This document shows positions 1-64,000 of a stretch of DNA of 64,000 nt, in pieces. How positions within the stretch are numbered: position 1 is the first letter of the stretch; every line of letters starts with the position of its first letter. The stretch lies in sequence record MT446415.1; one strand, written 5' to 3'. The notes beneath the pieces were generated by a model. It was not told where the DNA came from. It saw only the letters and a list, made by a program, of their open reading frames with translations, and made no database searches. The position numbers and the translations under genes are program-made. This DNA comes from Escherichia virus TH44.

Positions 1-7
1 AAGAATA

Positions 8-265
8 ATGGCTGTTGGATTTGCAAAAGATGGTGCTGAACAGTTAGAGATGGAAGCGGTTGTCCAAGCCGCTATCACCCACGCTCGTAAGCAAGTTGCA
101 GTTGAAAGGGAGTCTGCTGAATTCTGTTTTGACTGCGACGAAAAAATTCCTGAAGCGCGGAGACAAGCGATTAAAGGCGTGATATATTGTGTTGGTTGTC
201 AATCAATGCATGATGAAATTTTTAAACGTGAGCCACGAAATTGTTGGCACAGGAGCATGAGATGA
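8..265 (+). CDS. TraR/DksA-type C4 zinc-finger protein (may be truncated at window edge)
   Basis: 85 aa; C-x2-C-x17-C-x2-C spacing 'CFDCDEKIPEARRQAIKGVIYCVGC' typical of TraR/DksA zinc fingers. Confidence 0.5.
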   Translation: MAVGFAKDGAEQLEMEAVVQAAITHARKQVAVERESAEFCFDCDEKIPEARRQAIKGVIYCVGCQSMHDEIFKREPRNCWHRSMR

Positions 266-356
266 TTTACTATCTTGAATCTTGGGCTTGGTTAACAATG
301 ACCGTAGGACCTGTTTTAATTGGTTTATTCTTTTCATGGTTAGCGAGGAAACTGTA

Positions 357-554
357 ATGTTATATGACCCGAGTGGTAATTCTGAAGATGGTATTATTGT
401 CCTCTTGGCAGATGTTGAAGAATCCGACGATGACATCTTTGTTAAAGATTGGGAAGAAAAAGGTGGAATCACAATCCAGCAAGAAAATGATATGATTTGT
501 CTGAATGCAGACCAAGTCGAAGAGCTTTATAGTATTTTAAAACATAACCGTTGA
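357..554 (+). CDS. hypothetical acidic protein
   Basis: ATG with upstream GAGGA; in frame with track ORF 282..554. Confidence 0.4.
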   Translation: MLYDPSGNSEDGIIVLLADVEESDDDIFVKDWEEKGGITIQQENDMICLNADQVEELYSILKHNR

Positions 555-564
555 GGAACAGAAA

Positions 565-1125
565 ATGATTATTGAAACAACTGAATTGTTTGGCGAACTG
601 ACCGCTGAAGTAGTTAATAATGCAATTGAGCTTTGTCAAGAAGACGATAAAATCGTACTGACTATCCAAGATATTAAACCACTTTATGATTTAATGGTTT
701 TGGATAGACACGATTATCTTAATGGTCGTGCTAGTGCTCCTATTGATATCAATGATGATATGTATGCCTATATCTATAAAAATGAAGCTGGGTTTAATCT
801 GGAAAATGGTATTGAATGTCTGAGCATCAGCGATTCTGATAAATTCTTTGATTGTATCTTCAAACTCTTCCAGGAAGAATGCAAGCCAGAAGTTGAATGG
901 AAAGTACCAGGTCAAGATGCGCTGATTCGCTCCAGTGAAACCTTTGATGGCGACGAAGAAGAATTGAATTATAATACTGAACTGTCTGTTGTTCAACATG
1001 GCGGCCGTGACCAACTATGTATTACCCAAGTACACGATGGTTTTAATGAAGTGGTATTTACTAAAGACGAGCTAAAAGTTTTAGTCTCTTATCTGAACTC
1101 TGTTATCCCAACTATGAACGCTTAA
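565..1125 (+). CDS. hypothetical protein
   Basis: 186 aa ORF, tightly packed with neighbours, same strand. Confidence 0.55.
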   Translation: MIIETTELFGELTAEVVNNAIELCQEDDKIVLTIQDIKPLYDLMVLDRHDYLNGRASAPIDINDDMYAYIYKNEAGFNLENGIECLSISDSDKFFDCIFKLFQEECKPEVEWKVPGQDALIRSSETFDGDEEELNYNTELSVVQHGGRDQLCITQVHDGFNEVVFTKDELKVLVSYLNSVIPTMNA

Positions 1126-1135
1126 GGAAAATATT

Positions 1136-1588
1136 ATGATTATCAATGCAAACTCTTGGCACGTTAAATTACACGACCGTTTTTACGACCGTAATTCTCG
1201 ACCACACTCTCTGTGTGCTTATTTCTGGAAAATGGTTTGGGCTTGTTTTGCTTGTGCTGTTGTTGCAGGTAGTACGCTTTTTGGATTAACTGTTGCAGGG
1301 GCTGGGGTATTAGAGCATTTCTTTGTATTAAGTACTCCTGTTCTGTTGAGTCTCGGGTTTGTTTTAGGGTTGGCTACGATAGCTCTTATTATTGCGCTAT
1401 CCATTGGTTTGGCATTAGGTGCGATGAATTTACACGCATGGTATGATGCACGTATAGAAGAAAAGGAATGGCAACGTATTCTAGCCAAACGTGAAGGAAA
1501 GGAAATTAAAGAAAATATCGTCATTCAATATATCAAAGCTCGTAAATCTAAGATGTGTCCGGTAATCCATTTTGAGGCGAAGAAATGA
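1136..1588 (+). CDS. membrane protein
   Basis: 150 aa; two long hydrophobic segments followed by charged C-terminus; stop overlaps next start. Confidence 0.55.
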   Translation: MIINANSWHVKLHDRFYDRNSRPHSLCAYFWKMVWACFACAVVAGSTLFGLTVAGAGVLEHFFVLSTPVLLSLGFVLGLATIALIIALSIGLALGAMNLHAWYDARIEEKEWQRILAKREGKEIKENIVIQYIKARKSKMCPVIHFEAKK

Positions 1589-2595
1589 GAACAGTTATGA
1601 AAGGCTACTTCGGTAGCCATCTTTATGGAACAAGTACCCCGGAATCTGATGTCGATTTTAAAGAAATCTTTGTTCCGCATCCTCGTGATATTCTACTTGG
1701 GACGGCGATGAACCATACCAACCTGAATACGAATAACACGGCCACCAAAAATACAAAAGATGATGTTGACCATGAGCTTTACAGCCTGAAATATTTCTTT
1801 AAACTGGCGGCCGAAGGCGAAACCGTTGCTCTGGATATGATTCACACCCCGGCTGACCTGGTTGTCAAATCCGATTTACCGGATGTATGGAAGTTTATTC
1901 AAGACAACCGTTCGCGGTTTTATACAACTAACATGAAAGCCTATTTGGGGTATGTCCGTAAGCAAGCTTCCAAATATGGTGTTAAAGGTTCTCGTCTGGC
2001 TGCTCTGCGTGGTGTACTGGCAATCGTTAACCAGATTCCTGAACAGTGGGTCGACTATCAAGAAGGAATCCCTGATAGACTTCGTCGTACTAAGGTAGAA
2101 GATATCAAACACAGACTCCCTGAAAACGAGTTCTGTGAATGGGTATTCCATAACCATGAGAAAACAGGTCCACAAACGTTCTATACTGTTCTCGGACGTA
2201 AGTACCAAACAACGTTATCAATTACAGAGCTTAAGCAATCTCTGAATAAACTTGATGCTGAATATGGTGAACGTGCTCGTAAGGCAGAAGCCAATGAAGG
2301 TATTGACTGGAAAGCTCTGAGTCACGCTTATCGCGCAGGGTATCAATTGATGGAAATCTACCAAACAGGTGACTTGGTGTTCCCATTGCGCGAAGCCTCT
2401 ATCATTAAGCTGATTAAAGCCGGTGAATTACCATTTAAAGAAGTTCAAGAACTTCTTGAAGATACTGTTGATTTGGTTGAAGTTCTGGCTATCCAGGCTC
2501 ATAAGAACGGTATGCCTGAGAAGGTAGACATGAAGTTCTGGGACAAGTTCGTTGAAGAGGTATATCTTGACAACCACAACTCTTATTATCGATAA
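1585..2595 (+). CDS. putative nucleotidyltransferase (Pol-beta superfamily-like)
   Basis: 336 aa; N-terminal 'GSHLYGTSTPESDVDF' matches G[SG]-x9-13-D-x-[DE] NTase signature; helical C-terminal region. Confidence 0.55.
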   Translation: MRTVMKGYFGSHLYGTSTPESDVDFKEIFVPHPRDILLGTAMNHTNLNTNNTATKNTKDDVDHELYSLKYFFKLAAEGETVALDMIHTPADLVVKSDLPDVWKFIQDNRSRFYTTNMKAYLGYVRKQASKYGVKGSRLAALRGVLAIVNQIPEQWVDYQEGIPDRLRRTKVEDIKHRLPENEFCEWVFHNHEKTGPQTFYTVLGRKYQTTLSITELKQSLNKLDAEYGERARKAEANEGIDWKALSHAYRAGYQLMEIYQTGDLVFPLREASIIKLIKAGELPFKEVQELLEDTVDLVEVLAIQAHKNGMPEKVDMKFWDKFVEEVYLDNHNSYYR

Positions 2596-2790
2596 CCAGG
2601 AAATCAAGGTCTTCTTATCATATGGAAGACCTCATAAAGGTCGCCGCTGGTATCTCGAAGCAGTCTGTCGGGAAACTGGTCGTCGAGTCAATATTAAGTA
2701 CACATGCAAACCAACTCCCAAGCAAACTCGCAGGTTTGTCAACTGGGCTATCAATACTATAAGATTCCATAATTTTTGGAGTGCAATCTA

Positions 2791-2816
2791 AGGACCCTTC
2801 GGGGTCCTTTTTTATT
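2791..2816 (+). terminator. rho-independent terminator (UUCG tetraloop hairpin + T-tract)
   Basis: aggaccc-ttcg-gggtcct followed by TTTTTT. Confidence 0.75.
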
Positions 2817-2827
2817 TTAAAAAGTAG

Positions 2828-2856
2828 TGTACAACCAGATGGTCATGAGGCATAAT
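2828..2856 (+). promoter_or_regulatory. early-type promoter (TGTACA -35, 17-bp spacer, CATAAT -10) with conserved leader
   Basis: sigma70-like spacing; leader 'CCATACTGAGTTACCAAA' then GGAGA SD and ATG at 2898. Confidence 0.6.
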
Positions 2857-2897
2857 GATTCCATACTGAGTTACCAAATAAACAAACGGAGAATAAA

Positions 2898-3104
2898 ATG
2901 TTAGAATTAATCAAAGCTGCTGGTGAAAAAGGTCTGATGGTTAACACTCGTGACCCAGAACAACGTCAAGCATTTGGTGAGTTAAAAGCCAAAGGGCTGG
3001 TTAAAGCATCCCTTGGTATTGGTAATGCTTTGCGTGTGACTTTGACCCCTGCAGGTAAAGCAATGTTCTTCCCTAAACCATTACCAAAACGTCGTCGCAA
3101 GTGA
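2898..3104 (+). CDS. hypothetical protein, basic C-terminus
   Basis: 68 aa; preceded by promoter/leader/SD. Confidence 0.5.
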   Translation: MLELIKAAGEKGLMVNTRDPEQRQAFGELKAKGLVKASLGIGNALRVTLTPAGKAMFFPKPLPKRRRK

Positions 3105-3110
3105 GGAATT

Positions 3111-3413
3111 ATGAAGAAGTATGAACTTGACATGATTGATGCATGTCTGAAATCTGCTGACCATTTTAAGTTGAAAATGCACAAGTTAAGAGGAATGATC
3201 AAAACTCCAGAAGAGAAGAAGCGATATGCTCTGAAGGAGAAATGTAAAGCTCTTATCATGATGGATAAGCTGCAAATGGTCGCCGCAGAAGCCCACAGGA
3301 CACGTAAAGCTGAGGCCCTTGGTGTTTATATGGCAGAGCAGCTTCATCGCGCCCAGCAAGCTGTTAAGAGCGTCTGGTTCAGCGGTGAAAATACTGAAAG
3401 AACTTTTAATTAA
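3111..3413 (+). CDS. hypothetical protein
   Basis: 100 aa ORF with SD. Confidence 0.5.
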   Translation: MKKYELDMIDACLKSADHFKLKMHKLRGMIKTPEEKKRYALKEKCKALIMMDKLQMVAAEAHRTRKAEALGVYMAEQLHRAQQAVKSVWFSGENTERTFN

Positions 3414-3416
3414 ATG

Positions 3417-3445
3417 TGTACATAGTATGGGGATAGACGTATAAT
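3417..3445 (+). promoter_or_regulatory. early-type promoter with class-A leader
   Basis: TGTACA-17-TATAAT; -10 flanked by inverted repeat agtatgggga/ttcccatact. Confidence 0.6.
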
Positions 3446-3481
3446 GTTCCCATACTGAGTTACCAAATACTGGAGAATAAA

Positions 3482-4006
3482 ATGGAAGCCAAATCAATCT
3501 TTAATCTGATTAATTACAATAATGGTAATTTTAAATCAGAAGCACAAAGTAAGTTCTTTAATGATGTTGCTTGTGCAGGCGAGATTACAGTATCAGGTGG
3601 TCAGACTTATAAAAACGCCTGGAACTGGATTGTGACTGTTGATTCAGTTGGTATTGTTGATGTGTATAAAAACACCAACAAAAACCGCTCTTTGTTCTGG
3701 TCAAGAGAGACTAATGCAGAATATCAAGCGGCAAGAGCAAAGAAAAATATGCCTACTGAATCTGATGTACAAAACATCAAATCAGATATTCAATATTATG
3801 ATGGTCTGATTGCTGAACAACAAGCGGTGCTTGATAAGTTCAATGAAATCAAGGCGTGTAAAGAGATTCCTGAATTCATGAGGGAATCAGTTAATGAACA
3901 ATACAATCTCACTTCAGAGCGTATTGAAACCTATACCAAACAAAGAGCAGAGCGCCAGGTACTCCTTCAGAAGTTTGAAGAGCGTTTAAAGACGGTTCTC
4001 GCATAA
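3482..4006 (+). CDS. hypothetical protein with C-terminal coiled-coil
   Basis: 174 aa; C-terminal ~70 aa heptad-like helical segment. Confidence 0.6.
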   Translation: MEAKSIFNLINYNNGNFKSEAQSKFFNDVACAGEITVSGGQTYKNAWNWIVTVDSVGIVDVYKNTNKNRSLFWSRETNAEYQAARAKKNMPTESDVQNIKSDIQYYDGLIAEQQAVLDKFNEIKACKEIPEFMRESVNEQYNLTSERIETYTKQRAERQVLLQKFEERLKTVLA

Positions 4007-4069
4007 ACGCTTTATACCAAGGATGGTATAATGGTTCTGACCTTTGATTAATCTATTGAGGAAATTATT

Positions 4070-4918
4070 ATGTCACAAGCAATTAATGAAATTCGTTCTG
4101 AAGTTAAAAACGCTGTTAAATTCACAGGACGTATTCCAAGCACTAAAGATGTGGTTTTAAATGTTCTGTATATGATGTGGAATAAGTTCAATGTTTGTAC
4201 TAATTCTGCTGAATTCACTAAAATCTTTGAAAAGACCAAAGGTCTTCTTACATTAGAAGACCGAGTCATGAAATCTCTTCATCGTTCAGGTATGTTGTCT
4301 CGTGCTAATGCCAAAATTATTCTTAAAAAATATAACAAAGGCTATGACCTTTATGGTCGTGCGATTAGCACCATGACGTTTGATGAAGTGGTTAAAGACC
4401 TTTGGAAGAACCAACGTCGTTTACTGGCGCTTGGTGCGCGTCTTGCGAGTGGTCAAGATAAACAAATGACCTTTAAAACCAATAATTCTTTAGATTATAA
4501 ACTATTTAATGTTATTAAAGGTCAAAATGAAGGCGAATACAGTATTTCTTCTTTTAGTGGATGTCAATACGAAAACTGGAAATTCCATCTTCGTTTGGCG
4601 TTGTCTGTACTGGAATGCCACGGTGTTCTTACCTTTTATGATGTTCAAACTGGAGGCGTCCAGCGTATTAAATTATGTCAAATTAAAGACCAAGTTGAAG
4701 CCAGCCCTTCAGAACAAGCTCCTAAAATGGAACCTGTTCCAGTGCGAAGCAATGAAAAATATTCAGAGCAAATTGAGCTTTTCACTAAACAGATTGAAGA
4801 ACTTAACATCACCATCCAGCAACAAGATGATGAAATTTTCCGCCTGACAGGGTTGAACAGCGCAGCGAAAGCTGAACGTCAGAAACTGATGAACGTTATT
4901 GAATTGCTTAAGGATTAA
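4070..4918 (+). CDS. hypothetical protein with C-terminal coiled-coil
   Basis: 282 aa; globular N-terminal region, C-terminal amphipathic helix ending LLKD. Confidence 0.6.
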   Translation: MSQAINEIRSEVKNAVKFTGRIPSTKDVVLNVLYMMWNKFNVCTNSAEFTKIFEKTKGLLTLEDRVMKSLHRSGMLSRANAKIILKKYNKGYDLYGRAISTMTFDEVVKDLWKNQRRLLALGARLASGQDKQMTFKTNNSLDYKLFNVIKGQNEGEYSISSFSGCQYENWKFHLRLALSVLECHGVLTFYDVQTGGVQRIKLCQIKDQVEASPSEQAPKMEPVPVRSNEKYSEQIELFTKQIEELNITIQQQDDEIFRLTGLNSAAKAERQKLMNVIELLKD

Positions 4919-5002
4919 TAATGGAATGGCTTGCTGTTCTTGGTTATGTAATCATCGCCACAGGTATTCTGTGGCTGATATTCTCAAATATTGTAGGTTA
5001 AT

Positions 5003-5218
5003 ATGGAAATAGTAGGTTTTATTCTCCTTTACTTTGTGCTAGGATTCATAACGACCATTATCATTCATAAATCGGGTGATTGGAATCCAATCGAAATTGA
5101 ATCAAGCTATGACGCAGTATTCATTACACTAGTATGGCCTCTGCTTTGGTTTGTTTGGGCAATTATGATGGTGTTTTGGCCTATTGCTAAATTCTATGAA
5201 AAATTATTTGGACTATGA
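5003..5218 (+). CDS. small membrane protein
   Basis: 71 aa, two hydrophobic helices. Confidence 0.4.
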   Translation: MEIVGFILLYFVLGFITTIIIHKSGDWNPIEIESSYDAVFITLVWPLLWFVWAIMMVFWPIAKFYEKLFGL

Positions 5219-5219
5219 T

Positions 5220-6104
5220 ATGAAAATTAAAACTCGCGCTGAATATGCTAGTAGTTATGGACCATATGACGGTCGTGTGACTCGTCTTATCGCAATGAAT
5301 TCTTTGGTTAACTTTGGCAAAATCAAATCAGGTTCTGCTACCCAGGGGTATGGTCAACGTATTGTAAGAATTAACTCTCTGAATGATTACTGCCGTCGCC
5401 CGGCGTTTTTGTTTGGTGCCACGGTTCGTAAGAGTATCAAGGAAATCCTGGCTGCTGGATTTCGTATTCGCAAAGCTCCGGTTAACATCAAGAACTATAA
5501 TTTTAACTCTGACAACTTGATTATCAATATCAATTATGATGGTGTACAGATTAAGTTCAAACCAACCACTAAGGGTGATGTTGCTCTTTGTGATACCTTT
5601 AAAGAGGTTATGGGTATTGCTCTGTTTTATATGCGTCATGCCGTTGAAGCATACACGTTTGAAGAAGATACAAATTATATCCATCAAACAGAAAAATTCC
5701 TTAAAACCGTAACTATCGATATTAAACTGACAAAGGAATATCTTTTGTCTTATGCACCTTATCAAGAGAAAAAGGAACCAGAAATGGCGGAACGTATCCC
5801 TACTGCGACATATAACCCATCAGTTACAGGTCAGTTTAAATCTTACGACCAGGCTAAAATTTCACCGCTGGACGTTAAAAATATGTATCAATGGAAAATC
5901 CAGCCAAACAGCTCTCTTGAAATCTTTAACCCACCAATGAAGCCTATTGAGAGCTATCATGCTGATGCTATCCAGGAATCAGTCAACCGCTTAAATGGTC
6001 TGATTGAAGATGAGAAAAAGGGTATCCAGGATGTTCTGAATCGCATCAAGAACATGGAAAAACAACGCAATAAATTGCAAGCTGCAATCAAAGCATTAAA
6101 ATAA
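5220..6104 (+). CDS. hypothetical protein with C-terminal coiled-coil
   Basis: 294 aa; ATG overlaps upstream stop (TGATATG); C-terminal helix ending KALK. Confidence 0.6.
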   Translation: MKIKTRAEYASSYGPYDGRVTRLIAMNSLVNFGKIKSGSATQGYGQRIVRINSLNDYCRRPAFLFGATVRKSIKEILAAGFRIRKAPVNIKNYNFNSDNLIININYDGVQIKFKPTTKGDVALCDTFKEVMGIALFYMRHAVEAYTFEEDTNYIHQTEKFLKTVTIDIKLTKEYLLSYAPYQEKKEPEMAERIPTATYNPSVTGQFKSYDQAKISPLDVKNMYQWKIQPNSSLEIFNPPMKPIESYHADAIQESVNRLNGLIEDEKKGIQDVLNRIKNMEKQRNKLQAAIKALK

Positions 6105-6105
6105 T

Positions 6106-6135
6106 GTTTACTTCCAAGGATGGAGGGAGTATAAT
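6106..6135 (+). promoter_or_regulatory. promoter (GTTTAC ... CAAGGATG ... TATAAT)
   Basis: GTTTAC -35-like, TATAAT -10; 'CAAGGATG' spacer element recurs at ~4017, ~13052 and ~17995. Confidence 0.5.
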
Positions 6136-6162
6136 GAATTCCTACTTTATGAGGAGAACACT

Positions 6163-7152
6163 ATGACACGTAACGAATATATCCAGGCCTTTAACTCAAC
6201 TATCGACACAAAAGTAAAACCATTAATAGGTGAATCGGCTATCCTTTTAATTATCAATTACTGGTTAAATCAGATTGACTCGACGATTGTTGCATCTGGT
6301 CGCTTCAAGAAAGACATTGCAACTATTGCGAGTCGTGCTGGTAACGATGATATCAAGAAAACTTTTAAAAGTTCCCGAGTCCTGGCATACCTGGTTAATA
6401 AAGACCTTCTTAATAAGTTTGGTGTTGAATCCAGACGTGGTAAAGGTACAATTGGATATCATTGGTTTGGTGATGTTGAAAAATACTACCTTGATAAACA
6501 AGGCTATACTGTTTCTGAATTCGCACATTGCTGGGCTCGTGAATTCAGAGATAACAAAATGTCTATCATAAAATCAGCGACAAAATTGATGGATGGCGAT
6601 TATCGCACTATCTGTCATTTGGCAGAGCACATGGTCAAGGTTAAAGAGTCTGGTAAAAACCAGGTAATTATTACAGTTAATCATGAGTTCTTTACTCCAG
6701 TGGCTACTCCAGAAAATGTCAAAAAGTATTTTGATGCTGCGAGCACGCTTACTTCACAGATGCAGTGTGCCCTTAACTATATGCGCACTGTTGAAAAAAT
6801 TAAAGTAGACCCTATCACCAGTACTCGTGGTTGGAAAGGTTGGAAAATTGTGGTGACATTGCGTGAAGTTAAATGCGCAAAACAACCAACTGATGCAGAA
6901 ATTTATAAAAAGAAAAGTGAGGAAATTATGAATGCACCGCAAGAAACCACCCTTGAAGACCTGATTGATAATCTGAACAATGAGCCAGTGAAACAAAAAG
7001 CGCCTGAAATTATTGCTCTGGAAATGGCGTATAATAAAGCTCTTGCTGTTAATAAAAAGGCAACTGAAGATTATACAAAAGCCAAGCGACTTTGGGAAGA
7101 ATCAACTAATCGTCTGGATAAACTGGAACAGGCTCTGGAGCTGCTGAAATGA
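6163..7152 (+). CDS. hypothetical protein with C-terminal coiled-coil
   Basis: 329 aa; C-terminal helix ending ELLK. Confidence 0.6.
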   Translation: MTRNEYIQAFNSTIDTKVKPLIGESAILLIINYWLNQIDSTIVASGRFKKDIATIASRAGNDDIKKTFKSSRVLAYLVNKDLLNKFGVESRRGKGTIGYHWFGDVEKYYLDKQGYTVSEFAHCWAREFRDNKMSIIKSATKLMDGDYRTICHLAEHMVKVKESGKNQVIITVNHEFFTPVATPENVKKYFDAASTLTSQMQCALNYMRTVEKIKVDPITSTRGWKGWKIVVTLREVKCAKQPTDAEIYKKKSEEIMNAPQETTLEDLIDNLNNEPVKQKAPEIIALEMAYNKALAVNKKATEDYTKAKRLWEESTNRLDKLEQALELLK

Positions 7153-7463
7153 AACAACGTTTAGCTGAAGATATTGCTTCATCATCTAATACCGGTTTAT
7201 TGGAATTTATTAAAGCCGAGGATGTTGAAGCTGAATTGGTTGGTAAGATTCATGGCTGTGATGATTATAGCCAAGATATTCCCGATTGGAATGCTATTAT
7301 TAAAATTGTCGAACGTCGTGAAAAAGCTTCTAAGAACGTTCCGAACTGTCCTATGTGTGGAACTGAACAGGTCCAGTTGGTTCAATGGCGGCATAATCCG
7401 CTTCAGTATAAATGTCGCATGTGTAAACACAAATTTGAGCGAGACGAAAATGGCAAAGCGTAA
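7149..7463 (+). CDS. zinc-ribbon protein
   Basis: 104 aa; C-terminal CPMC...CRMC pair. Confidence 0.5.
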
Positions 7464-7695
7464 AGAATATGTTGAGACCGCCGAAAGGGTGGTCCGCGAA
7501 CTTGCTCTGGCTTATTATAAAGAACATGGTAAATTCCCGGATAGTTATTCGGTATTGAAATCTGCTTTAACTCGTTCGTATAATAATATCCTTACTGAAG
7601 TGCATGATATCAGAAATGCACACCTTAAAGAAACTGGAACAGAGCTTGACCGCTCTGAAGTATTCAAACAAGTATTAGGAATTCAAGATGTTTAA
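7450..7695 (+). CDS. hypothetical protein
   Basis: 81 aa, ATG in frame with track ORF 7174..7695. Confidence 0.45.
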
Positions 7696-7951
7696 AATTT
7701 ATGGTTACGATTCAAACATTCATCGTTGCGTTTTCTGCGATAATGCAAAACGTTTACTTGACGTTAAAAAACAACCTTATGAGTTCATCAATGTTATGCC
7801 GGAAAAAGGTGTGTTTGATGATGAGAAGATTGCTCAACTCCTGTCTGCACTTGGTCGTGAATCTCAAATTGGTTTGACCATGCCACAGGTATTTGCCCCT
7901 GATGGAAGTCATATTGGCGGCTTTGACCAACTGCGAGCATATTTCAAATGA
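7688..7951 (+). CDS. nrdC: thioredoxin/glutaredoxin NrdC
   Basis: 87 aa; strongly resembles T4 NrdC as recalled (MFK.YGYDSN...C..CDNAKRLL...[18 protein letters not shown]). Confidence 0.9.
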
Positions 7952-8111
7952 TTGAATTAATGTTGGGTGTTTTGTATCTTATCATCGGTATTGGTTATGC
8001 TAAGACCCTAGCTAAATTAGATGATTTCGGTGCAGGTGACTTTTGCTGGTGGCTGACGTCTATGATTTGTTGGCCTTTATTTCTGGTTGGTGCTTCATTC
8101 TGGAACTTTAA

Positions 8112-8300
8112 ATGACCGAATTTGATATGGCCTATGAAACCTGCGCAAGAGAGTTTGCAAGAGAGTTTGATACTCCTGCGCCTAGTAAAGAAACCGTATT
8201 GGCAAATCTCCCGGATTGGTTAAAAGAAGAAGCCAACAAATGGGGTTGGACTGATACTTGTGTACGTGACCAGCTATTTGAATTTATGGTGGAATTATGA
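8112..8300 (+). CDS. hypothetical protein
   Basis: 62 aa ORF. Confidence 0.4.
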   Translation: MTEFDMAYETCAREFAREFDTPAPSKETVLANLPDWLKEEANKWGWTDTCVRDQLFEFMVEL

Positions 8301-8605
8301 GTGAATTAGACGGACAAACAATTTATCTGGGTGACGGTAAAGAAGACGACCTGGAATATAAACTCTATGAATACATGGTAGCCCTGGCGAAAGAAGAAGG
8401 TATCGATTTTGCTGTGGCTAACCCGTATGGTGAGAACACTGTTGTAATTGGTGGCACTGCTTATGAAGTCCAATGGCAATATGTTGGACTTGAATCTGAA
8501 ATATACGAAGAAGATAAGCATGGCGATTGGCATCCGGTTGGTCCTTGGTACTGGGACGACGGCGAGCCTGATTTTGAAGTAAGCAGTTATTGGTGTGACC
8601 GTTAA
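8297..8605 (+). CDS. hypothetical acidic protein
   Basis: 102 aa; overlapping start/stop with neighbours. Confidence 0.5.
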   Translation: MSELDGQTIYLGDGKEDDLEYKLYEYMVALAKEEGIDFAVANPYGENTVVIGGTAYEVQWQYVGLESEIYEEDKHGDWHPVGPWYWDDGEPDFEVSSYWCDR

Positions 8606-8894
8606 GCCATGGTATACCGCTCGATGGGAAACTGTCGAGCCAGAGGAACCTGTTTACAACGATTCCGAAATAGATTATAATGAACCTTCAAACAATGATT
8701 TAATCGATATGAGGTTTGGATATGAGTACCAAAATTGAAGTTGGCCGTCACAAAGGCCGTCTGATTGAACATTCACTTTACGAATTGTCGGATTCTCGTA
8801 AGTTACCCGATGAAGAATCTGCTTTAATTTTTGCTGCAGCTGACTACATTCATTGGCTTGAAGCACAACTCCGCTTTTCTGATGAGGCCTTTTA

Positions 8895-9167
8895 ATGTTT
8901 TTAGAAATTGTTAATATTCATGCTGCTGCTCAATCAGGTTTTATGAAAGAGCTTCAAGACGCAGGATTTAAAAATGGCGATGTTATCCAGGCATTAAGAC
9001 AACGTTTTGACCCTGATGTTGAATGTAATGTTTGGGACGTTGTTGAAACAGATGAATACCTTTTTGATACCATAGAAATTGAAGGGTCATGGGCCTGTAT
9101 CACTGAGTATATGATAATTGATAATGGTAACGTTGAATGTCATTATCCTTGTTTTAGGATTGTTTAA
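8895..9167 (+). CDS. hypothetical protein
   Basis: 90 aa ORF. Confidence 0.45.
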   Translation: MFLEIVNIHAAAQSGFMKELQDAGFKNGDVIQALRQRFDPDVECNVWDVVETDEYLFDTIEIEGSWACITEYMIIDNGNVECHYPCFRIV

Positions 9168-9472
9168 TGAAAACTGCATTAGTCTATACCGAAAAGTTAA
9201 ACGGTGACAAGGTCTGGAAACTTCTTATTAAAGGAAGTCCTACTGACCAGTTTATGGCCACCTGTGTGGGATTGTATACTCGTCCTACCAAAAAGATGAT
9301 TCGACAATTTAAACGGTTACATCGCTCGTTCTATGGGGTCTGATATGGATGCTCTTATTACGGTATTTTGGGCCGGAGTTGCTTTATTCGGATTGTTGTT
9401 AGTGCTAAGTTGCACTGCTAAACTATTAGGATATTAATAAATACCCTTATCTAATAATGGTAAGGGTTGATT

Positions 9473-9946
9473 ATGTTGTTGACTGGCAAATTATACAAAG
9501 AAGAAAAACAAAAACTTTATGATGCACAAGCTGGTAAGTGTCCAATTTGCCACCGTGATTTGGACTCCGATGTTCAGGCCAACCATCTTGACCATGACCA
9601 CGAATTGAACGGGCCAAAAGCTGGTAAGGTTCGCGGGTTACTATGCAATCTGTGCAATGGAACAGAAGGACAAATGAAGCATAAGTTCAGCCGTTCGGGT
9701 CTAAAAGGTCGCAATGTTGACTACCTGGAATGGTTAGAGAGTTTGCTTGTCTATCTGAAATCTGATTATACCGAAAATAATATTCACCCTAATTTTGTGG
9801 CAGACAAAGCCAAAGAGTTCGGTCGCCTAGGGAAAGAAGAAATGATTCAGGAAATGCTTTTGAACGGCATGACTTATAATGAATCTGATACGAAGCCTAA
9901 ACTACAAGCTTCATTTAAAAAACAACTGAGGAAATCACTTAAATGA
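9473..9946 (+). CDS. 49: endonuclease VII (Holliday junction resolvase)
   Basis: 157 aa from ATG; 'MLLTGKLYKEEKQK...HLDHDHELNGPKAGKVRGLLCNLCN' matches T4 gp49 as recalled. Confidence 0.9.
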   Translation: MLLTGKLYKEEKQKLYDAQAGKCPICHRDLDSDVQANHLDHDHELNGPKAGKVRGLLCNLCNGTEGQMKHKFSRSGLKGRNVDYLEWLESLLVYLKSDYTENNIHPNFVADKAKEFGRLGKEEMIQEMLLNGMTYNESDTKPKLQASFKKQLRKSLK

Positions 9947-10067
9947 TTAATTTTTATGGAATTATTGTTTATTGTATTGGCGAAGCTATAAACAATTTAA
10001 TACGAGTGATGGGTGACGAGTATCCTTCTCAATGGCTATTCCTCGTAACCAATACAGGACCTTTCTA

Positions 10068-10283
10068 ATGAACAAATTTCGTAATGCTGTTTCTGATATC
10101 CTGGCCAATATTACATTTGTCCTGTTTATTGTATGCCTTTTAATCTTGGTCATCCCATTTGGATTGCTGTTTGTGATGATTGGCGCCCTGAGTACTGAAA
10201 AGGGCCTTGAAGGGTCTGAGTTCGACAAACGAATCCAGGCTGTCCATAGTGTTATTACTAAAATGATGAAGGTGAAAGAATGA
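10068..10283 (+). CDS. small membrane protein
   Basis: hydrophobic core LFIVCLLILVIPFGLLFVMIGAL. Confidence 0.4.
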   Translation: MNKFRNAVSDILANITFVLFIVCLLILVIPFGLLFVMIGALSTEKGLEGSEFDKRIQAVHSVITKMMKVKE

Positions 10284-10579
10284 AACGTTTTGAAGAATAT
10301 GTAGCTACTAATTGGACCGCGTGGGACAAGTTCGGTGATGAATGGTACTTCCACGACTGTGACTTGGACCCGGAATTCTTTGTCGGTAAGGAAGAAGACC
10401 TTAAAGACATCTATGCATTGTCTGAGATTCATGGAATCAAACCGACGGTTTATTTCTCTTTCGACGATACCGGATTTCTTATTCAGATTTATGTTCCATA
10501 CAAAACCGTTGATGATGAAGAAGTTATTAAAACCTGGAACTACCAAGGAGTGATTTCCTGTGGGCCAAAACTCGACTAA
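10280..10579 (+). CDS. hypothetical acidic protein
   Basis: 99 aa ORF. Confidence 0.5.
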   Translation: MKRFEEYVATNWTAWDKFGDEWYFHDCDLDPEFFVGKEEDLKDIYALSEIHGIKPTVYFSFDDTGFLIQIYVPYKTVDDEEVIKTWNYQGVISCGPKLD

Positions 10580-10877
10580 GATTGAAATCTATGGTATCCC
10601 CGAAGAAGTCGGTCGATGCCCTGGTTGTATGCACGTCAGGAGCCTTCTGGGCTCCTTAAACCTTCCTTATACATTCTATTCAGTCCTTAACAAACAAGGC
10701 TCTGAAATCGCTTATGACAGGCCTTTAATCGTGTCTCTGGCTAAGCGTGCTGGATATCCTACCCTTAACATTCGTTACCCGGTGATTTTTGTCAATGATG
10801 AAAAAATGACCAATATTCCTGCCTTTAAAACAAAACTGATATCCCTGGGGTATGACCAGGACTTAATTGAAGATTAA
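10560..10877 (+). CDS. nrdH: glutaredoxin-like protein (NrdH-like)
   Basis: 105 aa, GTG start with AAGGAG SD; 'YGIPEEVGRCPGC' CPGC redox motif, recalled resemblance to T4 nrdH. Confidence 0.6.
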   Translation: MGQNSTKIEIYGIPEEVGRCPGCMHVRSLLGSLNLPYTFYSVLNKQGSEIAYDRPLIVSLAKRAGYPTLNIRYPVIFVNDEKMTNIPAFKTKLISLGYDQDLIED

Positions 10878-10944
10878 AAAGGGGTGTACAAGCCCCTTTG
10901 AATGATGTATCATTATCCCATCAACTACTGATGAGGAAAACATA

Positions 10945-11121
10945 ATGACTATCCAAGATAAAGAAATTAAAGTCAACCAGTATTATTCAATCAACGGCAA
11001 AGCTGTTCTAGTGACTGGAATATCTAGCCTGGATGTGTGGTATACCATAATTGACCTTAATATTAAAATGATTTGTGACCGTGGTGTATTTTGTTCGATA
11101 GCTAAGGAAATCAAATTATGA
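10945..11121 (+). CDS. hypothetical small protein
   Basis: 58 aa; class-B leader 'ATCCCATCAACTACTGATGAGGA' upstream; stop overlaps next ATG. Confidence 0.45.
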   Translation: MTIQDKEIKVNQYYSINGKAVLVTGISSLDVWYTIIDLNIKMICDRGVFCSIAKEIKL

Positions 11122-11372
11122 GCCTGAAATTACATTCAATGAAAAATGTCGCCACCCTTAATCTTGATGATGAACGTTTGATTTTTATCACCGTCACTGA
11201 TAAGAATATTGAAATTGCAAATGGTCCTAAGACTTATTGTTGCCCAGTGAAGAATTGGAAACATGTAACCTTTTTGACCCTGGGCGAACGTCTGAAAGAC
11301 CTTAAGTTGGATTTGGATGTCAAAGATATCCAGTACATTAAAAATCTTATTGGATACAAACTGCTGAGGTAA
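11118..11372 (+). CDS. hypothetical protein
   Basis: 84 aa ORF. Confidence 0.5.
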   Translation: MSLKLHSMKNVATLNLDDERLIFITVTDKNIEIANGPKTYCCPVKNWKHVTFLTLGERLKDLKLDLDVKDIQYIKNLIGYKLLR

Positions 11373-11674
11373 CTATGGGTAAACTATTCGTCGCAAAGAA
11401 TTGTCTGTAAAAGATTTTTATTATTCAGGGCGTCGTCAGGCACCTGATGGTGTAAGTCAGGAACAAGTTGAAGAAAATATCTTCCGTTCAGACAAATGGA
11501 AGCGTATGCGTGGCGTTGATTCAGAAGTCAAGAATGAGATGAATCGTCAACTGCGTAAAGAAGTTCGTCAGTTGAAAAAAGATGTATACGTTGAGGATGA
11601 TTTGGATTATAATACTTCTCATCGTGTTGCAAAACGTAAATCAAACGAGTGTTATCGTTACAGCTGAGGAAAAT

Positions 11675-11872
11675 ATGAATCCTGAATCTAAATTATCACA
11701 GCGAATTGCTGAATCTCGTCGTCAGTTCTTTGAAAATATGATAGCTCAAGGTATTGATGATGAAGTTTTTCTGAACTGGTTTTGGAATCTCTATTATTCA
11801 AAATGTGCAGGAGCAATATTAATTTCCGCCGCAATGATGTATGAAGGTTGGAAAGGCGCTAAAGCGCAGTAA
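11675..11872 (+). CDS. hypothetical small protein
   Basis: GAGGA SD then ATG; hydrophobic C-terminal half. Confidence 0.45.
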   Translation: MNPESKLSQRIAESRRQFFENMIAQGIDDEVFLNWFWNLYYSKCAGAILISAAMMYEGWKGAKAQ

Positions 11873-11880
11873 AAACCAAC

Positions 11881-11903
11881 GGGGTCATGGTATAATGACC
11901 CCA
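11881..11903 (+). promoter_or_regulatory. -10 element (TATAAT) embedded in palindrome GGGGTCA/TGACCCC
   Basis: ggggtcatggtataatgacccc; same architecture as class-C promoters. Confidence 0.45.
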
Positions 11904-11944
11904 GGATAATAAAATTTTAATTGAATGAGACTGAGGAATATATC

Positions 11945-12271
11945 ATGACTGCATCTATCACTAACACCATCGCTAATTTCGCATTTGCTAAAGTTAACAC
12001 TCTGATGAAATCTGGTTTCGTTACCCCTGAGATTCTGGACCAGTGGGAAGGCGATGTACAGAAGTTGATTATTGCAGAAGGTCAGACAATGGGTAAAGCT
12101 CGCATTCGTGAAAGCCTTGTCCAGTATATCCTGAATGAATTTGATGTAGTAGCGTTTGGTCTGCCGCTTCCACGTGAAAACAAAGAAGTTTCTGACAAAG
12201 CCATCAAGCGTATGAACTCCCAGCGTAAGAAAGGTTTTGTTGACCTGAAAATTATTAAGGGTGCGAAATGA
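11945..12271 (+). CDS. hypothetical protein
   Basis: 108 aa from ATG with GAGGAA SD. Confidence 0.5.
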   Translation: MTASITNTIANFAFAKVNTLMKSGFVTPEILDQWEGDVQKLIIAEGQTMGKARIRESLVQYILNEFDVVAFGLPLPRENKEVSDKAIKRMNSQRKKGFVDLKIIKGAK

Positions 12272-12516
12272 ATAATTTACCAGAAGGTGTATCAGCCATA
12301 ATCGTCCTTAAAGCTTTGTCTAGCTTCCAACGTACATCTATGATGGTTAATAGTGAAACTATTATAAAAGAGGCTAAGATGCTAAGTGGAAGTCATCGTG
12401 ATTTCAGGATACTTCCTATAAGCTCTAAGACCACTTATATGCAAATGCCTGACCCTAAAATAGCCTGGGACGAAGGCATGACATTAGACGAATTCCTGGA
12501 CTACTTAAATGATTAA
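12268..12516 (+). CDS. hypothetical protein
   Basis: 82 aa ORF. Confidence 0.45.
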   Translation: MNNLPEGVSAIIVLKALSSFQRTSMMVNSETIIKEAKMLSGSHRDFRILPISSKTTYMQMPDPKIAWDEGMTLDEFLDYLND

Positions 12517-12775
12517 AATAAAACTCTCTAATTACGATAAAAACCTGGAAATGATTACTATGAAAGAAGAACTCCTGAATGATGTCCGCTTTACGGGTTA
12601 TGCAGTTCAATTTAATAATGCTGGCGTTCTCCAGATTGAAGGTGACCACTTTATTATTGAATACGAATTCCACCAGTATTGGTTGTATGCTAAAGATGAA
12701 GTTGGTGGGATTGATTATATTGACCAGTTTGATAAGCTTGATGATGTTTTAGAAGCTGCTCAATTGGTGTACTGA
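12509..12775 (+). CDS. hypothetical acidic protein
   Basis: 88 aa ORF; start uncertain. Confidence 0.4.
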   Translation: MIKIKLSNYDKNLEMITMKEELLNDVRFTGYAVQFNNAGVLQIEGDHFIIEYEFHQYWLYAKDEVGGIDYIDQFDKLDDVLEAAQLVY

Positions 12776-13041
12776 TGCACATCAATCATACAATGATATC
12801 CATCCAGGACCTGGGAACGTTTTGGGTGGATGAATTCATGAAAATAACATTCTTCCCACACGTAGAAGGGTATGGCTCTTGGGAGTCTCATATCGGCATG
12901 TTGAATGAAGGACAATACCGCAACGAGCATGACCGTCTGATGGAATTCATTAGTGATGCCGAGGTTATCCCTTATATTGACATCCATGAATTTAAGGCAA
13001 TTATGGAGAAGGTCTTCCAGGCTTACTGTTTACTTCGCTAA
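12775..13041 (+). CDS. hypothetical protein
   Basis: 88 aa ORF; start uncertain. Confidence 0.4.
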   Translation: MHINHTMISIQDLGTFWVDEFMKITFFPHVEGYGSWESHIGMLNEGQYRNEHDRLMEFISDAEVIPYIDIHEFKAIMEKVFQAYCLLR

Positions 13042-13089
13042 TGCTTTGTATCAAGGATGATATAATATTCATATACTAAGTGAGGCGAT

Positions 13090-13647
13090 ATGAACGAAAT
13101 TAAATTAACCAAGAATAACTATGTAAATAATAAAGAGCTTTTGAAAGCTATTTCGGAGTGGAAACAGAAGCTGAATGCGAACACTGACCCGAACAAAATT
13201 ATTCGCCAGAACGATGTTATTGGTCTGGCGATTATGCTTATAGCCGAAGGTCTTAGCAAACGTTTTAACTTCTCCGGATATACCCAATCCTGGAAGCAAG
13301 AAATGATAGCGGACGGAATTGAGGCCGCAATAAAAGGTCTTCACAACTTCGACGAAACAAAATACGATAATCCACATGCTTACATAACAATGGCTTGCTT
13401 CAATGCTTTCGTTCAGCGTATCAAAAAAGAACGTAAAGAAATGGCAAAGAAATATAGCTACTTCGTCCATAACGTATATGATTCACGTGACGACGATATG
13501 GTGGCTCTGGCTGATGAAACATTTATCCAGGACATCTATGACAAAATGACACAGTACGAATCCTCCTTAGTTAAAGTGCCAGGGTCTGATAAGAGCACCA
13601 AAGATAAAGAGGGTGATTTGGATTTTTTATATGGAACATCAATTTGA
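13090..13647 (+). CDS. 55: late-transcription sigma factor gp55
   Basis: 185 aa; 'YVNNKELL...[39 protein letters not shown]' matches T4 gp55 as recalled. Confidence 0.9.
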
Positions 13648-13865
13648 TATTACCGATTTTTTAGATAAAATCGAGGAAGACTTTACGGCTCTCCCATATT
13701 TCATTAAACTTTATCTGCGAGACATAAAAGGTCTTCCAATTGATATCGACCCTTTAAACGTCCGGAATCTGGAATTTACTTCACCGGATAATAACGTTGA
13801 TTATCGTTATCATGTGGATAATGCTAATCTATATTTTACAATTGAGTTAACTCCCAAGGATTAAT

Positions 13866-14177
13866 ATGCAAGCTCCAGATATTTCTCAACTGACCGATAA
13901 GCAGATTGAAGAAGCACAGGAACGTCTCGAAGAAGCGAACGCACTCGAAGCAACCAGTCAAGCAGCGAAGATTCTGAAAAAGAATGCTCGCGAAATTGCA
14001 CGACTGAATAAGCATGCTCAAGGGGCAGTGCTGGAAAACAATTTTGAAGCATACAAATACGCTTTAGTTAAACTGCGTGGGATTTACCGCCAACCCGTTA
14101 CGGAAGACCTGATTAAGTTGATGTGGGATTCTACTCGCAAACAAATTTGGGAAATCGTAAATGGCATTAGTAAATAA
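13866..14177 (+). CDS. hypothetical helical protein
   Basis: 103 aa ORF. Confidence 0.5.
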   Translation: MQAPDISQLTDKQIEEAQERLEEANALEATSQAAKILKKNAREIARLNKHAQGAVLENNFEAYKYALVKLRGIYRQPVTEDLIKLMWDSTRKQIWEIVNGISK

Positions 14178-14615
14178 ACCCTTTAAACGGCTTCTTATTG
14201 GAGCCGCTTTCAGACTTCGCTCATATGGTAATATCTGTATCAAGCAGACCGAAACCGAATACAAAATGATGGGCCAATATTCTGATGGTATTTTTAAGAT
14301 TGAGCCTGTAGCCAAGGTTTGGGTCGATTCTCATCAACTTAAGAAATGGTGGCAACGATGATAACATGGACAGGTGGCTAATGAAAGACGAACATCCTGA
14401 TTTTTAAAAGCTTATGAATGACGAATATGAAAAAGTTTAAGAGGCTGTATGAATGACGAATTCGACGGATTTTGATAAGATTAAATCTGACAAAAATGAG
14501 ATGATACTTCAATTTGAAGCCGCTCGCATTAAAGCAGAAAATGAAGGTACTATTACCTATAAGCCTATCAAGTTCAGGTCTTCTCATGAACCTCTGTACG
14601 GTGTATTAATTGGAA

Positions 14616-14638
14616 AGGAAGCCTAGCGCTTCCTTTTT
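14616..14638 (+). terminator. hairpin + T-tract terminator
   Basis: ggaagc...gcttcc followed by TTTTTT. Confidence 0.55.
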
Positions 14639-14662
14639 TGCTTTATATTCGAGATGATAAAA
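14638..14662 (+). promoter_or_regulatory. middle-type promoter (MotA box TGCTTTA, 12 bp, TAAAAT)
   Basis: matches T4 middle promoter architecture; motA is in the window. Confidence 0.5.
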
Positions 14663-14823
14663 TGAACCAACTGAGGAGAACATATGGAATTATTTTTAGG
14701 ATATGTCGTGTTATTCATGGCATTCTACACATTCACACGAGCTTGTTGGATAGGATTCTTTTCCACTCCTGACGGGTTCATTTCAATAATTTTATTTTGC
14801 ACTGCGATAACGGCGCTTGGCTT

Positions 14824-15843
14824 ATGAAAATTTTAAATTTAGGTGATTGGCACTTAGGTGTCAAAGCTGACGACCCATGGGCTCAAAACATTCAACGCGA
14901 TGGTATTTTACAGGCGATTGCATATTCCAAAGCGAATGGGATTAAAGTCTGGATTCAATATGGTGATATTTTTGACGTCCGTAAGGCCGTAACGCATAAG
15001 ACGATGGAATTCAGCCGTGAGATTATGGAACTCCTTCGTGAAGCAGGAATTACTATGCACACGATAGTCGGGAACCATGACATGAATCTGAAGAATAAGA
15101 TTCATCCTAATGCTATCACTGAACTCCTGAATAAGTATGACCATGTTAAAATCTACGATAAGCCAACGACTGTTGATTTTGACGGTTGTCAGATTGATAT
15201 GATTCCATGGATGTGTGACGAGAACGCAACTGACATTCACCAACATATCAAAACTTCTGGGGCTGAATATTGCATCGGTCACTGGGAATTAACCGGGTTT
15301 TATTTCTATAAAGGATTGAAATCCCACGGTCTTGAGCCTGATTTCCTTAAGAAGTACAAGCAAGTTTGGTCTGGTCACTTTCACACAATTTCAGAAGCTG
15401 CAAACGTTAAGTACATCGGGACACCATGGACATTAACAGCAGGTGATGAGAACGACCCGCGCGGGTTCTGGGAATTTGATACCGAAACCGAAGAGATGAA
15501 ATTTATTCCGAATGAAACCACCTGGCATCGGAAGATTTTCTATCCAAACGAAACTATTAACTACGACGACTTCAAAGACTTATCAGTCCGTGTTATTGTA
15601 GAAAAAGTCGATAAAGACCTGACCAAGTTCGAATCCGAATTAGAAAAGCGTGTACATGAATTACGTGTTGTCAATAAGGTTGATAACAGTGTTGATACGA
15701 CTGACTCCGAAGAAGAGTTAGATATAAAACGCTTAACTGATATGATGGCAGAATATATCGATGCATTACCTGACGCCAATGAGAAAGAATCAAAAGCTCT
15801 CAAAGCATTGGCCAACAAATTATATCTTGAGGTGCAACCATGA
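14824..15843 (+). CDS. 47: recombination endonuclease subunit gp47 (Mre11/SbcD-like)
   Basis: 339 aa from ATG; 'MKILNLGDWHLG' phosphoesterase motifs. Confidence 0.9.
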   Translation: MKILNLGDWHLGVKADDPWAQNIQRDGILQAIAYSKANGIKVWIQYGDIFDVRKAVTHKTMEFSREIMELLREAGITMHTIVGNHDMNLKNKIHPNAITELLNKYDHVKIYDKPTTVDFDGCQIDMIPWMCDENATDIHQHIKTSGAEYCIGHWELTGFYFYKGLKSHGLEPDFLKKYKQVWSGHFHTISEAANVKYIGTPWTLTAGDENDPRGFWEFDTETEEMKFIPNETTWHRKIFYPNETINYDDFKDLSVRVIVEKVDKDLTKFESELEKRVHELRVVNKVDNSVDTTDSEEELDIKRLTDMMAEYIDALPDANEKESKALKALANKLYLEVQP

Positions 15844-16103
15844 GACTTTATGATTTTAATGAAGCGGGACTTGAGCATATCCGTGAATGTGATGTGGTTG
15901 ACGACGATAATCAACCGAATATTATTAAGTATTGGTTTGAAGCTATCACTGACCGGGAAACCGGTCAACTTATCAAAGTCTATGTAGTCACCGATTGGGC
16001 CGTAGAATTTAGTTTTAATGTAATGGAAAGTGATACTCCAGAAACATTAATCCATATGGCTGAATCATGCATTAAGGATGCTTATAATGATGAAAATGTA
16101 TAA
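15840..16103 (+). CDS. hypothetical acidic protein
   Basis: 87 aa between 47 and 46. Confidence 0.5.
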   Translation: MRLYDFNEAGLEHIRECDVVDDDNQPNIIKYWFEAITDRETGQLIKVYVVTDWAVEFSFNVMESDTPETLIHMAESCIKDAYNDENV

Positions 16104-16302
16104 ACATGATTTTCATATTGGCGATGGCTGGTTCGGTAATGTAGAATGGGACGTGGATGGTTCTTGGTATACCGGAACTATGTATGTCACTTCTGAATAT
16201 TCTGAAGGTGTTTCATGGGCCATGGAACTTGACGACGTGTTTGCTTCTTCCGAAGAAATGCTAGAATATGCTGAACAAACAATTCGTGGGAACAATACAT
16301 GA
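16078..16302 (+). CDS. hypothetical acidic protein
   Basis: 74 aa ORF. Confidence 0.45.
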   Translation: MLIMMKMYKHDFHIGDGWFGNVEWDVDGSWYTGTMYVTSEYSEGVSWAMELDDVFASSEEMLEYAEQTIRGNNT

Positions 16303-17981
16303 AAACGTTTAAGCTAAAGAAAGTCATCTACAAAAATATTATGTCGGTAGGCCAGCAACCTATTACAATCCAACTTGACAAGGTCCAAAAAACTCTGGTC
16401 ACCGGTAAGAATGGCGCTGGTAAATCTACGTTCCTTGAAGCCGTTACATTTGCTCTGTTTGGAAAGCCTTTTCGTGATGTTAAGAAAGGGCAGTTGATTA
16501 ACTCAAGTAATAAGAAAGACCTTTTGGTCGAACTGTGGATGGAATATGATGGAAAAGAATACTATATCAAACGCGGGCAAAAACCCAATGTTTTTGAAAT
16601 CACTTGTGGCGGTAAACGTCTTGATGAATCTGCCAGCAGTAAAGACTTCCAAGCGGAATTTGAACAGCTCATCGGAATGTCCTATGCGAGCTTCAAACAA
16701 ATTGTCGTACTCGGCACAGCTGGATATACCCCTTTTATGGGCCTATCCACTCCTGCAAGAAGAAAACTTGTCGAAGACCTTTTAGAGGTTTCTGTACTGG
16801 CCGATATGGATAAGCTGAACAAATCTCTTATCCGCGAAGTCAATAGTCAAATCCAGGTGATGGATGTGCAGCATGACGGGATTGTTCAACAGATTAAAAT
16901 CTATCAGGACAACGAAGACCGTCAAAGAAAATTATCAGGTGATAATCTGTTGCGGCTGCAAACGATGTATGATGAACTTGCCACAGAAGCACGTGGAATC
17001 AAAACGACTATCGAAGAAGCAACGACAAGACTGACCGAGATAATCTTGGGAGAAGACCCTGAGCATGAACTCACGAAGTTAAAGCAGGAATCATTCCTGA
17101 TTAAATCGAAGATTGACGATTACCGAAAGGTGGTTGGTCTGTACGAGAAAGGTGGTTGTTGTCAGACTTGTGCCAGTCAGTTGCATCCAGGAGACCCTAT
17201 TGTCGCCAGGATTGAGTCAAAGATTGAAGAATGTAATGTATCAGCTGATAACCATAAAGCTCGCCAGAATGCTGTTCAGGAGCAATTTGATGAGTATTCT
17301 GCTGCAAGACAAAAGCAACGTACAATAGCTCAAGACATTCAAACTAAGAAACAAACCTTAGTCCAGACTGTCGAAAAAGCTAAAAAGGTTAAAGCATTAA
17401 TCGAGCAAGCTAAGTCAGAATTCATTGACCATGCAGCAGACATTAAAATGCTTCAAGACCAGCTTGATAAAATAGTCAAACAGAAATCTGACCTTGTGAT
17501 GGAAAAATATCAACGTGGCATCTTAACGGATATGTTGAAAGATTCTGGTATTAAGGGCGCGATTATTAAGAAATATATTCCTATCTTTAATAAGCAGATA
17601 AACGCTTACCTTAAAGTTATGGAAGCTGATTATAGTTTTACGTTAGATGAAGAGTTCAACGAAACGATTAAATCTCGTGGACGTGAAGACTTCAGCTATG
17701 CATCATTTAGCCAGGGTGAAAAAGCTCGTATCGATATTGCATTGCTGTTTACATGGCGTGATATTGCTGCGAAAGTATCTGGTGTTAATATTAACACATT
17801 GATTCTGGACGAAGTTTTCGATTCAGCTACTGATGTAGAGGGTGTTAAAGCAATTGCTACCATCCTGAACAAATTGGAAGACACCAACATCTTTATTATC
17901 AGTCACCGAGACCATGACCCGGAAGCATACGGGCAACATCTCCAGATGAAAAAAGTTGGTCGATTCACTGTTATGGAATAA
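16299..17981 (+). CDS. 46: recombination endonuclease subunit gp46 (Rad50/SbcC-like ATPase)
   Basis: 560 aa; Walker A 'GKNGAGKST', central coiled-coil, C-terminal 'LILDEVFD'. Confidence 0.92.
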   Translation: MKTFKLKKVIYKNIMSVGQQPITIQLDKVQKTLVTGKNGAGKSTFLEAVTFALFGKPFRDVKKGQLINSSNKKDLLVELWMEYDGKEYYIKRGQKPNVFEITCGGKRLDESASSKDFQAEFEQLIGMSYASFKQIVVLGTAGYTPFMGLSTPARRKLVEDLLEVSVLADMDKLNKSLIREVNSQIQVMDVQHDGIVQQIKIYQDNEDRQRKLSGDNLLRLQTMYDELATEARGIKTTIEEATTRLTEIILGEDPEHELTKLKQESFLIKSKIDDYRKVVGLYEKGGCCQTCASQLHPGDPIVARIESKIEECNVSADNHKARQNAVQEQFDEYSAARQKQRTIAQDIQTKKQTLVQTVEKAKKVKALIEQAKSEFIDHAADIKMLQDQLDKIVKQKSDLVMEKYQRGILTDMLKDSGIKGAIIKKYIPIFNKQINAYLKVMEADYSFTLDEEFNETIKSRGREDFSYASFSQGEKARIDIALLFTWRDIAAKVSGVNINTLILDEVFDSATDVEGVKAIATILNKLEDTNIFIISHRDHDPEAYGQHLQMKKVGRFTVME

Positions 17982-18016
17982 TGTTTTAAAACAAGGATGT
18001 TATAATAGAGGCTATT

Positions 18017-18208
18017 ATGGCTGACTTCTTAACCGGGCAGCATTTATTGGCTGTCCCTGAAATTAAACGGTATGTGTTAGTTAATACCTTTTCGAAAGAT
18101 GAACACCTTGTTACTGAACGTGACTTACAAAACGCTTTCGGTGAAGAATATGTTAAAATAATCGCGAACAGACATAATGCCTGGTTTGCATATGAATACT
18201 TTGATTAA
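18017..18208 (+). CDS. hypothetical protein
   Basis: 63 aa ORF. Confidence 0.45.
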   Translation: MADFLTGQHLLAVPEIKRYVLVNTFSKDEHLVTERDLQNAFGEEYVKIIANRHNAWFAYEYFD

Positions 18209-18232
18209 TTGATAATGAATAGAGAGAATATT

Positions 18233-18640
18233 ATGAACAACGTAACTGCTAAAGATATCCAAGTTAAAACCATTCGCACCGACGCTAACCCACATAACCA
18301 AAACCGCGTCCGCAAATCCTGGGTCCTGGCATGTGATGAAGCATCTGCTACCCGTCTGCAGTCTCTGCCGCAAGAAATTAAATTCATGCTGTATGGTGTG
18401 ATTGATACTGATGTATCTGATAAGTGGATTGAACTGATGCGCAATCACTACAACGATTCACTGGCTGCTGGTGCTAAACTGGTTATCGACCGTGACGGTT
18501 CCGAACGTCTTGAAGATGATTATTGTGTTAACTCTGACGACCATCTGGTGCAAGCTGGTTCTATTATTGCTGCACAACTTCCAGAGTATATTGAATCTCT
18601 TCCGGAAGCTATCCGCAAACAAATGGCAGTTGTTGCTTAA
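18233..18640 (+). CDS. rpbA: RNA polymerase-binding protein RpbA-like
   Basis: size and position immediately upstream of gene 45 as in T4. Confidence 0.55.
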   Translation: MNNVTAKDIQVKTIRTDANPHNQNRVRKSWVLACDEASATRLQSLPQEIKFMLYGVIDTDVSDKWIELMRNHYNDSLAAGAKLVIDRDGSERLEDDYCVNSDDHLVQAGSIIAAQLPEYIESLPEAIRKQMAVVA

Positions 18641-18670
18641 TTAATTTTGATTTGAATAAAAGGTAATTAA

Positions 18671-19366
18671 ATGAAATTCTCTAAAGACACCATCGCAGTT
18701 TTGAAAAACTTCACCTCCATCTACTCTGGCATTATGCTTAAACCAGGTAATACCATCCTGACTCGTTCCGTAACTGGAGCGTCATATGGCGAATCCGAAA
18801 TCAATGATACAATTGACTTTGAAGCTGCGATTTATGACCTGAACGGCTTCTTAAGTATTCTGGGCCTGGTAACTGACCAAGCTGAAGTATCTCTGGCTGA
18901 AGATGCATCGAATATCATTATCAAAGACCAACGTTCAACGATTCACTGGCCTGCGGCAGACCCGAGCACTATCGTGTTCCCTGCTAAGAAGATTCCTTTC
19001 CCGGTAGCTAAGGTTATCTTCGACCTGAAAGGCAGTGACCTGCAGCAGCTTCTGCGTGTGGCTGGCGGTTTGTCTCTGGATACTTTTGCAATCACCAACA
19101 AAGACGGTAAGATTGTTATCCATGGTTATAACCAGCTCGAAGATAAAGAATTAGCGCGTCCATTGTATTCCCTGGTGTGTGGCGATTACGAAGGCGATGC
19201 AGCGTTTAAATTTATCATTAACAAACTGAACATGAAAATGATTCCGGCTGATTACCGTGTTATGCTTTGGGCGAAAGATGATAAATTTGCTACGAAGTTT
19301 GAAGGCACACAAGCAAGCTATGTGATTGCAATGGAACAAGGCTCTAGCCACGAATTCCAAGATTAA
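18671..19366 (+). CDS. 45: sliding clamp gp45
   Basis: 231 aa; matches T4 gp45 as recalled (KDT..LKNF...SGIMLK...AIYDLNGFL...WPAADPST). Confidence 0.93.
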   Translation: MKFSKDTIAVLKNFTSIYSGIMLKPGNTILTRSVTGASYGESEINDTIDFEAAIYDLNGFLSILGLVTDQAEVSLAEDASNIIIKDQRSTIHWPAADPSTIVFPAKKIPFPVAKVIFDLKGSDLQQLLRVAGGLSLDTFAITNKDGKIVIHGYNQLEDKELARPLYSLVCGDYEGDAAFKFIINKLNMKMIPADYRVMLWAKDDKFATKFEGTQASYVIAMEQGSSHEFQD

Positions 19367-19369
19367 TAA

Positions 19370-19387
19370 ATGGGGCTTCGGCCCCAT
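19370..19387 (+). other. stable hairpin ATGGGGC-UUCG-GCCCCAT without U-tract
   Basis: core GGGGCTTCGGCCCC identical to copies at 49516 and 59293. Confidence 0.6.
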
Positions 19388-19422
19388 GGAGTACAAAGTA
19401 GAAACTAATATGAGGAAAATAT

Positions 19423-20382
19423 ATGTTAACGGTTAATGACAAAGAATTCATGTGGGAACAAAAATACCGCCCAGGTACATTATCAGAGTGTATTCTCCCG
19501 GCTCATGATAAAGAAACATTAGAGGCGATTGTTAAAAAAGGTTTGATTCCTAACTTGATTCTGGTCAGTAGTTCTCCTGGCACTGGTAAGACAACAGTTG
19601 CAAAAGCTATGTGCGCAGATACGAATTCTGATATGCTGTTTGTTAACGGCTCCGATTGTCGAATTGACTTTGTGCGTAATGAATTGACTCGCTTTGCATC
19701 ATCCAAATCAATCGAAGGTCGCCGCAAGGTAATCGTTATCGATGAGTTTGACCGTGCAGGTCTGGCTGAATCACAACGACACCTCCGTAGCTTTATGGAA
19801 GCTTATTCAAGCAACTGTTCAATCATTATGACCGCGAACAATATTGATGGTATCATCACTCCGTTGCAGTCTCGTTGTCGCGTCATTAAGTTCGGTGAAG
19901 CAACTCCGGCTGACCAGACTACCATGATGAAAGAGATGATTCATCGTGCAGTTGCGGTATGTAAAAACGAAGGCGTTGAAATCGAAGACCTGAAAGTTGT
20001 TGCTGCTCTGGTTAAGCATAACTTCCCGGACCTGCGTAAGACAATTAACGAGCTTGACCGTTACTCTGCAAAGGGTGTTATCGATTCTGGTATTCTGAGT
20101 ATCGTGACAAACAATCGCACACCAATTGATGATGTGATTGATGCCCTTAAGGACCGTAACTTTAAAGTTCTCCGTGGCCTGGCTCCTAAGCATGCAAATG
20201 ATTATTCAAGCTTCATTGCAAAGCTGGCTGATGAAATGTATGGTAAACTGACTGGTGCAAGTATCATCCGCATGTATGAGATTGTAGGTGAGAATAATCA
20301 GTACCATGGCATTGCGGCCAATACCGAAGTACACTTGACTTATCTGTTTGCTCAACTGGCTGGGGAAATGAAATGGCTGTAA
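19423..20382 (+). CDS. 44: clamp loader large subunit gp44 (AAA+)
   Basis: 319 aa; Walker A 'SPGTGKTT', Walker B 'VIVIDEFD'. Confidence 0.93.
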   Translation: MLTVNDKEFMWEQKYRPGTLSECILPAHDKETLEAIVKKGLIPNLILVSSSPGTGKTTVAKAMCADTNSDMLFVNGSDCRIDFVRNELTRFASSKSIEGRRKVIVIDEFDRAGLAESQRHLRSFMEAYSSNCSIIMTANNIDGIITPLQSRCRVIKFGEATPADQTTMMKEMIHRAVAVCKNEGVEIEDLKVVAALVKHNFPDLRKTINELDRYSAKGVIDSGILSIVTNNRTPIDDVIDALKDRNFKVLRGLAPKHANDYSSFIAKLADEMYGKLTGASIIRMYEIVGENNQYHGIAANTEVHLTYLFAQLAGEMKWL

Positions 20383-20951
20383 GTCTCTTTGATGATGACG
20401 TTCAATTAAACGAACATGAGGTTGCGTGGAAATCACGCGACTTTAACAAAATTCAGGAATTGTCCGATTCATACAAAGAGAAAGCAGAAAATGAATTGTT
20501 CGCGATTCTTAACGACATAACCGTTAGCAAAAAACCACGGAACCTGATTCAATCAGAAAACTACAATAAATTCTGGCTGGATAACGCATTGAGTCAACAT
20601 GTTGATTGCATCATGCAGGTGAACGTGATGAACTTAATCGGTTCCGGGTTAACAGACCAGCAGCATTATAATTATTTGCTGCATGCAGTTCCACAAGGCA
20701 AGCGTTATGGCAAATGGGCCAAGGCTGAACCGGATGTAGTCAACGTCCAGCTTGTGCTCAAGCTTTTAATGAAATATTATACAATTAATGCAGATGATGC
20801 TTTGATGTATATGGAAACATTGAAAGTCAAAGGTAGTCTTAAAGATGTTTTGAAAAAGACAAAAGGTCTGGTGACGGATGAATTCTTAAAGACCGTTACC
20901 AGTAATGTGAAAGAACAAAAAGAAATTAAAAAACAAATATTGGAATGGTAA
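20373..20951 (+). CDS. 62: clamp loader small subunit gp62
   Basis: 192 aa; overlaps 44 stop, directly upstream of regA. Confidence 0.85.
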   Translation: MAVSLFDDDVQLNEHEVAWKSRDFNKIQELSDSYKEKAENELFAILNDITVSKKPRNLIQSENYNKFWLDNALSQHVDCIMQVNVMNLIGSGLTDQQHYNYLLHAVPQGKRYGKWAKAEPDVVNVQLVLKLLMKYYTINADDALMYMETLKVKGSLKDVLKKTKGLVTDEFLKTVTSNVKEQKEIKKQILEW

Positions 20952-20952
20952 A

Positions 20953-21321
20953 ATGATTGAAATTACATTAAAGCAACCTGAAGACTTCCTGAAAGTTAAA
21001 GAAACTCTGACCCGTATGGGCATCGCAAATAATAAAGACCGTGTGCTGTACCAGAGCTGCCACATCCTCCAGAAGCAAGGTCGTTATTATATTGTTCACT
21101 TCAAAGAAATGCTGCGCATGGATGGTCGTCAGGTTGATATTGACGGCGAAGACTACCAGCGCCGTGATTCCATTGCTCAACTGCTCGAAGACTGGGGCTT
21201 AATCGCTATTAAAGAAGAAGAGCATAATGAATTGTTCGCAGTAACAAATAACTTCCGTGTTATCTCATTCAAACAAAAAGACGACTGGAAGCTCGTAGCC
21301 AAATATACAATTGGTAATTGA
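20953..21321 (+). CDS. regA: translational repressor RegA
   Basis: 122 aa; matches T4 RegA as recalled (MIEITLK.PEDFLKVKETLTRMGIANNKD). Confidence 0.9.
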   Translation: MIEITLKQPEDFLKVKETLTRMGIANNKDRVLYQSCHILQKQGRYYIVHFKEMLRMDGRQVDIDGEDYQRRDSIAQLLEDWGLIAIKEEEHNELFAVTNNFRVISFKQKDDWKLVAKYTIGN

Positions 21322-21538
21322 TATGAAGCATGAAATTGAAACATGTGAACGCCTTAAAGAAGTATACGGACTTTCCCCAACTCAAACTATTTTTGACCTT
21401 TCCGAAGAACTTCAAATAGAATTTCAAAAGGAACTCAATAAATTATTGCATCCTGGTCAGAGAGTCTTCCAGGCTATGGTTAGAACTAAAGATGAAACTG
21501 GTAATCCGACTATCGAACGTCGTACAATAGAAATTTAA
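21311..21538 (+). CDS. hypothetical protein
   Basis: 75 aa between regA and 43. Confidence 0.45.
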   Translation: MVIDMKHEIETCERLKEVYGLSPTQTIFDLSEELQIEFQKELNKLLHPGQRVFQAMVRTKDETGNPTIERRTIEI

Positions 21539-21543
21539 AGCAA

Positions 21544-21563
21544 AGGGACTTCGGTCCCTTTTG
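21544..21563 (+). terminator. rho-independent terminator
   Basis: agggac-ttcg-gtccct + TTTT, followed by TATAAT. Confidence 0.65.
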
Positions 21564-21623
21564 TAGTATAATAGCGTCAAGTCATAAAACAAAAGTCAAT
21601 CACTCGACTATAAAGGAAACCAA

Positions 21624-24338
21624 ATGCAAGAATTTTATTTAACTATCGAACAAATTGGTGACAATCTGCTCGAACGATACATTGACAAGAACGGTCATGA
21701 ACGTGTTCGTGAAATCCCTTATGCTCCATGCTTGTTTATGCACGCCCGGGAAGGTCAGGCTGCAAAGTATACAGACATCTATAATAAAGGTTGTGTGAAA
21801 AAAGAATTCGATTCCATGCGTGATGCGTCCCAGTGGATGAAGCGAATGAATGACATGGGTCTCGAAGCTATGGGTATGGATGACTTTAAACTCGCATACT
21901 TGTCCGACCGTTACCCGCACGAAATCAAATATGATTCAAGTAAAATCCGTGTTGCTAACTTCGATATCGAGGTGACATCTCCCGATGGGTTCCCTGAACC
22001 GTCTGAAGCACGTCACCCTATTGATGCCCTGACGCACTATGATTCGGTAGACGATAAATTCTATGTCTTTGACCTTTTGGGCTCACCATACGCCACTGTG
22101 GAGCAATGGTCTATTGATATTGCTGCTAAGCTACAGGAAGACGGCGGTGATGAAGTCCCTGAAGAAATCCTGGAAAAAATTGTTTATATGGCTTTCGATT
22201 CAGAAGAAGAAATGCTCCAGCAGTATTTGGTATTCTGGAACGAGAAAACTCCGGTTATGCTAACTGGTTGGAACATCGAGAAGTTTGATATTCCATATAT
22301 CTACAACCGCCTTAAAAATATATTTGGTGAAGCTACAGCAAAACGTCTGAGCCCACATCGTCGTACAAAAGTTAAGGTCATTAACAACGGCTTTGGTGAA
22401 GAACAAGAAATCATTCAGATTCTGGGTATCTCTGTTCTGGATTATCTGGACCTGTATAAAAAGTTCAGCTTCACAAACCAACCGTCTTATTCGTTGGATT
22501 ATGTTGCGGAATCTGAACTTGGTGTTGGTAAACTCCCGTATGATGGCCCGATTTCTAAACTGCGTGAATCAAATCACCAGCGGTATATTTCTTATAACAT
22601 CATCGACGTTTATCGTGTTGTGCAGATTGACCGTAAGCGGCAGTTTATTAACCTGAGCCAGTCAATGGGTTATTATGCAAAAATGCAGATTCAGTCTGTA
22701 TTCAGCCCAATCAAAACTTGGGATGCGATTATCTTTAACAGCCTGAAGACTCAAAACAAAGTCATTCCGGAAACCAAATCGCATGTTCGTCAATCGTTCC
22801 CTGGTGCATTTGTTAAGGAACCGATTCCGAACGCATACAAATATGTAATGAGCTGTGACTTAACATCTCTGTATCCGAGCATTATCCGACAGATTAACAT
22901 CAGTCCAGAAACGATTGCCGGTTCATTTGCACCAGCCCAGATGTATGAATACATCGCAGGAACTGCTGACCGTCCATCTGATACATTTAGTTGTGCTCCA
23001 AATGGTATGATGTATTTTAAAGATGTTGCGGGTATTATTCCGACAGAAGTCACCAAGGTGTTTAATCAGCGTAAAGAACACAAAGGCTATATGCTTGCGG
23101 CTCAACGTAATGGTGAACTGATTAAGGAAGCTCTGCGTAATCCAGGAACGGGTACAACCGAGCCTGAAGTTGATTATCGTTATGACTTTGATGACAATAT
23201 GAAAACGGCCCTGCATGGTCTGAATCAAACAGTCCTGAATGGTATGCTGTACAAAGCGCAGATGGAAGAAGTTGCAGGCATGACCGCACAGATTAACCGT
23301 AAACTGCTTATCAACAGTTGTTATGGCGCTCTGGGCAATATCTGGTTCCGTTACTTTGACCTGCGAAATGCGACCGCGATTACATCTTTCGGACAACTTG
23401 CATTGCAGTGGATTGAGCGTAAAGTTAACGAATACTTCGATAGTGTTTGTGGGACAAGCGGCGAAACTTATGTGTTCTATGGCGATACTGACTCCATTTA
23501 TATCCAGTGCGATAACCTTATTAAAAAGGTTGGTGGTGAATCTAAATTCCGTGATACAAACCACCTGGTTGACTTCATGGACAAGTTTGCGAAAGACCGC
23601 CTGGAACCGGCAATCGATAAAGCTTTCCGTGAGCTGGCTGAATACATGAACAACAAACAGCATCTTATGTTTATGGACCGTGAAGCGATTGCATGTCCTC
23701 CGCTGGGTTCTAAAGGTGTGGGTGGATTCTGGACGGCGAAGAAACGTTATGCGCTGAACGTGTACGATATGGAAGGCACACGTTATGCTGTTCCGAAATT
23801 GAAAATCATGGGTCTGGAAACTCAAAAGTCGAGTACTCCAAAGGCATGTCAGAAAGCTCTGAAAGAATGTATCCGCCGTATGCTGCAAGAAGGTGAAGAA
23901 TCCCTGCAGACATACTTCAAGGAATTCAATAAGGAATTTAATGAGCTTAACTATATGACCATCGCGGGTGTATCATCGGTTAACAACATCCAGAAATATA
24001 ATGAAGGTGGTTTCCCTGGATTTAAGTGCCCGGCTCATATCAAAGGTGTGCTTGCATATATGCGTGCAACTAAAGGTCTGAAGACTGTTCCGCAAATCAT
24101 GGAAGGGGAAAAGGTGTATGTACTTCCTCTTAAAGTCGGCAACCCGTTTGGTGAAACCGTGATTGCATGGCCATCTGGGATTGAACTCCCGATTGAAATC
24201 CGTGACCAGGTTCTGCAGTGGATGGATTACAGTGCTTTGTTCCAGAAGACTTTTGTTAAGCCGTTATCAGGTTTCTCTGAAGCTGCAAAGGTTGATTACG
24301 AAAAGAAAGCAACTCTTTTTGACATGTTCGACTTTTAA
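21624..24338 (+). CDS. 43: DNA polymerase gp43 (family B)
   Basis: 904 aa; exonuclease 'FDIE', polymerase 'YGDTDS' motifs; uninterrupted. Confidence 0.96.
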   Translation: MQEFYLTIEQIGDNLLERYIDKNGHERVREIPYAPCLFMHAREGQAAKYTDIYNKGCVKKEFDSMRDASQWMKRMNDMGLEAMGMDDFKLAYLSDRYPHEIKYDSSKIRVANFDIEVTSPDGFPEPSEARHPIDALTHYDSVDDKFYVFDLLGSPYATVEQWSIDIAAKLQEDGGDEVPEEILEKIVYMAFDSEEEMLQQYLVFWNEKTPVMLTGWNIEKFDIPYIYNRLKNIFGEATAKRLSPHRRTKVKVINNGFGEEQEIIQILGISVLDYLDLYKKFSFTNQPSYSLDYVAESELGVGKLPYDGPISKLRESNHQRYISYNIIDVYRVVQIDRKRQFINLSQSMGYYAKMQIQSVFSPIKTWDAIIFNSLKTQNKVIPETKSHVRQSFPGAFVKEPIPNAYKYVMSCDLTSLYPSIIRQINISPETIAGSFAPAQMYEYIAGTADRPSDTFSCAPNGMMYFKDVAGIIPTEVTKVFNQRKEHKGYMLAAQRNGELIKEALRNPGTGTTEPEVDYRYDFDDNMKTALHGLNQTVLNGMLYKAQMEEVAGMTAQINRKLLINSCYGALGNIWFRYFDLRNATAITSFGQLALQWIERKVNEYFDSVCGTSGETYVFYGDTDSIYIQCDNLIKKVGGESKFRDTNHLVDFMDKFAKDRLEPAIDKAFRELAEYMNNKQHLMFMDREAIACPPLGSKGVGGFWTAKKRYALNVYDMEGTRYAVPKLKIMGLETQKSSTPKACQKALKECIRRMLQEGEESLQTYFKEFNKEFNELNYMTIAGVSSVNNIQKYNEGGFPGFKCPAHIKGVLAYMRATKGLKTVPQIMEGEKVYVLPLKVGNPFGETVIAWPSGIELPIEIRDQVLQWMDYSALFQKTFVKPLSGFSEAAKVDYEKKATLFDMFDF

Positions 24339-24407
24339 GTGTTTACAACGGCAATGGATTGCCGTATTATTACCTCATCAACTGATGAATAACTTAAGGA
24401 TATTAAA

Positions 24408-24650
24408 ATGGAAACATTAATTGCGGGTACTGTTGTTCTTGGTGCAGGTTCTTTCTTCCTGGCTGCACTGGCATATTTTCTGCCGTGGATTATCGCGCTG
24501 CTGCGTGGTACCAAAAGTAATTGTGGAATCTTCTTTGTTAACCTCCTGATAGGTTGGACAATGGTCGGATGGTTTATTGCATTTATCTGGGCACTCGTTG
24601 CTGAACGTAAATCAAACGCACAAGTAATTATCATCAAGGAAGCAAAATGA
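24408..24650 (+). CDS. small membrane protein (position of T4 imm)
   Basis: 80 aa, two transmembrane helices; homology to Imm not established. Confidence 0.5.
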   Translation: METLIAGTVVLGAGSFFLAALAYFLPWIIALLRGTKSNCGIFFVNLLIGWTMVGWFIAFIWALVAERKSNAQVIIIKEAK

Positions 24651-24798
24651 AGATAATTACAATTATTGTACTGATTGCATTTTTTAGTATGTCAATCTAT
24701 TGGGCAATAATGACTCCACATATGATTCCAACTTTAATTTTGGGTTGGGTATTTTTGGGGCTCCAAGCCCGCTATGAATGTTTTAATTAGGAAGCAAA

Positions 24799-25302
24799 AT
24801 GAAAAAGTTAGCTATCGCAGCTGTTATGCTGCTATCTGGTTGTGCTTACCAGGGTGATGTTGTTAATGCCAACGAGATTGGTAAAGCGCGAATTGCTGCA
24901 GACCGTCAGGTGCATAATGGTTCCTTTGATTTCAAAGGTGGTACTGGACTTATCTACAAACGCGACAACAATCAATGTGGAAACAACTGCGCGAAATATG
25001 CTCAACAAGAAATTGAGTACAAACGCGAGCAAGCTGCGAAGCATGACGAAATCATTGCCAAGCTGGAAGCAGAAACCAAGCGACAAAATGACCTGGATAC
25101 TGTTAACCAGATTTCACAGGTCTGCATGTCATATATCAATATGCAGATAAACATCATGCGCGCAGAAGCTTATCAGGCAGCGGAGACGGGTTCTCCAAAA
25201 GCTAATGAGTACCGCGATATGTATCAGCGTTCTGCTCAAAACCGTCTGAGCTATATTAATAAATGTGTAGCTAAAGAGAAAGCACGCCAAGGTATTAACT
25301 GA
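24799..25302 (+). CDS. putative lipoprotein
   Basis: 167 aa; signal peptide with lipobox 'LLSGC'. Confidence 0.55.
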   Translation: MKKLAIAAVMLLSGCAYQGDVVNANEIGKARIAADRQVHNGSFDFKGGTGLIYKRDNNQCGNNCAKYAQQEIEYKREQAAKHDEIIAKLEAETKRQNDLDTVNQISQVCMSYINMQINIMRAEAYQAAETGSPKANEYRDMYQRSAQNRLSYINKCVAKEKARQGIN

Positions 25303-25566
25303 TGTTATTATTACTTCTGATTGTTGTAACAGTAATTGGTTTGTTGCTATTAGAAAAGCGTAATAAGCATTTGGCTGAAGAAAACTGGAAACGTGGTAAC
25401 GTTTACTAAATTACTCTGAACTGCGAGAAAAATATTATGATTGGTGCGCTATTGATTAGTCTGTGGCTGTTGTCTGCATTTGGTATTGGTTTTATGTACT
25501 GGTGGGACAAACGTCAGACCCGGAAGATTGTTGAACGTGCAATTAATCGTGGTTTCAATCGTTAAT

Positions 25567-25591
25567 TGCTCTAAAAATACAGTGATATAAT
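25567..25591 (+). promoter_or_regulatory. middle-type promoter upstream of uvsX
   Basis: TGCTCTA box, 12-bp spacer, TATAAT. Confidence 0.4.
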
Positions 25592-25644
25592 TATCCTATC
25601 TTAAACCTGTGAGAAAAATATAATGGTGCCTATGGAAAAAATGA

Positions 25645-26823
25645 ATGTCTATTGCAGATTTGAAATCCCGTTTGATTAAAGCTTCTACATCCAAAATGAC
25701 CGCGACTCTTACCAAGTCCAAGTTTTTTAATGATAAAGATGTAGTTCGTACAAAAATCCCGATGCTGAACATTGCAATCAGCGGTGCACTAGATGGTGGT
25801 ATGCAGTCAGGTTTGACTATTTTTGCTGGTCCGTCAAAACACTTTAAATCCAATATGGGTTTAACGATGGTCTCTGCATATATGAACAAATACCCCGATG
25901 CAATCTGTTTGTTCTATGATTCAGAATTTGGTATCACAGAAGCATATCTTCGTGCAATGAAAGTTGACCCGGAACGTGTTATCCATACACCAATCCAGTC
26001 GGTTGAACAATTGAAAGTTGATATGGTTAACCAGCTTGAAGCAATTGAGCGTGGTGAAAAAGTCATTATCTTTATTGACTCAATCGGTAACATGGCGTCG
26101 AAAAAAGAAACAGAAGATGCGATGAACGAAAAAGTCGTTGGCGATATGACCCGTGCTAAATCCTTGAAATCTCTATTCCGTATTGTTACTCCGTATTTTA
26201 GTATCAAGGATATTCCTTGTGTCGCGGTTAACCATACAATCGAGACGATTGAGATGTACAGCAAAACCGTTATGACTGGTGGTACTGGTGTTATGTATTC
26301 TGCTGATACCGTATTCATTATCGGTAAACGCCAGATTAAAGAAACCGGTAAAGAACTTGAAGGTTTCCAATTTGTTCTGAACGCCGAAAAATCTCGTATG
26401 GTCAAAGAGAAAAGTAAATTCTTCATTGATGTAAAATTCGATGGTGGGATTGACCCGTATTCTGGCCTGCTTGATATGGCAATGGAAATCGGATTTGTGG
26501 TGAAACCGAAAGTTGGTTGGTATAACCGTGAATATCTTGATGTTGAGACCGGTGAAATGGTCCGCGAAGAAAAATCATGGCGTGCAAAAGATACCAACTG
26601 TACTGAATTCTGGGGCCCGTTGTTCAAGCACGAACCTTTCCGTGACGCAATCAAACGTCATTACCAGCTGGGTGCAATCGATAGCAATGCTGTTGTTGAT
26701 GCCGAAGTTGATGCGCTTATTGCCTCCAAGGTTGAAAAATACTCCGCTCCTGAAGGTAAGACAAAACCGTCCGCGGCAGATATCGAAAACGATTTAGATA
26801 TGATGGAAGACCTTGATGAATGA
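25645..26823 (+). CDS. uvsX: RecA-like recombinase UvsX
   Basis: 392 aa; matches T4 UvsX as recalled (DLKSRLIKASTSK...GPSKHFKSN). Confidence 0.95.
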   Translation: MSIADLKSRLIKASTSKMTATLTKSKFFNDKDVVRTKIPMLNIAISGALDGGMQSGLTIFAGPSKHFKSNMGLTMVSAYMNKYPDAICLFYDSEFGITEAYLRAMKVDPERVIHTPIQSVEQLKVDMVNQLEAIERGEKVIIFIDSIGNMASKKETEDAMNEKVVGDMTRAKSLKSLFRIVTPYFSIKDIPCVAVNHTIETIEMYSKTVMTGGTGVMYSADTVFIIGKRQIKETGKELEGFQFVLNAEKSRMVKEKSKFFIDVKFDGGIDPYSGLLDMAMEIGFVVKPKVGWYNREYLDVETGEMVREEKSWRAKDTNCTEFWGPLFKHEPFRDAIKRHYQLGAIDSNAVVDAEVDALIASKVEKYSAPEGKTKPSAADIENDLDMMEDLDE

Positions 26824-27157
26824 TATCGATTTATCTGATTTAGATAATTTCGAGAAAGATGCGGAGGGAGCTAAGGCTCCTTCTGTACCTTACTACGAAA
26901 AAAGTTTGGAGATTATCCGGCAATCCATGGGAACCGTACGACAGGAAATTCTGTTATCACTCCCTGATGGGTCCAGTCACATTGTGTACGTAACCGGAAT
27001 TAAAATTGAACCATCTGGAAAAGTTTCAGTTGATTTCGGCACCCCTTCTGAAGACCGCAAAGCGGAGCTTGCAGTGCATGTAGAAAAGTGTGTTACAATG
27101 CAAATACAAGATGAAATTGATAAGATTAAAATGAAAAAGAGGTGGTGGAAGTGGTAG
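26813..27157 (+). CDS. hypothetical protein (position of T4 gene 40)
   Basis: 114 aa between uvsX and 41. Confidence 0.5.
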   Translation: MMNDIDLSDLDNFEKDAEGAKAPSVPYYEKSLEIIRQSMGTVRQEILLSLPDGSSHIVYVTGIKIEPSGKVSVDFGTPSEDRKAELAVHVEKCVTMQIQDEIDKIKMKKRWWKW

Positions 27158-28581
27158 AAACTATTTTATCCCAGCTACTCTTTAACAAGGAATATTTTGT
27201 TAAAGTCTGGCCATATCTGAATAACACATATTTTGAAAAGGGTCCTGCAAAGACCCTTTTTAATACGATTAACGAACACGTAAAAGAATATCAAGCGGTA
27301 CCAACTAAGACTGCACTTGATATCGCGCTCGACAGTTCTGACCTTTCTGAAGTCGAATATGAAGGCACAAAGAAACTCTTAGGAGTCCTGGCCGATACTC
27401 CAGAAGACCAGGAATGGTTGGTTAAAGAAACCGAGAAGTATGTGCAGAAGTCTGCGATGTTCAATGCCACATCCAGGATTATCGAAATCCAGAGTAATGC
27501 CGAACTTCCGAAAGACAAACGTGATAAACGAATCCCGGATATTGGCGCTATCCCCGACATCATGCGCGATGCATTGTCTATCTGTTTTGACTCTGCTCTG
27601 GGTCATGACTGGTTAAACGATTACGAAGCTCGATTCCAGACTTATCTGAACAAATCGAAGAAGGTTCCGTTCCGTATTAACATCCTGAATAAAATCACAA
27701 AGGGTGGGGTTGAGTACGGTACAGAGAACGTTTTACTGGCCGGGACAAACGTCGGGAAATCCCTTGGACTTTGTTCGTTAGCGGCTGACTATCTTCAGAC
27801 TGGCCATAATGTGCTTTATATAAGCATGGAAATGGCAGAAGAAGTATGTGCCAAGCGTATTGACGCCAACTTGCTGGATGTATCTCTGGATGATATTGAT
27901 GAAGGTCATATATCGTGGGCAGAATACAAAGCTAAGATGGAAAAATGGCGTGCAGCAGGGACTCTTGGGACTCTGAAGATAAAACAATATCCAACTGGCG
28001 GTGCTCATGCGGATACCTTTCGTGCATTGCTGAATGAATACAAACTGAAGCAAGGGTTTGTGCCGGATGTGATTATTGTTGACTACCTAGCAATCTGTGC
28101 AAGCTCAAGACTGAAAACGTTTACCGAAAACAGTTACGGTCTGATTAAGATGGTTGCAGAAGAACTTCGTGGTCTGGCGGTCGAGAAAAATGTGGTCCTG
28201 TGGACTGCAGCACAGACAACCAGGGGTGCGAACGTTGCAGCTGAGATTGATATGGCTGACATCGCAGAATCATTTGGTATTGCTCACACGGCCGACTTTA
28301 TGTTGGGTGTTGTTGAGACCGAAGAATTCGCTCAAATGGGACTACAGTTAATCAAACAGCTTAAGTCTCGTTATGGCGATAAGAACTACTATAATAAATT
28401 CAAGATGGGTGTTAAGAAAGGTAATCAGCGCTGGTATGAGGTTGATGATGATTCAGCTCCTAAACAAGGCCCTACGGTTAAAGAAGCCACTGGTGAGATG
28501 AATCGCCAGGCTGAAATGAATAGACAAACCAGGGTCAACAGGAGCGACCTGGACGACCTTGCTGCTCAAATGAAATTCTAA
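27142..28581 (+). CDS. 41: replicative DNA helicase gp41 (DnaB-like)
   Basis: 479 aa; Walker A 'GTNVGKSLG', RecA-like core. Confidence 0.94.
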   Translation: MVEVVETILSQLLFNKEYFVKVWPYLNNTYFEKGPAKTLFNTINEHVKEYQAVPTKTALDIALDSSDLSEVEYEGTKKLLGVLADTPEDQEWLVKETEKYVQKSAMFNATSRIIEIQSNAELPKDKRDKRIPDIGAIPDIMRDALSICFDSALGHDWLNDYEARFQTYLNKSKKVPFRINILNKITKGGVEYGTENVLLAGTNVGKSLGLCSLAADYLQTGHNVLYISMEMAEEVCAKRIDANLLDVSLDDIDEGHISWAEYKAKMEKWRAAGTLGTLKIKQYPTGGAHADTFRALLNEYKLKQGFVPDVIIVDYLAICASSRLKTFTENSYGLIKMVAEELRGLAVEKNVVLWTAAQTTRGANVAAEIDMADIAESFGIAHTADFMLGVVETEEFAQMGLQLIKQLKSRYGDKNYYNKFKMGVKKGNQRWYEVDDDSAPKQGPTVKEATGEMNRQAEMNRQTRVNRSDLDDLAAQMKF

Positions 28582-28600
28582 AGACCTTCGGGTCTTTTTC
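28581..28600 (+). terminator. rho-independent terminator
   Basis: agacc-ttcg-ggtct + TTTTT. Confidence 0.7.
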
Positions 28601-28670
28601 ATTTAGGGGGTTTACATCCTCATAAAAGGGGTGTACTATTATCCCATCAACTACTGATGAGGATAATAAA

Positions 28671-28919
28671 ATGTTATTAGTTAATGTGCATTACCAGTTC
28701 AAATCTGAAGAAGCTCTCCAAAAGTATGCTGACATTTGTGAGCATAATAAAAGAACAGCTGCCATTGTTGGTCTGAAGCCTTTTAAAATTTTGGATTGCT
28801 CCTTGAACAGAGCAAGGCGCTGGTGTAGTGTTGCCTGTCATGCTTCAGTTGAAGGGAATGATTATTTTTTCATTACTTTCAATGCACAAGATTTTCATTT
28901 AATTAATGAATTAAAATAG
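28671..28919 (+). CDS. hypothetical cysteine-containing protein
   Basis: 82 aa; class-B leader upstream. Confidence 0.5.
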   Translation: MLLVNVHYQFKSEEALQKYADICEHNKRTAAIVGLKPFKILDCSLNRARRWCSVACHASVEGNDYFFITFNAQDFHLINELK

Positions 28920-28948
28920 TGTACAAACCCCTTGTCTTAGGACATAAT
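28920..28948 (+). promoter_or_regulatory. early-type promoter with class-A leader
   Basis: TGTACA-17-CATAAT then 'CCATACTGAGTTACACAA'. Confidence 0.6.
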
Positions 28949-28998
28949 GATTCCATACTGAGTTACACAATAAACCAACTGTTAAAAAGGAAAACCAT

Positions 28999-29301
28999 AT
29001 GTTTAATCAAACCGATATGAACCGTTACTATTTTGGTCAGTTCGCTCGCCGTGATGAAAACTGTGCTGCTCTTATCGCATCAGGCATTCAAACTGGTAAA
29101 TTAATAAAGCTCAAAAGCGATGTTCAACCTTCATCTGTTCGCAGCTCTCTTCGTGAGTATCTGCTTGCAGGCGGTGAAGTGTACGTCATCGCTGAACCTT
29201 TTGTTAACGTGTGTGATGATTACACAATTAGTGTGACTGTTATGCACCCAACTACTGGGAAAATTCGTTGTCTGACTATGCACAACTATGAGTTGGCGTA
29301 A
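28999..29301 (+). CDS. hypothetical protein
   Basis: 100 aa ORF. Confidence 0.5.
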   Translation: MFNQTDMNRYYFGQFARRDENCAALIASGIQTGKLIKLKSDVQPSSVRSSLREYLLAGGEVYVIAEPFVNVCDDYTISVTVMHPTTGKIRCLTMHNYELA

Positions 29302-29310
29302 GTGAACAAA

Positions 29311-29332
29311 AGGGGCTTACAGCCCCTTTTTC
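29311..29332 (+). terminator. rho-independent terminator
   Basis: aggggc-ttaca-gcccct + TTTTT. Confidence 0.65.
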
Positions 29333-29370
29333 TTATGTTATAATGACTCTATCAACTACTGGAGAATAAA

Positions 29371-29688
29371 ATGAAAACCATTGATTGCAAGGCAGAATAC
29401 AAAGTTTATTATCATGGGTCAAGCTCTAATGCTGGAATCCAAAATATGCTTTGTCCTCCTGATGCAACTGGTGTTCTGTCAGAAGTTGGACGTAAGAAAA
29501 ATTTAGGGCGTGTGTTTTTTACTGAAGATATTGGTTTGGCGCGTATCTATGCAGGAAGAGCAGCTCGCTCATATGGAGGAGAACCCCGTCTTTATCGTGT
29601 GATTGCACCTGTTGACGTGGTTTGTTTAAATGACACTAAAGGCGCAACAGTTTATCACGCCGCATGGGCGTTTTGTGAGGAAATCTAA
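29371..29688 (+). CDS. small protein with ART/PARP-like 'YHGS' motif
   Basis: 105 aa; 'YYHGSSSNAGIQNM' and 'GRVFFTEDIGLARIYA' resemble the H-G-S and Y-region motifs of H-Y-E ADP-ribosyltransferase folds (recalled). Confidence 0.5.
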   Translation: MKTIDCKAEYKVYYHGSSSNAGIQNMLCPPDATGVLSEVGRKKNLGRVFFTEDIGLARIYAGRAARSYGGEPRLYRVIAPVDVVCLNDTKGATVYHAAWAFCEEI

Positions 29689-29892
29689 ATGTATAAATTA
29701 GAGAACGTAGTGTTTATTGGTTGGTTTGAAAATGGTAATATGTTTACCAAAGAAACCGCGCTGGATGTCAGTGACAAAAATATGATTGAATGGGTTACAG
29801 TGCAGTATGCAGAAGTGAATAATGCGCTGGTTAAAGCCTTTGTTAATGACAATAAAGTTTTTGAATATGATGCCCGCATTGAGGAAATCTAA
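29689..29892 (+). CDS. hypothetical protein, paralog of next ORF
   Basis: 67 aa; shares 'NALV.AFV.D' segment and 'GAGGAAATCTAAATG' junction with 29893..30234. Confidence 0.45.
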   Translation: MYKLENVVFIGWFENGNMFTKETALDVSDKNMIEWVTVQYAEVNNALVKAFVNDNKVFEYDARIEEI

Positions 29893-30234
29893 ATGACTTT
29901 TAATCCAGAAGACCGCGTAAAAGTAACAATCAAAGTGAGTGCCGTTGGCGTTCCATCTTTTGAGCGCTCAAGTATGTTCCATCCCGCAGGTATTCACTGG
30001 TATGTCCAGAAGACTGCTGATAACTATAATGCACTGGTTGAAGCTTTTGTTGATGACAAGCTAATTCATAAAGTAGACATGCGTAAGGGTACTGCATTGC
30101 GTAATCTGATTTTGACCGTTGAAGCTCAACTGGTAAATGAAGAAATCTGCCTTACTGATATTGAAGCGGCTCTTCATATTGCGCGTGCTGAATATTACAA
30201 CTTGACTGGTTTTTCAGTTGAAGGTGAAAAATAA
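29893..30234 (+). CDS. hypothetical protein, paralog of previous ORF
   Basis: 113 aa. Confidence 0.5.
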   Translation: MTFNPEDRVKVTIKVSAVGVPSFERSSMFHPAGIHWYVQKTADNYNALVEAFVDDKLIHKVDMRKGTALRNLILTVEAQLVNEEICLTDIEAALHIARAEYYNLTGFSVEGEK

Positions 30235-30235
30235 G

Positions 30236-30264
30236 TGTACATCAAAGGGATAATGCAGTATATT
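30236..30264 (+). promoter_or_regulatory. early-type promoter; -10 flanked by palindrome GGGATAAT/ATTATCCC
   Basis: TGTACA-17-TATATT, class-B leader. Confidence 0.5.
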
Positions 30265-30292
30265 ATCCCTATCAACTACTGAGGAGATTGAA

Positions 30293-30586
30293 ATGAAAAA
30301 GTTATTAATCGCAGCAATTCTTACCGTAGCATCATGTGGTACAGCTCCAGTTACTGCTGGACTTGATAAAGACCTTTGTGAGTGGTCTATGACTGCGGAC
30401 CAGACTGATGTTGAACACCAGATTTATGCTGACATCATGAACATTACTAAACGTGACCGCCCAGATATGGTTAAAGAAGTATCTGACCAACTGGCTTCTG
30501 GTGACGTTATGCAGTATAACTATGTTCTGTATTGCGATGCTTCATTTGACAACAGCAAGATTGTTCAATGGGTTACAGGTGAATAA
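30293..30586 (+). CDS. putative lipoprotein
   Basis: 97 aa; signal peptide with lipobox 'VASCG'. Confidence 0.5.
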   Translation: MKKLLIAAILTVASCGTAPVTAGLDKDLCEWSMTADQTDVEHQIYADIMNITKRDRPDMVKEVSDQLASGDVMQYNYVLYCDASFDNSKIVQWVTGE

Positions 30587-30587
30587 A

Positions 30588-31028
30588 ATGATTAACAGAA
30601 ATTTAGTTATCAAAAAACTTCGTTGTAAAAATCAAAATGCACAAGCATACAGGATGTTTTGGAGCGACGAGCCCATTCAATACCTGGGTTATTTTCTTGT
30701 TGATAGTGATAATAGAATTACGTTTGCTCATAAACTTCTTAACAAAGAATTAAACCATTGGCAAGAACTTATTGCGGTCAAGTCTAAATTATTTTCGCGC
30801 AATACAATACACCAATTGGTTTATTTTTTCGCTGATGGTATTCCTGACAAGGTTGAGTTTGACGGGTTTGAATTTAAAGACATCAACCCTGATAATGAAT
30901 TGAATGACAGTATTGTTAATATGGGTATCCCGGGTAAGTACATCAAAAACAGTCTTTTGAAACTTCTGGAAACCCCTGTATATTCAGTTGACGACCAGAT
31001 TTTTAATGCCTTCATGAAGCGAGATTAA
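30588..31028 (+). CDS. hypothetical protein
   Basis: 146 aa; C-terminus 'DDQIFNAFMKRD' lies in a 43-bp direct repeat. Confidence 0.5.
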   Translation: MINRNLVIKKLRCKNQNAQAYRMFWSDEPIQYLGYFLVDSDNRITFAHKLLNKELNHWQELIAVKSKLFSRNTIHQLVYFFADGIPDKVEFDGFEFKDINPDNELNDSIVNMGIPGKYIKNSLLKLLETPVYSVDDQIFNAFMKRD

Positions 31029-31032
31029 TATG
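30990..31032 (+). repeat. 43-bp direct repeat, copy 1
   Basis: gacgaccagatttttaatgccttcatgaagcgagattaatatg. Confidence 0.8.
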
Positions 31033-31184
31033 CATATTCAAAGTGATTTATCTTATCTGAATTTTGAATTAGTTAAAAATAATGATGGTAATGCTCATTA
31101 TGAATTCCGTGAACCCAGGTTTAATCAGGCGCGATTGGTTATATTATCGTTAAAGATGATGTTATCATAAAGGCTCGCTCATTT

Positions 31185-31400
31185 ATGGTAATGAATGGAC
31201 CGTATGAAGATACTCGTGGCTACCCATTTGATAAAAAGAATGTGCGCGATTGTGCAGTCTGGATAACTGGAAACCCTGAAATTGGGGTCATGTTATCTAC
31301 TGAAGCAAATGACATTCTGGAAGCGGGCTGGGTCAAAGCTCAAGAACCGCCTACTGATATTGATGACCAGATTTTTAATGCTTTCATGAAGCGAGGTTAA
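31185..31400 (+). CDS. hypothetical protein
   Basis: 71 aa; C-terminus 'DDQIFNAFMKRG' in repeat copy 2. Confidence 0.4.
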   Translation: MVMNGPYEDTRGYPFDKKNVRDCAVWITGNPEIGVMLSTEANDILEAGWVKAQEPPTDIDDQIFNAFMKRG

Positions 31401-31404
31401 TATG
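31362..31404 (+). repeat. 43-bp direct repeat, copy 2
   Basis: gatgaccagatttttaatgctttcatgaagcgaggttaatatg; few mismatches to copy 1. Confidence 0.8.
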
Positions 31405-31623
31405 TTTGTTTTGACACAATTCTCTAAAGCAATATATAGTTACACTTGTCAGTGGGAAGTCTTTATTGATACTCCATCTCCCAAGTATGGAGTTTTTGGA
31501 CGAGTAACTACTCAAGCCTACGTTGCACGACCGACTAAACGTCAGATTCGTAAACTTAAAAAGGCGCATCGTCAACTGATTAAAAGAAGGGAACAATATG
31601 AGTGCAATGTGTACGGGCTCTAA
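31402..31623 (+). CDS. hypothetical basic protein
   Basis: 73 aa ORF. Confidence 0.4.
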   Translation: MFVLTQFSKAIYSYTCQWEVFIDTPSPKYGVFGRVTTQAYVARPTKRQIRKLKKAHRQLIKRREQYECNVYGL

Positions 31624-31789
31624 GATTTCTGTCTTCCAGATTTTTGAAGAATATGAAATCGTGTCGCAAGACCAAGAAGCAATCCATGTTATCGCTGATG
31701 ATGGTGTTACCTGGATTATTCCGTTGTATCATGAAGACACTTATGAAGTGACTGATGCAAATGGTGATAAAGCTATCTTCGTTGTATAA
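31598..31789 (+). CDS. hypothetical acidic protein
   Basis: 63 aa ORF. Confidence 0.4.
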   Translation: MSAMCTGSKISVFQIFEEYEIVSQDQEAIHVIADDGVTWIIPLYHEDTYEVTDANGDKAIFVV

Positions 31790-32008
31790 ATAGCGGAAAG
31801 GGGGTGTTATGAAAACATTCAAAGATTTTATCAACGAAGATATGGTTGCTGGTGACGCAGGTGGAAACCCAACTAATATCGCAACAGGTACCACTTCCGG
31901 GGCAGTTGTCAATAAAGGCCCTGAACAAATCCCATCAAAAAAGCGTAAGAACAAAGACGATAAACCTACAGTATAATGGTCCTCCGGGACCATTGAAATG
32001 AGGAAACT

Positions 32009-33037
32009 ATGTCATATATTGATAGAGAATTTGCAGTCAGAGCTTTATCGTATCAACCACGTTATAGAGAAGTCACCGGGAGCACATTTAAAGCAAACTG
32101 TCGTTGCAAGGTTTGTGGGGACTCCCAGAAAGATTCACACAAGGCTCGATTCTGGGCGTATACTAATCCGGCTGATGGCGCGGTTTACGTGAAATGTTTT
32201 AACTGTGACTACTCCACGCATATAAGCAAATACATAAAAGAGTTTGAGCCGGATTTACACCGGGAATATATGGTCGAGAAGTATAAGGAGAATGCCTTTG
32301 GGCGGCAACGTACTGAAGTTACAGAAGCTCCGAAAGAACCAGAAAAAACTCCGGTTATTGAGCAGCTTGCTTTTTGTGAAAGACTCGATACTTTACCAGA
32401 AGCACATCCGATAGTTAAGTATGTAAAAAGTCGATGTATTCCGAGCAATGTTTGGAACCGACTATGGTTTACAAACCAATGGCCTGCATTAGTTAACTCC
32501 GTTAATCCTGGGACGTATAAGAATGAAACGAATGAACCACGCTTGGTTATTCCTATCTTCAACGGCAAAAAAGAAATCGAATCTTTCCAAGGACGAGCTC
32601 TTCGCAAAGATGCACCACAAAAATATATCACAATCAAAGCTCACCCAGAAGCTTCCAAAGTCTATGGCGTAGACAAGATTGATGAGCGTAAACGCGTATG
32701 GGTAATGGAAGGTCCGATTGATAGTTTGTTTATCCCTAACAGCATTGCGATAACCGGTGGAACATTAGCATTAGAAGCTGTTCCTTATCCAGAAACCAGA
32801 GTATGGGTGATGGACAACGAGCCAAGACATCCGGATACGATTAAACGTATGAAGAAGCTCGTTGAAGCTGGCGAAGCTGTTATGTTCTGGGACAATGCAC
32901 CATGGCATACGAAAGACATAAATGAGATGGTTAAATCAGAAGGGGCAACCCCTGAACAAATCGAATCATATATGGCCGATAACGTTGCTCAAGGATTGAT
33001 GGCGAGAATGCGACTTTCGAAGTACGCAAAAGTTTAG
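32009..33037 (+). CDS. 61: DNA primase gp61
   Basis: 342 aa; N-terminal zinc ribbon 'CRCKVCGDS...CFNC'. Confidence 0.92.
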   Translation: MSYIDREFAVRALSYQPRYREVTGSTFKANCRCKVCGDSQKDSHKARFWAYTNPADGAVYVKCFNCDYSTHISKYIKEFEPDLHREYMVEKYKENAFGRQRTEVTEAPKEPEKTPVIEQLAFCERLDTLPEAHPIVKYVKSRCIPSNVWNRLWFTNQWPALVNSVNPGTYKNETNEPRLVIPIFNGKKEIESFQGRALRKDAPQKYITIKAHPEASKVYGVDKIDERKRVWVMEGPIDSLFIPNSIAITGGTLALEAVPYPETRVWVMDNEPRHPDTIKRMKKLVEAGEAVMFWDNAPWHTKDINEMVKSEGATPEQIESYMADNVAQGLMARMRLSKYAKV

Positions 33038-33234
33038 GAAGGGATTCCGGTAAAGTAACCGATGATGGAATGGATATGTTCCATTGTGACCTGAGGTAAG
33101 TGTACCCCTTGTGTTGCAGCGATAGGCACAACCAGTAAGTTCCACAGGAAAACATCAAGAGCTAAAAAGCCCATGATGAGCTTCTTGTCTTTCTTACTGG
33201 TTAATTTCCAAATCTGATAGAATAATGTTCCCAT
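33034..33234 (-). CDS. small membrane protein, paralog A
   Basis: 66 aa; basic N-terminus then TM 'FLWNLLVVPIAATQG'; opposite strand to all neighbours. Confidence 0.45.
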   Translation of the reverse strand: MGTLFYQIWKLTSKKDKKLIMGFLALDVFLWNLLVVPIAATQGVHLPQVTMEHIHSIIGYFTGIPS

Positions 33235-33242
33235 AGTTCCAC

Positions 33243-33440
33243 CTATACAAGGCCGATTAATGCCAGTGAAACATCTACAACTGATTCGAGCGCGACGACT
33301 GGCAATATAATACCATGTGTCAATGCGACAGGGGCAACAATGAAGTTCCAGAGTAGAACTGAACAGAGTACCGAAAGGACCAGAATCGTTCGCTTACGAC
33401 TGCCTTTGATGGCTTGAATTAGACTAGATAGTTTTAGCAT
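33243..33440 (-). CDS. small membrane protein, paralog B
   Basis: 65 aa from ATG with AAAGGAGGA SD; TM 'LLWNFIVAPVALTHG'; 9 nt upstream of paralog A. Confidence 0.45.
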   Translation of the reverse strand: MLKLSSLIQAIKGSRKRTILVLSVLCSVLLWNFIVAPVALTHGIILPVVALESVVDVSLALIGLV

Positions 33441-33524
33441 ACATCCTCCTTTCTTGTATTTATGCTTCAAACCAATACGATATAATTAACATACAAACAA
33501 CATGAATTGATAAGGAAAAATATA

Positions 33525-34043
33525 ATGGCTCATTTTAACGAGTGTTCTCAACTGATTGCTGGTGTTGATAAAGCTCAAGGCGCTTATGATAATGCAATTT
33601 TTGAAGGCACTGACCCACTGCAAGTTATGCTTGATATGCAGAAATCATTGCAGGTTCGTCTGGCTAAAGAAAAACCAGAATATAACGAACATCCTGATAA
33701 CCTGGCGACTGCTGGTGAAGTTGTTACCTGGCTCCGCAACCAGAAAGATTATATTGATGATGAATTCCGTGAACTGATTACTGCATTAGGTGGCATGTCC
33801 AATGGCGAGAAAGCTGCCTCGGCCGTATGGAAACCGTGGAAAGCACAACATGGCGAAATGCAGCAAACCCTGATTAATGATTTATCTCCTGAAGACCAGC
33901 TCGAAATTAAATTCGAAATGATTGATATTCTCCATTTCGTTCTGAACATGTTCCATGGCCTTGGACTGACTGCAGAAGAAATCTTTAAACTGTATTACCT
34001 GAAAAACGCTGAGAACTTTGCTCGTCAAGACCGAGGCTATTAA
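33525..34043 (+). CDS. 56: dCTP/dUTP pyrophosphatase gp56 (MazG-like)
   Basis: 172 aa from ATG; matches T4 gp56 as recalled (MAHFNEC...DPLQVMLDMQ...EIFKLYYLKN.ENFARQDRGY). Confidence 0.88.
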   Translation: MAHFNECSQLIAGVDKAQGAYDNAIFEGTDPLQVMLDMQKSLQVRLAKEKPEYNEHPDNLATAGEVVTWLRNQKDYIDDEFRELITALGGMSNGEKAASAVWKPWKAQHGEMQQTLINDLSPEDQLEIKFEMIDILHFVLNMFHGLGLTAEEIFKLYYLKNAENFARQDRGY

Positions 34044-34086
34044 TACTAATAAATAAGTCATGTAATTAATAAAAATGGAGAATTGC

Positions 34087-34320
34087 ATGGCTTATGTTAA
34101 TATCAAAACAGCTACCCGTGATGTCACCGGTGGTACTGTCGAAGGCAAAGAAATTTCCATTGATTTTACTCTGTATTCAGATGTCCATAAAATTGCGGGC
34201 TCTCACTACCAGACTTTCCCTTCTAAAGATGCAGCATATTCTACCGTTTTTGAAAAGGCTGACAGGGAGGCATGGATTGCAGCAAACGAAGACATTTTTA
34301 AAGTAACCCCGGCGGCATGA
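34087..34320 (+). CDS. soc: small outer capsid protein Soc
   Basis: 77 aa; 'YVNIKT...EGKEIS..F.LYSDVHKI.G.HYQTFPS..AAYSTV...WIAANED' matches T4 Soc as recalled. Confidence 0.85.
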   Translation: MAYVNIKTATRDVTGGTVEGKEISIDFTLYSDVHKIAGSHYQTFPSKDAAYSTVFEKADREAWIAANEDIFKVTPAA

Positions 34321-34333
34321 TAGATTAATTATA

Positions 34334-34357
34334 GGGAACCTTCGGGTTCCCTTTTTG
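34334..34357 (+). terminator. rho-independent terminator
   Basis: gggaacc-ttcg-ggttccc + TTTTT. Confidence 0.7.
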
Positions 34358-34379
34358 CTTTTAATAGAGATGGTATAAT
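34356..34379 (+). promoter_or_regulatory. middle-type promoter (TGCTTTT, 11 bp, TATAAT)
   Basis: MotA-box-like element overlapping the terminator T-tract. Confidence 0.4.
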
Positions 34380-34404
34380 TATCTCAACTACAGAGGAGAA
34401 TACT

Positions 34405-34602
34405 ATGTTAAACCGTTGGATTAAACCGAATAAAACTTTAGACGAAGTTATTGCCCATGATGTACATTTTAAGTATGGTCTGGGTGCGTTTGATGAGGTT
34501 ATCGTGCACTCGTTCATGATGCACGATGATGATTCTTTAGAATTCAATATTGAAATCCGTTGTGATGATGGTAAAGTTGAATTTAAACGAGGTTTCTTAT
34601 GA
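34405..34602 (+). CDS. hypothetical protein
   Basis: 65 aa; leader variant 'CTCAACTACAGAGGAGA'. Confidence 0.45.
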   Translation: MLNRWIKPNKTLDEVIAHDVHFKYGLGAFDEVIVHSFMMHDDDSLEFNIEIRCDDGKVEFKRGFL

Positions 34603-34940
34603 TTAGTTGGCTCAAGAATTTATTCAAGACTAAACCGAATGAAGGTATGCTTCCTGTTAGCATACCGGATGTTAAACTAAGAGAATATGTTTACATGGGT
34701 GATGGCATGATGGAAGAAGTGGTCAAATCAAAATCAAAAGACCTATATTCTACAATGTCAGAAGAAGACTTACAAAAACGTTTAACTCGACTACAAGAAC
34801 AAAGAGCTCAAGCGCAAAGCAGTATCGATACTACTTCGATTGTGGTTACCGCCGCTGCAGTTAGTTCGTGGACCGGTGATTCGTCTTATTCCTCCTATGA
34901 TTCAGGAAGCTGCGATTCGTCTTCCAGCTCGTGTGATTAA
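34599..34940 (+). CDS. hypothetical protein with Ser/Asp-rich C-terminus
   Basis: 113 aa ORF. Confidence 0.5.
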   Translation: MISWLKNLFKTKPNEGMLPVSIPDVKLREYVYMGDGMMEEVVKSKSKDLYSTMSEEDLQKRLTRLQEQRAQAQSSIDTTSIVVTAAAVSSWTGDSSYSSYDSGSCDSSSSSCD

Positions 34941-35277
34941 ATGAGAATTACAAGTTGGCTTAAAGATTGGTTGGTTACTCCAGGGATTGATGATTCCTGG
35001 GTGGCCAGAGCTGAGGAAGAAATGCAGCGCGAAGCTGAAGAATGGGCCGCTACAGGGCTTAAAGCCATGCAGGAAAAGAAGACCGAAAGAGCTGCGCTTA
35101 AACTGATGCGTGATATCTACGGAGATAAATCATGACACAAGAAGAAGCTGAACGCCGGGCAAAAGAAGCACTGGATTTGCTTTTGAAAATTGGCAGTAAA
35201 ATGATGGAAGAAAATGAAAAGTACATCAAGGAAAATAAAATTCCCGATGGTCCATTAGTTGGTAAGAGGAAATCATT

Positions 35278-35760
35278 ATGAAAGTATACGAATTAGAATT
35301 CTACGTCCGTGATTCGGCAGGTCAAACACGACCTTACGATGCTACCGCATGTCTTATCATGGTTTACAATGGCATGGATTCGGTTACCGAATTGGAAACA
35401 AAATTAATGAACCTGACGATGCCGGAAAACGTTATGATGAAAGTATTTCATAGAAAAAACGTTAATGTGGCCGAAGGGTGTCCGTTTACTGTTTCTGAAG
35501 CTCTGCACATCAAAGGCTATCGTCACCCAGACCTTTATGGCGAAGATATCATTTTCTATAAAGATAGAGATAAAATGGCCACTGAACGTCTTCAAGGTCG
35601 CACATATCTGATTTCCACTACCGACGACCTTGCTGAAGTTGAACGTCAGATTTGGAAGCACTTTGATATCGGCTTGCGCTTTACTTTAACAGAAGAAGCT
35701 ATTCAAGATACTAAAATGCGCGCTCGTATGTATGGTTACGGTCCTATCGGTGGCTACTAA
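35278..35760 (+). CDS. hypothetical protein (mrh/srh region by synteny)
   Basis: 160 aa ORF between soc and the mod genes. Confidence 0.5.
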
Positions 35761-36225
35761 TGGATTTATTTGAACTTTTTGAAGAGCCTAAAGCTCCTAC
35801 AGAAGCCCGCGTGGACCTAGTTGACGAACTTGATGCGATTATACAGAAGCATGGTTTTAGTCTCCCAATGGAAGTTCTGCGCGACCTGGCCTCATATTAC
35901 GACGACCCACCTCCATGGGCACCATGGGTGAAACGATGAACTGGTTAACAAATATCCCAACATCGGCGCTGGATATCGACCGTAAACACGCTCATAAGGA
36001 AATTGAGCAACAAAAAATTAATCGCTTACAAAGGATTAAGACTGAATCCAAGACAATTAAAGTCGAACGTCCGACAGAATCGAAAAGTTCTTACTCACCA
36101 TATCAATCTCCGATTGGCATGGCTGCAGACATTGCAGTCTTTGGCGTCCCACTTGGAGTATTTAAGTAGTTTACTTACTCCCCTCCTAATGACATAATGG
36201 TCTTTCTTACAACAGAGAGACCATT

Positions 36226-36786
36226 ATGAACATCATCAAATCTGATACCGAACCCAACCAGTTAAAATTTAGTGAAATGGAGATAGCTTCATTATTTGAA
36301 TGCCGCACATCAAAGGTTGATAAGACCTTGCATTCAAACATCAACGCAATCATCAAGTCAAGGTTGTCTATACCTGATACAGTCTTGTATCGTGGGGTCA
36401 CCCAACAAGAGATTGATTTGTTAGATGAAGCAAAAGAATCAATGCAACCTTTTGAATTTGGACGGATAACCTCCTTTACAGAAGACTATGGTATTGCCAG
36501 GGATTTTGCTGCAATGGAATATGTGTCAAGGACTATCATCAGATTGAATCAGACCAAAGCTTTTTGTTACCATGATGCGATGCGCAAAATCGCGCTTGAC
36601 GTCCCACTGGAATTCTTCAATACTGCTTCTGGTTCCGAACAGGCAGCAACGTTAAGACGTGAAGAATACATGGACATGATTGATTCTGAGCTTGAATGGT
36701 TTGTTCCAGTTGACCAGAAATTCGTGGTGGTTGATGCTGGATTTGTTGGTGATTATTATGTTCTTGACTGTGTACAAGAGCTATAA
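36226..36786 (+). CDS. modB: Mod-type ADP-ribosyltransferase (R-S-E class)
   Basis: 186 aa; 'LYRG' Arg, 'ITSFTED' STS-like, 'ELEWFVP' Glu motif; position as T4 modB. Confidence 0.6.
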   Translation: MNIIKSDTEPNQLKFSEMEIASLFECRTSKVDKTLHSNINAIIKSRLSIPDTVLYRGVTQQEIDLLDEAKESMQPFEFGRITSFTEDYGIARDFAAMEYVSRTIIRLNQTKAFCYHDAMRKIALDVPLEFFNTASGSEQAATLRREEYMDMIDSELEWFVPVDQKFVVVDAGFVGDYYVLDCVQEL

Positions 36787-36830
36787 GACACGTTAAGATG
36801 TTCCTATCAACTACTGATGAGGATAATAAA

Positions 36831-37445
36831 ATGCTGTACACTGATGACGTTTTGAATGGAATTATTGATATTGCTGCTACTAGCGAGTCTTTTCGTAACC
36901 AATGTCAAGCGGAGATTGATGCTCTTTACACAGATAATGAGCAATCAGTACTCTGGCAGTGTATGGAAAATAAACCTGACCTGATTCAAGAAGACTTAAC
37001 CAGGATTATCCGCAACAATCTGAATACTGCACCGCCAGCGGCATTGTTCCGTGGTATATCAAAGAAAACTATGGAATACCTGGAAGATTTCAGATATGTT
37101 GGGGCGACAATTGAGTTCAATCGTGTGATGAGTTTTTCCAGGGACTGGCAGGTTGCAAGAAATTTCGCATCATATAGTTTCTATGGCACAAGGAATATTT
37201 TCTGCATAAACAATGCACCATATGCGTATAACTATCAGGAAGCAATCTTCAAAATGATTTGTGGTGCTCCTCCTGAAGAGTTCAATGGTGCATATCCAGA
37301 AGCAACCAGGAAATCAAACTTACACCTGGTTAATGATGAGGATGAGTTTATGTTTCCCGCTGGGACTACGCTCCGCGTAGACTTGATTGAAACTCACCCA
37401 TTGAATAACCTGTATACTGTTTGGCATTTGACTGTTTTGAACTAA
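36831..37445 (+). CDS. modA: Mod-type ADP-ribosyltransferase (R-S-E class)
   Basis: 205 aa from leader-supported ATG; 'LFRG', 'MSFSRD', 'DEDEFMFP'. Confidence 0.6.
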   Translation: MLYTDDVLNGIIDIAATSESFRNQCQAEIDALYTDNEQSVLWQCMENKPDLIQEDLTRIIRNNLNTAPPAALFRGISKKTMEYLEDFRYVGATIEFNRVMSFSRDWQVARNFASYSFYGTRNIFCINNAPYAYNYQEAIFKMICGAPPEEFNGAYPEATRKSNLHLVNDEDEFMFPAGTTLRVDLIETHPLNNLYTVWHLTVLN

Positions 37446-37504
37446 CCAAAGACCTTAGAACCATTATACACAGTAAAAATAAAAGCGTTAAAGGCAAAAA
37501 GTAG

Positions 37505-37532
37505 TGTACACACCCAATGGATGGTGTATAAT
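37505..37532 (+). promoter_or_regulatory. early-type promoter with class-A leader
   Basis: TGTACA-16-TATAAT; -10 flanked by ATGGAT/ATCCAT. Confidence 0.55.
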
Positions 37533-37579
37533 GAATCCATACTGAGTTACCAAATCGTCCGTAAGATGAGAAAAATATC

Positions 37580-38326
37580 ATGACTTTATCAAAAACCAAA
37601 ACGCTGAAAGTTAAACGTCGTCTGGAACACACTCAAGCTTCCGCTAAACGTCGCGGTAAAGACTTTAACCTGGATTTTGATTATCTGGTTAACATTCTTG
37701 ACCAAAAAGTTTGTGCTTATTCTGGTGAGACATTTAATAACTCTATTGAAGGTGAGAAGTTATCATTAGAGCGTTTTAACAATGATATTGGTTATATCAA
37801 AGGTAATGTTATTCCTGTTAAAAAGAAATACAATACCATGCGTTCTGATTGGTCCCTAGATGAGCTTAAACAACGTCGCGATGATGTTGCTGTAAAAATT
37901 GCTCGCCCGTCCGTCAAGAAGATTGAAAAGTTAAATCTGACTGCAGAGAAATGGGAACAGATTAAAAAGTCATATACCCATATTAAGAACATCCAGCACA
38001 AACGTGATAATCGCGTTAAGCATTATGCTCAAATGAGCAAATCAGAGCAGTCCAAAGAAAACCAATTAAAAATGGTTGCTCTGAAGGCTCGCATTGATGG
38101 TTCCCGTGTTGCGGAAGGTCATGAGCTTACTAAATTGAATGTCCTGCTCAAAGGTAATGACTGGAAGGTTACCAAGAAATTAACTAATGCTGAAACGCTT
38201 TTTGATTGCTATGATAAAATCATTCAAGGTCTTGAGCGTTTTGAGAAGATTGGTTTTATTGGTAAATTAAAACTGAAACGTGGTCTGCCTTTGAACGCGT
38301 CAATTTTTAAACTGATTAGAGGTTAA
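37580..38326 (+). CDS. hypothetical basic protein (position of T4 srd)
   Basis: 248 aa; lysine-rich. Confidence 0.5.
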   Translation: MTLSKTKTLKVKRRLEHTQASAKRRGKDFNLDFDYLVNILDQKVCAYSGETFNNSIEGEKLSLERFNNDIGYIKGNVIPVKKKYNTMRSDWSLDELKQRRDDVAVKIARPSVKKIEKLNLTAEKWEQIKKSYTHIKNIQHKRDNRVKHYAQMSKSEQSKENQLKMVALKARIDGSRVAEGHELTKLNVLLKGNDWKVTKKLTNAETLFDCYDKIIQGLERFEKIGFIGKLKLKRGLPLNASIFKLIRG

Positions 38327-38327
38327 T

Positions 38328-38627
38328 GTGATGTACTATGCATATGTGCTAGTCCACAAAGATAAAGATGGTTTTGAACGCCCATTGGAGTATAATGGAA
38401 AGGTTACCTTATACACCACAAAAGCGGGCGCAGAATATGAACTTGCCAACTATTCATATACTACAAACCGCTATTTACGCATGGGACGTATTGAAACACG
38501 GTATATTCCCAGAAAATGGTGGTTTGATAAGCGGGAATCAAAAACTGTTTTTCCTACTGAAGAACACGCCCGAGAATTGAAACAGGTTTTATATACTTTA
38601 TATGTTAAGCGAGTAAAATTGGCATGA
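38328..38627 (+). CDS. hypothetical protein (dda.1 position)
   Basis: 99 aa ORF. Confidence 0.5.
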   Translation: MMYYAYVLVHKDKDGFERPLEYNGKVTLYTTKAGAEYELANYSYTTNRYLRMGRIETRYIPRKWWFDKRESKTVFPTEEHARELKQVLYTLYVKRVKLA

Positions 38628-39952
38628 TTAAATTTGAAGACTTGAACACAGGACAAAAAGAAGCTTTTGATTATATCACTGAAGCTATTCAACGACGTTC
38701 AGGGGAATGTATCACTCTGAATGGTCCAGCTGGTACAGGTAAAACTACTCTGACAAAATTTGTCATTGACCATCTGGTGCGTAATGGAGTTATGGGAATT
38801 GTGCTTGCTGCACCAACTCACCAGGCAAAAAAGGTTCTATCTAAATTGTCTGGTCAAACGGCGAATACAATCCATAGTATCTTGAAGATTAACCCGACCA
38901 CATATGAAGACCAAAACGTTTTTGAACAGCGCGAAATGCCTGATATGTCAAAATGTAATGTTCTGGTTTGTGATGAAGCAAGTATGTATGACGGGGCTCT
39001 GTTTAAGATTATTCTTAACTCTGTTCCTGAATGGTGTACTATTCTTGGGATTGGTGATATGCACCAGCTGCAGCCAGTTGACCCAGGAAGCACACAACAA
39101 AAAATAAGCCCATTCTTTACGCATCCTAAGTTCAAACAGATTCATCTGACTGAGGTCATGCGAAGCAATGCTCCTATCATTGAAGTGGCGACAGAAATTC
39201 GTAATGGTGGCTGGTTCCGTGACTGTATGTATGATGGTCATGGCGTACAAGGTTTTACCTCACAAACCGCTTTAAAGGATTTCATGATAAACTATTTCGG
39301 TATTGTAAAAGATGCTGATATGTTGATGGAAAACCGGATGTATGCGTACACGAATAAATCAGTTGAAAAACTGAACAATATTATTCGTCGTAAGCTCTAT
39401 GAAACGGATAAAGCATTTTTACCGTATGAAGTCCTGGTTATGCAAGAGCCACACATGAAAGAGCTGGAATTTGAAGGTAAGAAATTCAGCGAAACCATTT
39501 TTAATAATGGTCAGTTGGTTCGCATCAAGGATTGCAAATACACTTCCACAATTCTCCGTTGTAAAGGTGAATCGCACCAGTTAGTGATTAATTACTGGGA
39601 CCTGGAAGTTGAGTCAATTGATGAAGATGAAGAATATCAGGTTGACCGCATTAAAGTTTTACCAGAAGACCAGCAACCAAAATTCCAGGCATATCTGGCT
39701 AAAGTTGCTGACACATACAAACAGATGAAAGCCGCTGGTAAACGTCCAGAGTGGAAAGACTTCTGGAAAGCTCGCCGGACCTTCTTGAAAGTTCGTGCTC
39801 TTCCGGTCAGTACAATCCACAAGGCCCAAGGCGTTTCAGTGGACAAAGCATTTATCTATACTCCATGCATCCATATGGCTGAAGCTTCATTAGCGAGCCA
39901 GTTGGCTTATGTTGGAATCACACGAGCGAGGTACGACGCATATTATGTATAA
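38624..39952 (+). CDS. dda: Dda DNA helicase (SF1B)
   Basis: 442 aa; 'NGPAGTGKTTLTKF', 'AAPTH.AKK.LSKLSG', 'YVG.TR.RYD' match T4 Dda as recalled. Confidence 0.93.
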   Translation: MIKFEDLNTGQKEAFDYITEAIQRRSGECITLNGPAGTGKTTLTKFVIDHLVRNGVMGIVLAAPTHQAKKVLSKLSGQTANTIHSILKINPTTYEDQNVFEQREMPDMSKCNVLVCDEASMYDGALFKIILNSVPEWCTILGIGDMHQLQPVDPGSTQQKISPFFTHPKFKQIHLTEVMRSNAPIIEVATEIRNGGWFRDCMYDGHGVQGFTSQTALKDFMINYFGIVKDADMLMENRMYAYTNKSVEKLNNIIRRKLYETDKAFLPYEVLVMQEPHMKELEFEGKKFSETIFNNGQLVRIKDCKYTSTILRCKGESHQLVINYWDLEVESIDEDEEYQVDRIKVLPEDQQPKFQAYLAKVADTYKQMKAAGKRPEWKDFWKARRTFLKVRALPVSTIHKAQGVSVDKAFIYTPCIHMAEASLASQLAYVGITRARYDAYYV

Positions 39953-40184
39953 AGTACATAAAGAAGATTTAGATAATCTTATCTATGGTATTCAGGACGC
40001 GGTTGAATTTTTCGAAGATAATCCGACTATCGTCGTGCAGGGTAATTACGTTTTACTGGAACTGAATCTTATTCGGAAACGTATGGCCGCGATTGAATAT
40101 TTTAACAATGAAGAGCCGGGGATTTTTATCTCTGATTATGTTGCTGGTGAAATTCAGAAATTAAAAGAGATGTGCGATGATTGA
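39945..40184 (+). CDS. hypothetical protein
   Basis: ATG overlapping dda stop. Confidence 0.45.
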   Translation: MYKVHKEDLDNLIYGIQDAVEFFEDNPTIVVQGNYVLLELNLIRKRMAAIEYFNNEEPGIFISDYVAGEIQKLKEMCDD

Positions 40185-40866
40185 TGCTATTATTGACTTT
40201 GAAACTCTGGGAAACGGCTCGAAGGGAGCCGTTATTGACCTGGCCCTGATTACATTCGAATCTGACCCTGCTATTGTGGAATCGTTCGAAACCCTGGTTA
40301 ATCGCGGCAAACGCATTAAGTTCAGTCTCGAATACCAAAAAGGAAAACGTCTGTTTGACACAACAACCATGGGTTGGTGGAAAAAGCAATCAGCGGAAGC
40401 ACGTGTTAACCTGGCTCCTTCTGCGCATGATGTTGATACTCTGACCGGTATCCAACAGGCGATTGACTATCTGAATGGCAATGGAATTAACAAATACGAA
40501 AGCCTTATGTGGTGCCGTGGGATGTCTTTTGACTTCCCGTTGTTTGTCGACCTTATCCGCGACCTACAGCGCAATGAGGGGATTCCTGAGCGCGAATTGA
40601 ATACCTATGACCTGGAGCCGGTCGTATTCTGGAACCAGCGTGATATCAGGACAGCAATCGAAGCCTTGTCACTCGTCCGTAAGATGTGTGAAACCCCATT
40701 ACCGAAAGGGACTTTAGATGGATTTGTGGCGCACGATTCGGTACATGACTGCGCGAAAGATATTTTGATGTTGAAGTATGCCCAGCGCTATGCTCTTGGT
40801 TTAGATGAAGTTCCTTCCGAAGAAGATGCAGACCCGTTATCTTTACCGAAAAACGATAAAAAGTAG
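40177..40866 (+). CDS. dexA: exonuclease A DexA (DnaQ-like)
   Basis: 229 aa; 'IDFETLG' Exo I motif; position next to dda. Confidence 0.85.
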   Translation: MIDAIIDFETLGNGSKGAVIDLALITFESDPAIVESFETLVNRGKRIKFSLEYQKGKRLFDTTTMGWWKKQSAEARVNLAPSAHDVDTLTGIQQAIDYLNGNGINKYESLMWCRGMSFDFPLFVDLIRDLQRNEGIPERELNTYDLEPVVFWNQRDIRTAIEALSLVRKMCETPLPKGTLDGFVAHDSVHDCAKDILMLKYAQRYALGLDEVPSEEDADPLSLPKNDKK

Positions 40867-40895
40867 TGTACAAGGCCAATGGAAAGAGACATAAT
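40867..40895 (+). promoter_or_regulatory. early-type promoter with class-B leader
   Basis: TGTACA-17-CATAAT then 'CATCAACTACTGATGAGGA'. Confidence 0.55.
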
Positions 40896-40926
40896 CATCT
40901 CATCAACTACTGATGAGGATAACAAA

Positions 40927-41184
40927 ATGATTACTTCTTTTGAAATTGGCCAACAATATGAAATGTCTGCTCTTCAAGCTGCTGAAGCAGGTCTGACCAA
41001 AGCGTTTGAATGTGCATTTGCAAATATTCGTGGTAAAATCTTTACTGTCAATAAAATTGCGGTATATGATAAAGAAACAGATATGAACAAAGGCATCTAC
41101 CTGAACGTGTCAAATGCAAAAGGTCGTCGTGAAATTATGGTTGTACAACCTAATCAACTGGCGATGTTCAATAAGGTTGCATAA
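40927..41184 (+). CDS. hypothetical protein
   Basis: 85 aa from leader-supported ATG. Confidence 0.5.
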   Translation: MITSFEIGQQYEMSALQAAEAGLTKAFECAFANIRGKIFTVNKIAVYDKETDMNKGIYLNVSNAKGRREIMVVQPNQLAMFNKVA

Positions 41185-41933
41185 TGAAACCAGAATTTAT
41201 TGACTTTGATGTTGTAAGTATGTATGTTCGCCCAATTAAACCATTAAAACTTGAGAAACAAAATATGACTATTGAAATTAACAAAACTTATCAACTGATT
41301 GAACCTATTATTCAAAACGCAGCTATGGTTTCTGGATATAATATTCTGACTGATGTTTTAGGTGAAGGTGAATTTATTGTTGAAACTTTTGTAAAAAGTA
41401 ACTGGTTTGATAAAGCATATATTTTGCGTGCACGTCGCCTTGATACAAATGAAGTAGAAAAAATTATGGTTTATGAAGCTGAGATTGAACTCTTCAAAGA
41501 AGTTGAAGAAACTCCTATCAAAGTTGACAAAACCTATCAACTTGTTGGATATGGTGATTTTGATAATACTAATGCATTGAATGCTGGTTGGCGTGTACTG
41601 AAAGGTATTTTTGGATTTGCTCCATTTACCGTTAAAACAGTTAAGTACCACAATCACCAAAGCATCTTTGAATTTACTGCAGTCAATGAATCAGGTGACA
41701 ATCTTGAAGCTATCCTTTATCCGCGCGAATCTGTACTGCTGGAAGAAGTTAGCGTACTGGGCGACCCTATTGACTTGCTATGTAAACCAGTTCAAATCAA
41801 ACGCCCGTTTAATAGTTCCATTTGTGGTTGGGTAACAGACCAGTGGATTGAAGATGGTGTTGAACTCCTGAACGTTGTCCATGCTGGTGAATTTACTGTT
41901 GTACCACGTTCCATGGCTGTTGAAATTTTTTAA
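41184..41933 (+). CDS. hypothetical protein with internal repeat; paralog of 42014..42568
   Basis: 249 aa; two 'KTYQL' modules; C-terminus 'WVTDQWIEDGVELLNVVHAGEFTVVP'. Confidence 0.55.
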   Translation: MKPEFIDFDVVSMYVRPIKPLKLEKQNMTIEINKTYQLIEPIIQNAAMVSGYNILTDVLGEGEFIVETFVKSNWFDKAYILRARRLDTNEVEKIMVYEAEIELFKEVEETPIKVDKTYQLVGYGDFDNTNALNAGWRVLKGIFGFAPFTVKTVKYHNHQSIFEFTAVNESGDNLEAILYPRESVLLEEVSVLGDPIDLLCKPVQIKRPFNSSICGWVTDQWIEDGVELLNVVHAGEFTVVPRSMAVEIF

Positions 41934-41942
41934 TTAAATTTG

Positions 41943-41971
41943 TGTGCAAACTCTTGGGTCCAGAGTATAAT
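41943..41971 (+). promoter_or_regulatory. class-C promoter (-10 inside palindrome)
   Basis: tgtgca..cttgggtccagagtataatggtccc. Confidence 0.55.
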
Positions 41972-42013
41972 GGTCCCGCTGGAGAATAAACTTATTAATC
42001 AAGAGAGAAAATT

Positions 42014-42568
42014 ATGAAAGTTGAAGAAGGTGATATTGTACGTGTTTCTAAAGAATCTCGTTCTAAAGCTGCTGGTCGTTTTGTTGAGGTTGTGAGTCTT
42101 CGCACTAATTTAGTAGGCGGAATTAAAGAAGTTAAAGTGCGTATTATTCCTAAACATGGTCAGGCTGAAACTCAATTGGCTTATGTACATCCTAAATTCC
42201 TGGAATCAACTGAATTTACTGGATATATCGCTCCAGTAGTTGAAGAAGTTGAATCCCATGATGGGTATGTGTGCGAAAGCAATGATATTCGTGGTGTAAT
42301 TGCTCAAGACGTTGAAACCATTGACCAGTCTCATGTTGGGGTTGATTTTAAATGGAAATTGGGTAAAGGTGTCTTTTTCGTTTCACCTAAACCGTTTGAA
42401 TACAATTGCAAGTATGGTCCGACTTATGAAACCACTAGTATGTCCGGTTACATCACCGACCAGTGGGTTGAAGAAGGCGTCAAACTGTATAATATCGTAT
42501 TCCTTGGAACCTTTAAGGTTGTTCCTGAGAGCTTTATCGTTGAGTATGCTGATATTCATTTTGCCTAA
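42014..42568 (+). CDS. MotB-region protein with KOW-like N-terminus (tentative)
   Basis: 184 aa; N-terminal 'GDIVRVSKESRSKAAGRFVEVV'; C-terminus 'YITDQWVEEGVKLYNIVFLGTFKVVP'. Confidence 0.5.
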   Translation: MKVEEGDIVRVSKESRSKAAGRFVEVVSLRTNLVGGIKEVKVRIIPKHGQAETQLAYVHPKFLESTEFTGYIAPVVEEVESHDGYVCESNDIRGVIAQDVETIDQSHVGVDFKWKLGKGVFFVSPKPFEYNCKYGPTYETTSMSGYITDQWVEEGVKLYNIVFLGTFKVVPESFIVEYADIHFA

Positions 42569-42831
42569 ATTATAAAAATGATAGGGTTTTTGCCCTATCA
42601 ATGAGGAGAATATTATGTTTAATGAAGATTGTGTGACCACTTCCCTGACCGCTGAAGAGTTCTGGGAAACCGCTGAAAGTGATAAAGTGATTGTTAAGAA
42701 AAATATCAATGAATTTCTTTGCACCACTGATATCATTTATGTGTATGCGTATGAAGGTGCGGAATTACCTAGCTATGCGCTGTTCCGCGAAGAATCAGAA
42801 GATGGTACAGATTTTTGGAAGGAGACTTATC

Positions 42832-43209
42832 ATGTTGAAATTTGAAACTGATAAATGGTATTATTTTAAAGATAATGTTGCTGAAAGCAGATTCCGTTTG
42901 TTATGCTCTGATAATGATAATATAGCTGATGCTATAATCAATGGTGAAGGATTTAGACCAGTCGGAATTGAAGGCGGTGATGTATATCGGATAGAATTTT
43001 CGACCGGTGGAATAGAGAGAATATTCATAAAGGAAGATGAGCGTCGTTTCTTTGAAGAAGAAAAAGATGACGATACTGAAGATGAATGCGAAGACGCTGA
43101 TGAAGGTCAATTTGAACCCGGTGAATTCCCTTTGACCAAAATCACCATTTCTAATAACTCTGAAGCCTGGACCGTTTACCAGATGTTGAAAGCACACTTT
43201 AAGGAATAA
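42832..43209 (+). CDS. hypothetical acidic protein
   Basis: 125 aa; run of D/E residues. Confidence 0.5.
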   Translation: MLKFETDKWYYFKDNVAESRFRLLCSDNDNIADAIINGEGFRPVGIEGGDVYRIEFSTGGIERIFIKEDERRFFEEEKDDDTEDECEDADEGQFEPGEFPLTKITISNNSEAWTVYQMLKAHFKE

Positions 43210-43210
43210 C

Positions 43211-43387
43211 ATGCCACTTTATGACTACAAATGTCAATCCAATGACTGCGCAAAAGAATACGAAAAAATCAAGAAAATCTCTGAAAGAGATAATGATGTT
43301 TGTCCTGATTGCCATCGGCTGGCTGTTCGGTTAGTCTCGGCTCCTAAACATGTTAATGGCGGTTTTTACGACCTGCTCACTAAGTGA
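43211..43387 (+). CDS. FmdB-like zinc-ribbon protein
   Basis: 58 aa; 'MPLYDYKCQSNDC...CPDC'. Confidence 0.5.
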   Translation: MPLYDYKCQSNDCAKEYEKIKKISERDNDVCPDCHRLAVRLVSAPKHVNGGFYDLLTK

Positions 43388-43393
43388 GGAATT

Positions 43394-43654
43394 ATGAAAT
43401 ACATTAATCGTTCTATTGCAGCACTGGTACTGGCGGTTTCATTGGCTGGTTGTACTGATGCAGATAATGCCATTCGTGTATTAGATGCAAACGGCTATGA
43501 GCAAATCCAAATCACCGGATATAACTGGTTCTCTTGTGGTAAAGATGATTTCCAACATACTGGTTTTACGGCCGTCGGGCCAACTGGTAAGAAAGTTGAA
43601 GGAACTGTTTGTTCTGGATTATTGTTCAAGAACAGTACCATCCGATTTGAATAA
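43394..43654 (+). CDS. putative lipoprotein
   Basis: 86 aa; signal peptide with lipobox 'LAGC'. Confidence 0.5.
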   Translation: MKYINRSIAALVLAVSLAGCTDADNAIRVLDANGYEQIQITGYNWFSCGKDDFQHTGFTAVGPTGKKVEGTVCSGLLFKNSTIRFE

Positions 43655-43672
43655 GGCCTTCGGGCCTTTTTG
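43653..43672 (+). terminator. rho-independent terminator
   Basis: aggcc-ttcg-ggcct + TTTTT. Confidence 0.7.
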
Positions 43673-43695
43673 CTTTAAAATATGTGACTTATAAT
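43671..43695 (+). promoter_or_regulatory. middle promoter upstream of gene 39
   Basis: exact MotA box TGCTTTA, 12-bp spacer, TATAAT. Confidence 0.55.
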
Positions 43696-43717
43696 ACCTC
43701 CATACACAAGAGGAAAG

Positions 43718-45550
43718 ATGATGATTAATAATGAAATTAAAGTACTCTCGGACGTCGAGCATATCAAAAAACGCTCCGGGATGTATATTGGTTCCAGTTC
43801 AAATGAAGCGCATGAGCGATTCTTGTTTGGTGAATATAAGTCCGTAAGCTATGTTCCTGGTATTGTAAAACTGATTGATGAAATTATCGATAACTCTGTT
43901 GATGAAGCAATTCGCACCAGTTTTAAATTTGCCAATAAAATTGATGTTCAAATTAAAGATAATCAGATTTCGGTTTCTGATAATGGCCGTGGTATTCCAC
44001 AGGCAATGGTTACAGACCAAAACGGTGAACAAATCCCCGGCCCTGTTGCAGCATGGACTATTCCAAAAGCTGGTGGCAACTTCGGCGATGATGCTGAACG
44101 TAAAACTGGCGGGATGAATGGTGTCGGGTCTTCTCTGACCAATATTTTCTCTGTATTGTTCACCGGGATTACCGCTGATGGTGCAAATGAAATCACCGTT
44201 AACTGCTCCAACGGTATGGAAAACAAAGGTTGGTCGACCAAGAAATCTAAGGGCAAAGGTACAACTGTTATATTTGTTCCAGATTTTAGTCACTTTGAAG
44301 AAAATAGTCTGTCCCAGATTTATCTGGATATTACATTGGACCGTCTGCAAACTCTTGCGGTTGTTTATCCGGATATTCAGTTCACCTTTAATGGTAAAAA
44401 GGTTGATGGTAATTTCAAAAAGTTTGCCAAGCAATTCGGAACCGAAGTTGTTATCCAGGAAACTGATACAGTATCGATGGCCTTTACGACTAGTCCGGAT
44501 GGTTTCCGTCAGCTGACTTATGTCAACAACATTCACACAAAGAATGGCGGACACCACGTTGAATGTGTTATGGATGATATCTGTGAACACCTTCAGCCGG
44601 CGATTAAGCGCAAATATAAAGGCATCGAGGTGACCAAGGCACGAGTTAAAGAATGCCTCACCATGCTTATGTTCATCCGCGATATGAGCAACATGCGATT
44701 TGATTCCCAGACCAAGGAGCGATTGACTTCTCCGGCCGGTGAAATCCGAAATCACATTAAGATTGATGCTAAGAAAATCGCGCAAGCTATTCTGAAAAAT
44801 GAACCGCTGATTATGCCGATTGTTGAAGCTGCATTAGCCCGTAAATTGGCTGCAGAGAAAGCAGCAGAGACTAAGGCAAATAAGAAAGCTTCGAAGGCCA
44901 AGGTACAAAAGCATATCAAGGCCAACGAATGGGGTAATGATAAGCTGGAAACGACTCTGTTCCTGACCGAAGGGGATTCTGCAACTGGTCCATTTATCAA
45001 GGTTCGTGACCGTGAATTGCAAGGTGCTTATCCGTTACGTGGTAAGTTTAAAAACACATGGGGTCTGAAAGCTGTCGAAGTTATGAAGAACGCTGAAGCC
45101 TTTGATGTGTGTGCGATTACTGGTTTAACGATTGGACAACCGGCCGAGAATATGAATTACCGAAACATTGCTATCATGACAGATGCGGATGTGGATGGTG
45201 TCGGTAGTATCTATCCATCATTATTGGCGTTTTTCAGTAACTGGCCAGAGCTATTCCATGAAGGACGAATTCGCTTTGTGAAAACTCCTGTTATTATTGC
45301 GCAGCTCAAAGATAAACAAGAATGGTTCTATTCTCTTCCTGACTATGAAGAAGCTAAGGATAAACTTCCGAAGCACACCATCCGATATATTAAGGGACTT
45401 GGTTCTCTGGAAGATGCCGAGTACAAACGCGTATTGCTCGAACCAGTATTCGAAGTTGTTCAATTGCCCGACAACTGGAAAGAACTGTTCGAAATGCTAT
45501 TCGGTAAAGATTCCCAGCAGCGTAAAGACTGGATGAATGCGACGCTATAA
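43718..45550 (+). CDS. 39: DNA topoisomerase II large subunit gp39, contiguous 39+60
   Basis: 610 aa; GyrB-like ATPase; no stop or split where T4 separates gene 60. Confidence 0.94.
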   Translation: MMINNEIKVLSDVEHIKKRSGMYIGSSSNEAHERFLFGEYKSVSYVPGIVKLIDEIIDNSVDEAIRTSFKFANKIDVQIKDNQISVSDNGRGIPQAMVTDQNGEQIPGPVAAWTIPKAGGNFGDDAERKTGGMNGVGSSLTNIFSVLFTGITADGANEITVNCSNGMENKGWSTKKSKGKGTTVIFVPDFSHFEENSLSQIYLDITLDRLQTLAVVYPDIQFTFNGKKVDGNFKKFAKQFGTEVVIQETDTVSMAFTTSPDGFRQLTYVNNIHTKNGGHHVECVMDDICEHLQPAIKRKYKGIEVTKARVKECLTMLMFIRDMSNMRFDSQTKERLTSPAGEIRNHIKIDAKKIAQAILKNEPLIMPIVEAALARKLAAEKAAETKANKKASKAKVQKHIKANEWGNDKLETTLFLTEGDSATGPFIKVRDRELQGAYPLRGKFKNTWGLKAVEVMKNAEAFDVCAITGLTIGQPAENMNYRNIAIMTDADVDGVGSIYPSLLAFFSNWPELFHEGRIRFVKTPVIIAQLKDKQEWFYSLPDYEEAKDKLPKHTIRYIKGLGSLEDAEYKRVLLEPVFEVVQLPDNWKELFEMLFGKDSQQRKDWMNATL

Positions 45551-45750
45551 ATAGATACGGGAGAATATTCTCCCGTCTTATAGGAGAAGTCCATGAAAAA
45601 GTGGTGGGTTACGTTGTCAAATGGCGAATACGGTTATCTGTGGGCCGATACTAAACCCCTGTTTGCATCCTTTGTCACCATTATGTGCGAGACCTGGGAT
45701 GGTGAATACTATACTGCATATGGGCAAGTCTATAAAGTTGAGTAGCCAAA

Positions 45751-45772
45751 AGGACCTTCGGGTCCTTTTTTA
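45751..45772 (+). terminator. rho-independent terminator
   Basis: aggacc-ttcg-ggtcct + TTTTTT. Confidence 0.75.
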
Positions 45773-45775
45773 TTA

Positions 45776-45804
45776 TGTACAAGCCATAAAAATTGCGTTA
45801 AGAT
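45776..45804 (+). promoter_or_regulatory. early-type promoter (TGTACA-17-TAAGAT)
   Basis: same -10 variant 'GTTAAGATG' as upstream of modA. Confidence 0.5.
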
Positions 45805-45821
45805 GTCCTTGAGGTGAAAAT

Positions 45822-46106
45822 ATGATTATGTCTGATGGAAGTTTAGTTAATCTACAGAATGTTGCTCGTTGTATTATGGAAGCAGGCCTGAGGAAGGTGC
45901 AGGAGCTCCCAGATAGTGACAGGAAGCGAAGTTACTTGTTGGCTGTAAGAGCATCAGCCATGAGCATTAAGGCTGGCCAGAAGGTCCCTGAGGAGCGAAT
46001 TGAAGCACTCCTTGCATTGATATACCATGACCAAGAACATAAAGCTACCATGCGTAGTATGAGAAAAATATTACAGGAGATTGGAAATGACGAACTTCAA
46101 AGTTAA
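45822..46106 (+). CDS. hypothetical protein (rIIA.1 position)
   Basis: 94 aa ORF. Confidence 0.45.
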   Translation: MIMSDGSLVNLQNVARCIMEAGLRKVQELPDSDRKRSYLLAVRASAMSIKAGQKVPEERIEALLALIYHDQEHKATMRSMRKILQEIGNDELQS

Positions 46107-46297
46107 TATGGAACTGTTTGATAAGGCTATCCATAAAGAATACCGTGTTATCCAACGATTTTTTGATATAAGAGAAGCTGAAGAGTTTAAAGAACGCTTC
46201 AAAGAAATCCGTATTAAAATAGCTTCAGACACCGCAACAAAGGATGAACTTCTTGAAGTTGCAGAATTAATCAAACGTAACATAAAGTGAGAAAAAC

Positions 46298-48532
46298 ATG
46301 ATTTTAGAAACTGAAAAGGAAACAATCCTTGGTAATGGCGCCAAGGCATCAGCATTCACAATCCAGGCATCTCCGAAGGTGTTTAAGATTCTGACCAGCG
46401 ACCTTTATACAAACAAGGTGCGCGCGGTTGTCCGTGAGCTGATTACCAATATGATTGATGCTCATATGCTCAATGGCTGTCAGGATAAATTCATTGTGCA
46501 AGCTCCTGGTGAACTGGACCCACGTTTTGTATGCCGTGACTTCGGTCCGGGTATGAGTGATTTCCAGATTCGTGGTGATGAAAATACCCCAGGTCTGTAT
46601 AACAGTTTCTTTGCATCATCCAAGGCTGAATCCAACGATTTTATTGGTGGCTTTGGTCTGGGTTCTAAATCTCCGTTTAGTTATACAGAGACGTTTAGCC
46701 TGATTTCATATCATGATGGACAAGTTAATGGTTATGTCGCTTATATGGACGGCGATGGTCCACAGATTAAGCCAACCTTTAGCGAACCAATGAAACCTGG
46801 TGACCGCACAGGGATTGAAGTTGTTGTCCCGGTTGATAGTAATGATTTCGGTAAGTTCCGTTATGAGATTGCATATATCATGCGTCCATTTGCTGGGCTG
46901 GCTGAAGTGCAAGGCGTGAACGAAATTGAATACTTCCCGGAATTTGATGATTATTATGCTCCAGCGCGTATTAATTATAGCAGTCCAGAACGTTATGGAC
47001 TTTATGCAATTTACGGCGGTATTGTTTATCCGATTGGTGACGGTTATACAAAGAAAACCTGGATGACTGCCAAAAATGATGTTGTCTTTATTAAGTTCCC
47101 GATGGGTTCGTTGGATATTGCACCTTCTCGCGAAGCATTATCGCTGGACAAACGTACGGTCGCAAATATCGTTGAACGTATTGAATCGCTTGATAAGAAG
47201 GTCATGGAAGATGATTGTAAGAAATGGCAGGAATCAGAATGTCTCCGCCATACATATCGCGAATTGCAGAGTCTGAATTATGAAGCTCGTAATTTTCTGA
47301 AAGCTCGTAATGCTGAAACGAAATTTACGAAATCACAATTGACCTTTAACCAGATGTACGAAATGTTCGAGCTGGACAAAGACCTTATTAATGCCGGGGT
47401 TGTCTATGATATCTATAGCACTACTCGTCTGAAACGTCTGCGTAACTCAAGCTCGAACACGAATACTGCAAGCCTGACAAGCATGTTTGGTATTCATAAT
47501 GATACCTTGAATATTGTTATTGACGATGCTAAAGGGCGAATTGCGATGATTCGGGGCATCAGTTCAATGCTGTATGACACCAGCGCGAAAGCCAAAAAGC
47601 TCAAAGCATCTGGTAAAGTCCCGACTGTACAAGGTAGTAGTCTATTGTTCGTTGACCCAACCAGCGAAATTCAAACACGGTTGATGGTTCAACTCCAGGA
47701 ACGATTTAAAGGCGATACGGTTAATATCTATCGTACGTCTGAACTGACTGCCCTTGTAAAAGACTGGATTCCGGTTGCGGACCCGAAAGAGCGTGTTAAG
47801 TCAAAGACTCCATCGGTGATTCGTTGGACTAAAACCAATGGTCGCTGGCAGTCTGTTGAAGAATTTACATGTGCAGCTGATGCAGAGGAAATCGATGGTT
47901 ATGCTGTATTCATTAACCGCAGTAGCATTTCCCCTTTGAATCAAGAATATGGCACCACGACCTTCGGTACCCAGACATTGTGTAAACTGGCGAATCTATT
48001 GGAAATCAATGAATTCTGTGTTATTCGTCCACAGCTTCAGAAAAAGGTTACAAAGCTGGCGCAGTGCGATTGTCTGATTGAAGCTGCAGTCAATCGTTAT
48101 GTGGAATTGATTGATGCGGTTGATGCGGACCAGTACATTGCCGCTTCAAGCCGTTCGCGTTATTATATTCCTATCCTGTCTGAATATGCAGAACTGAATT
48201 TTATGTTCAAGTATTTTTATGCGAAAGATGTTCAGAAAGATGTGAATACTGATTATGCCGAACTAATGCAGTTCAATAAGTTCTTTGCTTATAACGCATA
48301 TAACAGTGGAACGGTTGATAAGACCATGCAGGAAACGCTGGTCCTTTGTAATAAGATTTATGACGACCTGACCAAAAACGCTTCGGTAACAAGCGATAAA
48401 ATGGTTTTTGAATTTGAAAAGAATCACCCGATTGTTTCACACTTTTTATATAACCGTAACGCTATGTCAACTGAACAAGTACAGAACGTTGCTCAAATCA
48501 TGAAGGCCGTGGAAGCGGCCAATAAGGAATAA
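46298..48532 (+). CDS. rIIA: rIIA membrane-associated protein
   Basis: 744 aa; N-terminal GHKL-type ATPase-like region; followed by rIIB. Confidence 0.88.
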   Translation: MILETEKETILGNGAKASAFTIQASPKVFKILTSDLYTNKVRAVVRELITNMIDAHMLNGCQDKFIVQAPGELDPRFVCRDFGPGMSDFQIRGDENTPGLYNSFFASSKAESNDFIGGFGLGSKSPFSYTETFSLISYHDGQVNGYVAYMDGDGPQIKPTFSEPMKPGDRTGIEVVVPVDSNDFGKFRYEIAYIMRPFAGLAEVQGVNEIEYFPEFDDYYAPARINYSSPERYGLYAIYGGIVYPIGDGYTKKTWMTAKNDVVFIKFPMGSLDIAPSREALSLDKRTVANIVERIESLDKKVMEDDCKKWQESECLRHTYRELQSLNYEARNFLKARNAETKFTKSQLTFNQMYEMFELDKDLINAGVVYDIYSTTRLKRLRNSSSNTNTASLTSMFGIHNDTLNIVIDDAKGRIAMIRGISSMLYDTSAKAKKLKASGKVPTVQGSSLLFVDPTSEIQTRLMVQLQERFKGDTVNIYRTSELTALVKDWIPVADPKERVKSKTPSVIRWTKTNGRWQSVEEFTCAADAEEIDGYAVFINRSSISPLNQEYGTTTFGTQTLCKLANLLEINEFCVIRPQLQKKVTKLAQCDCLIEAAVNRYVELIDAVDADQYIAASSRSRYYIPILSEYAELNFMFKYFYAKDVQKDVNTDYAELMQFNKFFAYNAYNSGTVDKTMQETLVLCNKIYDDLTKNASVTSDKMVFEFEKNHPIVSHFLYNRNAMSTEQVQNVAQIMKAVEAANKE

Positions 48533-48533
48533 T

Positions 48534-49508
48534 ATGTTTAATATCAAATGTATGTCTAAAGCCGAACAAGAACGAGTTGTCTCTCTTTATGAATCTGGTA
48601 ACTATACGCAAGACGAACTTGCACTCGGTTTCGGTGTATCGGTTGACACCATTCGCCGCGTTTTGAAAAATGATAAAGAATCAAAATTAGCTAAAACCAT
48701 TTCTGCATCATTGAAAGCCGCTGTCGGGGTGGCGATTAATGCTCCAGTGACAGTAACGGTTGAAGTTCCGATTGTTGAAGATACAATCGGCGGTAGCCGT
48801 CCAGAAATCGTATGGAACGCATCAAGCAAATTCGTTTCCATCACTGAAGGTCGTACAGTCTGGAACGCAACAAAAGACCATAAACACTTTGATGATATTA
48901 TTCAGGCATTGATTGAATTCCGTTATGAAGATGCTATCGAGTTTATCTCAATCAAAGCTGCAGTACAAAAATATGTGAAAGGTGATGTGCGTATTGAAGG
49001 TGGTAGTCTGTTCTATCAGGGAATTGAACTGCGTTCTGGCCTGGTTACTCGTATCATTGATTCAATGCAAAATGGCGAAGACTTTGAATTCTATCTGCCG
49101 TTCCTTGAGAATCTCCTTGAGAACCCGAGTGAGAAAGCCGTACAGCGTTTGTTTGACTTCCTGGTTGCGAACGATATCGAAATCACCGAAGACGGTCATT
49201 TCATCGCATGGAAAATGGTTCGTGCAACTTACAAAGATTGCCACTCAAACACATTCGACAACAGCCCTGGTCAATATGTTAAAATGCCGCGCTCTCGTGT
49301 GAATGACAATGACGAACAGACCTGTTCAACCGGGTTGCATGTTTGCTCTAAAGGCTATATCGGAAGTGGTTTTGGTCATGGTGATGGACGCATCGTATCC
49401 TGTAAAGTTCACCCGCGTGATGTTGTAAGTATCCCGGTTGATTATAACGATTCCAAAATGCGGGTCTGTGGTTACCTGGTTCTTGATGATGTAACTGAAC
49501 AATTCTAA
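48534..49508 (+). CDS. rIIB: rIIB protein
   Basis: 324 aa; directly downstream of rIIA. Confidence 0.85.
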   Translation: MFNIKCMSKAEQERVVSLYESGNYTQDELALGFGVSVDTIRRVLKNDKESKLAKTISASLKAAVGVAINAPVTVTVEVPIVEDTIGGSRPEIVWNASSKFVSITEGRTVWNATKDHKHFDDIIQALIEFRYEDAIEFISIKAAVQKYVKGDVRIEGGSLFYQGIELRSGLVTRIIDSMQNGEDFEFYLPFLENLLENPSEKAVQRLFDFLVANDIEITEDGHFIAWKMVRATYKDCHSNTFDNSPGQYVKMPRSRVNDNDEQTCSTGLHVCSKGYIGSGFGHGDGRIVSCKVHPRDVVSIPVDYNDSKMRVCGYLVLDDVTEQF

Positions 49509-49515
49509 ATTAATC

Positions 49516-49529
49516 GGGGCTTCGGCCCC
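49516..49529 (+). other. hairpin GGGGC-UUCG-GCCCC without U-tract
   Basis: identical to 19372..19385 core. Confidence 0.6.
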
Positions 49530-49742
49530 TAATGAGGCTTTATGTTAGGTTTCCAAGCACGTGTAGTTGAAGAACATGACCAGTTGGTTTTGAAAATTAA
49601 TGCTCTTGAAGAATTTATTAAAGGCGGTGTTTTTGAAACTCTCGATGCTCGTCAACAAGGTCTTTTGATTGCACAACTCGATGCGATGGGTGCTTATGCT
49701 CATGTACTGGCAGTCCGTATCTCTTATTTTGGTGAATAAATT

Positions 49743-50063
49743 ATGATTAACTATATGAACGTTGGCGATGAATCTATTAACGAAATTCGATTGCATGGTA
49801 ATCATGTTGCGGATATTGTTTATTGTGTTGATTGTCATTATGCTTCTACAAAGTCAACTGGCCGGTTATATGCGAGAGACATCATTCTTGCAACGAAAGA
49901 AGAACTTCGTAGTCTGGACCATTCTACTCTAGCCGAAAGTGTCAGAATTTATTATGGCGTCGTTCATGTAGACAAAGTTTATATTGGCAGTGATTATCAA
50001 GAGCAAGCTGAGCAAAATTCTTTGGATACTGTCGAAAAATCCGATATGTATTTTAAAGGATGA
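49743..50063 (+). CDS. hypothetical protein
   Basis: 106 aa ORF. Confidence 0.45.
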   Translation: MINYMNVGDESINEIRLHGNHVADIVYCVDCHYASTKSTGRLYARDIILATKEELRSLDHSTLAESVRIYYGVVHVDKVYIGSDYQEQAEQNSLDTVEKSDMYFKG

Positions 50064-50067
50064 GCTG

Positions 50068-50661
50068 ATGATTCAGAAGAGTAAAACATGGGAGCATCTG
50101 AAAAAGATGCCCTCCTTCCTTTATACAAAGGAAGACTTAACCCCCGAATCCCTGCAAAAGATTGTAGACACTGCCAGGTATTCATTGCGTAAAGACCCAG
50201 GTCAGGACCGTGAGCAAGTCATGCAAAGATGTATGGTAGCCACAATGGCTGAACAAGCTATTGCTAAATGGACCTCCGGTTTTTTATGTGGCGGTGATGA
50301 AGATTACGATAATCCTTACTCCTTTGCATTTGATGTAGTTTCGAAGGAAGGGGTAAGAATCGAAGTCAAGACTCATCAGTCTGGTTCCAAATGGATATCC
50401 GTACATACTGGCCACCAGGGCGATTATCCACATGGTTACGGGGTTAATCTTGGTCCCTTTATGCAGCACAAGCTTGCTGACCTTATGATTATGTTTAATG
50501 TAAAAGAGACTCTCAAAGGTTATAGATTTAAACCAAAATTCCTTGCTGGGCCTGGTGCTTTCGTTCCTGAGTCTGGTCTTGTGCAGAAGTCACAAGGGGA
50601 TGGTTGGTACCTCCGTTCTTGTTCAGAAGAAAAATTTCCCTATCACCGGTTTACAAGCTGA
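50068..50661 (+). CDS. putative PD-(D/E)xK-like nuclease (position of T4 denB)
   Basis: 197 aa; 'FAFDVVSKEGVRIEVKT' gives D...E-x-K spacing. Confidence 0.45.
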   Translation: MIQKSKTWEHLKKMPSFLYTKEDLTPESLQKIVDTARYSLRKDPGQDREQVMQRCMVATMAEQAIAKWTSGFLCGGDEDYDNPYSFAFDVVSKEGVRIEVKTHQSGSKWISVHTGHQGDYPHGYGVNLGPFMQHKLADLMIMFNVKETLKGYRFKPKFLAGPGAFVPESGLVQKSQGDGWYLRSCSEEKFPYHRFTS

Positions 50662-50708
50662 ACCAACCATGTAATAATGTCCTCACACCAACAAATGAGG
50701 ACATTATC

Positions 50709-50984
50709 ATGGAACACGTTACTACTCACAACATCAAACAAATTCTTATCCAAGCACTCAAAAACAACAACATCAATTTTCCAACCCATGAAATTTTTGA
50801 TGTGGCATTCAACGAAGTCCAGGGTCAAGTTGCATATTATGACGTTATCGTTTATCTTTCAGAATTTGAAGTCTACCACCTGACTGAAATTGCTTTCTAT
50901 CTCTATCGTGGAACAGCAGATTTCACTGGGGTTGTGAATGCAGTTGGTGCATATAAAGAAGTTAAAGAACAAATGCACAATTAA
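50709..50984 (+). CDS. hypothetical protein
   Basis: 92 aa ORF. Confidence 0.5.
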   Translation: MEHVTTHNIKQILIQALKNNNINFPTHEIFDVAFNEVQGQVAYYDVIVYLSEFEVYHLTEIAFYLYRGTADFTGVVNAVGAYKEVKEQMHN

Positions 50985-50995
50985 TTAAAAAGTAG

Positions 50996-51024
50996 TGTAC
51001 ATCAGTATGGAGTCTATGTATAAT
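50996..51024 (+). promoter_or_regulatory. early-type promoter with class-A leader
   Basis: TGTACA-17-TATAAT; perfect 9-bp inverted repeat CAGTATGGA/TCCATACTG around -10. Confidence 0.6.
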
Positions 51025-51228
51025 GATTCCATACTGAGTTACCAAACAGACTGGAGAATAAAATGAAACCTGCTCAATATGCAATGACTTTATACCTTGA
51101 AGTTAATGGCGATATTACTGAATTTTTTAAATTAATGCAACAGCGCGGAAAAAGTTTTGCAGTTACTGAGCGTCAATTTTACGCTTGCCGTAAAAATACA
51201 TACAATCGTTATGCGTGAGGAAAACAAA

Positions 51229-51489
51229 ATGGATATCAAATTATATTACGCCAAGCACAAAGTTACAGGTAAAGTTGTTGCTGCCATGTATGATGCATCG
51301 GGTGAAGATGTTATTACGGAATTATCCCTTTCTAATTGTAGATTTCTTCGTCCTTTGATAGCGTCAAAAAAAGATTTACAAAAACTTATCGACGGTAAAT
51401 TAGATAATGTCGATGGTATAGATATCCATTATGAACTCCGCCATGCACTGAATGATGGGTTTATGGAAATAAAAGAGATAGTATTATGA
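51229..51489 (+). CDS. hypothetical protein
   Basis: 86 aa ORF. Confidence 0.45.
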   Translation: MDIKLYYAKHKVTGKVVAAMYDASGEDVITELSLSNCRFLRPLIASKKDLQKLIDGKLDNVDGIDIHYELRHALNDGFMEIKEIVL

Positions 51490-51761
51490 GCAGCAAAACC
51501 TGGTGTCTTATCTGGATATTGTGTATCCCAGTAATTTGCGTTTGTTTTAGTTTATTATTAATGAAACTTGCATAAAAAAGTGTACATCTCCAGTGGTTGT
51601 AGTATAATGAACCTATCAACTACTGGAGATGATTATGAAAAAGTTACTTAAAGCTATTTGGAACATGTTTGTGCTGTTTGTTGTCCTGAGCATTTTCCCA
51701 ATTGTTTTTATGATTGACCATGTGCGTGTTTACTTTAACTATTTCTTTTGAGGATAATATT

Positions 51762-51968
51762 ATGAATTACAATTCACACTTTCAGAAATCCAATCGTCGC
51801 TTTGACTTTATGTTCAAGTTTATTGTAGCAATGATTATCCTGATTTTCATTGGTGCCATTGCAATGATTGGTTTCCAGGTCTGGATTGCTGCTGAAGTAT
51901 TCACCCAAATCCAGGATAATGGTTTGAAGTCTGTTGTTGATGTAATTTGGAATGGAGCTAAGCAATGA
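51762..51968 (+). CDS. small membrane protein
   Basis: 68 aa, hydrophobic core. Confidence 0.4.
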   Translation: MNYNSHFQKSNRRFDFMFKFIVAMIILIFIGAIAMIGFQVWIAAEVFTQIQDNGLKSVVDVIWNGAKQ

Positions 51969-52210
51969 AACTTTTTAAAGACATTGCAGTTGGTGAAAAA
52001 TTTGTCCTGGGTAATGGTCAACAACTGATTCGCATTTCGCCTTTAATGGATAACAGTGAACGCCCTGTGCGCACTGAAAACTGTTTGGATTATCCTTTTT
52101 ATCAGAAGCGTTTTGCAATTGAAAATAATACTGAGTGTTTCACAGTTGATGAACTGATGGAATCATCAGAAGAAGTTGACTTGTGGGATGGCGCAGTTGA
52201 TGTAGAATAG
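51965..52210 (+). CDS. hypothetical protein
   Basis: 81 aa ORF. Confidence 0.45.
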   Translation: MKLFKDIAVGEKFVLGNGQQLIRISPLMDNSERPVRTENCLDYPFYQKRFAIENNTECFTVDELMESSEEVDLWDGAVDVE

Positions 52211-52239
52211 TGTACAAACTCTTGGGAGCAGAGTATAAT
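52211..52239 (+). promoter_or_regulatory. class-C promoter (-10 inside palindrome)
   Basis: tgtaca..cttgggagcagagtataatgctcccag. Confidence 0.6.
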
Positions 52240-52278
52240 GCTCCCAGTGGATAATAAAATTTAACTGAGGAAATCATT

Positions 52279-52623
52279 ATGTCTAAAGTATTTTTTGGTA
52301 ATCGCAACATTATGTTCTTTAAACAGATTAGCGTATCAGAAGCATTTGATTTAAGTTATTCGGGCGGCACAAAAGCTGTTAACCTTAAAAATTTGATGTC
52401 TGCAGAATTTGCATTCTATCAGGACCCTGAAACTGGTTTCTACAAATTTATTAAGTTCCGCATGACTATGGACCGCGATTATCGTGATGTTTATTATACA
52501 AGTTATGAAAGTGTTGTGAATGCAATTCGTGAAGCTTATGGATTGGATTCGTTATCTCTTGACCGCCTGTATAATGCAAGCCTTTACACCAGCGGATTTA
52601 TTTTAGAACAGCTTCAAAAATAG
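52279..52623 (+). CDS. hypothetical protein
   Basis: 114 aa ORF. Confidence 0.5.
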   Translation: MSKVFFGNRNIMFFKQISVSEAFDLSYSGGTKAVNLKNLMSAEFAFYQDPETGFYKFIKFRMTMDRDYRDVYYTSYESVVNAIREAYGLDSLSLDRLYNASLYTSGFILEQLQK

Positions 52624-52652
52624 TGTACAAACTCTTGGGGTCAGAGTATAAT
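52624..52652 (+). promoter_or_regulatory. class-C promoter (-10 inside palindrome)
   Basis: tgtaca..cttggggtcagagtataatgaccccac. Confidence 0.6.
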
Positions 52653-52696
52653 GACCCCACTGGAGCACAAAACTTTAACTTACTGAGGAAATTAAT

Positions 52697-53146
52697 ATGA
52701 ATACTTACATGACCCGTCGTGACGTACTGAATGCTGGCGCTACCACTGTTGCTTACATCCATAATGGTAATTATGTCGCCGGTCGCCCAACTAAAGAAGC
52801 TATCACCCAACCGGGTTTTTATTTTGTAGTTAAGGGTGAAGGTGAATCGCGTATTGTTGCGGCACGTTTTTACGTTGGTAACCAACGTTCACAACAAGGG
52901 TTTGACACTGTATTAAGTCACATCCGCAAACAGCGTTCACAACTGTCGCGCACAATGGCGAACAATGGTGTTATCTATGAAGTTCTGTTTGTTCCGGTTT
53001 CTAAAATGAAGCCTCTGACAACTGGTTATGGTAAAGGTCAAATTGCAATGGCGTTCACTCGCTCACATAGTTCTGATTGCCAGACCCTTTCAGAAATGAA
53101 TCGCATGCTTGCTGATAACTTTAAATTCATTCTGCAGAGCTATTAA
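52697..53146 (+). CDS. ndd: nucleoid disruption protein Ndd
   Basis: 149 aa; '[28 protein letters not shown]...[17 protein letters not shown]...[12 protein letters not shown]' matches T4 Ndd as recalled. Confidence 0.8.
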
Positions 53147-53147
53147 T

Positions 53148-53321
53148 ATGAGACATTTCTTTACAATGGGTTACTTATTTGTTTTAGCACTATTTGTTAT
53201 TACAGGAGCCTTTATAGCCTTTGGCGCTCCATTTAATGATAAAGTTGCTGTTACTATGTGCTTTAGTGGCGGATTTATCTGTTTTGAACGTTTATGTAAA
53301 ATGTGTGGTATATATGAGTAA
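53148..53321 (+). CDS. small membrane protein
   Basis: ~58 aa, hydrophobic. Confidence 0.4.
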
Positions 53322-53705
53322 TTTCCATAATGAACATGTGATGCAATGGCATCGCCATAATCTGAAATTAACTGGCGTCTTTGGACGCCCTTGAGGAAAA
53401 TATGATTATTCTGGCTTTTATCGAACTTATTATTGCCGTGGTTTGTTCAGTCTGCTTCTTTTTAGGAGTCTGGACTCCAAGCACATTTTTCATGGGCGCG
53501 ATGTTTATTGCATGGGTTATTTCTGGAATTGTAAGTCTGGCGCGGTATGCGAAAAAATGATTAAGAAAATCTTGGGCTACTCGTTAGCCCTTGCTGCCTT
53601 ATTGGTAGCGCTGTATTATGGAGTTGTATTTGCATTAGTGCAGGTTGTGCTTTTTATTTCTGATGCTATAATGGCAGTACATTCGTTAATCTGGTAAGGT
53701 GATAT

Positions 53706-55085
53706 ATGTCTGACGTTTTAAGTATGATGTCCAAACAGTTCAGTGATTCCATGGGGACCCTTAACCCACGCAGTCTAAAAGACATTATTGATGTGGAAGC
53801 ATTATCATATGCTATCTACACTGTGGAAGGTCGCGCAATCCCAAACATGATTGATGGTTTTAAACCAGTTCACAGATTTGTTATGGCGAGAGCATTAGAC
53901 CTGGCACGTGGTGATAAGAATAAATTCCATAAGGTTGCATCCATCGCAGGTGGCGTAGCTGATTATGGTTATCACCATGGCGAAGCATCAGCGGAAGAAG
54001 CAACTTCTGGTCTGGTCGCAACATATAAAAATGAATACCCCATGTTTGATGGACAAGGCAACTTTGGTTCCAGAATGGTGCCAGAAGCATCATCAGCTCG
54101 TTATGTATTCGCACGGGTTTCAAAGAACTTTTATAACTTGTTTAAGGATACAGAATATGCTCCGGTCCATCCTGATGAAGAACATAAGCCTCCTGCTTTT
54201 TATCTTCCTGTTATTCCTACTGTATTACTTAACGCCACTTCTGGGATTGCTGTTGGCTTCGCTACTGATATTCTGCCTCATTCGTTCCAGGACGTCAAGG
54301 AAGCTGTTAAAGCTATCGTGGAAGGTCGGGAGCCGGTTGCTCCGAAAGTAAAATATCCAGAATTCCGCGGTAAAGTTGTTGAGCTGGAAGAGCCTGGTAA
54401 GTATGAGCTTCATGGCACGTACAAAATGACTTCCAGGACCCAAATGGAAATTACTGAAATCCCGGTCCAATGGAACCTGGAAAAGTATACAAGTAAAATC
54501 CTGGACCCGCTGGAAGAGAAAGGTTTTATCACCTGGAAAGATAACTGCGGCGAGCATGGTTTTGGGTTTAAGATTAAATTCCGCAAAGAATACAAGCTGG
54601 ATGGCACCGAAGAAGAAAATCATGAGAAAATCATGAAAGACTTTGGTCTGATTGAGAAGCTCTCCCAGAACTTAACAGTGCTTAATCACAAAGGCAAGCT
54701 GGCTGAATACACCAACACGCTTGACCTGATTCGTGATTTCGTTGATGTCCGTAAGACTTATGTTCAAGTGCGAATTGACAGTAAGATTAAAGAAACTGAA
54801 GCGGCATTTAAACTGGCCCGGGCAAAAGTCTTCTTTATTAAAGAAGTGATTGATGGTAAAGTTGTTATCCAGGGGAAACCTCGTAAGAAGTTGATTGAGG
54901 AACTCCAGGCGAGTGAAATATATGGCGATTATGCAGAGAAGTTAGTGGCGATGAACATCTACCATATGACCTCTGATGAAGCTAAGAAGCTTGCGGATGA
55001 AGCTAAGGCTAAGAAAGCTGAGCATGAGTACTGGAAGACAACTGACGTTAAAACTGAATATCTTAATGATTTGGAGGCTCTATGA
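53706..55085 (+). CDS. 52: DNA topoisomerase II medium subunit gp52 (GyrA-like)
   Basis: 459 aa; 'AIPNMIDGFKPVHRF' GyrA-like N-terminus. Confidence 0.93.
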   Translation: MSDVLSMMSKQFSDSMGTLNPRSLKDIIDVEALSYAIYTVEGRAIPNMIDGFKPVHRFVMARALDLARGDKNKFHKVASIAGGVADYGYHHGEASAEEATSGLVATYKNEYPMFDGQGNFGSRMVPEASSARYVFARVSKNFYNLFKDTEYAPVHPDEEHKPPAFYLPVIPTVLLNATSGIAVGFATDILPHSFQDVKEAVKAIVEGREPVAPKVKYPEFRGKVVELEEPGKYELHGTYKMTSRTQMEITEIPVQWNLEKYTSKILDPLEEKGFITWKDNCGEHGFGFKIKFRKEYKLDGTEEENHEKIMKDFGLIEKLSQNLTVLNHKGKLAEYTNTLDLIRDFVDVRKTYVQVRIDSKIKETEAAFKLARAKVFFIKEVIDGKVVIQGKPRKKLIEELQASEIYGDYAEKLVAMNIYHMTSDEAKKLADEAKAKKAEHEYWKTTDVKTEYLNDLEAL

Positions 55086-55176
55086 GCATAGAAAATGAAT
55101 ACGCAGTGATTTGTGCTGCTGTAGCTGGCCTGTTGATTGCCTGGGTTATTGGCAAAGTGATTGATTCTTAAAAACT

Positions 55177-55200
55177 AGGACCCTTCAGGGTCCTTTTTTA
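55177..55200 (+). terminator. rho-independent terminator
   Basis: aggaccc-ttca-gggtcct + TTTTTT. Confidence 0.75.
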
Positions 55201-55214
55201 TTTTAAAAAAGTAG

Positions 55215-55243
55215 TGTACAATCCCCTTGTCTTAGGACATAAT
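55215..55243 (+). promoter_or_regulatory. early-type promoter with class-A leader
   Basis: near-identical to 28920..28948 cassette. Confidence 0.6.
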
Positions 55244-55292
55244 GATTCCATACTGAGTTACACAATGAATCACAAAAACTTTGGAGAATAAA

Positions 55293-55508
55293 ATGTTTAC
55301 TGCACAACAGAATGAAGGTCAAGAATACATCAACGCTAAATTCAAATCTAACAAAGAAGCTTGCTATTACTACTTTGATATGTTCAAACTGGCGAATTCT
55401 AAAGAAGAACGTAAACAAGCGATTGATGTGATTGTTTCTACTTCCCATATGAAACGTACTGTAGTACAATCATATGCATCAAATTACATGAAATCTATTA
55501 AGGGATAA
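55293..55508 (+). CDS. hypothetical protein
   Basis: 72 aa; GGAGA SD. Confidence 0.5.
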   Translation: MFTAQQNEGQEYINAKFKSNKEACYYYFDMFKLANSKEERKQAIDVIVSTSHMKRTVVQSYASNYMKSIKG

Positions 55509-55510
55509 TT

Positions 55511-56119
55511 GTGAACAAGTTAAATTATATCGTTAAATGCTCCCAGAACGCGCTGCATGAGACTGATGTTAATGCTCTGGTGTTTGTATACAAAAACAAC
55601 TTCGTGAGTCCAGAGGTTGTTTTAGACCAGCAGAATACATCAATTGATAGTGTGCAGACATTGTTGAATAACAACTATGTTGAAGCTTCTGGTGATGGTT
55701 TGATGGTTACAGAAAAGGGTGTTGACCTTATTCTGGATGCAGCTGAACTTTGGGCGAATGAAAATAATCCTGACCTTCTGGAAGTGAAGAAGACAAGAAC
55801 AAAACGCGGTGTGACTGATGAAATGGAAGCGACTGCAGAATATATCAAAGAGCAATTGTTGTCTATTGGTATTGACTTTAAGAGCATTTCAGAAGACCGC
55901 AGCAATCTGATTGTGAAGTTCAAGCGTGTCAAGACATTAAAACAGATTGATGTTCGTCGTGATGGTCAGATTCGCGTACATGCGTATAATACTGAACAAA
56001 AGATAGTAAAACAGTTTACAGACGTGGGATTTAGCGTTAAAGTAGGTGGATTGAATACCTACATTGACAACGTTATGTCAACTGAAAACATTCAACATGT
56101 TATTAACATCTTAAAGTGA
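55511..56119 (+). CDS. motA: middle-transcription activator MotA
   Basis: 202 aa, GTG start; 'EASGDGLMVTEKG' resembles T4 MotA 'EKSGDGLIITGE' as recalled. Confidence 0.8.
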   Translation: MNKLNYIVKCSQNALHETDVNALVFVYKNNFVSPEVVLDQQNTSIDSVQTLLNNNYVEASGDGLMVTEKGVDLILDAAELWANENNPDLLEVKKTRTKRGVTDEMEATAEYIKEQLLSIGIDFKSISEDRSNLIVKFKRVKTLKQIDVRRDGQIRVHAYNTEQKIVKQFTDVGFSVKVGGLNTYIDNVMSTENIQHVINILK

Positions 56120-56126
56120 GGAAATT

Positions 56127-56459
56127 ATGAATAAGCTGAATATTGTTAATGAATTGCGTGCTTGTGTAGAACCTACTCAAGAGGGTTGGGATGTTTGGTA
56201 TCATGGCGCTTACCTTGGAACTATTGTCAAGGTCAAAGCTGGTCAGTATCTTATCCATCGTCAGGATGATGCAGTAGCTCCGTTTGGTGCACGCAAGAAC
56301 TTCATGGCAGCGATTGGTGCCTTTGTTCCAGCAGCATATGAAGTATATAAAGCTGACTACAAAGAATATCAGGAATCACAACCAGTTATTCGCTCAATTG
56401 GTGTTAATAAAGCTCAACAGAAAAGTCTGTGGCAACGTGTTAAAGGTTGGTTCAAATGA
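56127..56459 (+). CDS. hypothetical protein
   Basis: 110 aa ORF. Confidence 0.5.
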
Positions 56460-56944
56460 ATCCATTAAAAGGTAAAGAATTATCCTTTAAAGACCGTATG
56501 GCCTTATTGGATAAAGCTCTTTCTCGCGAGACTCCCGAAAGTCTCGCTGCTAAATTACGGGCATATGGTGATTACACCGAATATACTGAAGAAGATGTTC
56601 TGGAAGAGGTTCCGGAAATCTGTTGGCAGATTGCTCATTGGAACAACAATGAAAAATATCAGCGCCGGATTGTATGCGCTGCCAACCGCTTTAAGTTAAA
56701 AGATGGTGGGACTCTGGTTATTCCTGGTGCCAGACATTATTCCAAGGATATGGCAGAAGTGCTTGACCAGGTAAGTGATAAACTTGTGTCAGACCATGTT
56801 TGTGGTGATAACCAAGGGTTTATTGACCAATACAGCAATTACTGGACCCGTGAAGAAGCAATGATTATTGCGACTTATGCAAATCAGGTGCGTATTGAAC
56901 GTGGCGGTAGTGAGAAAGAACTTTATTCAGAGGACCTTTATTAA
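56447..56944 (+). CDS. hypothetical protein
   Basis: 165 aa ORF. Confidence 0.5.
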
Positions 56945-57222
56945 TGAACCTTAAACAACTCCAAATTGATGCAATCGAAAACCATATCAATCATATCAAA
57001 CGTCTGAACACCATGATGGAAGACAACTGGGGAACTTATGTTAACCAGCCGGCTTGGGATGCGTTAGACCATGAATATATAAAGGATATTAGTGATAACA
57101 CGTATAGAGTTAGAGAAGGTCTGAAACCCTTCCTGCGTGATATGTATATTGCAACAAATAAAGCAATTATTAACTATCTTGAATACAAATTAAGGGAATT
57201 GCATGAACAACCTGGTAGCTAA
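56944..57222 (+). CDS. hypothetical protein
   Basis: 92 aa ORF. Confidence 0.5.
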   Translation: MNLKQLQIDAIENHINHIKRLNTMMEDNWGTYVNQPAWDALDHEYIKDISDNTYRVREGLKPFLRDMYIATNKAIINYLEYKLRELHEQPGS

Positions 57223-57534
57223 GCACGATTTCAATAAGGCGTCTGTCCATAAGGATAAGAAGAAAACTGAAATGCAGTCCAAACGTAAGCAGAAGCACAA
57301 GGGGAATCACTATGAGTCATAACTTAGAGAACACCATCACTGGTCAGCGTACACGCGAGCAGGCTTGCTTTGAGGAATTCCTTGGAGCTGATTTTAAGTT
57401 CCAGGAACCAGTTGAACAGATGTATCAGGAATATGTTGTACAGATGGAAAATCATGTGTACAACCCAGAGGAATAATAGTACAATATCCTTACTGAATAA
57501 TTGAATGTCTTATTGAATACTTGAGTAAATTAAA

Positions 57535-57810
57535 ATGACTAAATTTGAAATCGTTTCTGAAATTGTTACTGTAACTTCAATTTTGATTAAAACCGACCGG
57601 GAAGATATTACGATGAAGCGTGATGTGTTTATCGCGTTTTTGAATGAGTTGGGATTGAGGAATGAGAATGGTAATGAGTTAAACAATGTATCGTTTAACA
57701 AGTTGTTTAAAAGTTTATCTGAAGATGAAATTGAACAAATCATTGAACAATTTAACGAAGGATTCGAAGATATACACCGTTATCTTATGATGTATACCTC
57801 CGGATTCTAA
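57535..57810 (+). CDS. asiA: anti-sigma70 factor AsiA
   Basis: 91 aa; 'REI.TV.SILIK..REDI......FIAFLNE.G...E...L...SF.K....L...........FNEGFE...RYL.MYT' matches T4 AsiA as recalled. Confidence 0.9.
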   Translation: MTKFEIVSEIVTVTSILIKTDREDITMKRDVFIAFLNELGLRNENGNELNNVSFNKLFKSLSEDEIEQIIEQFNEGFEDIHRYLMMYTSGF

Positions 57811-58460
57811 CGTGTACGCCCGAGCGTACGACCTGCTTGTCCACACATAGCAGAAAGCCTATCAAAACTAAGGTTAGGTTTTTGCTTATACCAGTACAGC
57901 GAAACTGTGCCTGCATAAACGTTTTCCAAATTAAAGAATGGGCAGCTAAACATATATGCGAAGCTGCTTTTTTTCTTTGTTGGTAAGAATACAGATTCCG
58001 TACTGGATTCAAAATAATTACCATTAACCCCCGCCAAATATTCCGCCGAAGTTTTATCTATTGGAAACCCACCTAAATTTTTTTCGTCGACTGTATCAGG
58101 CAATATCCCCTCATATCCCACCATATCCACAAAGTAGTTAAGGTTAGTTGGTCTAAAAGAATATATTGCTGTAAAGTCTGCCCCACTTGACGAGTGGACT
58201 ATCTGGATTTGCTCGATAGCTGCAATTTTAAATCTGTTATCCTGGTCTTGCCTTATCATTTCAGTGTATGAGGCATATGAAGCATCCCTGTACGCATCTA
58301 AAAGTGCATCACCTTTATACCAGATTACCGCCATTAAAAATAATAGAACAATAACTAGTACCCGGGAAAAAACAACTTTCCCGGTCGCATTATCTTTAAA
58401 AATTCTATCAAGAAGTCCAAAAAGTAGGTCGGGTATTGATATTCCTACTTTTGGTTCCAT
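57807..58460 (-). CDS. t: holin T
   Basis: 217 aa; 'DLLFG.LDR.FKDNATGKV', 'Y.G.....Y.......Y.E.I', 'CP.FNL.N.YAGT...YWY' match T4 holin as recalled. Confidence 0.9.
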   Translation of the reverse strand: MEPKVGISIPDLLFGLLDRIFKDNATGKVVFSRVLVIVLLFLMAVIWYKGDALLDAYRDASYASYTEMIRQDQDNRFKIAAIEQIQIVHSSSGADFTAIYSFRPTNLNYFVDMVGYEGILPDTVDEKNLGGFPIDKTSAEYLAGVNGNYFESSTESVFLPTKKKSSFAYMFSCPFFNLENVYAGTVSLYWYKQKPNLSFDRLSAMCGQAGRTLGRTR

Positions 58461-58478
58461 ACTTTTCTCCTTTAAAGA

Positions 58479-58486
58479 TATTTATA
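58479..58486 (-). promoter_or_regulatory. late promoter TATAAATA for t
   Basis: exact TATAAATA on minus strand ~20 nt upstream of the t start. Confidence 0.6.
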
Positions 58487-58497
58487 GCGCTTATGTA

Positions 58498-59280
58498 CTA
58501 TAGCCAAGACCCATAGATAGTGCCTGTGGCGCCCCATGAAGGGGAACTTCCGAATACCGCGCGTCCGGCTCCGCCCTGCGAGCCGTATGTAACGCTTCGT
58601 CCATAAGCGCCTCCACCAGCCCCGCCCGCGTCGCCACCATTACCACCACCCCACTGTCCGCCAAAGCTACCACCGCCACCTGGTCCGGTATAACTAGCGT
58701 TGCCACCTGGGTTTACGGCACCATTAGTACCACCTAATCCATATGGTCTACCGCCACCGCCACCAGCAGTACCAGCTTCAAGCCAAGAGTTATTTGAAGC
58801 ACATCCGGCACCACCGCCGCCACCTGAAGCTATAACACCATAGTTCCAAATACGGAGTCTGCCTCCAATGTCGTTTTGAATTACATCACCACCATTTGTA
58901 TCGGCTATCCAAACACGGGTCCCACCATTACCGCCGCGTCCCCACATATGAACACCACCATGAATATTCAAAGTAACGTATTCATTAGGAGTATCGCCGT
59001 ACATAAAGAACAATGGAACATCTTTAGTATAAGATACTAAATCACCTGTGATATTAAACACAATAGGTGCAGCACCGGCTTCAAAACAACGGTCTCTAAA
59101 CCATTGTCCGTTAAAGTTGTGGTCCGCCCCAAGTGTATGAATTACTTCAACAGACCGACCTATCATATTACTCATCCAAAACGGAATACCCATTCTCAAT
59201 CGTTGGGCCGCGCCGCCCATCCAATTTTGTCCGGTATTAACTGCTGCAGACCATCCTACCCACGGTCCTTCAACTGCCAT
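58498..59280 (-). CDS. 38: T2-type gp38 receptor-binding adhesin with glycine-rich motifs
   Basis: 260 aa from ATG with GGAGG SD; multiple poly-Gly blocks typical of T2/K3-type gp38. Confidence 0.8.
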
Positions 59281-59292
59281 ATAAACCTCCAA

Positions 59293-59306
59293 GGGGCCGA
59301 AGCCCC
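59293..59306 (-). other. hairpin GGGGC-UUCG-GCCCC between 37 stop and 38 SD
   Basis: third identical copy of the 14-nt hairpin. Confidence 0.6.
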
Positions 59307-59311
59307 TCTTA

Positions 59312-62300
59312 TTATTTTAACAATGATTTAATTAATGCTTTAAGTTCTTCAATCTCTGATTTCAATTCTGCTATTTCTGCAGTGTGCTCATTGATTGCAG
59401 CTGTATTTAAACCAATTACACCGTTATAGTTTAAACGAAGTAAAGCTTCACCATCAGGGTCACCTTCAACCAATTCAGGTAAAATAGCTTGAACTTCTTG
59501 AGCAATTAAACCAGCATTGGGTTCCCATTTCTGATTACCTTCTTCATCCAGCCCACGTTTCTGCATATAAGTGTAACCGTTAATTTTAGAAAGCTTCTGA
59601 GAAGCATTTTCAAATTTAACAAGGTCTTTTTTAACACGAATATCAGAACGAACATAAACGTCACGAACAAATGTTGAATAGCTATCGCTCTGTTGGATTA
59701 AATGACCGAAAGAAATAATAGCTCTTCCGGTTTCAGTCCAAAGCGCACCATTTGTACCCCATAACCCAGTATGTTCATGATAAGCAGATGACCATGAAGC
59801 AATATGCATTCCATTTGCAACCATATTGATTCGGCCATCACCACCATGTGATAATCCTGTGTCGTTATCACCAATAGCAATACTAGGAGAGCCTAATCCA
59901 TTAACAGTACCAACACCAATTGCAGGAGTCTGGACTAAAGTCGGGGCATAAAATAAACCACTAGAGTGGAATTCGAAAATACCTACAGGACCATCACCCG
60001 TATCGGCATTACCAACACGAATTATGGCTTGTCCCCATGCTTGAGGAGTACGACGCGTACCTAATTCAACAGAAGTAGTATAACCCTGGCCATTAATTAC
60101 AGATTTGCCTTTAATAATAGGATAATAACAGTCTTCACCTACGCCACCGAAATCAAGGAAATAAGGTGCTTCTTCTCGCCATTGGTCACCCCAGCCACCA
60201 CCGTGACGTGCAATCCAGTTAGCACCGTTCATATGAATACGGTCGCGGTTTATATTGAATATTGAAACACCTTGTGGAGATAAAATAACCTCACCATTCG
60301 GGTTAATATTGATACCGCCTTGGGATTGGAAGCTCCAGAAGGCTAAACCGTTATCAGCGCCGTCATTACCTACATACCAGTTATCAACGCCACCTTTTTT
60401 ACCCTTAACATAACCTGCTTCATCTGCCGGATAATCAATAACCACAGCGTCTGAGTTGGTTTTAAGAGTTAAGCGGCCTGTCATCGTGTCGCCTTCTTTA
60501 GAAACACGAGTAGCAACAGCATCAAGAAGGTTAGTTATATTACCTGCACCATTAAATCCGTTCCAGATATCAGAGAAAATGTTACCATTTCGGGCAATAG
60601 AAGCTTCGCCACCACCAACCACAACGTTATCCGGGAAATGCGGAATGCAGTTACTATCAAATTTAATAATTTTGTTTTCATCACCGGCGGCATTAATTCT
60701 ATGGATTACAAAATCACCAGAATTAAGTTCGGTTCCCATAGACCACATTATACCGCCATTTAAGTATTTCTGTTTTATAATTGGAATATAAGCAGAAGCG
60801 GAATCATTATCAATTTCTTGATAAATAGGTGCCGCTTGTCCGTACTGATTAATATACAGCTCGGTACCATTACCATGGCCTGTGAACTTAATAGAACCAT
60901 TTGCGTTCATATCCAAATTAGTATTATCCATATTAGGAATACTTACTTTACCTGTATCAAGGTCCATACGGAACGGGCGAAGGGGTCCGATATTTCCAGT
61001 TTTACCTTGTCCAAACTCGGTAGGAATAATATGAAGACTGTTTTCTGAGCGACGGAAAATGACACCGTAATCATCGTTCCAAATTCTAAGAGCATTGACA
61101 GCATTACCAGCAATAGTGCCAGAGGCGTTAACTTCTTTACCGACATTTATGCTTTCGTTTACATTCATACCACCATTTAAATGGGCTTCAACGTTATTAT
61201 CAGTCTTACGCTGAATATAATGCATCCAACCAACGTCATCAGATATTTCCATTACGTTTTTGCGGTCACCGGCGACATTAGTAAAGGTGTTACCCCAAAC
61301 GTTAATAGTCATGTTATCAACTGAACTATTTCCTGTAGTATTTCCTCTGAACATCAGAGTAGATGCATTGTTGCGACCGTCAATATTAACCGAACCACCA
61401 GCCACATCTATATTACCGGGGGTAACTAACAGACCACCTGCAGTGTTAACGTTTGTAGTACCCTTACCACGGAAATAGTGATGATAATTACCGCCTTGAT
61501 AATATCCTAAAAGTGTTTGACCGTCACCATATGCGTTATTATCATGGTAAGTAACAACAGTAGCCAATGCATAGTTTTCTGACGGAGGTGTGGTCAAATC
61601 TGTGCCGTTTACGGAGTAGCCCATGACCATTTTTCTAAGACTGGTTGTTTCTGCAGGGCCGGAAAGGAAAGTTCTTGTTCCGTTGTTTACATTAAAGAAA
61701 TATCCGTCTTGGTACCATTGTAAGCCGGTATCATTATCGCCAAGAGCAATTGAAGCCGTTCCTAATTCAGAATATCCTTTAGGGCCGTTCGGAAGACCTA
61801 TAGAAACAGAATGATTGGCTTTCAATCCACCCGACCAAGTAAACGACCAAAGATAAGCGTCTAGGCCATCTCCGGCATACCAGGTTATCCCGTCATTATC
61901 TTTAACTTCGTGGAATATACCTGCTCCTACAGCATTTCGCATAACACGGAGGTGGTTAATAGCTGTTTCACTTTCTGCCAATGGGCTATTATCGGCCATT
62001 GAATAGATATCATAATCGCCAGCCTTCTTCCCGTTTGTAATAACTTTATCGGTCAGAATTTGTGGAGACGAAATAGATTTCCATGCCGATACTTCAGGTG
62101 AAGTGAACAAACCATTACCTGAAAATGCATAAGTGCTTTCACTACCAGCGGCATAATCTTGAACACGGATATTAACTACCTGAGTTGTCAAACCTGCGTT
62201 ATTAGGAGAAAAGATAATGCCACGTTCACGTGATGCACCGTCAAAGAATCTCAAATGAGAAGTTGAAGCACTCTTAGAAATAAGTTCTCCGCCTTCAGTC

Positions 62301-62614
62301 ATTATCTGACCTGCAGCAATAATATCACGAGTTACACGAGCAATACCGGTTAAATTAAAATCACCTGTTTGGGTAAAGGTACCATTTAGGGTGTAATCAC
62401 CGGTCTGGTTGTAATTTCCTTTATGAATAACGTTACCATCAATATTACCGCCTTTAGCAAAGCCAAGGTCGATGATGGCGCCAGTGTCATCTTTAGTAAA
62501 AAGTAAGCGGTCTTTCAGGTTGATAGCCAGTTCACCTTCAGCAAGAACTGTTGGCGCCGGGCGAACGCCGGCAACCTTACTTCTTTTAAATTGTATTTGT
62601 TTTAAAGTAGCCAT
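59312..62614 (-). CDS. 37: long tail fiber distal subunit gp37
   Basis: 1100 aa; N-terminus '[32 protein letters not shown]' matches T4 gp37; C-terminus carries chaperone-like motif. Confidence 0.92.
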
Positions 62615-62622
62615 AATGCCTC

Positions 62623-63270
62623 TTAATAATATCCAAAATCTTGTACGGAGTCTTTAAGAACGATTTGGTCAAAACGGGGCACGTGAGCCGGGTCTGATGC
62701 TGGGTTCCTAGAGAAGAAATTAGGTGCTGACAAGTTACCTGTCATTGTTTGCAATGTACTATTATTTAGTTCTACCTGTTGCTGGTTAGTTACATTACCA
62801 AGACCAACTTGAGCTTTTGATGGAGTATTTCCTGGAGAAAATACACGACCTGTTTCATCATAAATTTGTCGAGCTAACGTATCACCCATAACAGTAAGAC
62901 GTTTTGCTCCTGTTGTAGTGTCAGGGTCAAAAATAACGAATGGTGTTCCCGTTTCAGTCTCAAATCCAAACGGCCCCTTAATACGGAAAGATGCGGTAAA
63001 TGGTGTGCCGCCTGTTCTCGCTCCCAACTTAATCCCGTAACCATTTGAATCATTAAATGTCAGGCCTTGTTCGAAATATACGTTTGCTTTATAATTACCA
63101 CCAAGAGCTTTAGAAACGAAATCGTTATCGACTGCTTGTGGCTTGTTATATTCGGAATAAATTTTATAAGTTTTGAAATATAAGTCATTACTGACTGGTG
63201 TTAATGGGAAATTACCTTGGTGCCAGAGGACCGAACCTCCGGCTGTTGAGCCTAGTTTTAAATCTGCCAT
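62623..63270 (-). CDS. 36: long tail fiber distal connector gp36
   Basis: 215 aa; position between 35 and 37. Confidence 0.85.
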   Translation of the reverse strand: MADLKLGSTAGGSVLWHQGNFPLTPVSNDLYFKTYKIYSEYNKPQAVDNDFVSKALGGNYKANVYFEQGLTFNDSNGYGIKLGARTGGTPFTASFRIKGPFGFETETGTPFVIFDPDTTTGAKRLTVMGDTLARQIYDETGRVFSPGNTPSKAQVGLGNVTNQQQVELNNSTLQTMTGNLSAPNFFSRNPASDPAHVPRFDQIVLKDSVQDFGYY

Positions 63271-63305
63271 TTATAAGTCCTCTTCAACCGGCATATGATA
63301 TTTTG

Positions 63306-63313
63306 TATTTATA
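63306..63313 (-). promoter_or_regulatory. late promoter TATAAATA upstream of gene 36
   Basis: exact TATAAATA on minus strand, just downstream of the gene 35 terminator. Confidence 0.6.
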
Positions 63314-63314
63314 A

Positions 63315-63338
63315 CGAAAAAAGGACTCCGAAGAGTCC
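63315..63338 (-). terminator. rho-independent terminator after gene 35
   Basis: minus-strand ggactc-ttcg-gagtcc + TTTTTT. Confidence 0.7.
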
Positions 63339-64000
63339 TATTGTTTTTCCCGTAGTTCGGCTGCATATATCTTGCCGGCTCTCGGAGCTTGCGCATCTGG
63401 TAATGTTACAATTGTATTGCCTGTATTTGCTGCATCGTTTGCGTATGACATCCTTATGCCGTTGACACCAAATTCAGCTGGTTTGAATGCCGAGTCACCT
63501 CTGGTTATCTCACCAATAACAATATTACGTATTGACCCAGTTCCCACAGCTACAGTCCTTGATGTTACTACTGTAAAGCCATCGGCTCCCGCCGGAATCT
63601 CGACATATCTTTCGAAACTCGCCCAAGCACCAGCTGGAACGTTTGTTGCAATATCGATGTTTGTATTTGATATTGGAGAAGTGCTAGGACTTTTAAAGAA
63701 TCGAACCGAAGTCCTTACAGTCCCGATGGCTTTCAGTTCAGCGTCAAATGACATCTGAAACTTCAGGTAAAGCACATCCAAAGGTAAAAGGTTATAGGTG
63801 CTCATAGGAGTCACCAGGTCCTCTGTGGGGAACCTTCTAATTGCGGTTGATGTTCCATCACCTGTTGATGAATACGTGCTCTCGTCTTCCGTTATGCGCA
63901 CAGGATAGCCTGTTGCTCCTATATCACTAAAGGTATCATAAATTACTTCAAGTGGAGTCGAAACATCCTCAACTAACTTCCCGTCATTATACTTAACATG
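63338..64000 (-). CDS. 35: long tail fiber hinge protein gp35 (C-terminal part; N-terminus beyond window)
   Basis: reading frame stays open to the window edge; position upstream of 36. Confidence 0.75.
   Translation of the reverse strand, partial: HVKYNDGKLVEDVSTPLEVIYDTFSDIGATGYPVRITEDESTYSSTGDGTSTAIRRFPTEDLVTPMSTYNLLPLDVLYLKFQMSFDAELKAIGTVRTSVRFFKSPSTSPISNTNIDIATNVPAGAWASFERYVEIPAGADGFTVVTSRTVAVGTGSIRNIVIGEITRGDSAFKPAEFGVNGIRMSYANDAANTGNTIVTLPDAQAPRAGKIYAAELREKQ

Follow-up and report, generated by a model that had tools for sequence, protein, structure and literature searches.

The window (the whole 64-kb stretch of phage DNA analysed here) carries three exact copies of the 14-mer GGGGCTTCGGCCCC, at the junctions of genes 45 and 44 (site 1), of rIIB and a denB.1 homologue (site 2) and of genes 37 and 38 (site 3). 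The closest records to the window phage are T4-like Tevenvirinae of the Gaprivervirus type. The 14-mer was absent from each of 100 dinucleotide-preserving shuffles; its copy number is far above chance, and chance is excluded. The stop, SD and ATG coordinates (Table 1) place the copies in the gene contexts given by the initial annotation, which had reported the identical hairpin upstream of gene 44, downstream of rIIB and, on the minus strand, between 37 and 38 just before the gp38 SD.

Table 1. Features of the three junctions and of the regA/gene 43 variant.
Feature	Coordinates	Strand	Remarks
gp45 double stop, TAATAA	19364-19369	+	
Site 1 hairpin, AUGGGGC(UUCG)GCCCCAU	19370-19387	+	7-bp stem; MFE and centroid folds; covarying orthologous hairpins
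14-mer, copy 1	19372-19385	+	
GGAGUACAAAG motif	19388-19398	+	Adjoins 3' side of site 1 hairpin; distinct from gene 44 SD
Gene 44 SD (GAGG) to ATG	19412-19425	+	SD 19412-19415, ATG 19423-19425; Gp44 Pfam domains
regA/gene 43 variant, AAAGGGAC(UUCG)GUCCCUUU	21542-21561	+	Followed by UUUUG
Fourth, imperfect copy of the 14-mer	21545-21558	+	One compensatory pair off (GGGAC/GUCCC)
rIIB stop	49506-49508	+	
Site 2 hairpin, GGGGC(UUCG)GCCCC (14-mer, copy 2)	49516-49529	+	5-bp stem
denB.1-homologue SD, GAGG	49534-49537	+	ATG 49542
Gene 37 double stop	59314-59309	-	
Site 3 hairpin, GAGGGGC(UUCG)GCCCCUU	59291-59308	-	7-bp stem including one G-U pair
14-mer, copy 3	59293-59306	-	
gp38 SD, GGAGG	59290-59286	-	ATG 59280-59278

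In all three copies the UUCG loop is closed by a C-G pair on a Watson-Crick stem. The predicted fold of the isolated 14-mer has an energy of -9.6 kcal/mol, and the three hairpins were recovered in MFE and centroid folds of contexts of about 120 nt, in which no longer helix formed around the stems. RNase III needs about 20 bp or more of double-stranded RNA, and processing by this enzyme, suggested in the initial annotation, is implausible for stems of 5-7 bp with no longer enclosing helix.

Each copy is sense with respect to local transcription and sits in the short stretch that separates a stop codon from the following ribosome-binding site. The site 1 hairpin begins right after the gp45 double stop, 24 nt before the gene 44 SD and 35 nt before its ATG. 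At site 2 the hairpin lies 7 nt beyond the rIIB stop and 4 nt ahead of the SD of an ORF encoding a 65-aa homologue of T4 denB.1. The site 3 hairpin directly follows the gene 37 double stop and directly precedes the SD of a gene whose product matches the GP38 adhesin Pfam family, a T2-type adhesin. Generic stop-codon and SD features excepted, the flanks of the three copies showed no similarity outside the hairpin. An Rfam search at the gathering threshold gave no match anywhere in the window, and in the regions scanned neither promoter-like hexamers beside the three hairpins nor an obvious promoter belonging to the downstream genes was found.

Other UUCG hairpins in the window

The window has 10 strong UUCG hairpins, all of them sense and not one antisense, supporting the earlier view of RNA-level elements; most lie in intergenic gaps by our own reading of the gene map. 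The same asymmetry has been reported for T4 (PMC7165471). The variant hairpin in the gap between regA and gene 43 scores as a marginal intrinsic terminator (d = 1.1), and the regA/43 junction of T4 has the exact 14-mer. As a mild coincidence, the three UUCG hairpins of the window without a U-tract are exactly those with a GGGGC stem; the T4 hairpins that lack a U-tract have varied stems.

Absence of a terminator U-tract

Intrinsic termination needs a U-rich tract immediately after the stem. The stems of the three sites are followed by GGAGUACAAA, UAAUGAGGCU and (UU)GGAGGUUUAU, without a U-tract, and the terminator scanner made no call there on the sense strand. Using a rough re-implementation of the d'Aubenton-Carafa score, sites 1, 2 and 3 showed tail scores of 1.0-1.9 and d values of -31, -28 and -16, well under those of the U-tailed hairpins scored elsewhere in the window, eight of nine having tails of 3.7-5.2 and d > 0 (the ninth, at 28580, had a tail of 4.2 but d = -6.7). 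A classical intrinsic terminator was rejected for the three sites, which have the GC-rich hairpin and lack the adjacent 3' U-tract, in agreement with the initial annotation.

The hairpins might instead be leaky attenuators at which RNA polymerase, even with no U-tract, would sometimes terminate or pause, lowering downstream relative to upstream transcription. Distant relatives have canonical terminators at the orthologous positions, the T4 45/44 hairpin retains a U-rich tail (GCCUUUAUAAUUU) and site 3 has UU ahead of GGAGGUUUAU. We consider attenuation unlikely, however, given the low tail and d values and the requirement of established intrinsic termination for a U-rich tract right behind the stem.

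A simple scanner called all three sites terminator-like on the antisense strand, an ORF insertion adjoins the hairpin in phage VR20, and PeSL elements, which are composites of a stem-loop and an early promoter in T4-type phages (PMC2839356, PMC4122927), mediate shuffling in these phages (PMC4122927). These observations could point to a role at the DNA level, either as PeSL-like recombination motifs at module boundaries or as terminators of antisense transcripts, but such a role is extremely improbable. The antisense "U-tails" are the reverse complement of TAATAA-type stop codons and are absent from the T4 and L134 orthologues, and two of the three scanned regions had terminator-like counts close to those expected from shuffling. 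The UUCG loop and the G-U pairs exist on the sense strand only, the G-U pairs of the T4 45/44 hairpin being A-C mismatches on the opposite strand. Fourteen base pairs are also very short for homologous recombination, and a PeSL cassette was rejected because the three sites have no sigma-70-type early promoter, which leaves them outside the PeSL definition. PeSL-like elements were seen elsewhere in the window, at 41943, 52211 and 52624.

Conservation of the hairpins in related phages

T4 and almost every related phage sampled have a hairpin at each of the three junctions, but the stems differ and at times the loops too. At the 45/44 junction a hairpin follows the gp45 stop in 17 of 18 distinct relatives, from T4 to Acinetobacter, Aeromonas and KVP40-like phages. 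The 45/44 junction of Proteus phage SJ_PmiM lacks one, indicating that the element is dispensable in some backgrounds. In an alignment of seven 45/44 sequences, compensatory changes were found in 7/7 stem pairs and 98% of the cells were paired, a result reached by none of 500 shuffles; the percentage paired is inflated by centring the alignments on the best hairpin of each intergenic region. The orthologous stems include GGAGC, AGGGC, GGAGAC, GAUGGUC, GGGCC and GGGGGC, and the loops GAAA, UACG, UUAG, CUCG and others of 3-4 nt; some relatives have a GG insertion. The hairpins of the rIIB 3' end and of 37/38 are likewise conserved, GGGCC or GGGAC replacing the GGGGC stem and the loop existing in several variants, and the T4 orthologue at the rIIB 3' end is a weak GGC(UUCG)GCC. 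It is the shape of the hairpin at the three junctions that evolution has conserved, and not its exact sequence.

In VR20 a seg-like ORF has been inserted after the hairpin and abuts it, and other clades have no denB.1 after rIIB and retain the hairpin. T4 gp38 is of another kind than the T2-type adhesin of the window, yet T4 keeps AGAGGGGC(UUCG)GCCCUUCU at 159625-159644. In these cases the hairpin keeps to the upstream gene although the downstream neighbour changes. The 45/44 and post-rIIB hairpins of distant Straboviridae are canonical terminators with a U-tract, and a hairpin with a U-tract is also found at the rIIB 3' end in other clades.

The initial annotation had taken perfect identity as a sign of a sequence-specific function, that is, a protein or RNase reading GGGGCUUCGGCCCC itself. 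Consistent with this are the three perfect copies in 64 kb, their exact coincidence with the window's three UUCG hairpins without a U-tract, and the invariance of the hairpin in the closest relatives, where the nearby spacer varies. On the other hand, orthologous junctions keep the hairpin with other stems and loops, some having UUAG or CUCG loops or the GG insertion, and a stem of 5-7 bp falls short of what RNase III needs. T4 has three copies of this 14-mer at other junctions (regA/43, e.5/e.6 and after hoc), one of them with a clear U-tract. At least 120 unrelated viral contigs also carry it, in phages of 33-66% GC; about one quarter of these contigs have U-rich tails and several copies lie between a stop codon and an SD-like sequence. 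The 14-mer makes up about 13% of the CUUCGG hairpins of T4, a base rate that gives a binomial P of about 0.16 for three identical ones among about 11. A sequence-specific site is therefore very improbable. Of the earlier interpretation, the RNA element and its non-terminator nature stand, and the step from identity to sequence-specific function is not supported.

The motif following the site 1 hairpin

GGAGUACAAAG, single-stranded in the predicted fold, is a candidate RegB site or pseudo-RBS. A RegB target was defined as a single-stranded GGAG with a 7-nt A-rich, C-free stretch, intergenic and on an early transcript. Compared with the RegB consensus GGAGAAUAAAA (PMC1702504), GGAGUACAAAG agrees at positions 1-4, 6 and 8-10 and has C at 7 and G at 11. 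Its counterpart in several Tevenvirinae clades is GGAGUAUUAAG or GGAGUAUAAUG, and GGAGUAUUAAG is closer to the consensus than the window's version. One of the three sequences lies 0-2 nt past the hairpin in Gaprivervirus, Dhakavirus and three other clades despite different stems, suggesting a processing module in which the hairpin is combined with a cut by RegB (or RNase E) at GGAGUACAAAG, so that the gene 45 mRNA would be capped by the hairpin and uncoupled from 44-62-regA. The resemblance of the motif to the RegB/S1 consensus, the existence of RegB sites in leaders and pseudo-RBSs (PMC1702504) and a regB annotated in the close relative SP18 are in line with such a module. It is nevertheless quite unlikely, since C has never been observed at position 7 in cleaved T4 RNAs, GGAG is missing here in T4, the L134-138 clade and Jiaodavirus, and sites 2 and 3 are left unexplained. 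Gene 45 belongs to the middle and late genes. RegB mainly cuts early transcripts (PMC3014915).

Relation to translation initiation

That the hairpins stabilise mRNA or modulate translation, as the initial annotation also considered, is plausible. The T4 37/38 hairpin is a characterised aid to gene 38 translation initiation that brings the SD and AUG together, and it enhances initiation experimentally (PMC3014915). Every T2-type gp38 phage sampled has a GC hairpin 0-3 nt ahead of GGAG(G). This tightly conserved distance at 37/38 is explained by a link to translation no less well than by a 3'-end role. An SD-like GGAG or GAGG lies 0-5 nt past the hairpin at all three sites of the window. The hairpins could thus tune initiation on the downstream gene by preventing occlusion of its RBS, by offering a standby platform or by limiting termination-reinitiation coupling, and would then most resemble the hairpins of T4 genes 38 and 25. 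However, the T4 split-site mechanism is inapplicable at site 3, where the hairpin lies upstream of the SD and the SD-AUG spacing is a normal 5 nt; the gene 44 SD is 24 nt away from the site 1 hairpin; and the hairpin survives replacement of the downstream gene or insertion before it. We regard tuning of initiation as unlikely. A split ribosome-binding site of the gene 38/25 type was rejected for site 3 on its SD position and also for sites 1 and 2, where a normal GAGG SD follows the hairpin and precedes the ATG by 4-7 nt.

Proposed role of the hairpins

With their demonstrated structure, orientation, positional conservation, covariation and lack of a terminator tail, the three sites are most likely ordinary, independent members of the long-known C(UUCG)G hairpin class that punctuates T4-type polycistronic mRNAs. 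Class membership, selection for structure rather than sequence and non-terminator status are jointly held with high confidence; a decay-barrier and insulator function specifically, argued by analogy, is an even call, and the explanation blending both parts is, overall, probable.

On this reading, selection acts on the shape of the sense-strand RNA and not on the 14-nt sequence itself, and the identical stems reflect convergence on the strongest minimal form, an all-G:C 5-bp stem with a cUUCGg tetraloop. Because a U-tract is lacking, RNA polymerase should pass the hairpins in most cases, which would keep 45-44, rIIB-denB.1 and 37-38 co-transcribed. The hairpin would functionally be part of the 3' end of the upstream gene: once an endonuclease has cut the AU-rich spacer, or the 3' end has been trimmed, exonucleases moving 3' to 5' would be blocked by it and the upstream cistron (gp45, rIIB or gp37) would be protected. 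Its fast local folding may also keep the adjacent downstream ribosome-binding site clear of long-range pairing. Sites 1 and 2 may descend from intrinsic terminators that, in the compact junctions of T-even type, lost the U-tract or came to have ribosome-binding-site sequence in its place.

A more speculative extension, which we regard as doubtful, is that, in the T-even-type clades, ancestral terminators after gene 45 and rIIB, having lost their U-tracts, now serve as read-through "decay punctuation"; that at 45/44 the hairpin and a conserved GGAGUAYWAAG cut site for RegB or another endonuclease set the ratio of gp45 to gp44/62 mRNA post-transcriptionally; and that the identical stems represent a common optimum against host 3' exonucleases.

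Comparison with known systems

Intercistronic stem-loops of the REP/BIME type in E. coli operons, for example malE-malF, have been proposed to block 3' exonucleases and protect the upstream cistron. REPs are imperfect palindromes of about 35 nt that form a repeated family with host protein partners. The hairpins described here are also stable and placed between cistrons, but they are 14-18 nt long, tetraloop-capped and unrelated in sequence. With PeSL elements they share the character of conserved stem-loops at T4-type gene boundaries. Like intrinsic terminators they have a GC-rich stem and a stable tetraloop shortly after a stop codon, their distant Straboviridae orthologues are full terminators and the window holds other UUCG hairpins with a U-tract; unlike them, the three sites lack this tract and score well under the threshold.

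In both position and sequence the site 3 hairpin corresponds to the T4 hairpin right after gene 37, which belongs to the split translation-initiation region of gene 38; T4 gene 25 has a region of this kind as well. In T4, however, the SD lies 5' of the hairpin, which cuts a 22-nt SD-AUG gap to 5 nt, whereas in the window GGAGG comes after the hairpin and is spaced a normal 5 nt from the ATG, and T4 gp38 is an assembly factor, not a T2-type adhesin.

The closest likeness is to the C(UUCG)G hairpins of T4 mRNAs, a class that PMC8948821, PMC7165471 and PMC3972237 trace to Tuerk et al. 1988 (PNAS 85:1364). UUCG-capped intergenic stem-loops have been noted in T4 (PMC1702504), and PMC8948821, with reference to Tuerk et al. 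1988, describes CUUCGG hairpins as abundant in T4 intergenic regions, as stopping reverse transcriptase and as having varied roles, including stabilisation of gene 32 mRNA; the reverse transcriptase block and an unusually high melting temperature are reported for the class in PMC8948821 and PMC7165471. The hairpins of the window have the same loop and closing pair, a short GC-rich stem, an intergenic sense-strand place and a T4-type genome, and T4 too has hairpins at 45/44, rIIB/denB.1 and 37/38. They differ in nothing essential: the three hairpins without a U-tract have one common stem sequence, and the 45/44 and rIIB copies are stronger than those of T4. The three hairpins are of an already known T4 kind.

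Results and discussion

Three copies of one hairpin at gene junctions

The initial annotation had reported one 14-nt sequence, GGGGCTTCGGCCCC, which folds as GGGGC(UUCG)GCCCC, at three sites of the window, and all three copies were recovered as exact matches. A search allowing two mismatches revealed a fourth site, GGGACTTCGGTCCC, that differs from the 14-mer by one compensatory pair. The 14-mer was absent from all 100 dinucleotide-preserving shuffles of the window, ruling out a chance origin of the three copies.

Gene contexts were determined by reading the sequence together with an ORF map of the window. Site 1 lies directly 3' of the double stop of the gene for a protein with gp45 sliding-clamp Pfam domains, 35 nt upstream of the ATG of the gp44 clamp-loader gene. 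Site 2 begins 7 nt after the stop of an rIIB-like protein (62% identity to T4 RIIB) and is followed 12 nt further on by the ATG of a gene for a 65-aa protein that shares 50% identity with T4 DenB.1. At site 3 the hairpin stands between the stop of gene 37 (long tail fibre, 1100 aa) and the Shine-Dalgarno (SD) sequence GGAGG and ATG of a gene encoding a T2-type gp38 adhesin. The coding strand switches from plus to minus at about 57.4 kb, so that all three hairpins are sense to local transcription. No flanking similarity was found among the three copies beyond stop codons and SDs, which rules out a dispersed repeat or mobile element.

The neighbouring genes yielded separate observations. The gp37 gene encodes a C-terminal Peptidase_S74 intramolecular-chaperone domain (residues 990-1049), so that the 37|38 hairpin comes after a conserved C-terminal module, with the variable receptor-binding function in gp38. 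A match of the DenB.1 homologue to Pfam PF21825 ('crAss001_48 related protein', E = 5e-19) places DenB.1, a small T4 protein of unknown function, in a family that crAss-like phages also have. Folding predicts a further hairpin of 7 bp directly 3' of the site 2 hairpin, in which the SD (GAGG) and AUG of this gene are base-paired with codons 3-4; it is possibly a translational damping structure.

Coordinates of the hairpins and of associated features
Feature	Genome	Position	Strand	Remark
14-mer, site 1 (45|44)	window	19372-19385	+	exact match
14-mer, site 2 (rIIB|denB.1 homologue)	window	49516-49529	+	exact match
14-mer, site 3 (37|38)	window	59293-59306	-	exact match
Fourth site	window	21545-21558		one compensatory pair differs
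Other C(UUCG)G hairpins	window	2790, 21542, 28580, 34333, 43653, 45748, 63322(-)		sense
GGAGUAYWAAG motif	window	19388-19398		also in comparison sequences L128-L133, L178
Second hairpin after rIIB	window	49534-49553	+	7 bp, predicted
DenB.1 homologue	window	49542-49739	+	65 aa
gp37 gene	window	59315-62614	-
Composite motif TGTACAAACTCTTGGGnnCAGAGTATAATGnnCCCA	window	41943-41971, 52211-52260, 52624-52672	+	three copies
14-mer-bearing hairpin, regA|43	T4	29952-29969
14-mer-bearing hairpin, e.5|e.6	T4	69291-69306
14-mer-bearing hairpin, after hoc	T4	110165-110182
45|44 hairpin	T4	31899-31914
37|38 hairpin	T4	159625-159644
Extra ORF	phage VR20 (L127)	2227-2800		window counterpart 19388-19422
Post-rIIB hairpin with GG insertion	close relative (L142)	~976

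The hairpins are not terminators in the window

The 14-mer alone has a folding energy of -9.6 kcal/mol, sites 1 and 3 have longer stems of 7 bp, and all three hairpins appear in both the MFE and the centroid structures of their contexts of about 120 nt. The other sense C(UUCG)G hairpins of the window have an A-rich 5' flank and a T-run 3' of the stem. Terminator potential was scored with a rough re-implementation of the d'Aubenton-Carafa discriminant (d; positive values are terminator-like). Eight of the nine U-tailed hairpins scored gave tail scores of 3.7-5.2 and d > 0; the hairpin at 28580 had a tail score of 4.2, yet d = -6.7. Sites 1-3 gave tail scores of only 1.0-1.9 and d of -31, -28 and -16, bearing out the earlier statement that these hairpins have no terminator U-tract. 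A simple scanner flagged them as terminator-like on the antisense strand only, because stop codons of the TAATAA type are T-rich when read on the other strand. Antisense terminators were rejected as an artefact, these tails being reverse-complemented stop codons that are not conserved in orthologues.

Other candidate identities were also rejected. RNase III processing is ruled out by the stem length, and a curated RNA family by the absence of any Rfam match in the window. Membership of the promoter-early stem-loop (PeSL) cassettes fails for lack of a promoter at sites 1-3. PeSL cassettes have been described in T4-type phages (PMC4122927), and the window does hold a similar composite motif, in which a sigma-70-like -35/-10 pair has its -10 (TATAAT) inside an 8-nt hairpin loop (GAGTATAA). 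The stems of this motif covary (TGGGAGCA/TGCTCCCA versus TGGGGTCA/TGACCCCA), and the two copies near 52 kb each lie about 25-35 nt upstream of the SD of a small ORF.

Conservation and covariation at orthologous junctions

Over the 45-44 region the window shares 94-98.5% identity with SP18/VR7/VR20-type coliphages and Shigella phages; SP18 is classified in Tevenvirinae, genus Gaprivervirus. Junctions were sampled from IMG/VR contigs and eleven annotated phage records with gp45 identities of 28-78%, a Synechococcus phage record being left out because gene 44 does not follow gene 45 there. All relatives examined have a GC-rich hairpin after the gp45 stop, except one Proteus phage with a 14-nt spacer and no hairpin. 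UUCG loops are carried on stems GGGGC, GGAGC, AGGGC, GGAGAC, GAUGGUC and UGGGCC, UACG loops on GGGAGC and AAGGGGC, a GAAA loop on GGAGGA and a UUU loop on GGGAGGAA; a Klebsiella Jiaodavirus has the exact 14-mer. Seven distinct orthologues were aligned without gaps, each row being centred on the best hairpin of its intergenic region, which favours pairing; every one of the 7 stem pairs varied on both sides, and 98% of cells were paired. None of 500 shuffles came near this level, nor did any slid register.

The 45|44 hairpin has a U-run behind it and is a canonical terminator in Slopekvirus, Pseudotevenvirus, Krischvirus, an Aeromonas phage and a KVP40-like Vibrio phage. After rIIB, one other clade has UUGGGGAC(UUCG)GUCCCC then UUUUU and a second has AAAGGGCC(UUCG)GGCCCUUU then AUUUUU; these hairpins are also terminators. 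That distant relatives have terminators at these junctions suggests descent of sites 1 and 2 from terminators.

In VR20 a 190-aa ORF separates the hairpin from gene 44, and the hairpin still adjoins gene 45. In clades without denB.1 the hairpin still stands right after rIIB, followed by a homologue of the window's next ORF. According to its annotation T4 gp38 is not related to the T2-type adhesin, and the gene 37-proximal hairpin is nonetheless kept. In these three cases, then, a change of neighbour leaves the hairpin beside its upstream gene.

At 37|38, every sampled phage with a T2-type gp38 carries a GC hairpin upstream of GGAG(G), with stems GGGGC, GGGCC or GGGGGC and loops UUCG, UUAG, CUCG or 3-4-nt variants. 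Small hairpin changes occur in close relatives (L142; L153; L155 and L157, upstream of gp38). The 37|38 loop has changed from UUCG to UUAG or CUCG with the stem intact, indicating that the exact loop is not strictly required, and the 5' arm of the post-rIIB hairpin has a GG insertion (CGGGGGGC).

Sequence 3' of the 45|44 hairpin

In several Tevenvirinae clades the motif GGAGUAYWAAG, which is not the gene 44 SD, is kept 0-2 nt 3' of the 45|44 hairpin. The motif resembles the consensus GGAGAAUAAAA of RegB/S1, RegB being an endoribonuclease, and regB is annotated in SP18. A search of the window's closest IMG/VR relatives for regB, of a kind that needs near-identical peptides, returned only T4-like contigs. 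The motif is a candidate RegB site as a lead only. Against this reading stand the disfavoured bases of the window's version and the absence of the motif from T4.

In some relatives a GUG or AUG after the motif creates a start-stop mini-ORF or an in-frame gp44 extension. A small ORF or N-terminally extended gp44 was rejected as an explanation, frame and start codon not being conserved among relatives. A promoter after the 45|44 hairpin was likewise not adopted: where T4 and WG01 carry a perfect TATAAT the window reads TACAAA, and inspection of the sequence revealed neither a -35 nor a MotA box at the right spacing. The SD of the extra ORF of VR20 (MSYICYHTKITNTASNDVYHYFGRH...) is the GGAG behind the hairpin (GGAGAAUAAAAUG, which fits the RegB consensus perfectly), and this ORF possibly encodes a seg-type homing endonuclease. 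In VR20 and comparison sequence L126 the gp44 N-terminus differs (MATVINGLTV...).

No support for a sequence-specific role of the 14-mer

The T4 genome was put together from four annotated pieces and its UUCG hairpins were listed. At 45|44 T4 has GAGGGC(UUCG)GCCUUU, at 37|38 AGAGGGGC(UUCG)GCCCUUCU, and directly after rIIB a weaker GGC(UUCG)GCC. T4 also carries GGGGCTTCGGCCCC exactly three times, none at the window's three 14-mer junctions; at regA|43, where T4 has the exact 14-mer, the window has a compensatory GGGAC/GUCCC variant. An IMG/VR scan found the exact 14-mer in at least 120 stretches. Among the matches listed, median GC was 51%, contexts varied, the 9 nt that follow included 6 or more T in 34 of 127 occurrences, and several lay between a stop codon and an SD-like sequence. 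At the T4 rate of 3 exact copies in about 23 hairpins, three exact copies among about 11 have P ~0.16 (binomial estimate). This wide reuse, the lack of common flanks and the P value indicate a commonly reused near-optimal mini-hairpin with no signature of a dedicated factor.

Strong UUCG hairpins of the window number 10 sense and 0 antisense, compared with 79:77 for hairpins with other loops, and the G-U pairs of the T4 orthologue form in sense RNA only, which together indicate selection on mRNA. The interpretation in the initial annotation is thus partly supported: it was right in placing the function in RNA and in excluding classical terminators. Its suggestion of a sequence-specific function from perfect identity is not supported, since stems and loops differ at orthologous junctions and the 14-mer is reused in T4 and in those IMG/VR stretches.

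Proposed function and relation to known elements

The hairpin is a strand-specific, positionally conserved, covarying RNA element without a terminator tail. RNA polymerase would continue past it; an endonuclease cut in the AU-rich spacer would then leave a hairpin able to stop 3' exonucleases, stabilising the upstream cistron. The hairpin may also keep the downstream ribosome-binding site free of long-range pairing. At 37|38 a translation-linked role is a serious rival. The T4 37|38 hairpin is a published case of an RNA structure between SD and AUG, which shortens their spacing from 22 nt to 5 nt and enhances initiation of gene 38 (PMC3014915, section 29), and the hairpin-SD distance is fixed at 0-3 nt in the T2-type phages; however, the T4 split-site geometry is absent in the window. 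For 45|44, nothing usable on mapped T4 transcript ends was found in the literature.

In practice, these hairpins mark cistron boundaries, their annotation as terminators is unwarranted, and reverse transcriptase can stall at them in RNA-seq and primer-extension experiments. The comparison has modest evolutionary interest, since one junction carries a complete terminator in distant relatives and a hairpin without U-tract in T-evens, and the hairpin remains beside the upstream gene under a changed neighbour. This offers a clean system in which to study the role of a terminator hairpin that has stopped terminating.

Intercistronic stabilisers of the upstream message occur in E. coli operons, and the proposed exonuclease block would be analogous to them. 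CUUCGG hairpins led to recognition of the UUCG tetraloop. According to a passage in PMC8948821 (citing Tuerk et al. 1988), they are common and mostly intergenic in many phages, T4 being especially rich, terminate reverse transcriptase and have varied functions, one of them stabilising gene 32 mRNA. CTTCGG in T4 has the same sense-versus-antisense asymmetry (PMC7165471), and T4 intergenic stem-loops, often UUCG-capped, are among RegB-resistant structured RNAs (PMC1702504). The three hairpins belong to a type of element already known, whose counterparts in T4 are known too, and they add little new biology beyond finding CUUCGG hairpins again in a Gaprivervirus-like relative of T4.

Follow-up and report, generated by a model that had tools for sequence, protein, structure and literature searches.

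Phages of the genus Gaprivervirus lack gene 42, the glucosyltransferases, and the RB69-type hydroxycytosine/arabinose cluster anywhere in their genomes, and their thymidylate synthase gene, td, encodes Asp at the position of the canonical Asn177 (E. coli numbering). We consider it somewhat probable that this td orthologue took over the role of gp42, with Asp177 directing the enzyme to dCMP methylation and the phage thereby acquiring 5-methylcytosine (5mC) DNA. The stretch of DNA analyzed here (the window) comprises 64,000 nucleotides of Escherichia virus TH44 (MT446415.1), which belongs to the VR7/SP18 group of Gaprivervirus, and for TH44 itself we infer 5-methyl-dCTP and 5mC DNA as the most likely products.

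The interval at 24339-25644 is bounded by the gene 43 stop (24338) and the uvsX start (25645). Its left border is the gene 43 DNA polymerase (21624..24338, + strand), a 904-amino-acid (aa) open reading frame (ORF) with Pfam domains DNA_pol_B_exo1 and DNA_pol_B that is called gene 43 in the VR7 and EAWsc9 annotations, and its right border is the uvsX recombinase (25645..26823, + strand; Pfam T4_UVSX_C and RecA), also named in both annotations. A first-pass annotation of the window had seen no gene 42 or beta-gt between these borders, and this is borne out by ORF content and by tblastn. It had described the interval as holding only an 80-aa membrane protein, a lipoprotein, and tiny ORFs; the small-ORF content stands, whereas the 80-aa protein (24408..24650, + strand) had gone unrecognized as the superinfection immunity membrane protein Imm (52% identity to T4 Imm, tblastn E = 2e-23; Pfam PF14373, E = 5e-17; phrog_1039). 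It is followed by a conserved 47-aa ORF (24647..24790, + strand; phrog_3610, E = 8e-27) that corresponds to VR7 "42.1" and JS98 orf44 (56% identity) and is RB69 orf054c-like, and then by a predicted 167-aa lipoprotein with a signal peptide and the lipobox LSGC (24799..25302, + strand; phrog_1754; "lipoprotein" in the EAWsc9 annotation). The predicted lipoprotein is homologous to JS98 orf43 (52% identity, E = 1e-43) and to VR7ORF049c, matched no family in a Pfam search, and is not an enzyme of nucleotide metabolism.

Between the lipoprotein gene and uvsX, JS98 carries a five-gene, 4.4-kb RB69-type cluster, and this block is cleanly missing here: homology between the window and JS98 ends within the lipoprotein gene and restarts just upstream of uvsX. 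The empty slot (25303..25580, no strand assigned) holds only two tiny hydrophobic ORFs of 35 aa (25302-25409) and 42 aa (25437-25565), both variably present in the genus. VR7 lacks positions 25301-25418 of the window, and the gap lengths in VR7, EAWsc9, and the window are all different. A search of the slot for remnants of the JS98 cluster found none except a weak 35-aa match between the 42-aa ORF and the JS98 spacer upstream of uvsX. The interval between gene 43 and uvsX is ~3.6 kb long in T4 (segA, b-gt, 42, imm, and imm.1) and ~5.4 kb long in JS98, versus 1.3 kb in the window. The 43-to-uvsX stretch measures 4.9 to 5.2 kb in all 30 Gaprivervirus records listed, too short a span to conceal a gene 42.

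Elsewhere in the window, tblastn of T4 proteins and the ORF list placed only homologues of T4 a-gt.5, a-gt.4, a-gt.3, a-gt.2, and 47.1 in the 55-to-47 interval (13613..14827, + strand), with no alpha-glucosyltransferase and no mobB, in agreement with the earlier observation that alpha-gt is missing there; the layout is identical in VR7 and JS98. The gp56 dCTPase homologue proposed at 33525..34043 (+ strand) is likewise upheld as a dCTPase/dUTPase homologue (Pfam dUTPase_2 and PRA-PH; phrog_173), with 68% identity to T4 gp56 over 172 aa (tblastn E = 8e-77), and it would be expected to remove dCTP and provide the modifying enzyme with dCMP. A denB (endonuclease IV) homologue is found at 50068..50661 (+ strand), where residues 29 to 224 of the ORF at 49984-50661 match phrog_1360, "DenB-like DNA endonuclease IV" (E = 3e-80), and the region shares 95% DNA identity with the denB region of VR7. 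In T4, DenB is a nuclease specific for cytosine DNA, and such an enzyme would be tolerable only if the phage's own cytosines were modified. The host-takeover set is represented by ndd, which encodes the nucleoid disruption protein (52697..53146, + strand; Pfam PF06591, E = 1e-68).

The window represents ~37% of a ~170-kb genome, and the complete VR7 genome, which is collinear with the window at ~92% DNA identity, served as a stand-in for the whole; in phage 212, the closest complete genome to the window, the 43-uvsX and td regions were examined. The first-pass annotation had suggested searching the complete genome for gene 42, alpha-gt, and beta-gt, and this search, run on VR7, returned no homologue. 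With T4 gp42, beta-gt, alpha-gt, and Dam as tblastn queries, nothing better than an E value of 0.4 appeared in the window or in whole VR7 (for gp42, best E values of 0.43 in the window and 2.2 in VR7; for a-gt and b-gt, nothing below 2 in either). JS98 orf39 (RB69 gp48), a ThyA-like 5-hydroxy-dCMP synthase, and the glycosyltransferase/sugar-nucleotide genes orf38, orf40, orf41, and orf42 had no tblastn match at E ≤ 0.01 in the window or VR7. The ThyX signature (RHR-x7-S) occurs in no ORF of at least 120 aa in VR7 or the window, and ThyA queries from four other phages matched only td in VR7. Ten larger non-T4 ORFs of VR7, compared with Pfam, contained only DUF7275/DUF7277, a T5orf172/MUG113 domain, and an endonuclease VII domain, with no methyltransferase, glycosyltransferase, or ThyX family among them. 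Alc is present in VR7 (Pfam PF17527, E = 2e-51), its gene lying outside the window.

Two published surveys score Gaprivervirus as lacking an hmC synthase while keeping Alc, DenB, DenA, and dCTPase. They regard this gene set as incompatible with replication using ordinary cytosine and treat the genus as an unsolved case, and because its base is unknown, they hold that its therapeutic use cannot be judged. In a BREX study (PMC6326788), restriction analysis of VR7 is reported to indicate "modified cytosines" that are unglycosylated, and with T4 beta-glucosyltransferase as a probe, T4147 DNA is called "hydroxymethylated" and VR7 DNA only "modified." Such modified cytosines are compatible with 5mC but not specific to it. 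Among the possibilities raised in the first-pass annotation, modification genes elsewhere in the genome find no support in complete VR7, which has no gp42, alpha-gt, beta-gt, or RB69/JS98-type gene; unmodified DNA is contradicted by the restriction analysis as described and by the retention of DenB, Alc, DenA, and dCTPase; and differently modified DNA is the branch that gains support, with the Asp-bearing td orthologue as the candidate enzyme. A search of the literature on 5mC in Tevenvirinae, on dCMP methyltransferases, and on Gaprivervirus modification found no naming of the base and no mention of the Td Asp.

The td gene is the only ThyA-family gene in VR7 and forms part of the operon frd-td-nrdA, ~11 kb past the 3' end of the window and thus outside it; for TH44 itself, a td with Asp would be expected by extrapolation from relatives at 92 to 97% DNA identity. 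In canonical thymidylate synthase, Asn177 hydrogen bonds to O4 and N3-H of dUMP. Gaprivervirus Td is 48% identical to E. coli ThyA and departs from it at this residue, whereas the catalytic Cys146 and the phosphate- and folate-binding residues are kept; the conserved set includes Cys146, His147, Arg166, Ser167, Asp169, His207, Tyr209, Glu58, Tyr94, and Arg21, and the C terminus is thymidylate synthase-like. VR7 Td is ~70% identical to T4 Td (1TIS) and reads PFDIGSY where T4 Td reads PFNIASY, Asp replacing Asn177. Other substitutions confined to the Gaprivervirus clade affect positions 148/149, beside the catalytic Cys (Met-Phe to Leu-Leu), and positions 179 and 182, and they may tune the enzyme. 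The Asp is under strong purifying selection: VR7 and phage 212 Td give a dN/dS of 0.035, with a synonymous difference in the Asp codon itself (GAC versus GAT). The Asn177Asp change switches thymidylate synthase to dCMP, with 5-methyl-dCMP as the product, in E. coli and Lactobacillus casei mutants N177D/N229D, and Asp177 is enriched on modified viral contigs (PMC8670742). An Asp also occupies the equivalent position in T4 gp42 (a hydroxymethyl enzyme) and in the JS98/RB69-type 5-hydroxy-dCMP synthase; it shows a preference for dCMP, not the product formed.

The distribution of Asp177 follows a distinct pattern. All six Gaprivervirus Td sequences sampled (VR7, phage 212, and four protein clusters of the genus) have Asp; Asn is found in 116 other T-even Td clusters, which are gp42 bearing, and in 137 of the 150 nearest cluster representatives. 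Beyond the genus, Asp recurs in td of Acinetobacter 133, ZZ1, and Morganella MP1, which according to the literature have no known synthase and keep Alc and DenB. The Td proteins of RB49 and 44RR, phages with unmodified DNA and no gp42, have Asn, and both phages are listed in published surveys as lacking Alc and DenB. Asp177 is also found in ThyA homologues of Rosemountvirus and Loughboroughvirus, two genera of myoviruses with 52-kb genomes, and of Erwinia phage RF1; judged from sequence, the two genera would represent an independent parallel to Gaprivervirus Td, and the DNA of Loughboroughvirus S144 has been described as "modified on the cytosine" in work that named no gene for it. In the four T4-like lineages, the two 52-kb genera, and Erwinia phage RF1, the Asp177 enzyme is the sole ThyA homologue. 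Under our proposal, the phage studied here would be without a dUMP-specific thymidylate synthase of its own, which is unusual and counts against the proposal.

In the pathway that we propose, gp56 would convert dCTP and dCDP to dCMP, Td(Asp) would use methylene-tetrahydrofolate to turn dCMP into 5-methyl-dCMP, and Frd would recycle the dihydrofolate from that reaction. Phosphorylation by gp1 dNMP kinase together with host NDP kinase would carry 5-methyl-dCMP to 5-methyl-dCTP, from which gp43 would make sugar-free DNA with 5mC in place of cytosine. Alc, DenB, and DenA of the phage are directed against cytosine DNA and would spare genomes built in this way; CpG methylation is stated to block Alc in a passage of PMC8056088 citing Kashlev 1993. 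For dTMP, the phage could rely on Cd to deaminate 5-methyl-dCMP, on the ThyA of its host, or on salvage. Engineered Asn177Asp enzymes are slow, which counts against the proposal insofar as the natural Td(Asp) would have to supply a whole genome. A point against the 5mC reading is that 5mC DNA should be a target of McrBC/Mrr, yet VR7 grows on BL21.

One other protein has exactly the phyletic pattern of Asp177 ThyA, namely, the 141-aa phrog_9997 protein (VR7ORF147c), which forms only 19 clusters among 5.8 billion proteins; this link is real. The VR7 record labels VR7ORF147c as similar to dCMP/cytidine deaminase, a candidacy that we rejected, as the protein has no His/Cys-x-Glu or PCxxC zinc motif. 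It matched no Pfam family and no PDB sequence, and its AlphaFold model (pLDDT 84.7) is mostly helical, with three short strands and six helices, and shows neither a catalytic motif nor a metal site nor an enzyme fold; Foldseek searches of the PDB and BFVD matched only its own family. In the window, a 75-aa ORF just upstream of motA (55281..55508, + strand) is paralogous to this protein's C-terminal domain (39% identity over 59 aa, tblastn E = 3e-8); it belongs to phrog_17275 (E = 1e-52), with a secondary match to phrog_9997 and a BFVD fold match to VR7ORF277c.

A different product of Td(Asp), such as unglucosylated 5-hydroxymethyl-dCMP, 5-hydroxy-dCMP, or another C5 derivative, seems unlikely to us. 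The Asp is common to T4 gp42 and the JS98/RB69-type synthase, ThyA homologues form several different products (PMC13326640), and the clade-specific changes at 148/149, 179, and 182 could also be read in this way. Against a non-methyl product stand the ~70% identity to authentic T4 Td with its thymidylate synthase C terminus, an operon shared with dihydrofolate reductase that suits reductive methylation, the formation of 5-methyl-dCMP after the same single change in the E. coli and L. casei enzymes, and the contrast in the BREX study between "hydroxymethylated" T4147 and VR7, called only "modified." We give a still lower probability to modification by an unrecognized enzyme (an orphan ORF or something acting with the phrog_9997 protein), the Td Asp being incidental or serving another purpose. 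The shared phyletic pattern and the many small Gaprivervirus ORFs without annotation leave space for such an enzyme, but neither the phrog_9997 protein, with its lack of enzymatic features, nor the larger non-T4 ORFs, with no methyltransferase, glycosyltransferase, or ThyX domain, offer one. Moreover, since gp56 destroys dCTP, modification must take place at the nucleotide level, where the known pyrimidine routes use ThyA homologues; the purifying selection on the Asp and its recurrence in four T4-like lineages, two genera, and RF1 also argue against an incidental role.

Ordinary cytosine DNA, spared by Gaprivervirus Alc, DenB, and gp56 of changed specificity or timing, is in our estimate very improbable. 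RB49 and RB43, with canonical DNA, do keep DenA and a dCTPase/dUTPase homologue (PMC8056088), and gp56 is a dUTPase too; the cytosines of VR7 are nevertheless described as modified in the published restriction analysis, the genus has the Alc and DenB that T4-likes with cytosine DNA are missing, and in such a phage a thymidylate synthase with Asp177 would serve no useful purpose. The least credible alternative is that gene 42 and the glucosyltransferases exist outside the 64-kb window. The limited share of the genome that the window covers would permit it, but collinear VR7 has no homologue by tblastn or annotation, and the two genus-wide surveys agree on the absence.

The methylation of dCMP by Td(Asp) may extend further, although we put this forward only tentatively and hold it to be rather doubtful. 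Gaprivervirus, Acinetobacter 133, ZZ1, Morganella MP1, and myoviruses with genomes of 45 to 53 kb (Rosemountvirus, Loughboroughvirus, and Erwinia phage RF1) would all carry 5mC or another unglycosylated, C5-modified cytosine made by a ThyA with the Asn177-to-Asp change. In the T4-like phages this enzyme would be td itself, with dTMP arising by deamination of the methylated nucleotide, and phrog_9997, which is restricted to these phages, would act as an accessory devoted to the modification, e.g., an inhibitor of methyl-cytosine-dependent restriction. The single-residue reading of td offers a specific hypothesis for four T4-like lineages at once and also accounts for the unsolved cytosine modification of Loughboroughvirus S144. 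If it is true, a phage can swap one DNA modification for another by one substitution in a housekeeping enzyme; a fully 5mC-substituted coliphage would be a tool and substrate for studies of methyl-dependent restriction, BREX, and Alc; the annotation "thymidylate synthase" would be corrected in more than 100 deposited genomes; and forecasts of how sensitive therapeutic phages are to restriction, and of the transduction risk they pose, would be affected.

Among known systems, the arabinosyl-5-hydroxycytosine cluster of RB69/JS98 (Mosigvirus and Dhakavirus) sits exactly where the window has its empty slot, between the lipoprotein gene and uvsX, and its pathway likewise begins with a ThyA-family enzyme acting on dCMP; in contrast, Gaprivervirus has none of the five cluster genes in the window or VR7 and appears to have no glycosylation. 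With the glucosyl-hmC system of T4, Gaprivervirus shares genome architecture and accessory logic, in that the genus has gp56, dNMP kinase, dCMP deaminase, Frd, Alc, DenA, DenB, and Ndd (of which gp56, denB, and ndd are in the window). It differs from T4 in lacking gp42 and glucosyltransferases, in its empty 43-uvsX and 55-47 slots, in its apparently sugar-free DNA, and, as proposed, in a dCMP-modifying step performed by the td orthologue with Asp177. In Xanthomonas phage XP12, cytosine is fully replaced by 5mC through a ThyA-family dCMP methyltransferase. By description, Gaprivervirus would resemble XP12 in dCMP methylation by a thymidylate synthase homologue, in modified but unglycosylated DNA, and possibly in dTMP formation by deamination; XP12 is, however, an unrelated phage of an unrelated host, whereas the Gaprivervirus enzyme would be a T4 td orthologue taken into service by a one-residue switch, set within a T4-type replication and host-shutoff system. 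The laboratory Asn-to-Asp mutants of the E. coli and L. casei enzymes carry the identical substitution on the scaffold that Gaprivervirus Td shares with them, and in Td the remainder of the active site is unaltered; unlike them, the phage protein is a natural enzyme under purifying selection and has additional substitutions beside the catalytic Cys and at positions 179 and 182.

Over the stretch from gene 43 to uvsX, Escherichia phages 212 and RZ share 96 to 97% identity with the window and vB_EcoM_VR7 (VR7) shares 94%; all of them, with the window, belong to Gaprivervirus (Straboviridae, Tevenvirinae). The reverse complement of the complete VR7 genome is collinear with the window (VR7 ~50,181 to 1, then 169,285 to ~154,700). 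The first-pass annotation had reported no gene 42 or beta-gt between 43 and uvsX, no alpha-gt between 55 and 47, and a gp56 dCTPase homologue, and each of these observations holds. Between gene 43 (21624 to 24338) and uvsX (25645 to 26823), the 1.3-kb interval contains imm (24408 to 24650; 52% identity to T4 Imm; Pfam PF14373), a 47-aa ORF resembling JS98 orf44 (24647 to 24790; phrog_3610), a 167-aa lipoprotein (24799 to 25302; lipobox LSGC; 52% identity to JS98 orf43), and two tiny hydrophobic ORFs; the same interval in T4 carries segA, beta-gt, 42, imm, and imm.1. Between 55 and 47, the coding content is limited to homologues of a-gt.5, a-gt.4, a-gt.3, a-gt.2, and 47.1, and gp56 (33525 to 34043) is 68% identical to its T4 counterpart. 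The 43-uvsX stretch measures 4.9 to 5.2 kb in all 30 Gaprivervirus records listed, and thus no inserted gene is hidden in any of them.

The further suggestion that cytosine modification genes might sit elsewhere did not survive a search of the complete VR7 genome, which has no gp42, alpha-gt, or beta-gt homologues: with T4 gp42, alpha-gt, beta-gt, and Dam as queries, tblastn against the window and VR7 returned no match below an E value of 0.4. In JS98 (Dhakavirus, the sister genus), a five-gene RB69-type cluster occupies the same slot, and its ThyA-like gene is a 5-hydroxy-dCMP synthase according to a 2026 paper. Homology between the window and JS98 ends inside the lipoprotein gene and restarts just upstream of uvsX, so the 4.4-kb JS98 block is cleanly absent from the window; VR7 as a whole contains no homologue of any of the five cluster proteins. 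In T4, dam lies between gene 61 and gene 56, corresponding in the window to 33038 to 33524, downstream of gene 61 (32009 to 33037). With Dam as query, tblastn gave only E values above 4 for the window and the whole of VR7, and therefore Gaprivervirus appears from these searches to lack this adenine methylase as well.

T4 tolerates its own Alc, DenB, and gp56 only because its cytosines are modified. Genes for DenB (phrog_1360, E = 3e-80) and Ndd lie in the window, and VR7 encodes Alc (Pfam ALC, E = 2e-51) together with DenA, Cd, the gp1 dNMP kinase, Frd, and td. The missing gene 42 is an already published puzzle: Gaprivervirus, Acinetobacter phages ZZ1 and 133, and Morganella phage MP1 have no known synthase yet have kept these proteins, and an unknown protein has been proposed for them (Nikulin and Zimin, 2021). 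Experimentally, a supplementary figure of a BREX study, going by its legend, assigns VR7 DNA "modified cytosines" that are unglycosylated; T4147 DNA, tested by the same T4 beta-glucosyltransferase assay, is there called hydroxymethylated (PMC6326788).

The sole ThyA-family gene in the VR7 genome is td, which lies outside the window, and no ThyX motif was found in that genome. VR7 Td shares ~70% identity with T4 Td, for which there is a crystal structure, and reads YQRSVDVFLGLPFDIGSY where T4 Td has ...PFNIASY; the replaced Asn is Asn177 of Escherichia coli ThyA and Asn229 of L. casei. T4 gp42 likewise has Asp at position 177, and metagenomic ThyA homologues on modified-cytosine contigs are marked by Asp177 (PMC8670742). 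VR7 Td keeps Cys146, His147, Arg166, Ser167, Asp169, His207, Tyr209, Glu58, Tyr94, and a TS-type C terminus, and further clade-specific changes occur at 148/149 beside the catalytic Cys (Met-Phe to Leu-Leu) and at 179 and 182.

The Asp is found in Td of VR7, of phage 212 (the closest complete genome), and of all four Gaprivervirus protein clusters (85 to 98% identity to VR7 Td; one of them comprising 73 sequences), and Asn is found in 116 other best-scoring clusters, including named Tequatrovirus phages and Dhakavirus Bp7. Among the 150 nearest 50%-identity cluster representatives, drawn from 1.84 billion proteins, residue 177 was Asn in 137, Asp in 7, Ser in 1, and unparsed in 5. Between VR7 and phage 212, td has a dN/dS of 0.035 and the codon for this Asp shows a synonymous difference (GAC versus GAT), indicating that the Asp is maintained. 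It is also present in td of 133, ZZ1, and MP1, the other three puzzle lineages; td of RB49 and 44RR2.8t, T4-like phages without gp42, has Asn, and published surveys describe RB49's group as having canonical DNA and neither Alc nor DenB. In this sample, therefore, the phages with Asp are exactly those that need a gp42 substitute. Neither this reading of Asp177 nor the cross-lineage correlation was found in the literature searched. Product names in the phage 212 record (PQ765507.1, 59846 to 70706) are shifted by one gene, td being named "dihydrofolate reductase" and nrdA "thymidylate synthase," so this annotation is not trustworthy by name.

In the pathway we propose, gp56 would convert dCTP and dCDP to dCMP, which Td with Asp177 would methylate using methylene-tetrahydrofolate, with Frd recycling the dihydrofolate; frd lies directly upstream of td and overlaps it. 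The gp1 kinase and host NDP kinase would then yield 5-methyl-dCTP, to be built into DNA by gp43. The resulting 5-methylcytosine (5mC) DNA would be sugar-free, in agreement with the absent transferases and the published VR7 data. Possible sources of dTMP are host ThyA, thymidine kinase salvage, and Cd acting on 5-methyl-dCMP, following phage XP12, in which dTMP may arise by deamination of 5-methyl-dCMP. Alc is reportedly blocked by CpG methylation (Kashlev 1993, as cited in PMC8056088). Judged from sequence, Td with Asp177 is probably the gp42 substitute; that its specific product is the 5-methyl nucleotide seems somewhat likelier than another outcome, a more guarded estimate because Asp177 alone leaves the chemistry unfixed.

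A correlate of Asp177 is VR7ORF147c (phrog_9997, 141 aa; VR7 65136 to 65561, minus strand, outside the window). Its annotation as deaminase-like was rejected: neither Pfam nor the PDB gave a match, the sequence carries no zinc or deaminase motif, and the fold matched nothing known. Across 50,697 phage records, every Gaprivervirus has a homologue, and nearly all remaining ones come from MP1, ZZ1, Henu6, 133, Erwinia phage RF1, and Rosemountvirus/Loughboroughvirus myoviruses; one Listeria and one Klebsiella record also appear. The sole ThyA homologue has Asp177 in all six lineages checked (RF1, BP63, ZCSE2, MP1, 133, and ZZ1). DNA of Loughboroughvirus S144 has been described as cut by AT-specific enzymes only and "modified on the cytosine," with the responsible gene not found. 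A 75-aa ORF in the window (55281 to 55508, plus strand; phrog_17275, VR7ORF277c), just upstream of motA (55511 to 56119), is paralogous to the C-terminal three-helix domain of VR7ORF147c (39% over 59 aa). VR7ORF147c is tentatively suggested to be an accessory of this modification, e.g., protection from methyl-dependent restriction; arn is not annotated in VR7, including between asiA and arn.1. In RZ (MW598459.1, 76734 to 77671) and TH40 (MT446411.1, 112753 to 113678), the VR7ORF147c homologue matches as two pieces over ~930 bp rather than 423 bp, which suggests a ~0.5-kb insertion, perhaps a mobile element or intron. The Rosemountvirus and Loughboroughvirus ThyA homologue with Asp177 also carries Tyr in place of His147 and directly adjoins a MazG-like nucleotide pyrophosphohydrolase (Salmonella phage BP63, 37219 to 38696; ZCSE2, 25709 to 27186); these genomes encode a dNMP/thymidylate kinase as well, and BP63 has an annotated dCMP deaminase. 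Together, these enzymes correspond in function to gp56, gp1, and Cd.

Other differences were observed. The segF homing endonuclease gene adjoins gene 56 in VR7; the window has there 281 bp without VR7 homology (34044 to 34324) and an 81-aa ORF (34075 to 34320), and segF is thus absent. The distal long-tail-fibre gene 37 (59312 to 62614) is for the most part without DNA similarity to VR7, the dissimilar stretches being 58496 to 62380 (gene 37 region, minus strand) and 63370 to 64000, and receptor specificity probably differs, given this divergence. At VR7 39.2 to 40.0 kb (window 9467 to 9946 region), gene 49 directly follows 55.8 in the VR7 annotation, which lacks nrdG, nrdD, and mobC there and lists no anaerobic ribonucleotide reductase at any other position. 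Outside the window, VR7 alc has a 77-aa neighbour (VR7 137010 to 137243, minus strand) whose match to the Alc Pfam model (E = 3e-9) is confined to the N-terminal third of that model; this ORF may be a partial duplicate or fragment.

The absence of gp42 and of the transferases, all searched for, places the phage outside the T4 glucosyl-hmC system, and the absence of the RB69-type cluster places it outside the RB69 arabinosyl-5-hydroxycytosine system. Its proposed mechanism most resembles that of XP12, in which a dCMP methyltransferase leads to 5mC DNA; unlike in XP12, the chemistry would sit in a T4 chassis, through a one-residue conversion of the td orthologue.

Follow-up and report, generated by a model that had tools for sequence, protein, structure and literature searches.

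The interval between the helicase gene 41 and the primase gene 61 of Escherichia virus TH44 is very likely the known variable, hyperplastic block of small host-interaction genes, probably early ones, that T4-like phages carry at this position. The window, that is, the whole stretch of 64,000 nucleotides analysed here (MT446415.1), belongs to a coliphage that is T4-like and falls in the Gaprivervirus group; it is 97% identical to phage UPEC01. In agreement with the original prediction of a gap of about 3.4 kb, we found the two genes to be 3,427 bp apart. The interval is 89% coding, and every gene lies on the + strand. The expected number of about 14 small ORFs was slightly too high: with a minimum length of 46 aa, 12 ORFs were found, which correspond to 11 genes, one being split by a frameshift. 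The flanking and intervening genes are as follows.

27142..28581, + strand: gp41 replicative helicase, left flank; 479-aa ORF, 65% identical to T4 gp41
28671..28919, + strand: O1, 82 aa, resembling the N-terminal part of T4 GoF (PHROG goF, E = 3.6e-20)
28999..29301, + strand: O2, 100 aa, lineage-restricted ORFan (phrog_17014, E = 2e-69)
29371..29688, + strand: O3, 105 aa, predicted standalone Arr/Tpt1-like ADP-ribosyltransferase (ART)-fold protein (AF2 model, Foldseek, remote homologues)
29689..29892, + strand: O4, Dmd (T4 61.5), antitoxin against host RnlA (Pfam Dmd, E = 1.1e-20)
29893..30234, + strand: O5, 113 aa, Dmd-like N-terminal half and unrelated C-terminal part (PHROG Dmd, E = 8.8e-6)
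30293..30586, + strand: O6, Spackle (T4 sp/61.3; Pfam T4_Spackle, E = 1.4e-43)
30588..31028, + strand: O7, 146 aa, at the AdfA (61.2) position, with the AdfA C-terminal region and tail (SVDDQIFNAFMKRD)
31030..31400, + strand: O8+O9, second AdfA-tail gene, frameshifted (alignment with MN01, EAWsc9 and UPEC01)
31402..31623, + strand: O10, 73 aa, T4 gp61.4 (DUF7279) homologue (Pfam DUF7279, E = 9.2e-20)
31598..31789, + strand: O11, 63 aa (JS98 orf28, annotated as similar to RB69 ORF033c; phrog_3249, E = 2.5e-33)
31809..31976, + strand: O12, 55 aa, T4 gp61.1 homologue (phrog_1823, E = 1e-32)
32009..33037, + strand: gp61 primase, right flank; 342-aa ORF, 61% identical to T4 gp61

The left-flank gene carries the gp41 annotation in UPEC01, JS98 and T4. 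The block had been interpreted as a multi-gene insertion; in the strict sense, this would be a mobile island of recent foreign origin separating genes 41 and 61, which would normally adjoin. Indeed, the TH44 interval is about twice as long as that of T4 (3,427 versus 1,648 bp, with 11 genes versus 5), and O1, O2 and O5 are confined to a few close relatives. However, genes occupy the 41-61 position in each T4-like phage examined: T4, RB6, RB69, JS98 and the Acinetobacter T4-like phage Berthold have 5 to 16 small genes there, from five in T4 (dmd, 61.4, sp, 61.2/adfA and 61.1; 1.65 kb) and 11 in RB69 (3.7 kb) to 16 in Berthold (5.4 kb). Moreover, genes homologous to those of the T4 interval are scattered among the others over the whole block, its GC content (35-41%) is close to that of the flanks, the Pfam and PHROG families matched by its ORFs include no integrase, transposase or homing endonuclease, and relatives differ by five separate small cassettes rather than by one block. 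Alignment of the interval with those of T4-like phages largely recovered the block at the same position with known functions. A foreign insertion is extremely improbable and already largely refuted.

Homologues of T4 interval genes

None of the ORFs had been recognized as a named T4 protein. By sequence homology, we identified Dmd, Spackle, gp61.4 and gp61.1 homologues in the interval, together with AdfA-tail genes; four of the five T4 interval genes have clear homologues in TH44, and the fifth, 61.2/AdfA, is represented by its C-terminal region only. The Dmd, Spackle and DUF7279 matches lie above the Pfam cutoffs (for Dmd, 74 bits against a 27-bit cutoff). Identity to the T4 protein is 56% for Dmd, 66% for Spackle and 75% across 52 aa for the gp61.1 homologue, and T4 61.4 matches DUF7279 likewise (E = 2.3e-20). 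Spackle has a role in superinfection exclusion. The ORF previously taken for a lipoprotein proved to be Spackle: it does have a signal peptide and a lipobox-like VASC, and the T4 record annotates the protein as "spackle periplasmic".

TH44 and T4 share the flanking genes, the strand and the direction of the interval, as well as AdfA-tail genes directly downstream of sp. In contrast to T4, the AdfA-type genes of TH44 precede the relocated 61.4 homologue, two shorter proteins that have only the C-terminal region in common with AdfA stand in for AdfA proper, and five genes are extra, namely, O1 (GoF-like), O2, O3 (ART), O5 (Dmd-like) and O11. O1 is 33% identical to T4 GoF across 63 aa (E = 1e-7) and RB6/RB3-type phages carry a 57% homologue between their genes 41 and 61; among the relatives compared, O1 is missing from VR20, MN01, EAWsc9, YenP8 and JS98. 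Only 21 phage records contain O2, with identities of 95% or more throughout, and the gene is missing from EAWsc9, YenP8, JS98 and T4. The anticipated tandem paralogs were recovered as Dmd and O5, which are 31% identical across 58 aa (E = 2e-6). O5 forms one protein cluster among 5.8 billion and occurs in 15 phage records; its slot is filled in MN01, YenP8 and JS98 by a 79-aa 61.4-type gene. O10 is missing from MN01, EAWsc9 and YenP8.

T4 61.2 is AdfA, an anti-DarT factor (Pfam PF23813). Its C-terminal tail, D-D-Q-I-F-N-A-F-M, does not vary between T4, RB69, JS98 and the two TH44 copies, and in TH44 it is carried on different N-terminal bodies by two adjacent proteins. O7, whose family is confined to JS98- and Gaprivervirus-type phages, is 37% identical to T4 gp61.2 across 63 aa (E = 2e-5) and showed no match to Pfam AdfA. 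The second gene encodes 116 to 122 aa in relatives; in TH44, it is split (31030-31170 and 31185-31400) by a 2-bp GC/CG insertion within 31128-31133, a frameshift private to this phage. Pfam AdfA matched the tail only of its product, at 21 bits against a 27-bit cutoff, and full-length homologues of 47-49% identity occur in about 300 Tequatrovirus records, among them T2 "61.2". By analogy to AdfA, the two proteins probably bind DarT-like toxins; this anti-DarT function is extrapolated, since O7 lacks the Pfam match and the match of O8/9 is limited to the tail and below the cutoff. The expectation of host-takeover or anti-defence genes was thus borne out as far as Dmd, Spackle, the two AdfA-tail genes and one ART-fold gene are concerned.

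A predicted ADP-ribosyltransferase fold next to Dmd

An ORF with a PARP-like motif had been noticed, and structural modelling of O3 (RB69 ORF040c, JS98 orf34) supported that observation, showing an Arr/Tpt1-like ADP-ribosyltransferase fold in the predicted structure. The AF2 model (pLDDT 86.6) matched Arr 2HW2 in Foldseek with a probability of 1.00 and a TM of 0.61. H15 of O3 aligns with Arr H19. O3 itself gave no direct Pfam match and no PDB sequence match; its remote homologues passed the Pfam Arr-ms (PF12120) cutoff. Homologues were found in 609 phage records, and the domain also occurs within large multidomain proteins beside ART-PolyVal, NUDIX and Toprim domains. Compared to Arr, O3 has an invariant Phe in place of the middle Tyr of the H-Y-[EDQ] triad (Arr Y49), and its acidic residue is not at the position equivalent to Arr D84, which is variable; the position of the catalytic acid is uncertain. 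Unlike Tpt1/KptA, whose NAD+-binding domain is the part comparable to O3, O3 has no N-terminal RNA-binding domain.

These substitutions, the minimal size of the fold (105 aa) and the neighbouring genes, which encode binders (Dmd, AdfA type), would be consistent with a catalytically inactive binder or decoy, e.g., for NAD+-derived signals or host ART toxins. We consider this unlikely, since H15-G16 is invariant, E103 is at least 90% conserved and conservation is very strong overall, with 18 invariant columns across genera; the Phe, moreover, could still stack on nicotinamide. With the activity suggested by its fold, O3 would probably act early in infection as an NAD+-dependent modifier of a host or RNA target, rifamycin being an unlikely substrate in the phage context.

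The stop codon of O3 directly abuts the dmd start (TAAATG), O3 lying immediately 5' of dmd, and the two genes are also adjacent in JS98, RB69 and all Gapriverviruses examined. Iyer et al. (2022, PMC9503650) predicted a toxin-antitoxin pair of a "p0068-family ART + Dmd" for phages of Escherichia, Shigella and Salmonella. The TH44 arrangement resembles that pair in that an ART of the H-Y-[EDQ] type adjoins Dmd in Escherichia/Shigella T4-like phages, O3 being likened to "p0068" by description and not by accession; it differs in that the ART occurs without Dmd in other genera. The company of O3-like domains in the multidomain proteins also favours a phage-borne pair of O3 as toxin and Dmd as antitoxin. 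However, the genes are separable: Dmd occurs without O3 in T4 and RB6, and the O3 homologues of Klebsiella, Acinetobacter and Aeromonas phages (59-74% identical) have downstream neighbours other than Dmd. In addition, RnlA, the host toxin that Dmd neutralises, is already established as an independent target, and we judge such a pair improbable.

Predicted promoter cassettes, junction repeats and proposed cassette turnover

A promoter/leader or a terminator had been proposed for nearly every ORF. We found only four early-promoter cassettes, in intergenic gaps of 58-89 nt (at 28611, 28920, 29316 and 30236), and two terminator-like hairpins (28580-28597 and 29308-29330); these calls are consensus matches only, with 29 found versus 19 expected.

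28580..28597, + strand: terminator-like hairpin 3' of gene 41, AAAGACCTTCGGGTCTTT then a T run
28611..28670, + strand: early-promoter/leader cassette 1, TTTACA-N17-TACTAT, then ATCAACTACTGATGAGGA...ATG
28920..28948, + strand: early-promoter-like site 2, TGTACA-N17-CATAAT
29308..29370, + strand: composite terminator, early promoter (PeSL-like) and leader; -35 CTTACA in the hairpin loop, -10 TATAAT
30236..30292, + strand: early-promoter/leader cassette 4, TGTACA-N17-TATATT, with a GGGATAAT/ATTATCCC hairpin over the -10
30988..31032, + strand: direct repeat copy 1, AdfA-type tail codons, stop and next ATG
31360..31404, + strand: direct repeat copy 2, 45 nt, 93% identical to copy 1
31785..31792, + strand: TATAAATA, T4 late-promoter consensus match upstream of the 61.1 homologue

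The leader motif TCAACTACTG is genome-wide, with eight exact copies in the window, three of them within the interval, and 16 matches versus 3.9 expected if one mismatch is counted. The late-promoter match is weak, as the window holds four such matches versus 4.6 expected by chance. The remaining seven junctions are 0- to 1-nt spacers, one 26-nt overlap or short gaps. Since most genes are joined by such spacers or overlaps, the sequence suggests translational coupling of most of the interval genes. Transcription would probably start at the four sigma-70-type cassettes, with read-through from upstream.

The description of the block as a hyperplastic accessory region held up. Gene order in UPEC01, like VR20 and MN01 a Gaprivervirus, is unchanged, with 97% identity; O3-dmd, sp, an AdfA-type gene, O11 and 61.1 are common to TH44, JS98 (Dhakavirus) and RB69 (Mosigvirus), RB69 having imm and imm.1 in addition. 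Five differences, each the gain, loss or swap of a complete cassette, separate TH44 from its relatives; all of them break at junction sequences that are repeated, and the presence/absence matrix places the breakpoints at gene junctions. The hairpin at 28580..28597 is the left edge of the O1 and O1+O2 indels, MN01 homology resumes exactly at promoter-like site 2, the composite element sits directly after gene 41 in EAWsc9 and YenP8, and the O5 swap has its boundaries at 29896 and 30227. TH44 dmd is 95.6% identical to that of JS98 against a background of 70-86%, and only 75.4% identical to that of YenP8 against 92-99%.

The direct repeat, first reported as 43 bp, encodes the AdfA tail. It might be a mere by-product, with no part in rearrangement, of purifying selection acting on a functional C-terminal peptide that is shared: the tail amino acids are invariant from T4 to TH44, the DNA varies mainly at synonymous third positions, and T4 agrees with copy 1 at 36 of 45 nt. 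Against this, exactly the inter-repeat segment is missing in JS98, the presence or absence of O10 breaks exactly at the end of copy 2, and the nearest relative of the O8/9 body (95.7% to MN01 versus 90.8% to UPEC01) differs from that of both flanks (97.5-99.4% to UPEC01). In TH44, an O8/9 allele of the MN01 type is followed by an O10 of the UPEC01 type, a combination (30950-31450) for which no phage record searched exceeded 91.6% identity. A by-product without any such role is rather doubtful, although peptide selection alone explains the repeat well enough and recombination is argued from the breakpoint positions only.

Composite promoter-terminator elements (PeSLs) have been described as mediators of shuffling in hyperplastic regions (Arbiol 2010, PMC2839356; Comeau 2014, PMC4122927). 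As in those of T4-like phages, TH44 cassette boundaries have a hairpin and a TTTACW-N17-TAYWAT-like promoter, and PeSL-like elements start or end three of the five indel/swap events (O1, O1+O2 and the right edge of the O5 swap). The TH44 sites differ from PeSLs in that a clear terminator-promoter composite is seen at only one of the four (29308-29344) and in that each of them continues into a conserved leader that includes a Shine-Dalgarno sequence (ATCAACTACTGA(T)GAGGA); in addition, two further kinds of junction repeat fall inside coding sequence. From the comparison of relatives, gene content would change by homologous recombination at short repeated junctions, namely, the terminator/promoter cassettes, the 16-nt TGAGGAAATCTAAATG junction and the 45-nt tail repeat, whereby whole cassettes would be gained, lost or swapped. 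Such turnover fits the published PeSL-type modular shuffling.

The 41-61 interval and its genes

The 3,427-bp interval between the gp41 helicase and gp61 primase genes of Escherichia virus TH44 is a real region of an already known kind, the 41-61 hyperplastic region of T4-like phages. GenBank already contains near-identical copies of the interval, and known genes explain most of its notable features. Positions 27000-33200 matched Escherichia phage UPEC01 (Gaprivervirus, Tevenvirinae) over their full length at 97.2% identity and JS98 at about 79% identity. The gene order was uvsX (25645-26823), gene 40, gene 41 (27142-28581), the interval, gene 61 (32009-33037), two small minus-strand ORFs and gene 56. 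As in a T4-type 41-61 region, the interval sits between the helicase and primase genes on their strand, contains homologues of dmd, sp, 61.4 and 61.1, and differs in gene content among close relatives (five cassette polymorphisms, seven relatives). It is 89% coding, with a GC content of 35-41%, near the flank values.

Small genes were found at this position in all T4-like phages examined, and the insertion between 41 and 61 put forward in the original prediction was thus not borne out. The interval lengths form a continuum, with T4 near the short end and the window typical.

Length and gene number of the 41-61 interval in T4-like phages
RB6: 1.34 kb, 5 genes
T4: 1,648 bp, 5 genes (dmd, 61.4, sp, 61.2, 61.1)
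JS98: 2.4 kb, 8 genes
EAWsc9: about 2.5 kb, 8 genes
YenP8: about 2.5 kb, 9 genes
MN01: about 2.8 kb, 9 genes
VR20: about 3.1 kb, 10 genes
UPEC01: about 3.4 kb, 11 genes
TH44 (window): 3,427 bp, 11 genes
RB69: 3.7 kb, 11 genes (imm and imm.1 among them)
Acinetobacter phage Berthold: 5.4 kb, 16 genes

Within the RB69 interval, imm and imm.1 (superinfection immunity) adjoin sp (record L013, 4012-4690); in T4, the imm genes lie elsewhere, near gene 42. The dam gene is absent from the window at the gene 61-gene 56 position, where T4 has it. Two small hydrophobic minus-strand ORFs (33034-33234 and 33243-33470), labelled in relatives as dam.1, holin family or hypothetical, lie at this place. An Rfam search of 28000-33500 with E up to 0.1 gave no match.

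We found 12 plus-strand ORFs of at least 46 aa in the interval.

ORFs of the interval
28671-28919, + strand: O1, resembles the N-terminal part of T4 GoF (PHROG E 3.6e-20; 33% over 63 aa)
28999-29301, + strand: O2, ORFan, in only 21 phage records, near-identical
29371-29688, + strand: O3, ADP-ribosyltransferase (ART)-fold protein, 105 aa
29689-29892, + strand: O4, Dmd, antitoxin against host RnlA (Pfam E 1.1e-20, 74 bits)
29893-30234, + strand: O5, N-terminal half Dmd-like, C-terminus different
30293-30586, + strand: O6, Spackle (Pfam T4_Spackle E 1.4e-43, 148 bits)
30588-31028, + strand: O7, AdfA-tail gene
31030-31400, + strand: O8+O9, AdfA-tail gene with a frameshift
31402-31623, + strand: O10, T4 gp61.4 family (Pfam DUF7279, 71 bits)
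31598-31789, + strand: O11, JS98 orf28, labelled similar to RB69 ORF033c
31809-31976, + strand: O12, gp61.1 homologue, 75% identity to T4

Of the five T4 interval genes, four have clear homologues in the window, and 61.2 (adfA), the remaining one, is represented through its C-terminal region; the claim that no ORF corresponds to a named T4 protein was therefore wrong. T4 61.4 itself belongs to Pfam DUF7279, and a homologue of O1 at 57% is located within the RB6 interval. An NCBIfam scan of ten of the ORFs gave zero matches. O6, taken for a lipoprotein in the original prediction, carries a VASC that fits a lipobox by eye, yet the protein is Spackle according to Pfam. The T4 Sp protein is described as a soluble protein of the periplasm.

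The Dmd-like half of O5 scored 19.1 bits against Pfam Dmd (PF17587), under the gathering score of 27, with weaker support from PHROG (E 8.8e-6) and BLASTP (E 2e-6). O5 formed a single cluster among 5.8 billion proteins, giving no useful alignment, and was found in 15 phage records; its single-sequence AF2 model (pLDDT 45) was unusable. Its C-terminal 45 aa (residues 69-113) show 65% identity to part of an ESCO10 gene annotated as a modifier of suppressor tRNAs, and because of this match O5 seems to combine a Dmd-like half with a piece of some other gene.

Probable cassette turnover at repeated junctions

Intergenic gaps of 58-89 nt with predicted early-type promoters were observed at four places in the interval.

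Predicted promoters
28611, + strand: TTTACA-17-TACTAT
28920, + strand: TGTACA-17-CATAAT
29316, + strand: CTTACA-17-TATAAT
30236, + strand: TGTACA-17-TATATT

Three of these four are followed by a conserved leader, ATCAACTACTGA(T)GAGGA…ATG, that recurs genome-wide, and seven plus-strand copies of this leader cassette are present in the window (10921, 28647, 29352, 30272, 36807, 40903 and 51616). The general early cassette design consists of a GTGTACA-like -35, N17, a TATAAT-like -10 and the leader (C/T)(A/T)TCAACTACTGA(T)GAGGA…ATG, which is conserved far beyond the need of a promoter alone. Two terminator-like hairpins were detected in the interval, and the other junctions consist of 0-1 nt spacers or overlaps. 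The notion of a separate cassette for nearly every ORF was overstated. No MotA box was found within the interval by pattern search. A 33-aa GTG ORF (28919-29020), which overlaps the second promoter and is unsupported, was excluded as a gene, and TATAAATA at 31785, no commoner than chance, was downgraded to a weak note. A perfect hairpin without a T run (TGGTCC-TCCG-GGACCA, 31977-31992) lies directly past the 61.1 stop codon, 16 nt short of the start of gene 61, and could serve the primase gene as a signal for translation or RNA processing.

The segment at 29308-29344 combines a terminator-like stem-loop with an early promoter, and the loop of its hairpin (29308-29330) holds the -35 of the next promoter. 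This matches the published design of the PeSL (promoter-early stem-loop), the composite terminator/early-promoter element of T4-like phages (Arbiol 2010, PMC2839356; Comeau 2014, PMC4122927). Each of the three remaining sites is a promoter that has, at most, a hairpin close by or overlapping it.

The five cassette-level polymorphisms among the seven relatives all break at gene junctions.

Cassette polymorphisms
28583-28918: O1 cassette, missing in VR20 and MN01
28583-29307: O1+O2 cassette, missing in EAWsc9 and YenP8
29896-30227: O5 cassette, with a 79-aa 61.4-type gene instead in MN01, YenP8 and JS98
31033-31358: O8/9 cassette, missing in JS98; flanked precisely by the two tail repeats
31405-31594: O10 cassette, missing in MN01, EAWsc9 and YenP8; begins where tail repeat 2 ends

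The boundaries correspond to three repeated kinds of junction, namely the terminator/promoter cassettes, the 16-nt TGAGGAAATCTAAATG, which is identical at the O3/dmd and dmd/O5 junctions, and the repeat encoding the AdfA-type tail. Boundaries of the O1 and O1+O2 indels and the right-hand boundary of the O5 swap fall at promoter/stem-loop sites, as for PeSLs. Moreover, sequence identities were mosaic. The O8/9 body is nearest to MN01 (95.7%, versus 90.8% for UPEC01), whereas both of its flanks are nearest to UPEC01, and the arrangement at 30950-31450 was found in no database phage at >91.6% identity. The dmd gene (29689-29892) shows 95.6% identity to JS98, with neighbours at 70-86%, and 75.4% identity to YenP8, with neighbours at 92-99%; this discordance with the flanks suggests that the antitoxin allele was exchanged between genera. 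Breakpoints at repeated junctions, together with these mosaic identities, support a model, already proposed for PeSLs, in which short conserved junctions would serve as sites of homologous recombination through which cassettes are exchanged.

The AdfA-type tail

The direct repeat of the original prediction is real. It spans 45 nt (30988-31032 and 31360-31404; 93% identity) and encodes the end of O7 (…SVDDQIFNAFMKRD) and of O9 (…DIDDQIFNAFMKRG), in each case with the stop codon and the start codon that follows. T4 gp61.2 terminates in …SIDDQIFNAFMNRG, and the same ending occurs in RB69 gp61.2 and JS98 orf30. Gp61.2 (Pfam PF23813) is AdfA, the anti-DarT factor, which binds and neutralises DarT1; in RB69, AdfA depends on a His at position 164.

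The TH44 genes are linked to adfA by their location immediately 3' of sp and by the DDQIFNAFM tail at the C-terminus. Neither O7 nor O8/9 matched AdfA over the full length with a score above the Pfam gathering threshold of 27 bits. O7 had no match to Pfam AdfA at E<0.1, and its last 63 residues are 37% identical to T4 AdfA (E 2e-5). A homologue search with O7 returned close relatives and one 34% match only, none with the Pfam AdfA domain, and made no profile link to AdfA. When O7 was aligned to AdfA, no His was found at RB69 position 164, a point at which the alignment is unreliable. The intact form of O8/9 scored 21 bits against PF23813, in the tail region only. This form (116-122 aa in relatives) has full-length homologues at 47-49% in about 300 Tequatrovirus records, including a T2 gene annotated 61.2. 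In the window, the gene is split into ORFs of 46 and 71 aa by a 2-bp GC/CG insertion in GGCGCG (31128-31133), unshared by the aligned MN01, EAWsc9 and UPEC01 (3-4 relatives), and is either a pseudogene or the product of a sequencing error.

One tail is thus common to at least three different protein bodies in the slot 3' of sp. Differences in the tail DNA are mostly synonymous, which indicates that selection acts on the peptide. The invariant DDQIFNAFM may act as a shared peptide for docking or regulation, and such a tail may allow different DarT-like toxins to be neutralised by swappable N-terminal bodies (those of AdfA, of the short T2-type form and of the JS98-type O7).

The ART-fold protein O3 and the meaning of the interval

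The AlphaFold model of O3 (pLDDT 86.6) has an ART fold. In Foldseek, Arr ranked first (probability 1.00, TM 0.61), and BFVD agreed. No direct sequence match was obtained in Pfam (including Arr-like PF12120) or NCBIfam, and PDB sequence searches with O3 and its family profile gave none. Homologues were present in 609 phage records from hosts including Escherichia, Klebsiella, Acinetobacter, Aeromonas and Vibrio; identity is 60-90% for most of them, and some carry the label putative ADP-ribosyl transferase. An alignment of 33 sequences contained 18 invariant columns, H15-G16 among them, and E103 was conserved at >=90%. Searching 1.84 billion representatives with the O3 profile returned 244 relatives, many of them domains in proteins of 500-3,900 aa. 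In most of ten scanned relatives, the O3-matching region scored above the Pfam Arr-ms cutoff, and some carried ART-PolyVal, NUDIX, Toprim or GNAT domains. Domain combinations of this kind typify the "polyvalent" proteins that phages and plasmids encode. The O3-Arr link is transitive only, from the O3 profile to the relative P0204 (E 5e-24) and from P0204 to Arr-ms (35 bits, cutoff 25 bits). Taken together, the structural model, the conservation and the profile links establish the predicted ART fold of O3.

An alignment through one remote relative pairs H15 of O3 with Arr H19 and F49 of O3 with Arr Y49. The triad positions would comprise the invariant H15, an invariant F49 in place of Tyr, and as the acid either the variable N87/D88 or the near-invariant E103; the position equivalent to Arr D84 is variable in O3. 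Calling O3 "PARP-like" was apt as to its Arr-like ART fold; a PARP-type catalytic domain with the H-Y-E triad was not found in O3. Its catalytic competence is plausible as a prediction, and in the literature we found no experimental function reported for the gene. O3 may be an active, minimal ADP-ribosyltransferase deployed early by T4-like phages, and could act on RNA ends or on a component of host defence or RNA decay.

For phages of Escherichia and Shigella, an ART and Dmd were predicted to form a toxin-antitoxin pair, with RNA suggested as the target of the ART (Iyer et al. 2022, PMC9503650). O3 and dmd are adjacent in the window, where the O3 stop codon abuts the dmd start (TAAATG). However, T4 and RB6 carry Dmd without O3, and Klebsiella, Acinetobacter and Aeromonas phages carry O3 without an adjoining Dmd. 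Since each of the two also occurs alone, we consider an obligate pair unlikely; O3 could be functionally tied to Dmd. Outside the 41-61 interval, O3 homologues in Klebsiella (Slopekvirus, L008 2093-2968) and Aeromonas (Tulanevirus, L010 2183-2941) phages are preceded by related 250-290-aa proteins (phrog_7439, phrog_7204), a second conserved ART neighbourhood.

The proposed anti-defence island was right in spirit; the insertion and the absence of T4 homologues that went with it were wrong. The region is ordinary, and its exact breakpoints document the turnover of a known hyperplastic region of T4-like phages. Proven anti-defence genes (dmd and adfA relatives) lie beside the uncharacterised O1, O2, O3, O5, O7, O8/9 and O11, which are reasonable candidates for a counter-defence screen, the ART-fold gene being the strongest (609 records, several host genera). 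If O3 were active and the tail were a docking peptide, the interval would amount to a toolkit devoted both to performing and to countering ADP-ribosylation, a reading to which we give little credence. The main remaining interest lies in the roles of the conserved Arr/Tpt1-like ART and of the AdfA-tail proteins.
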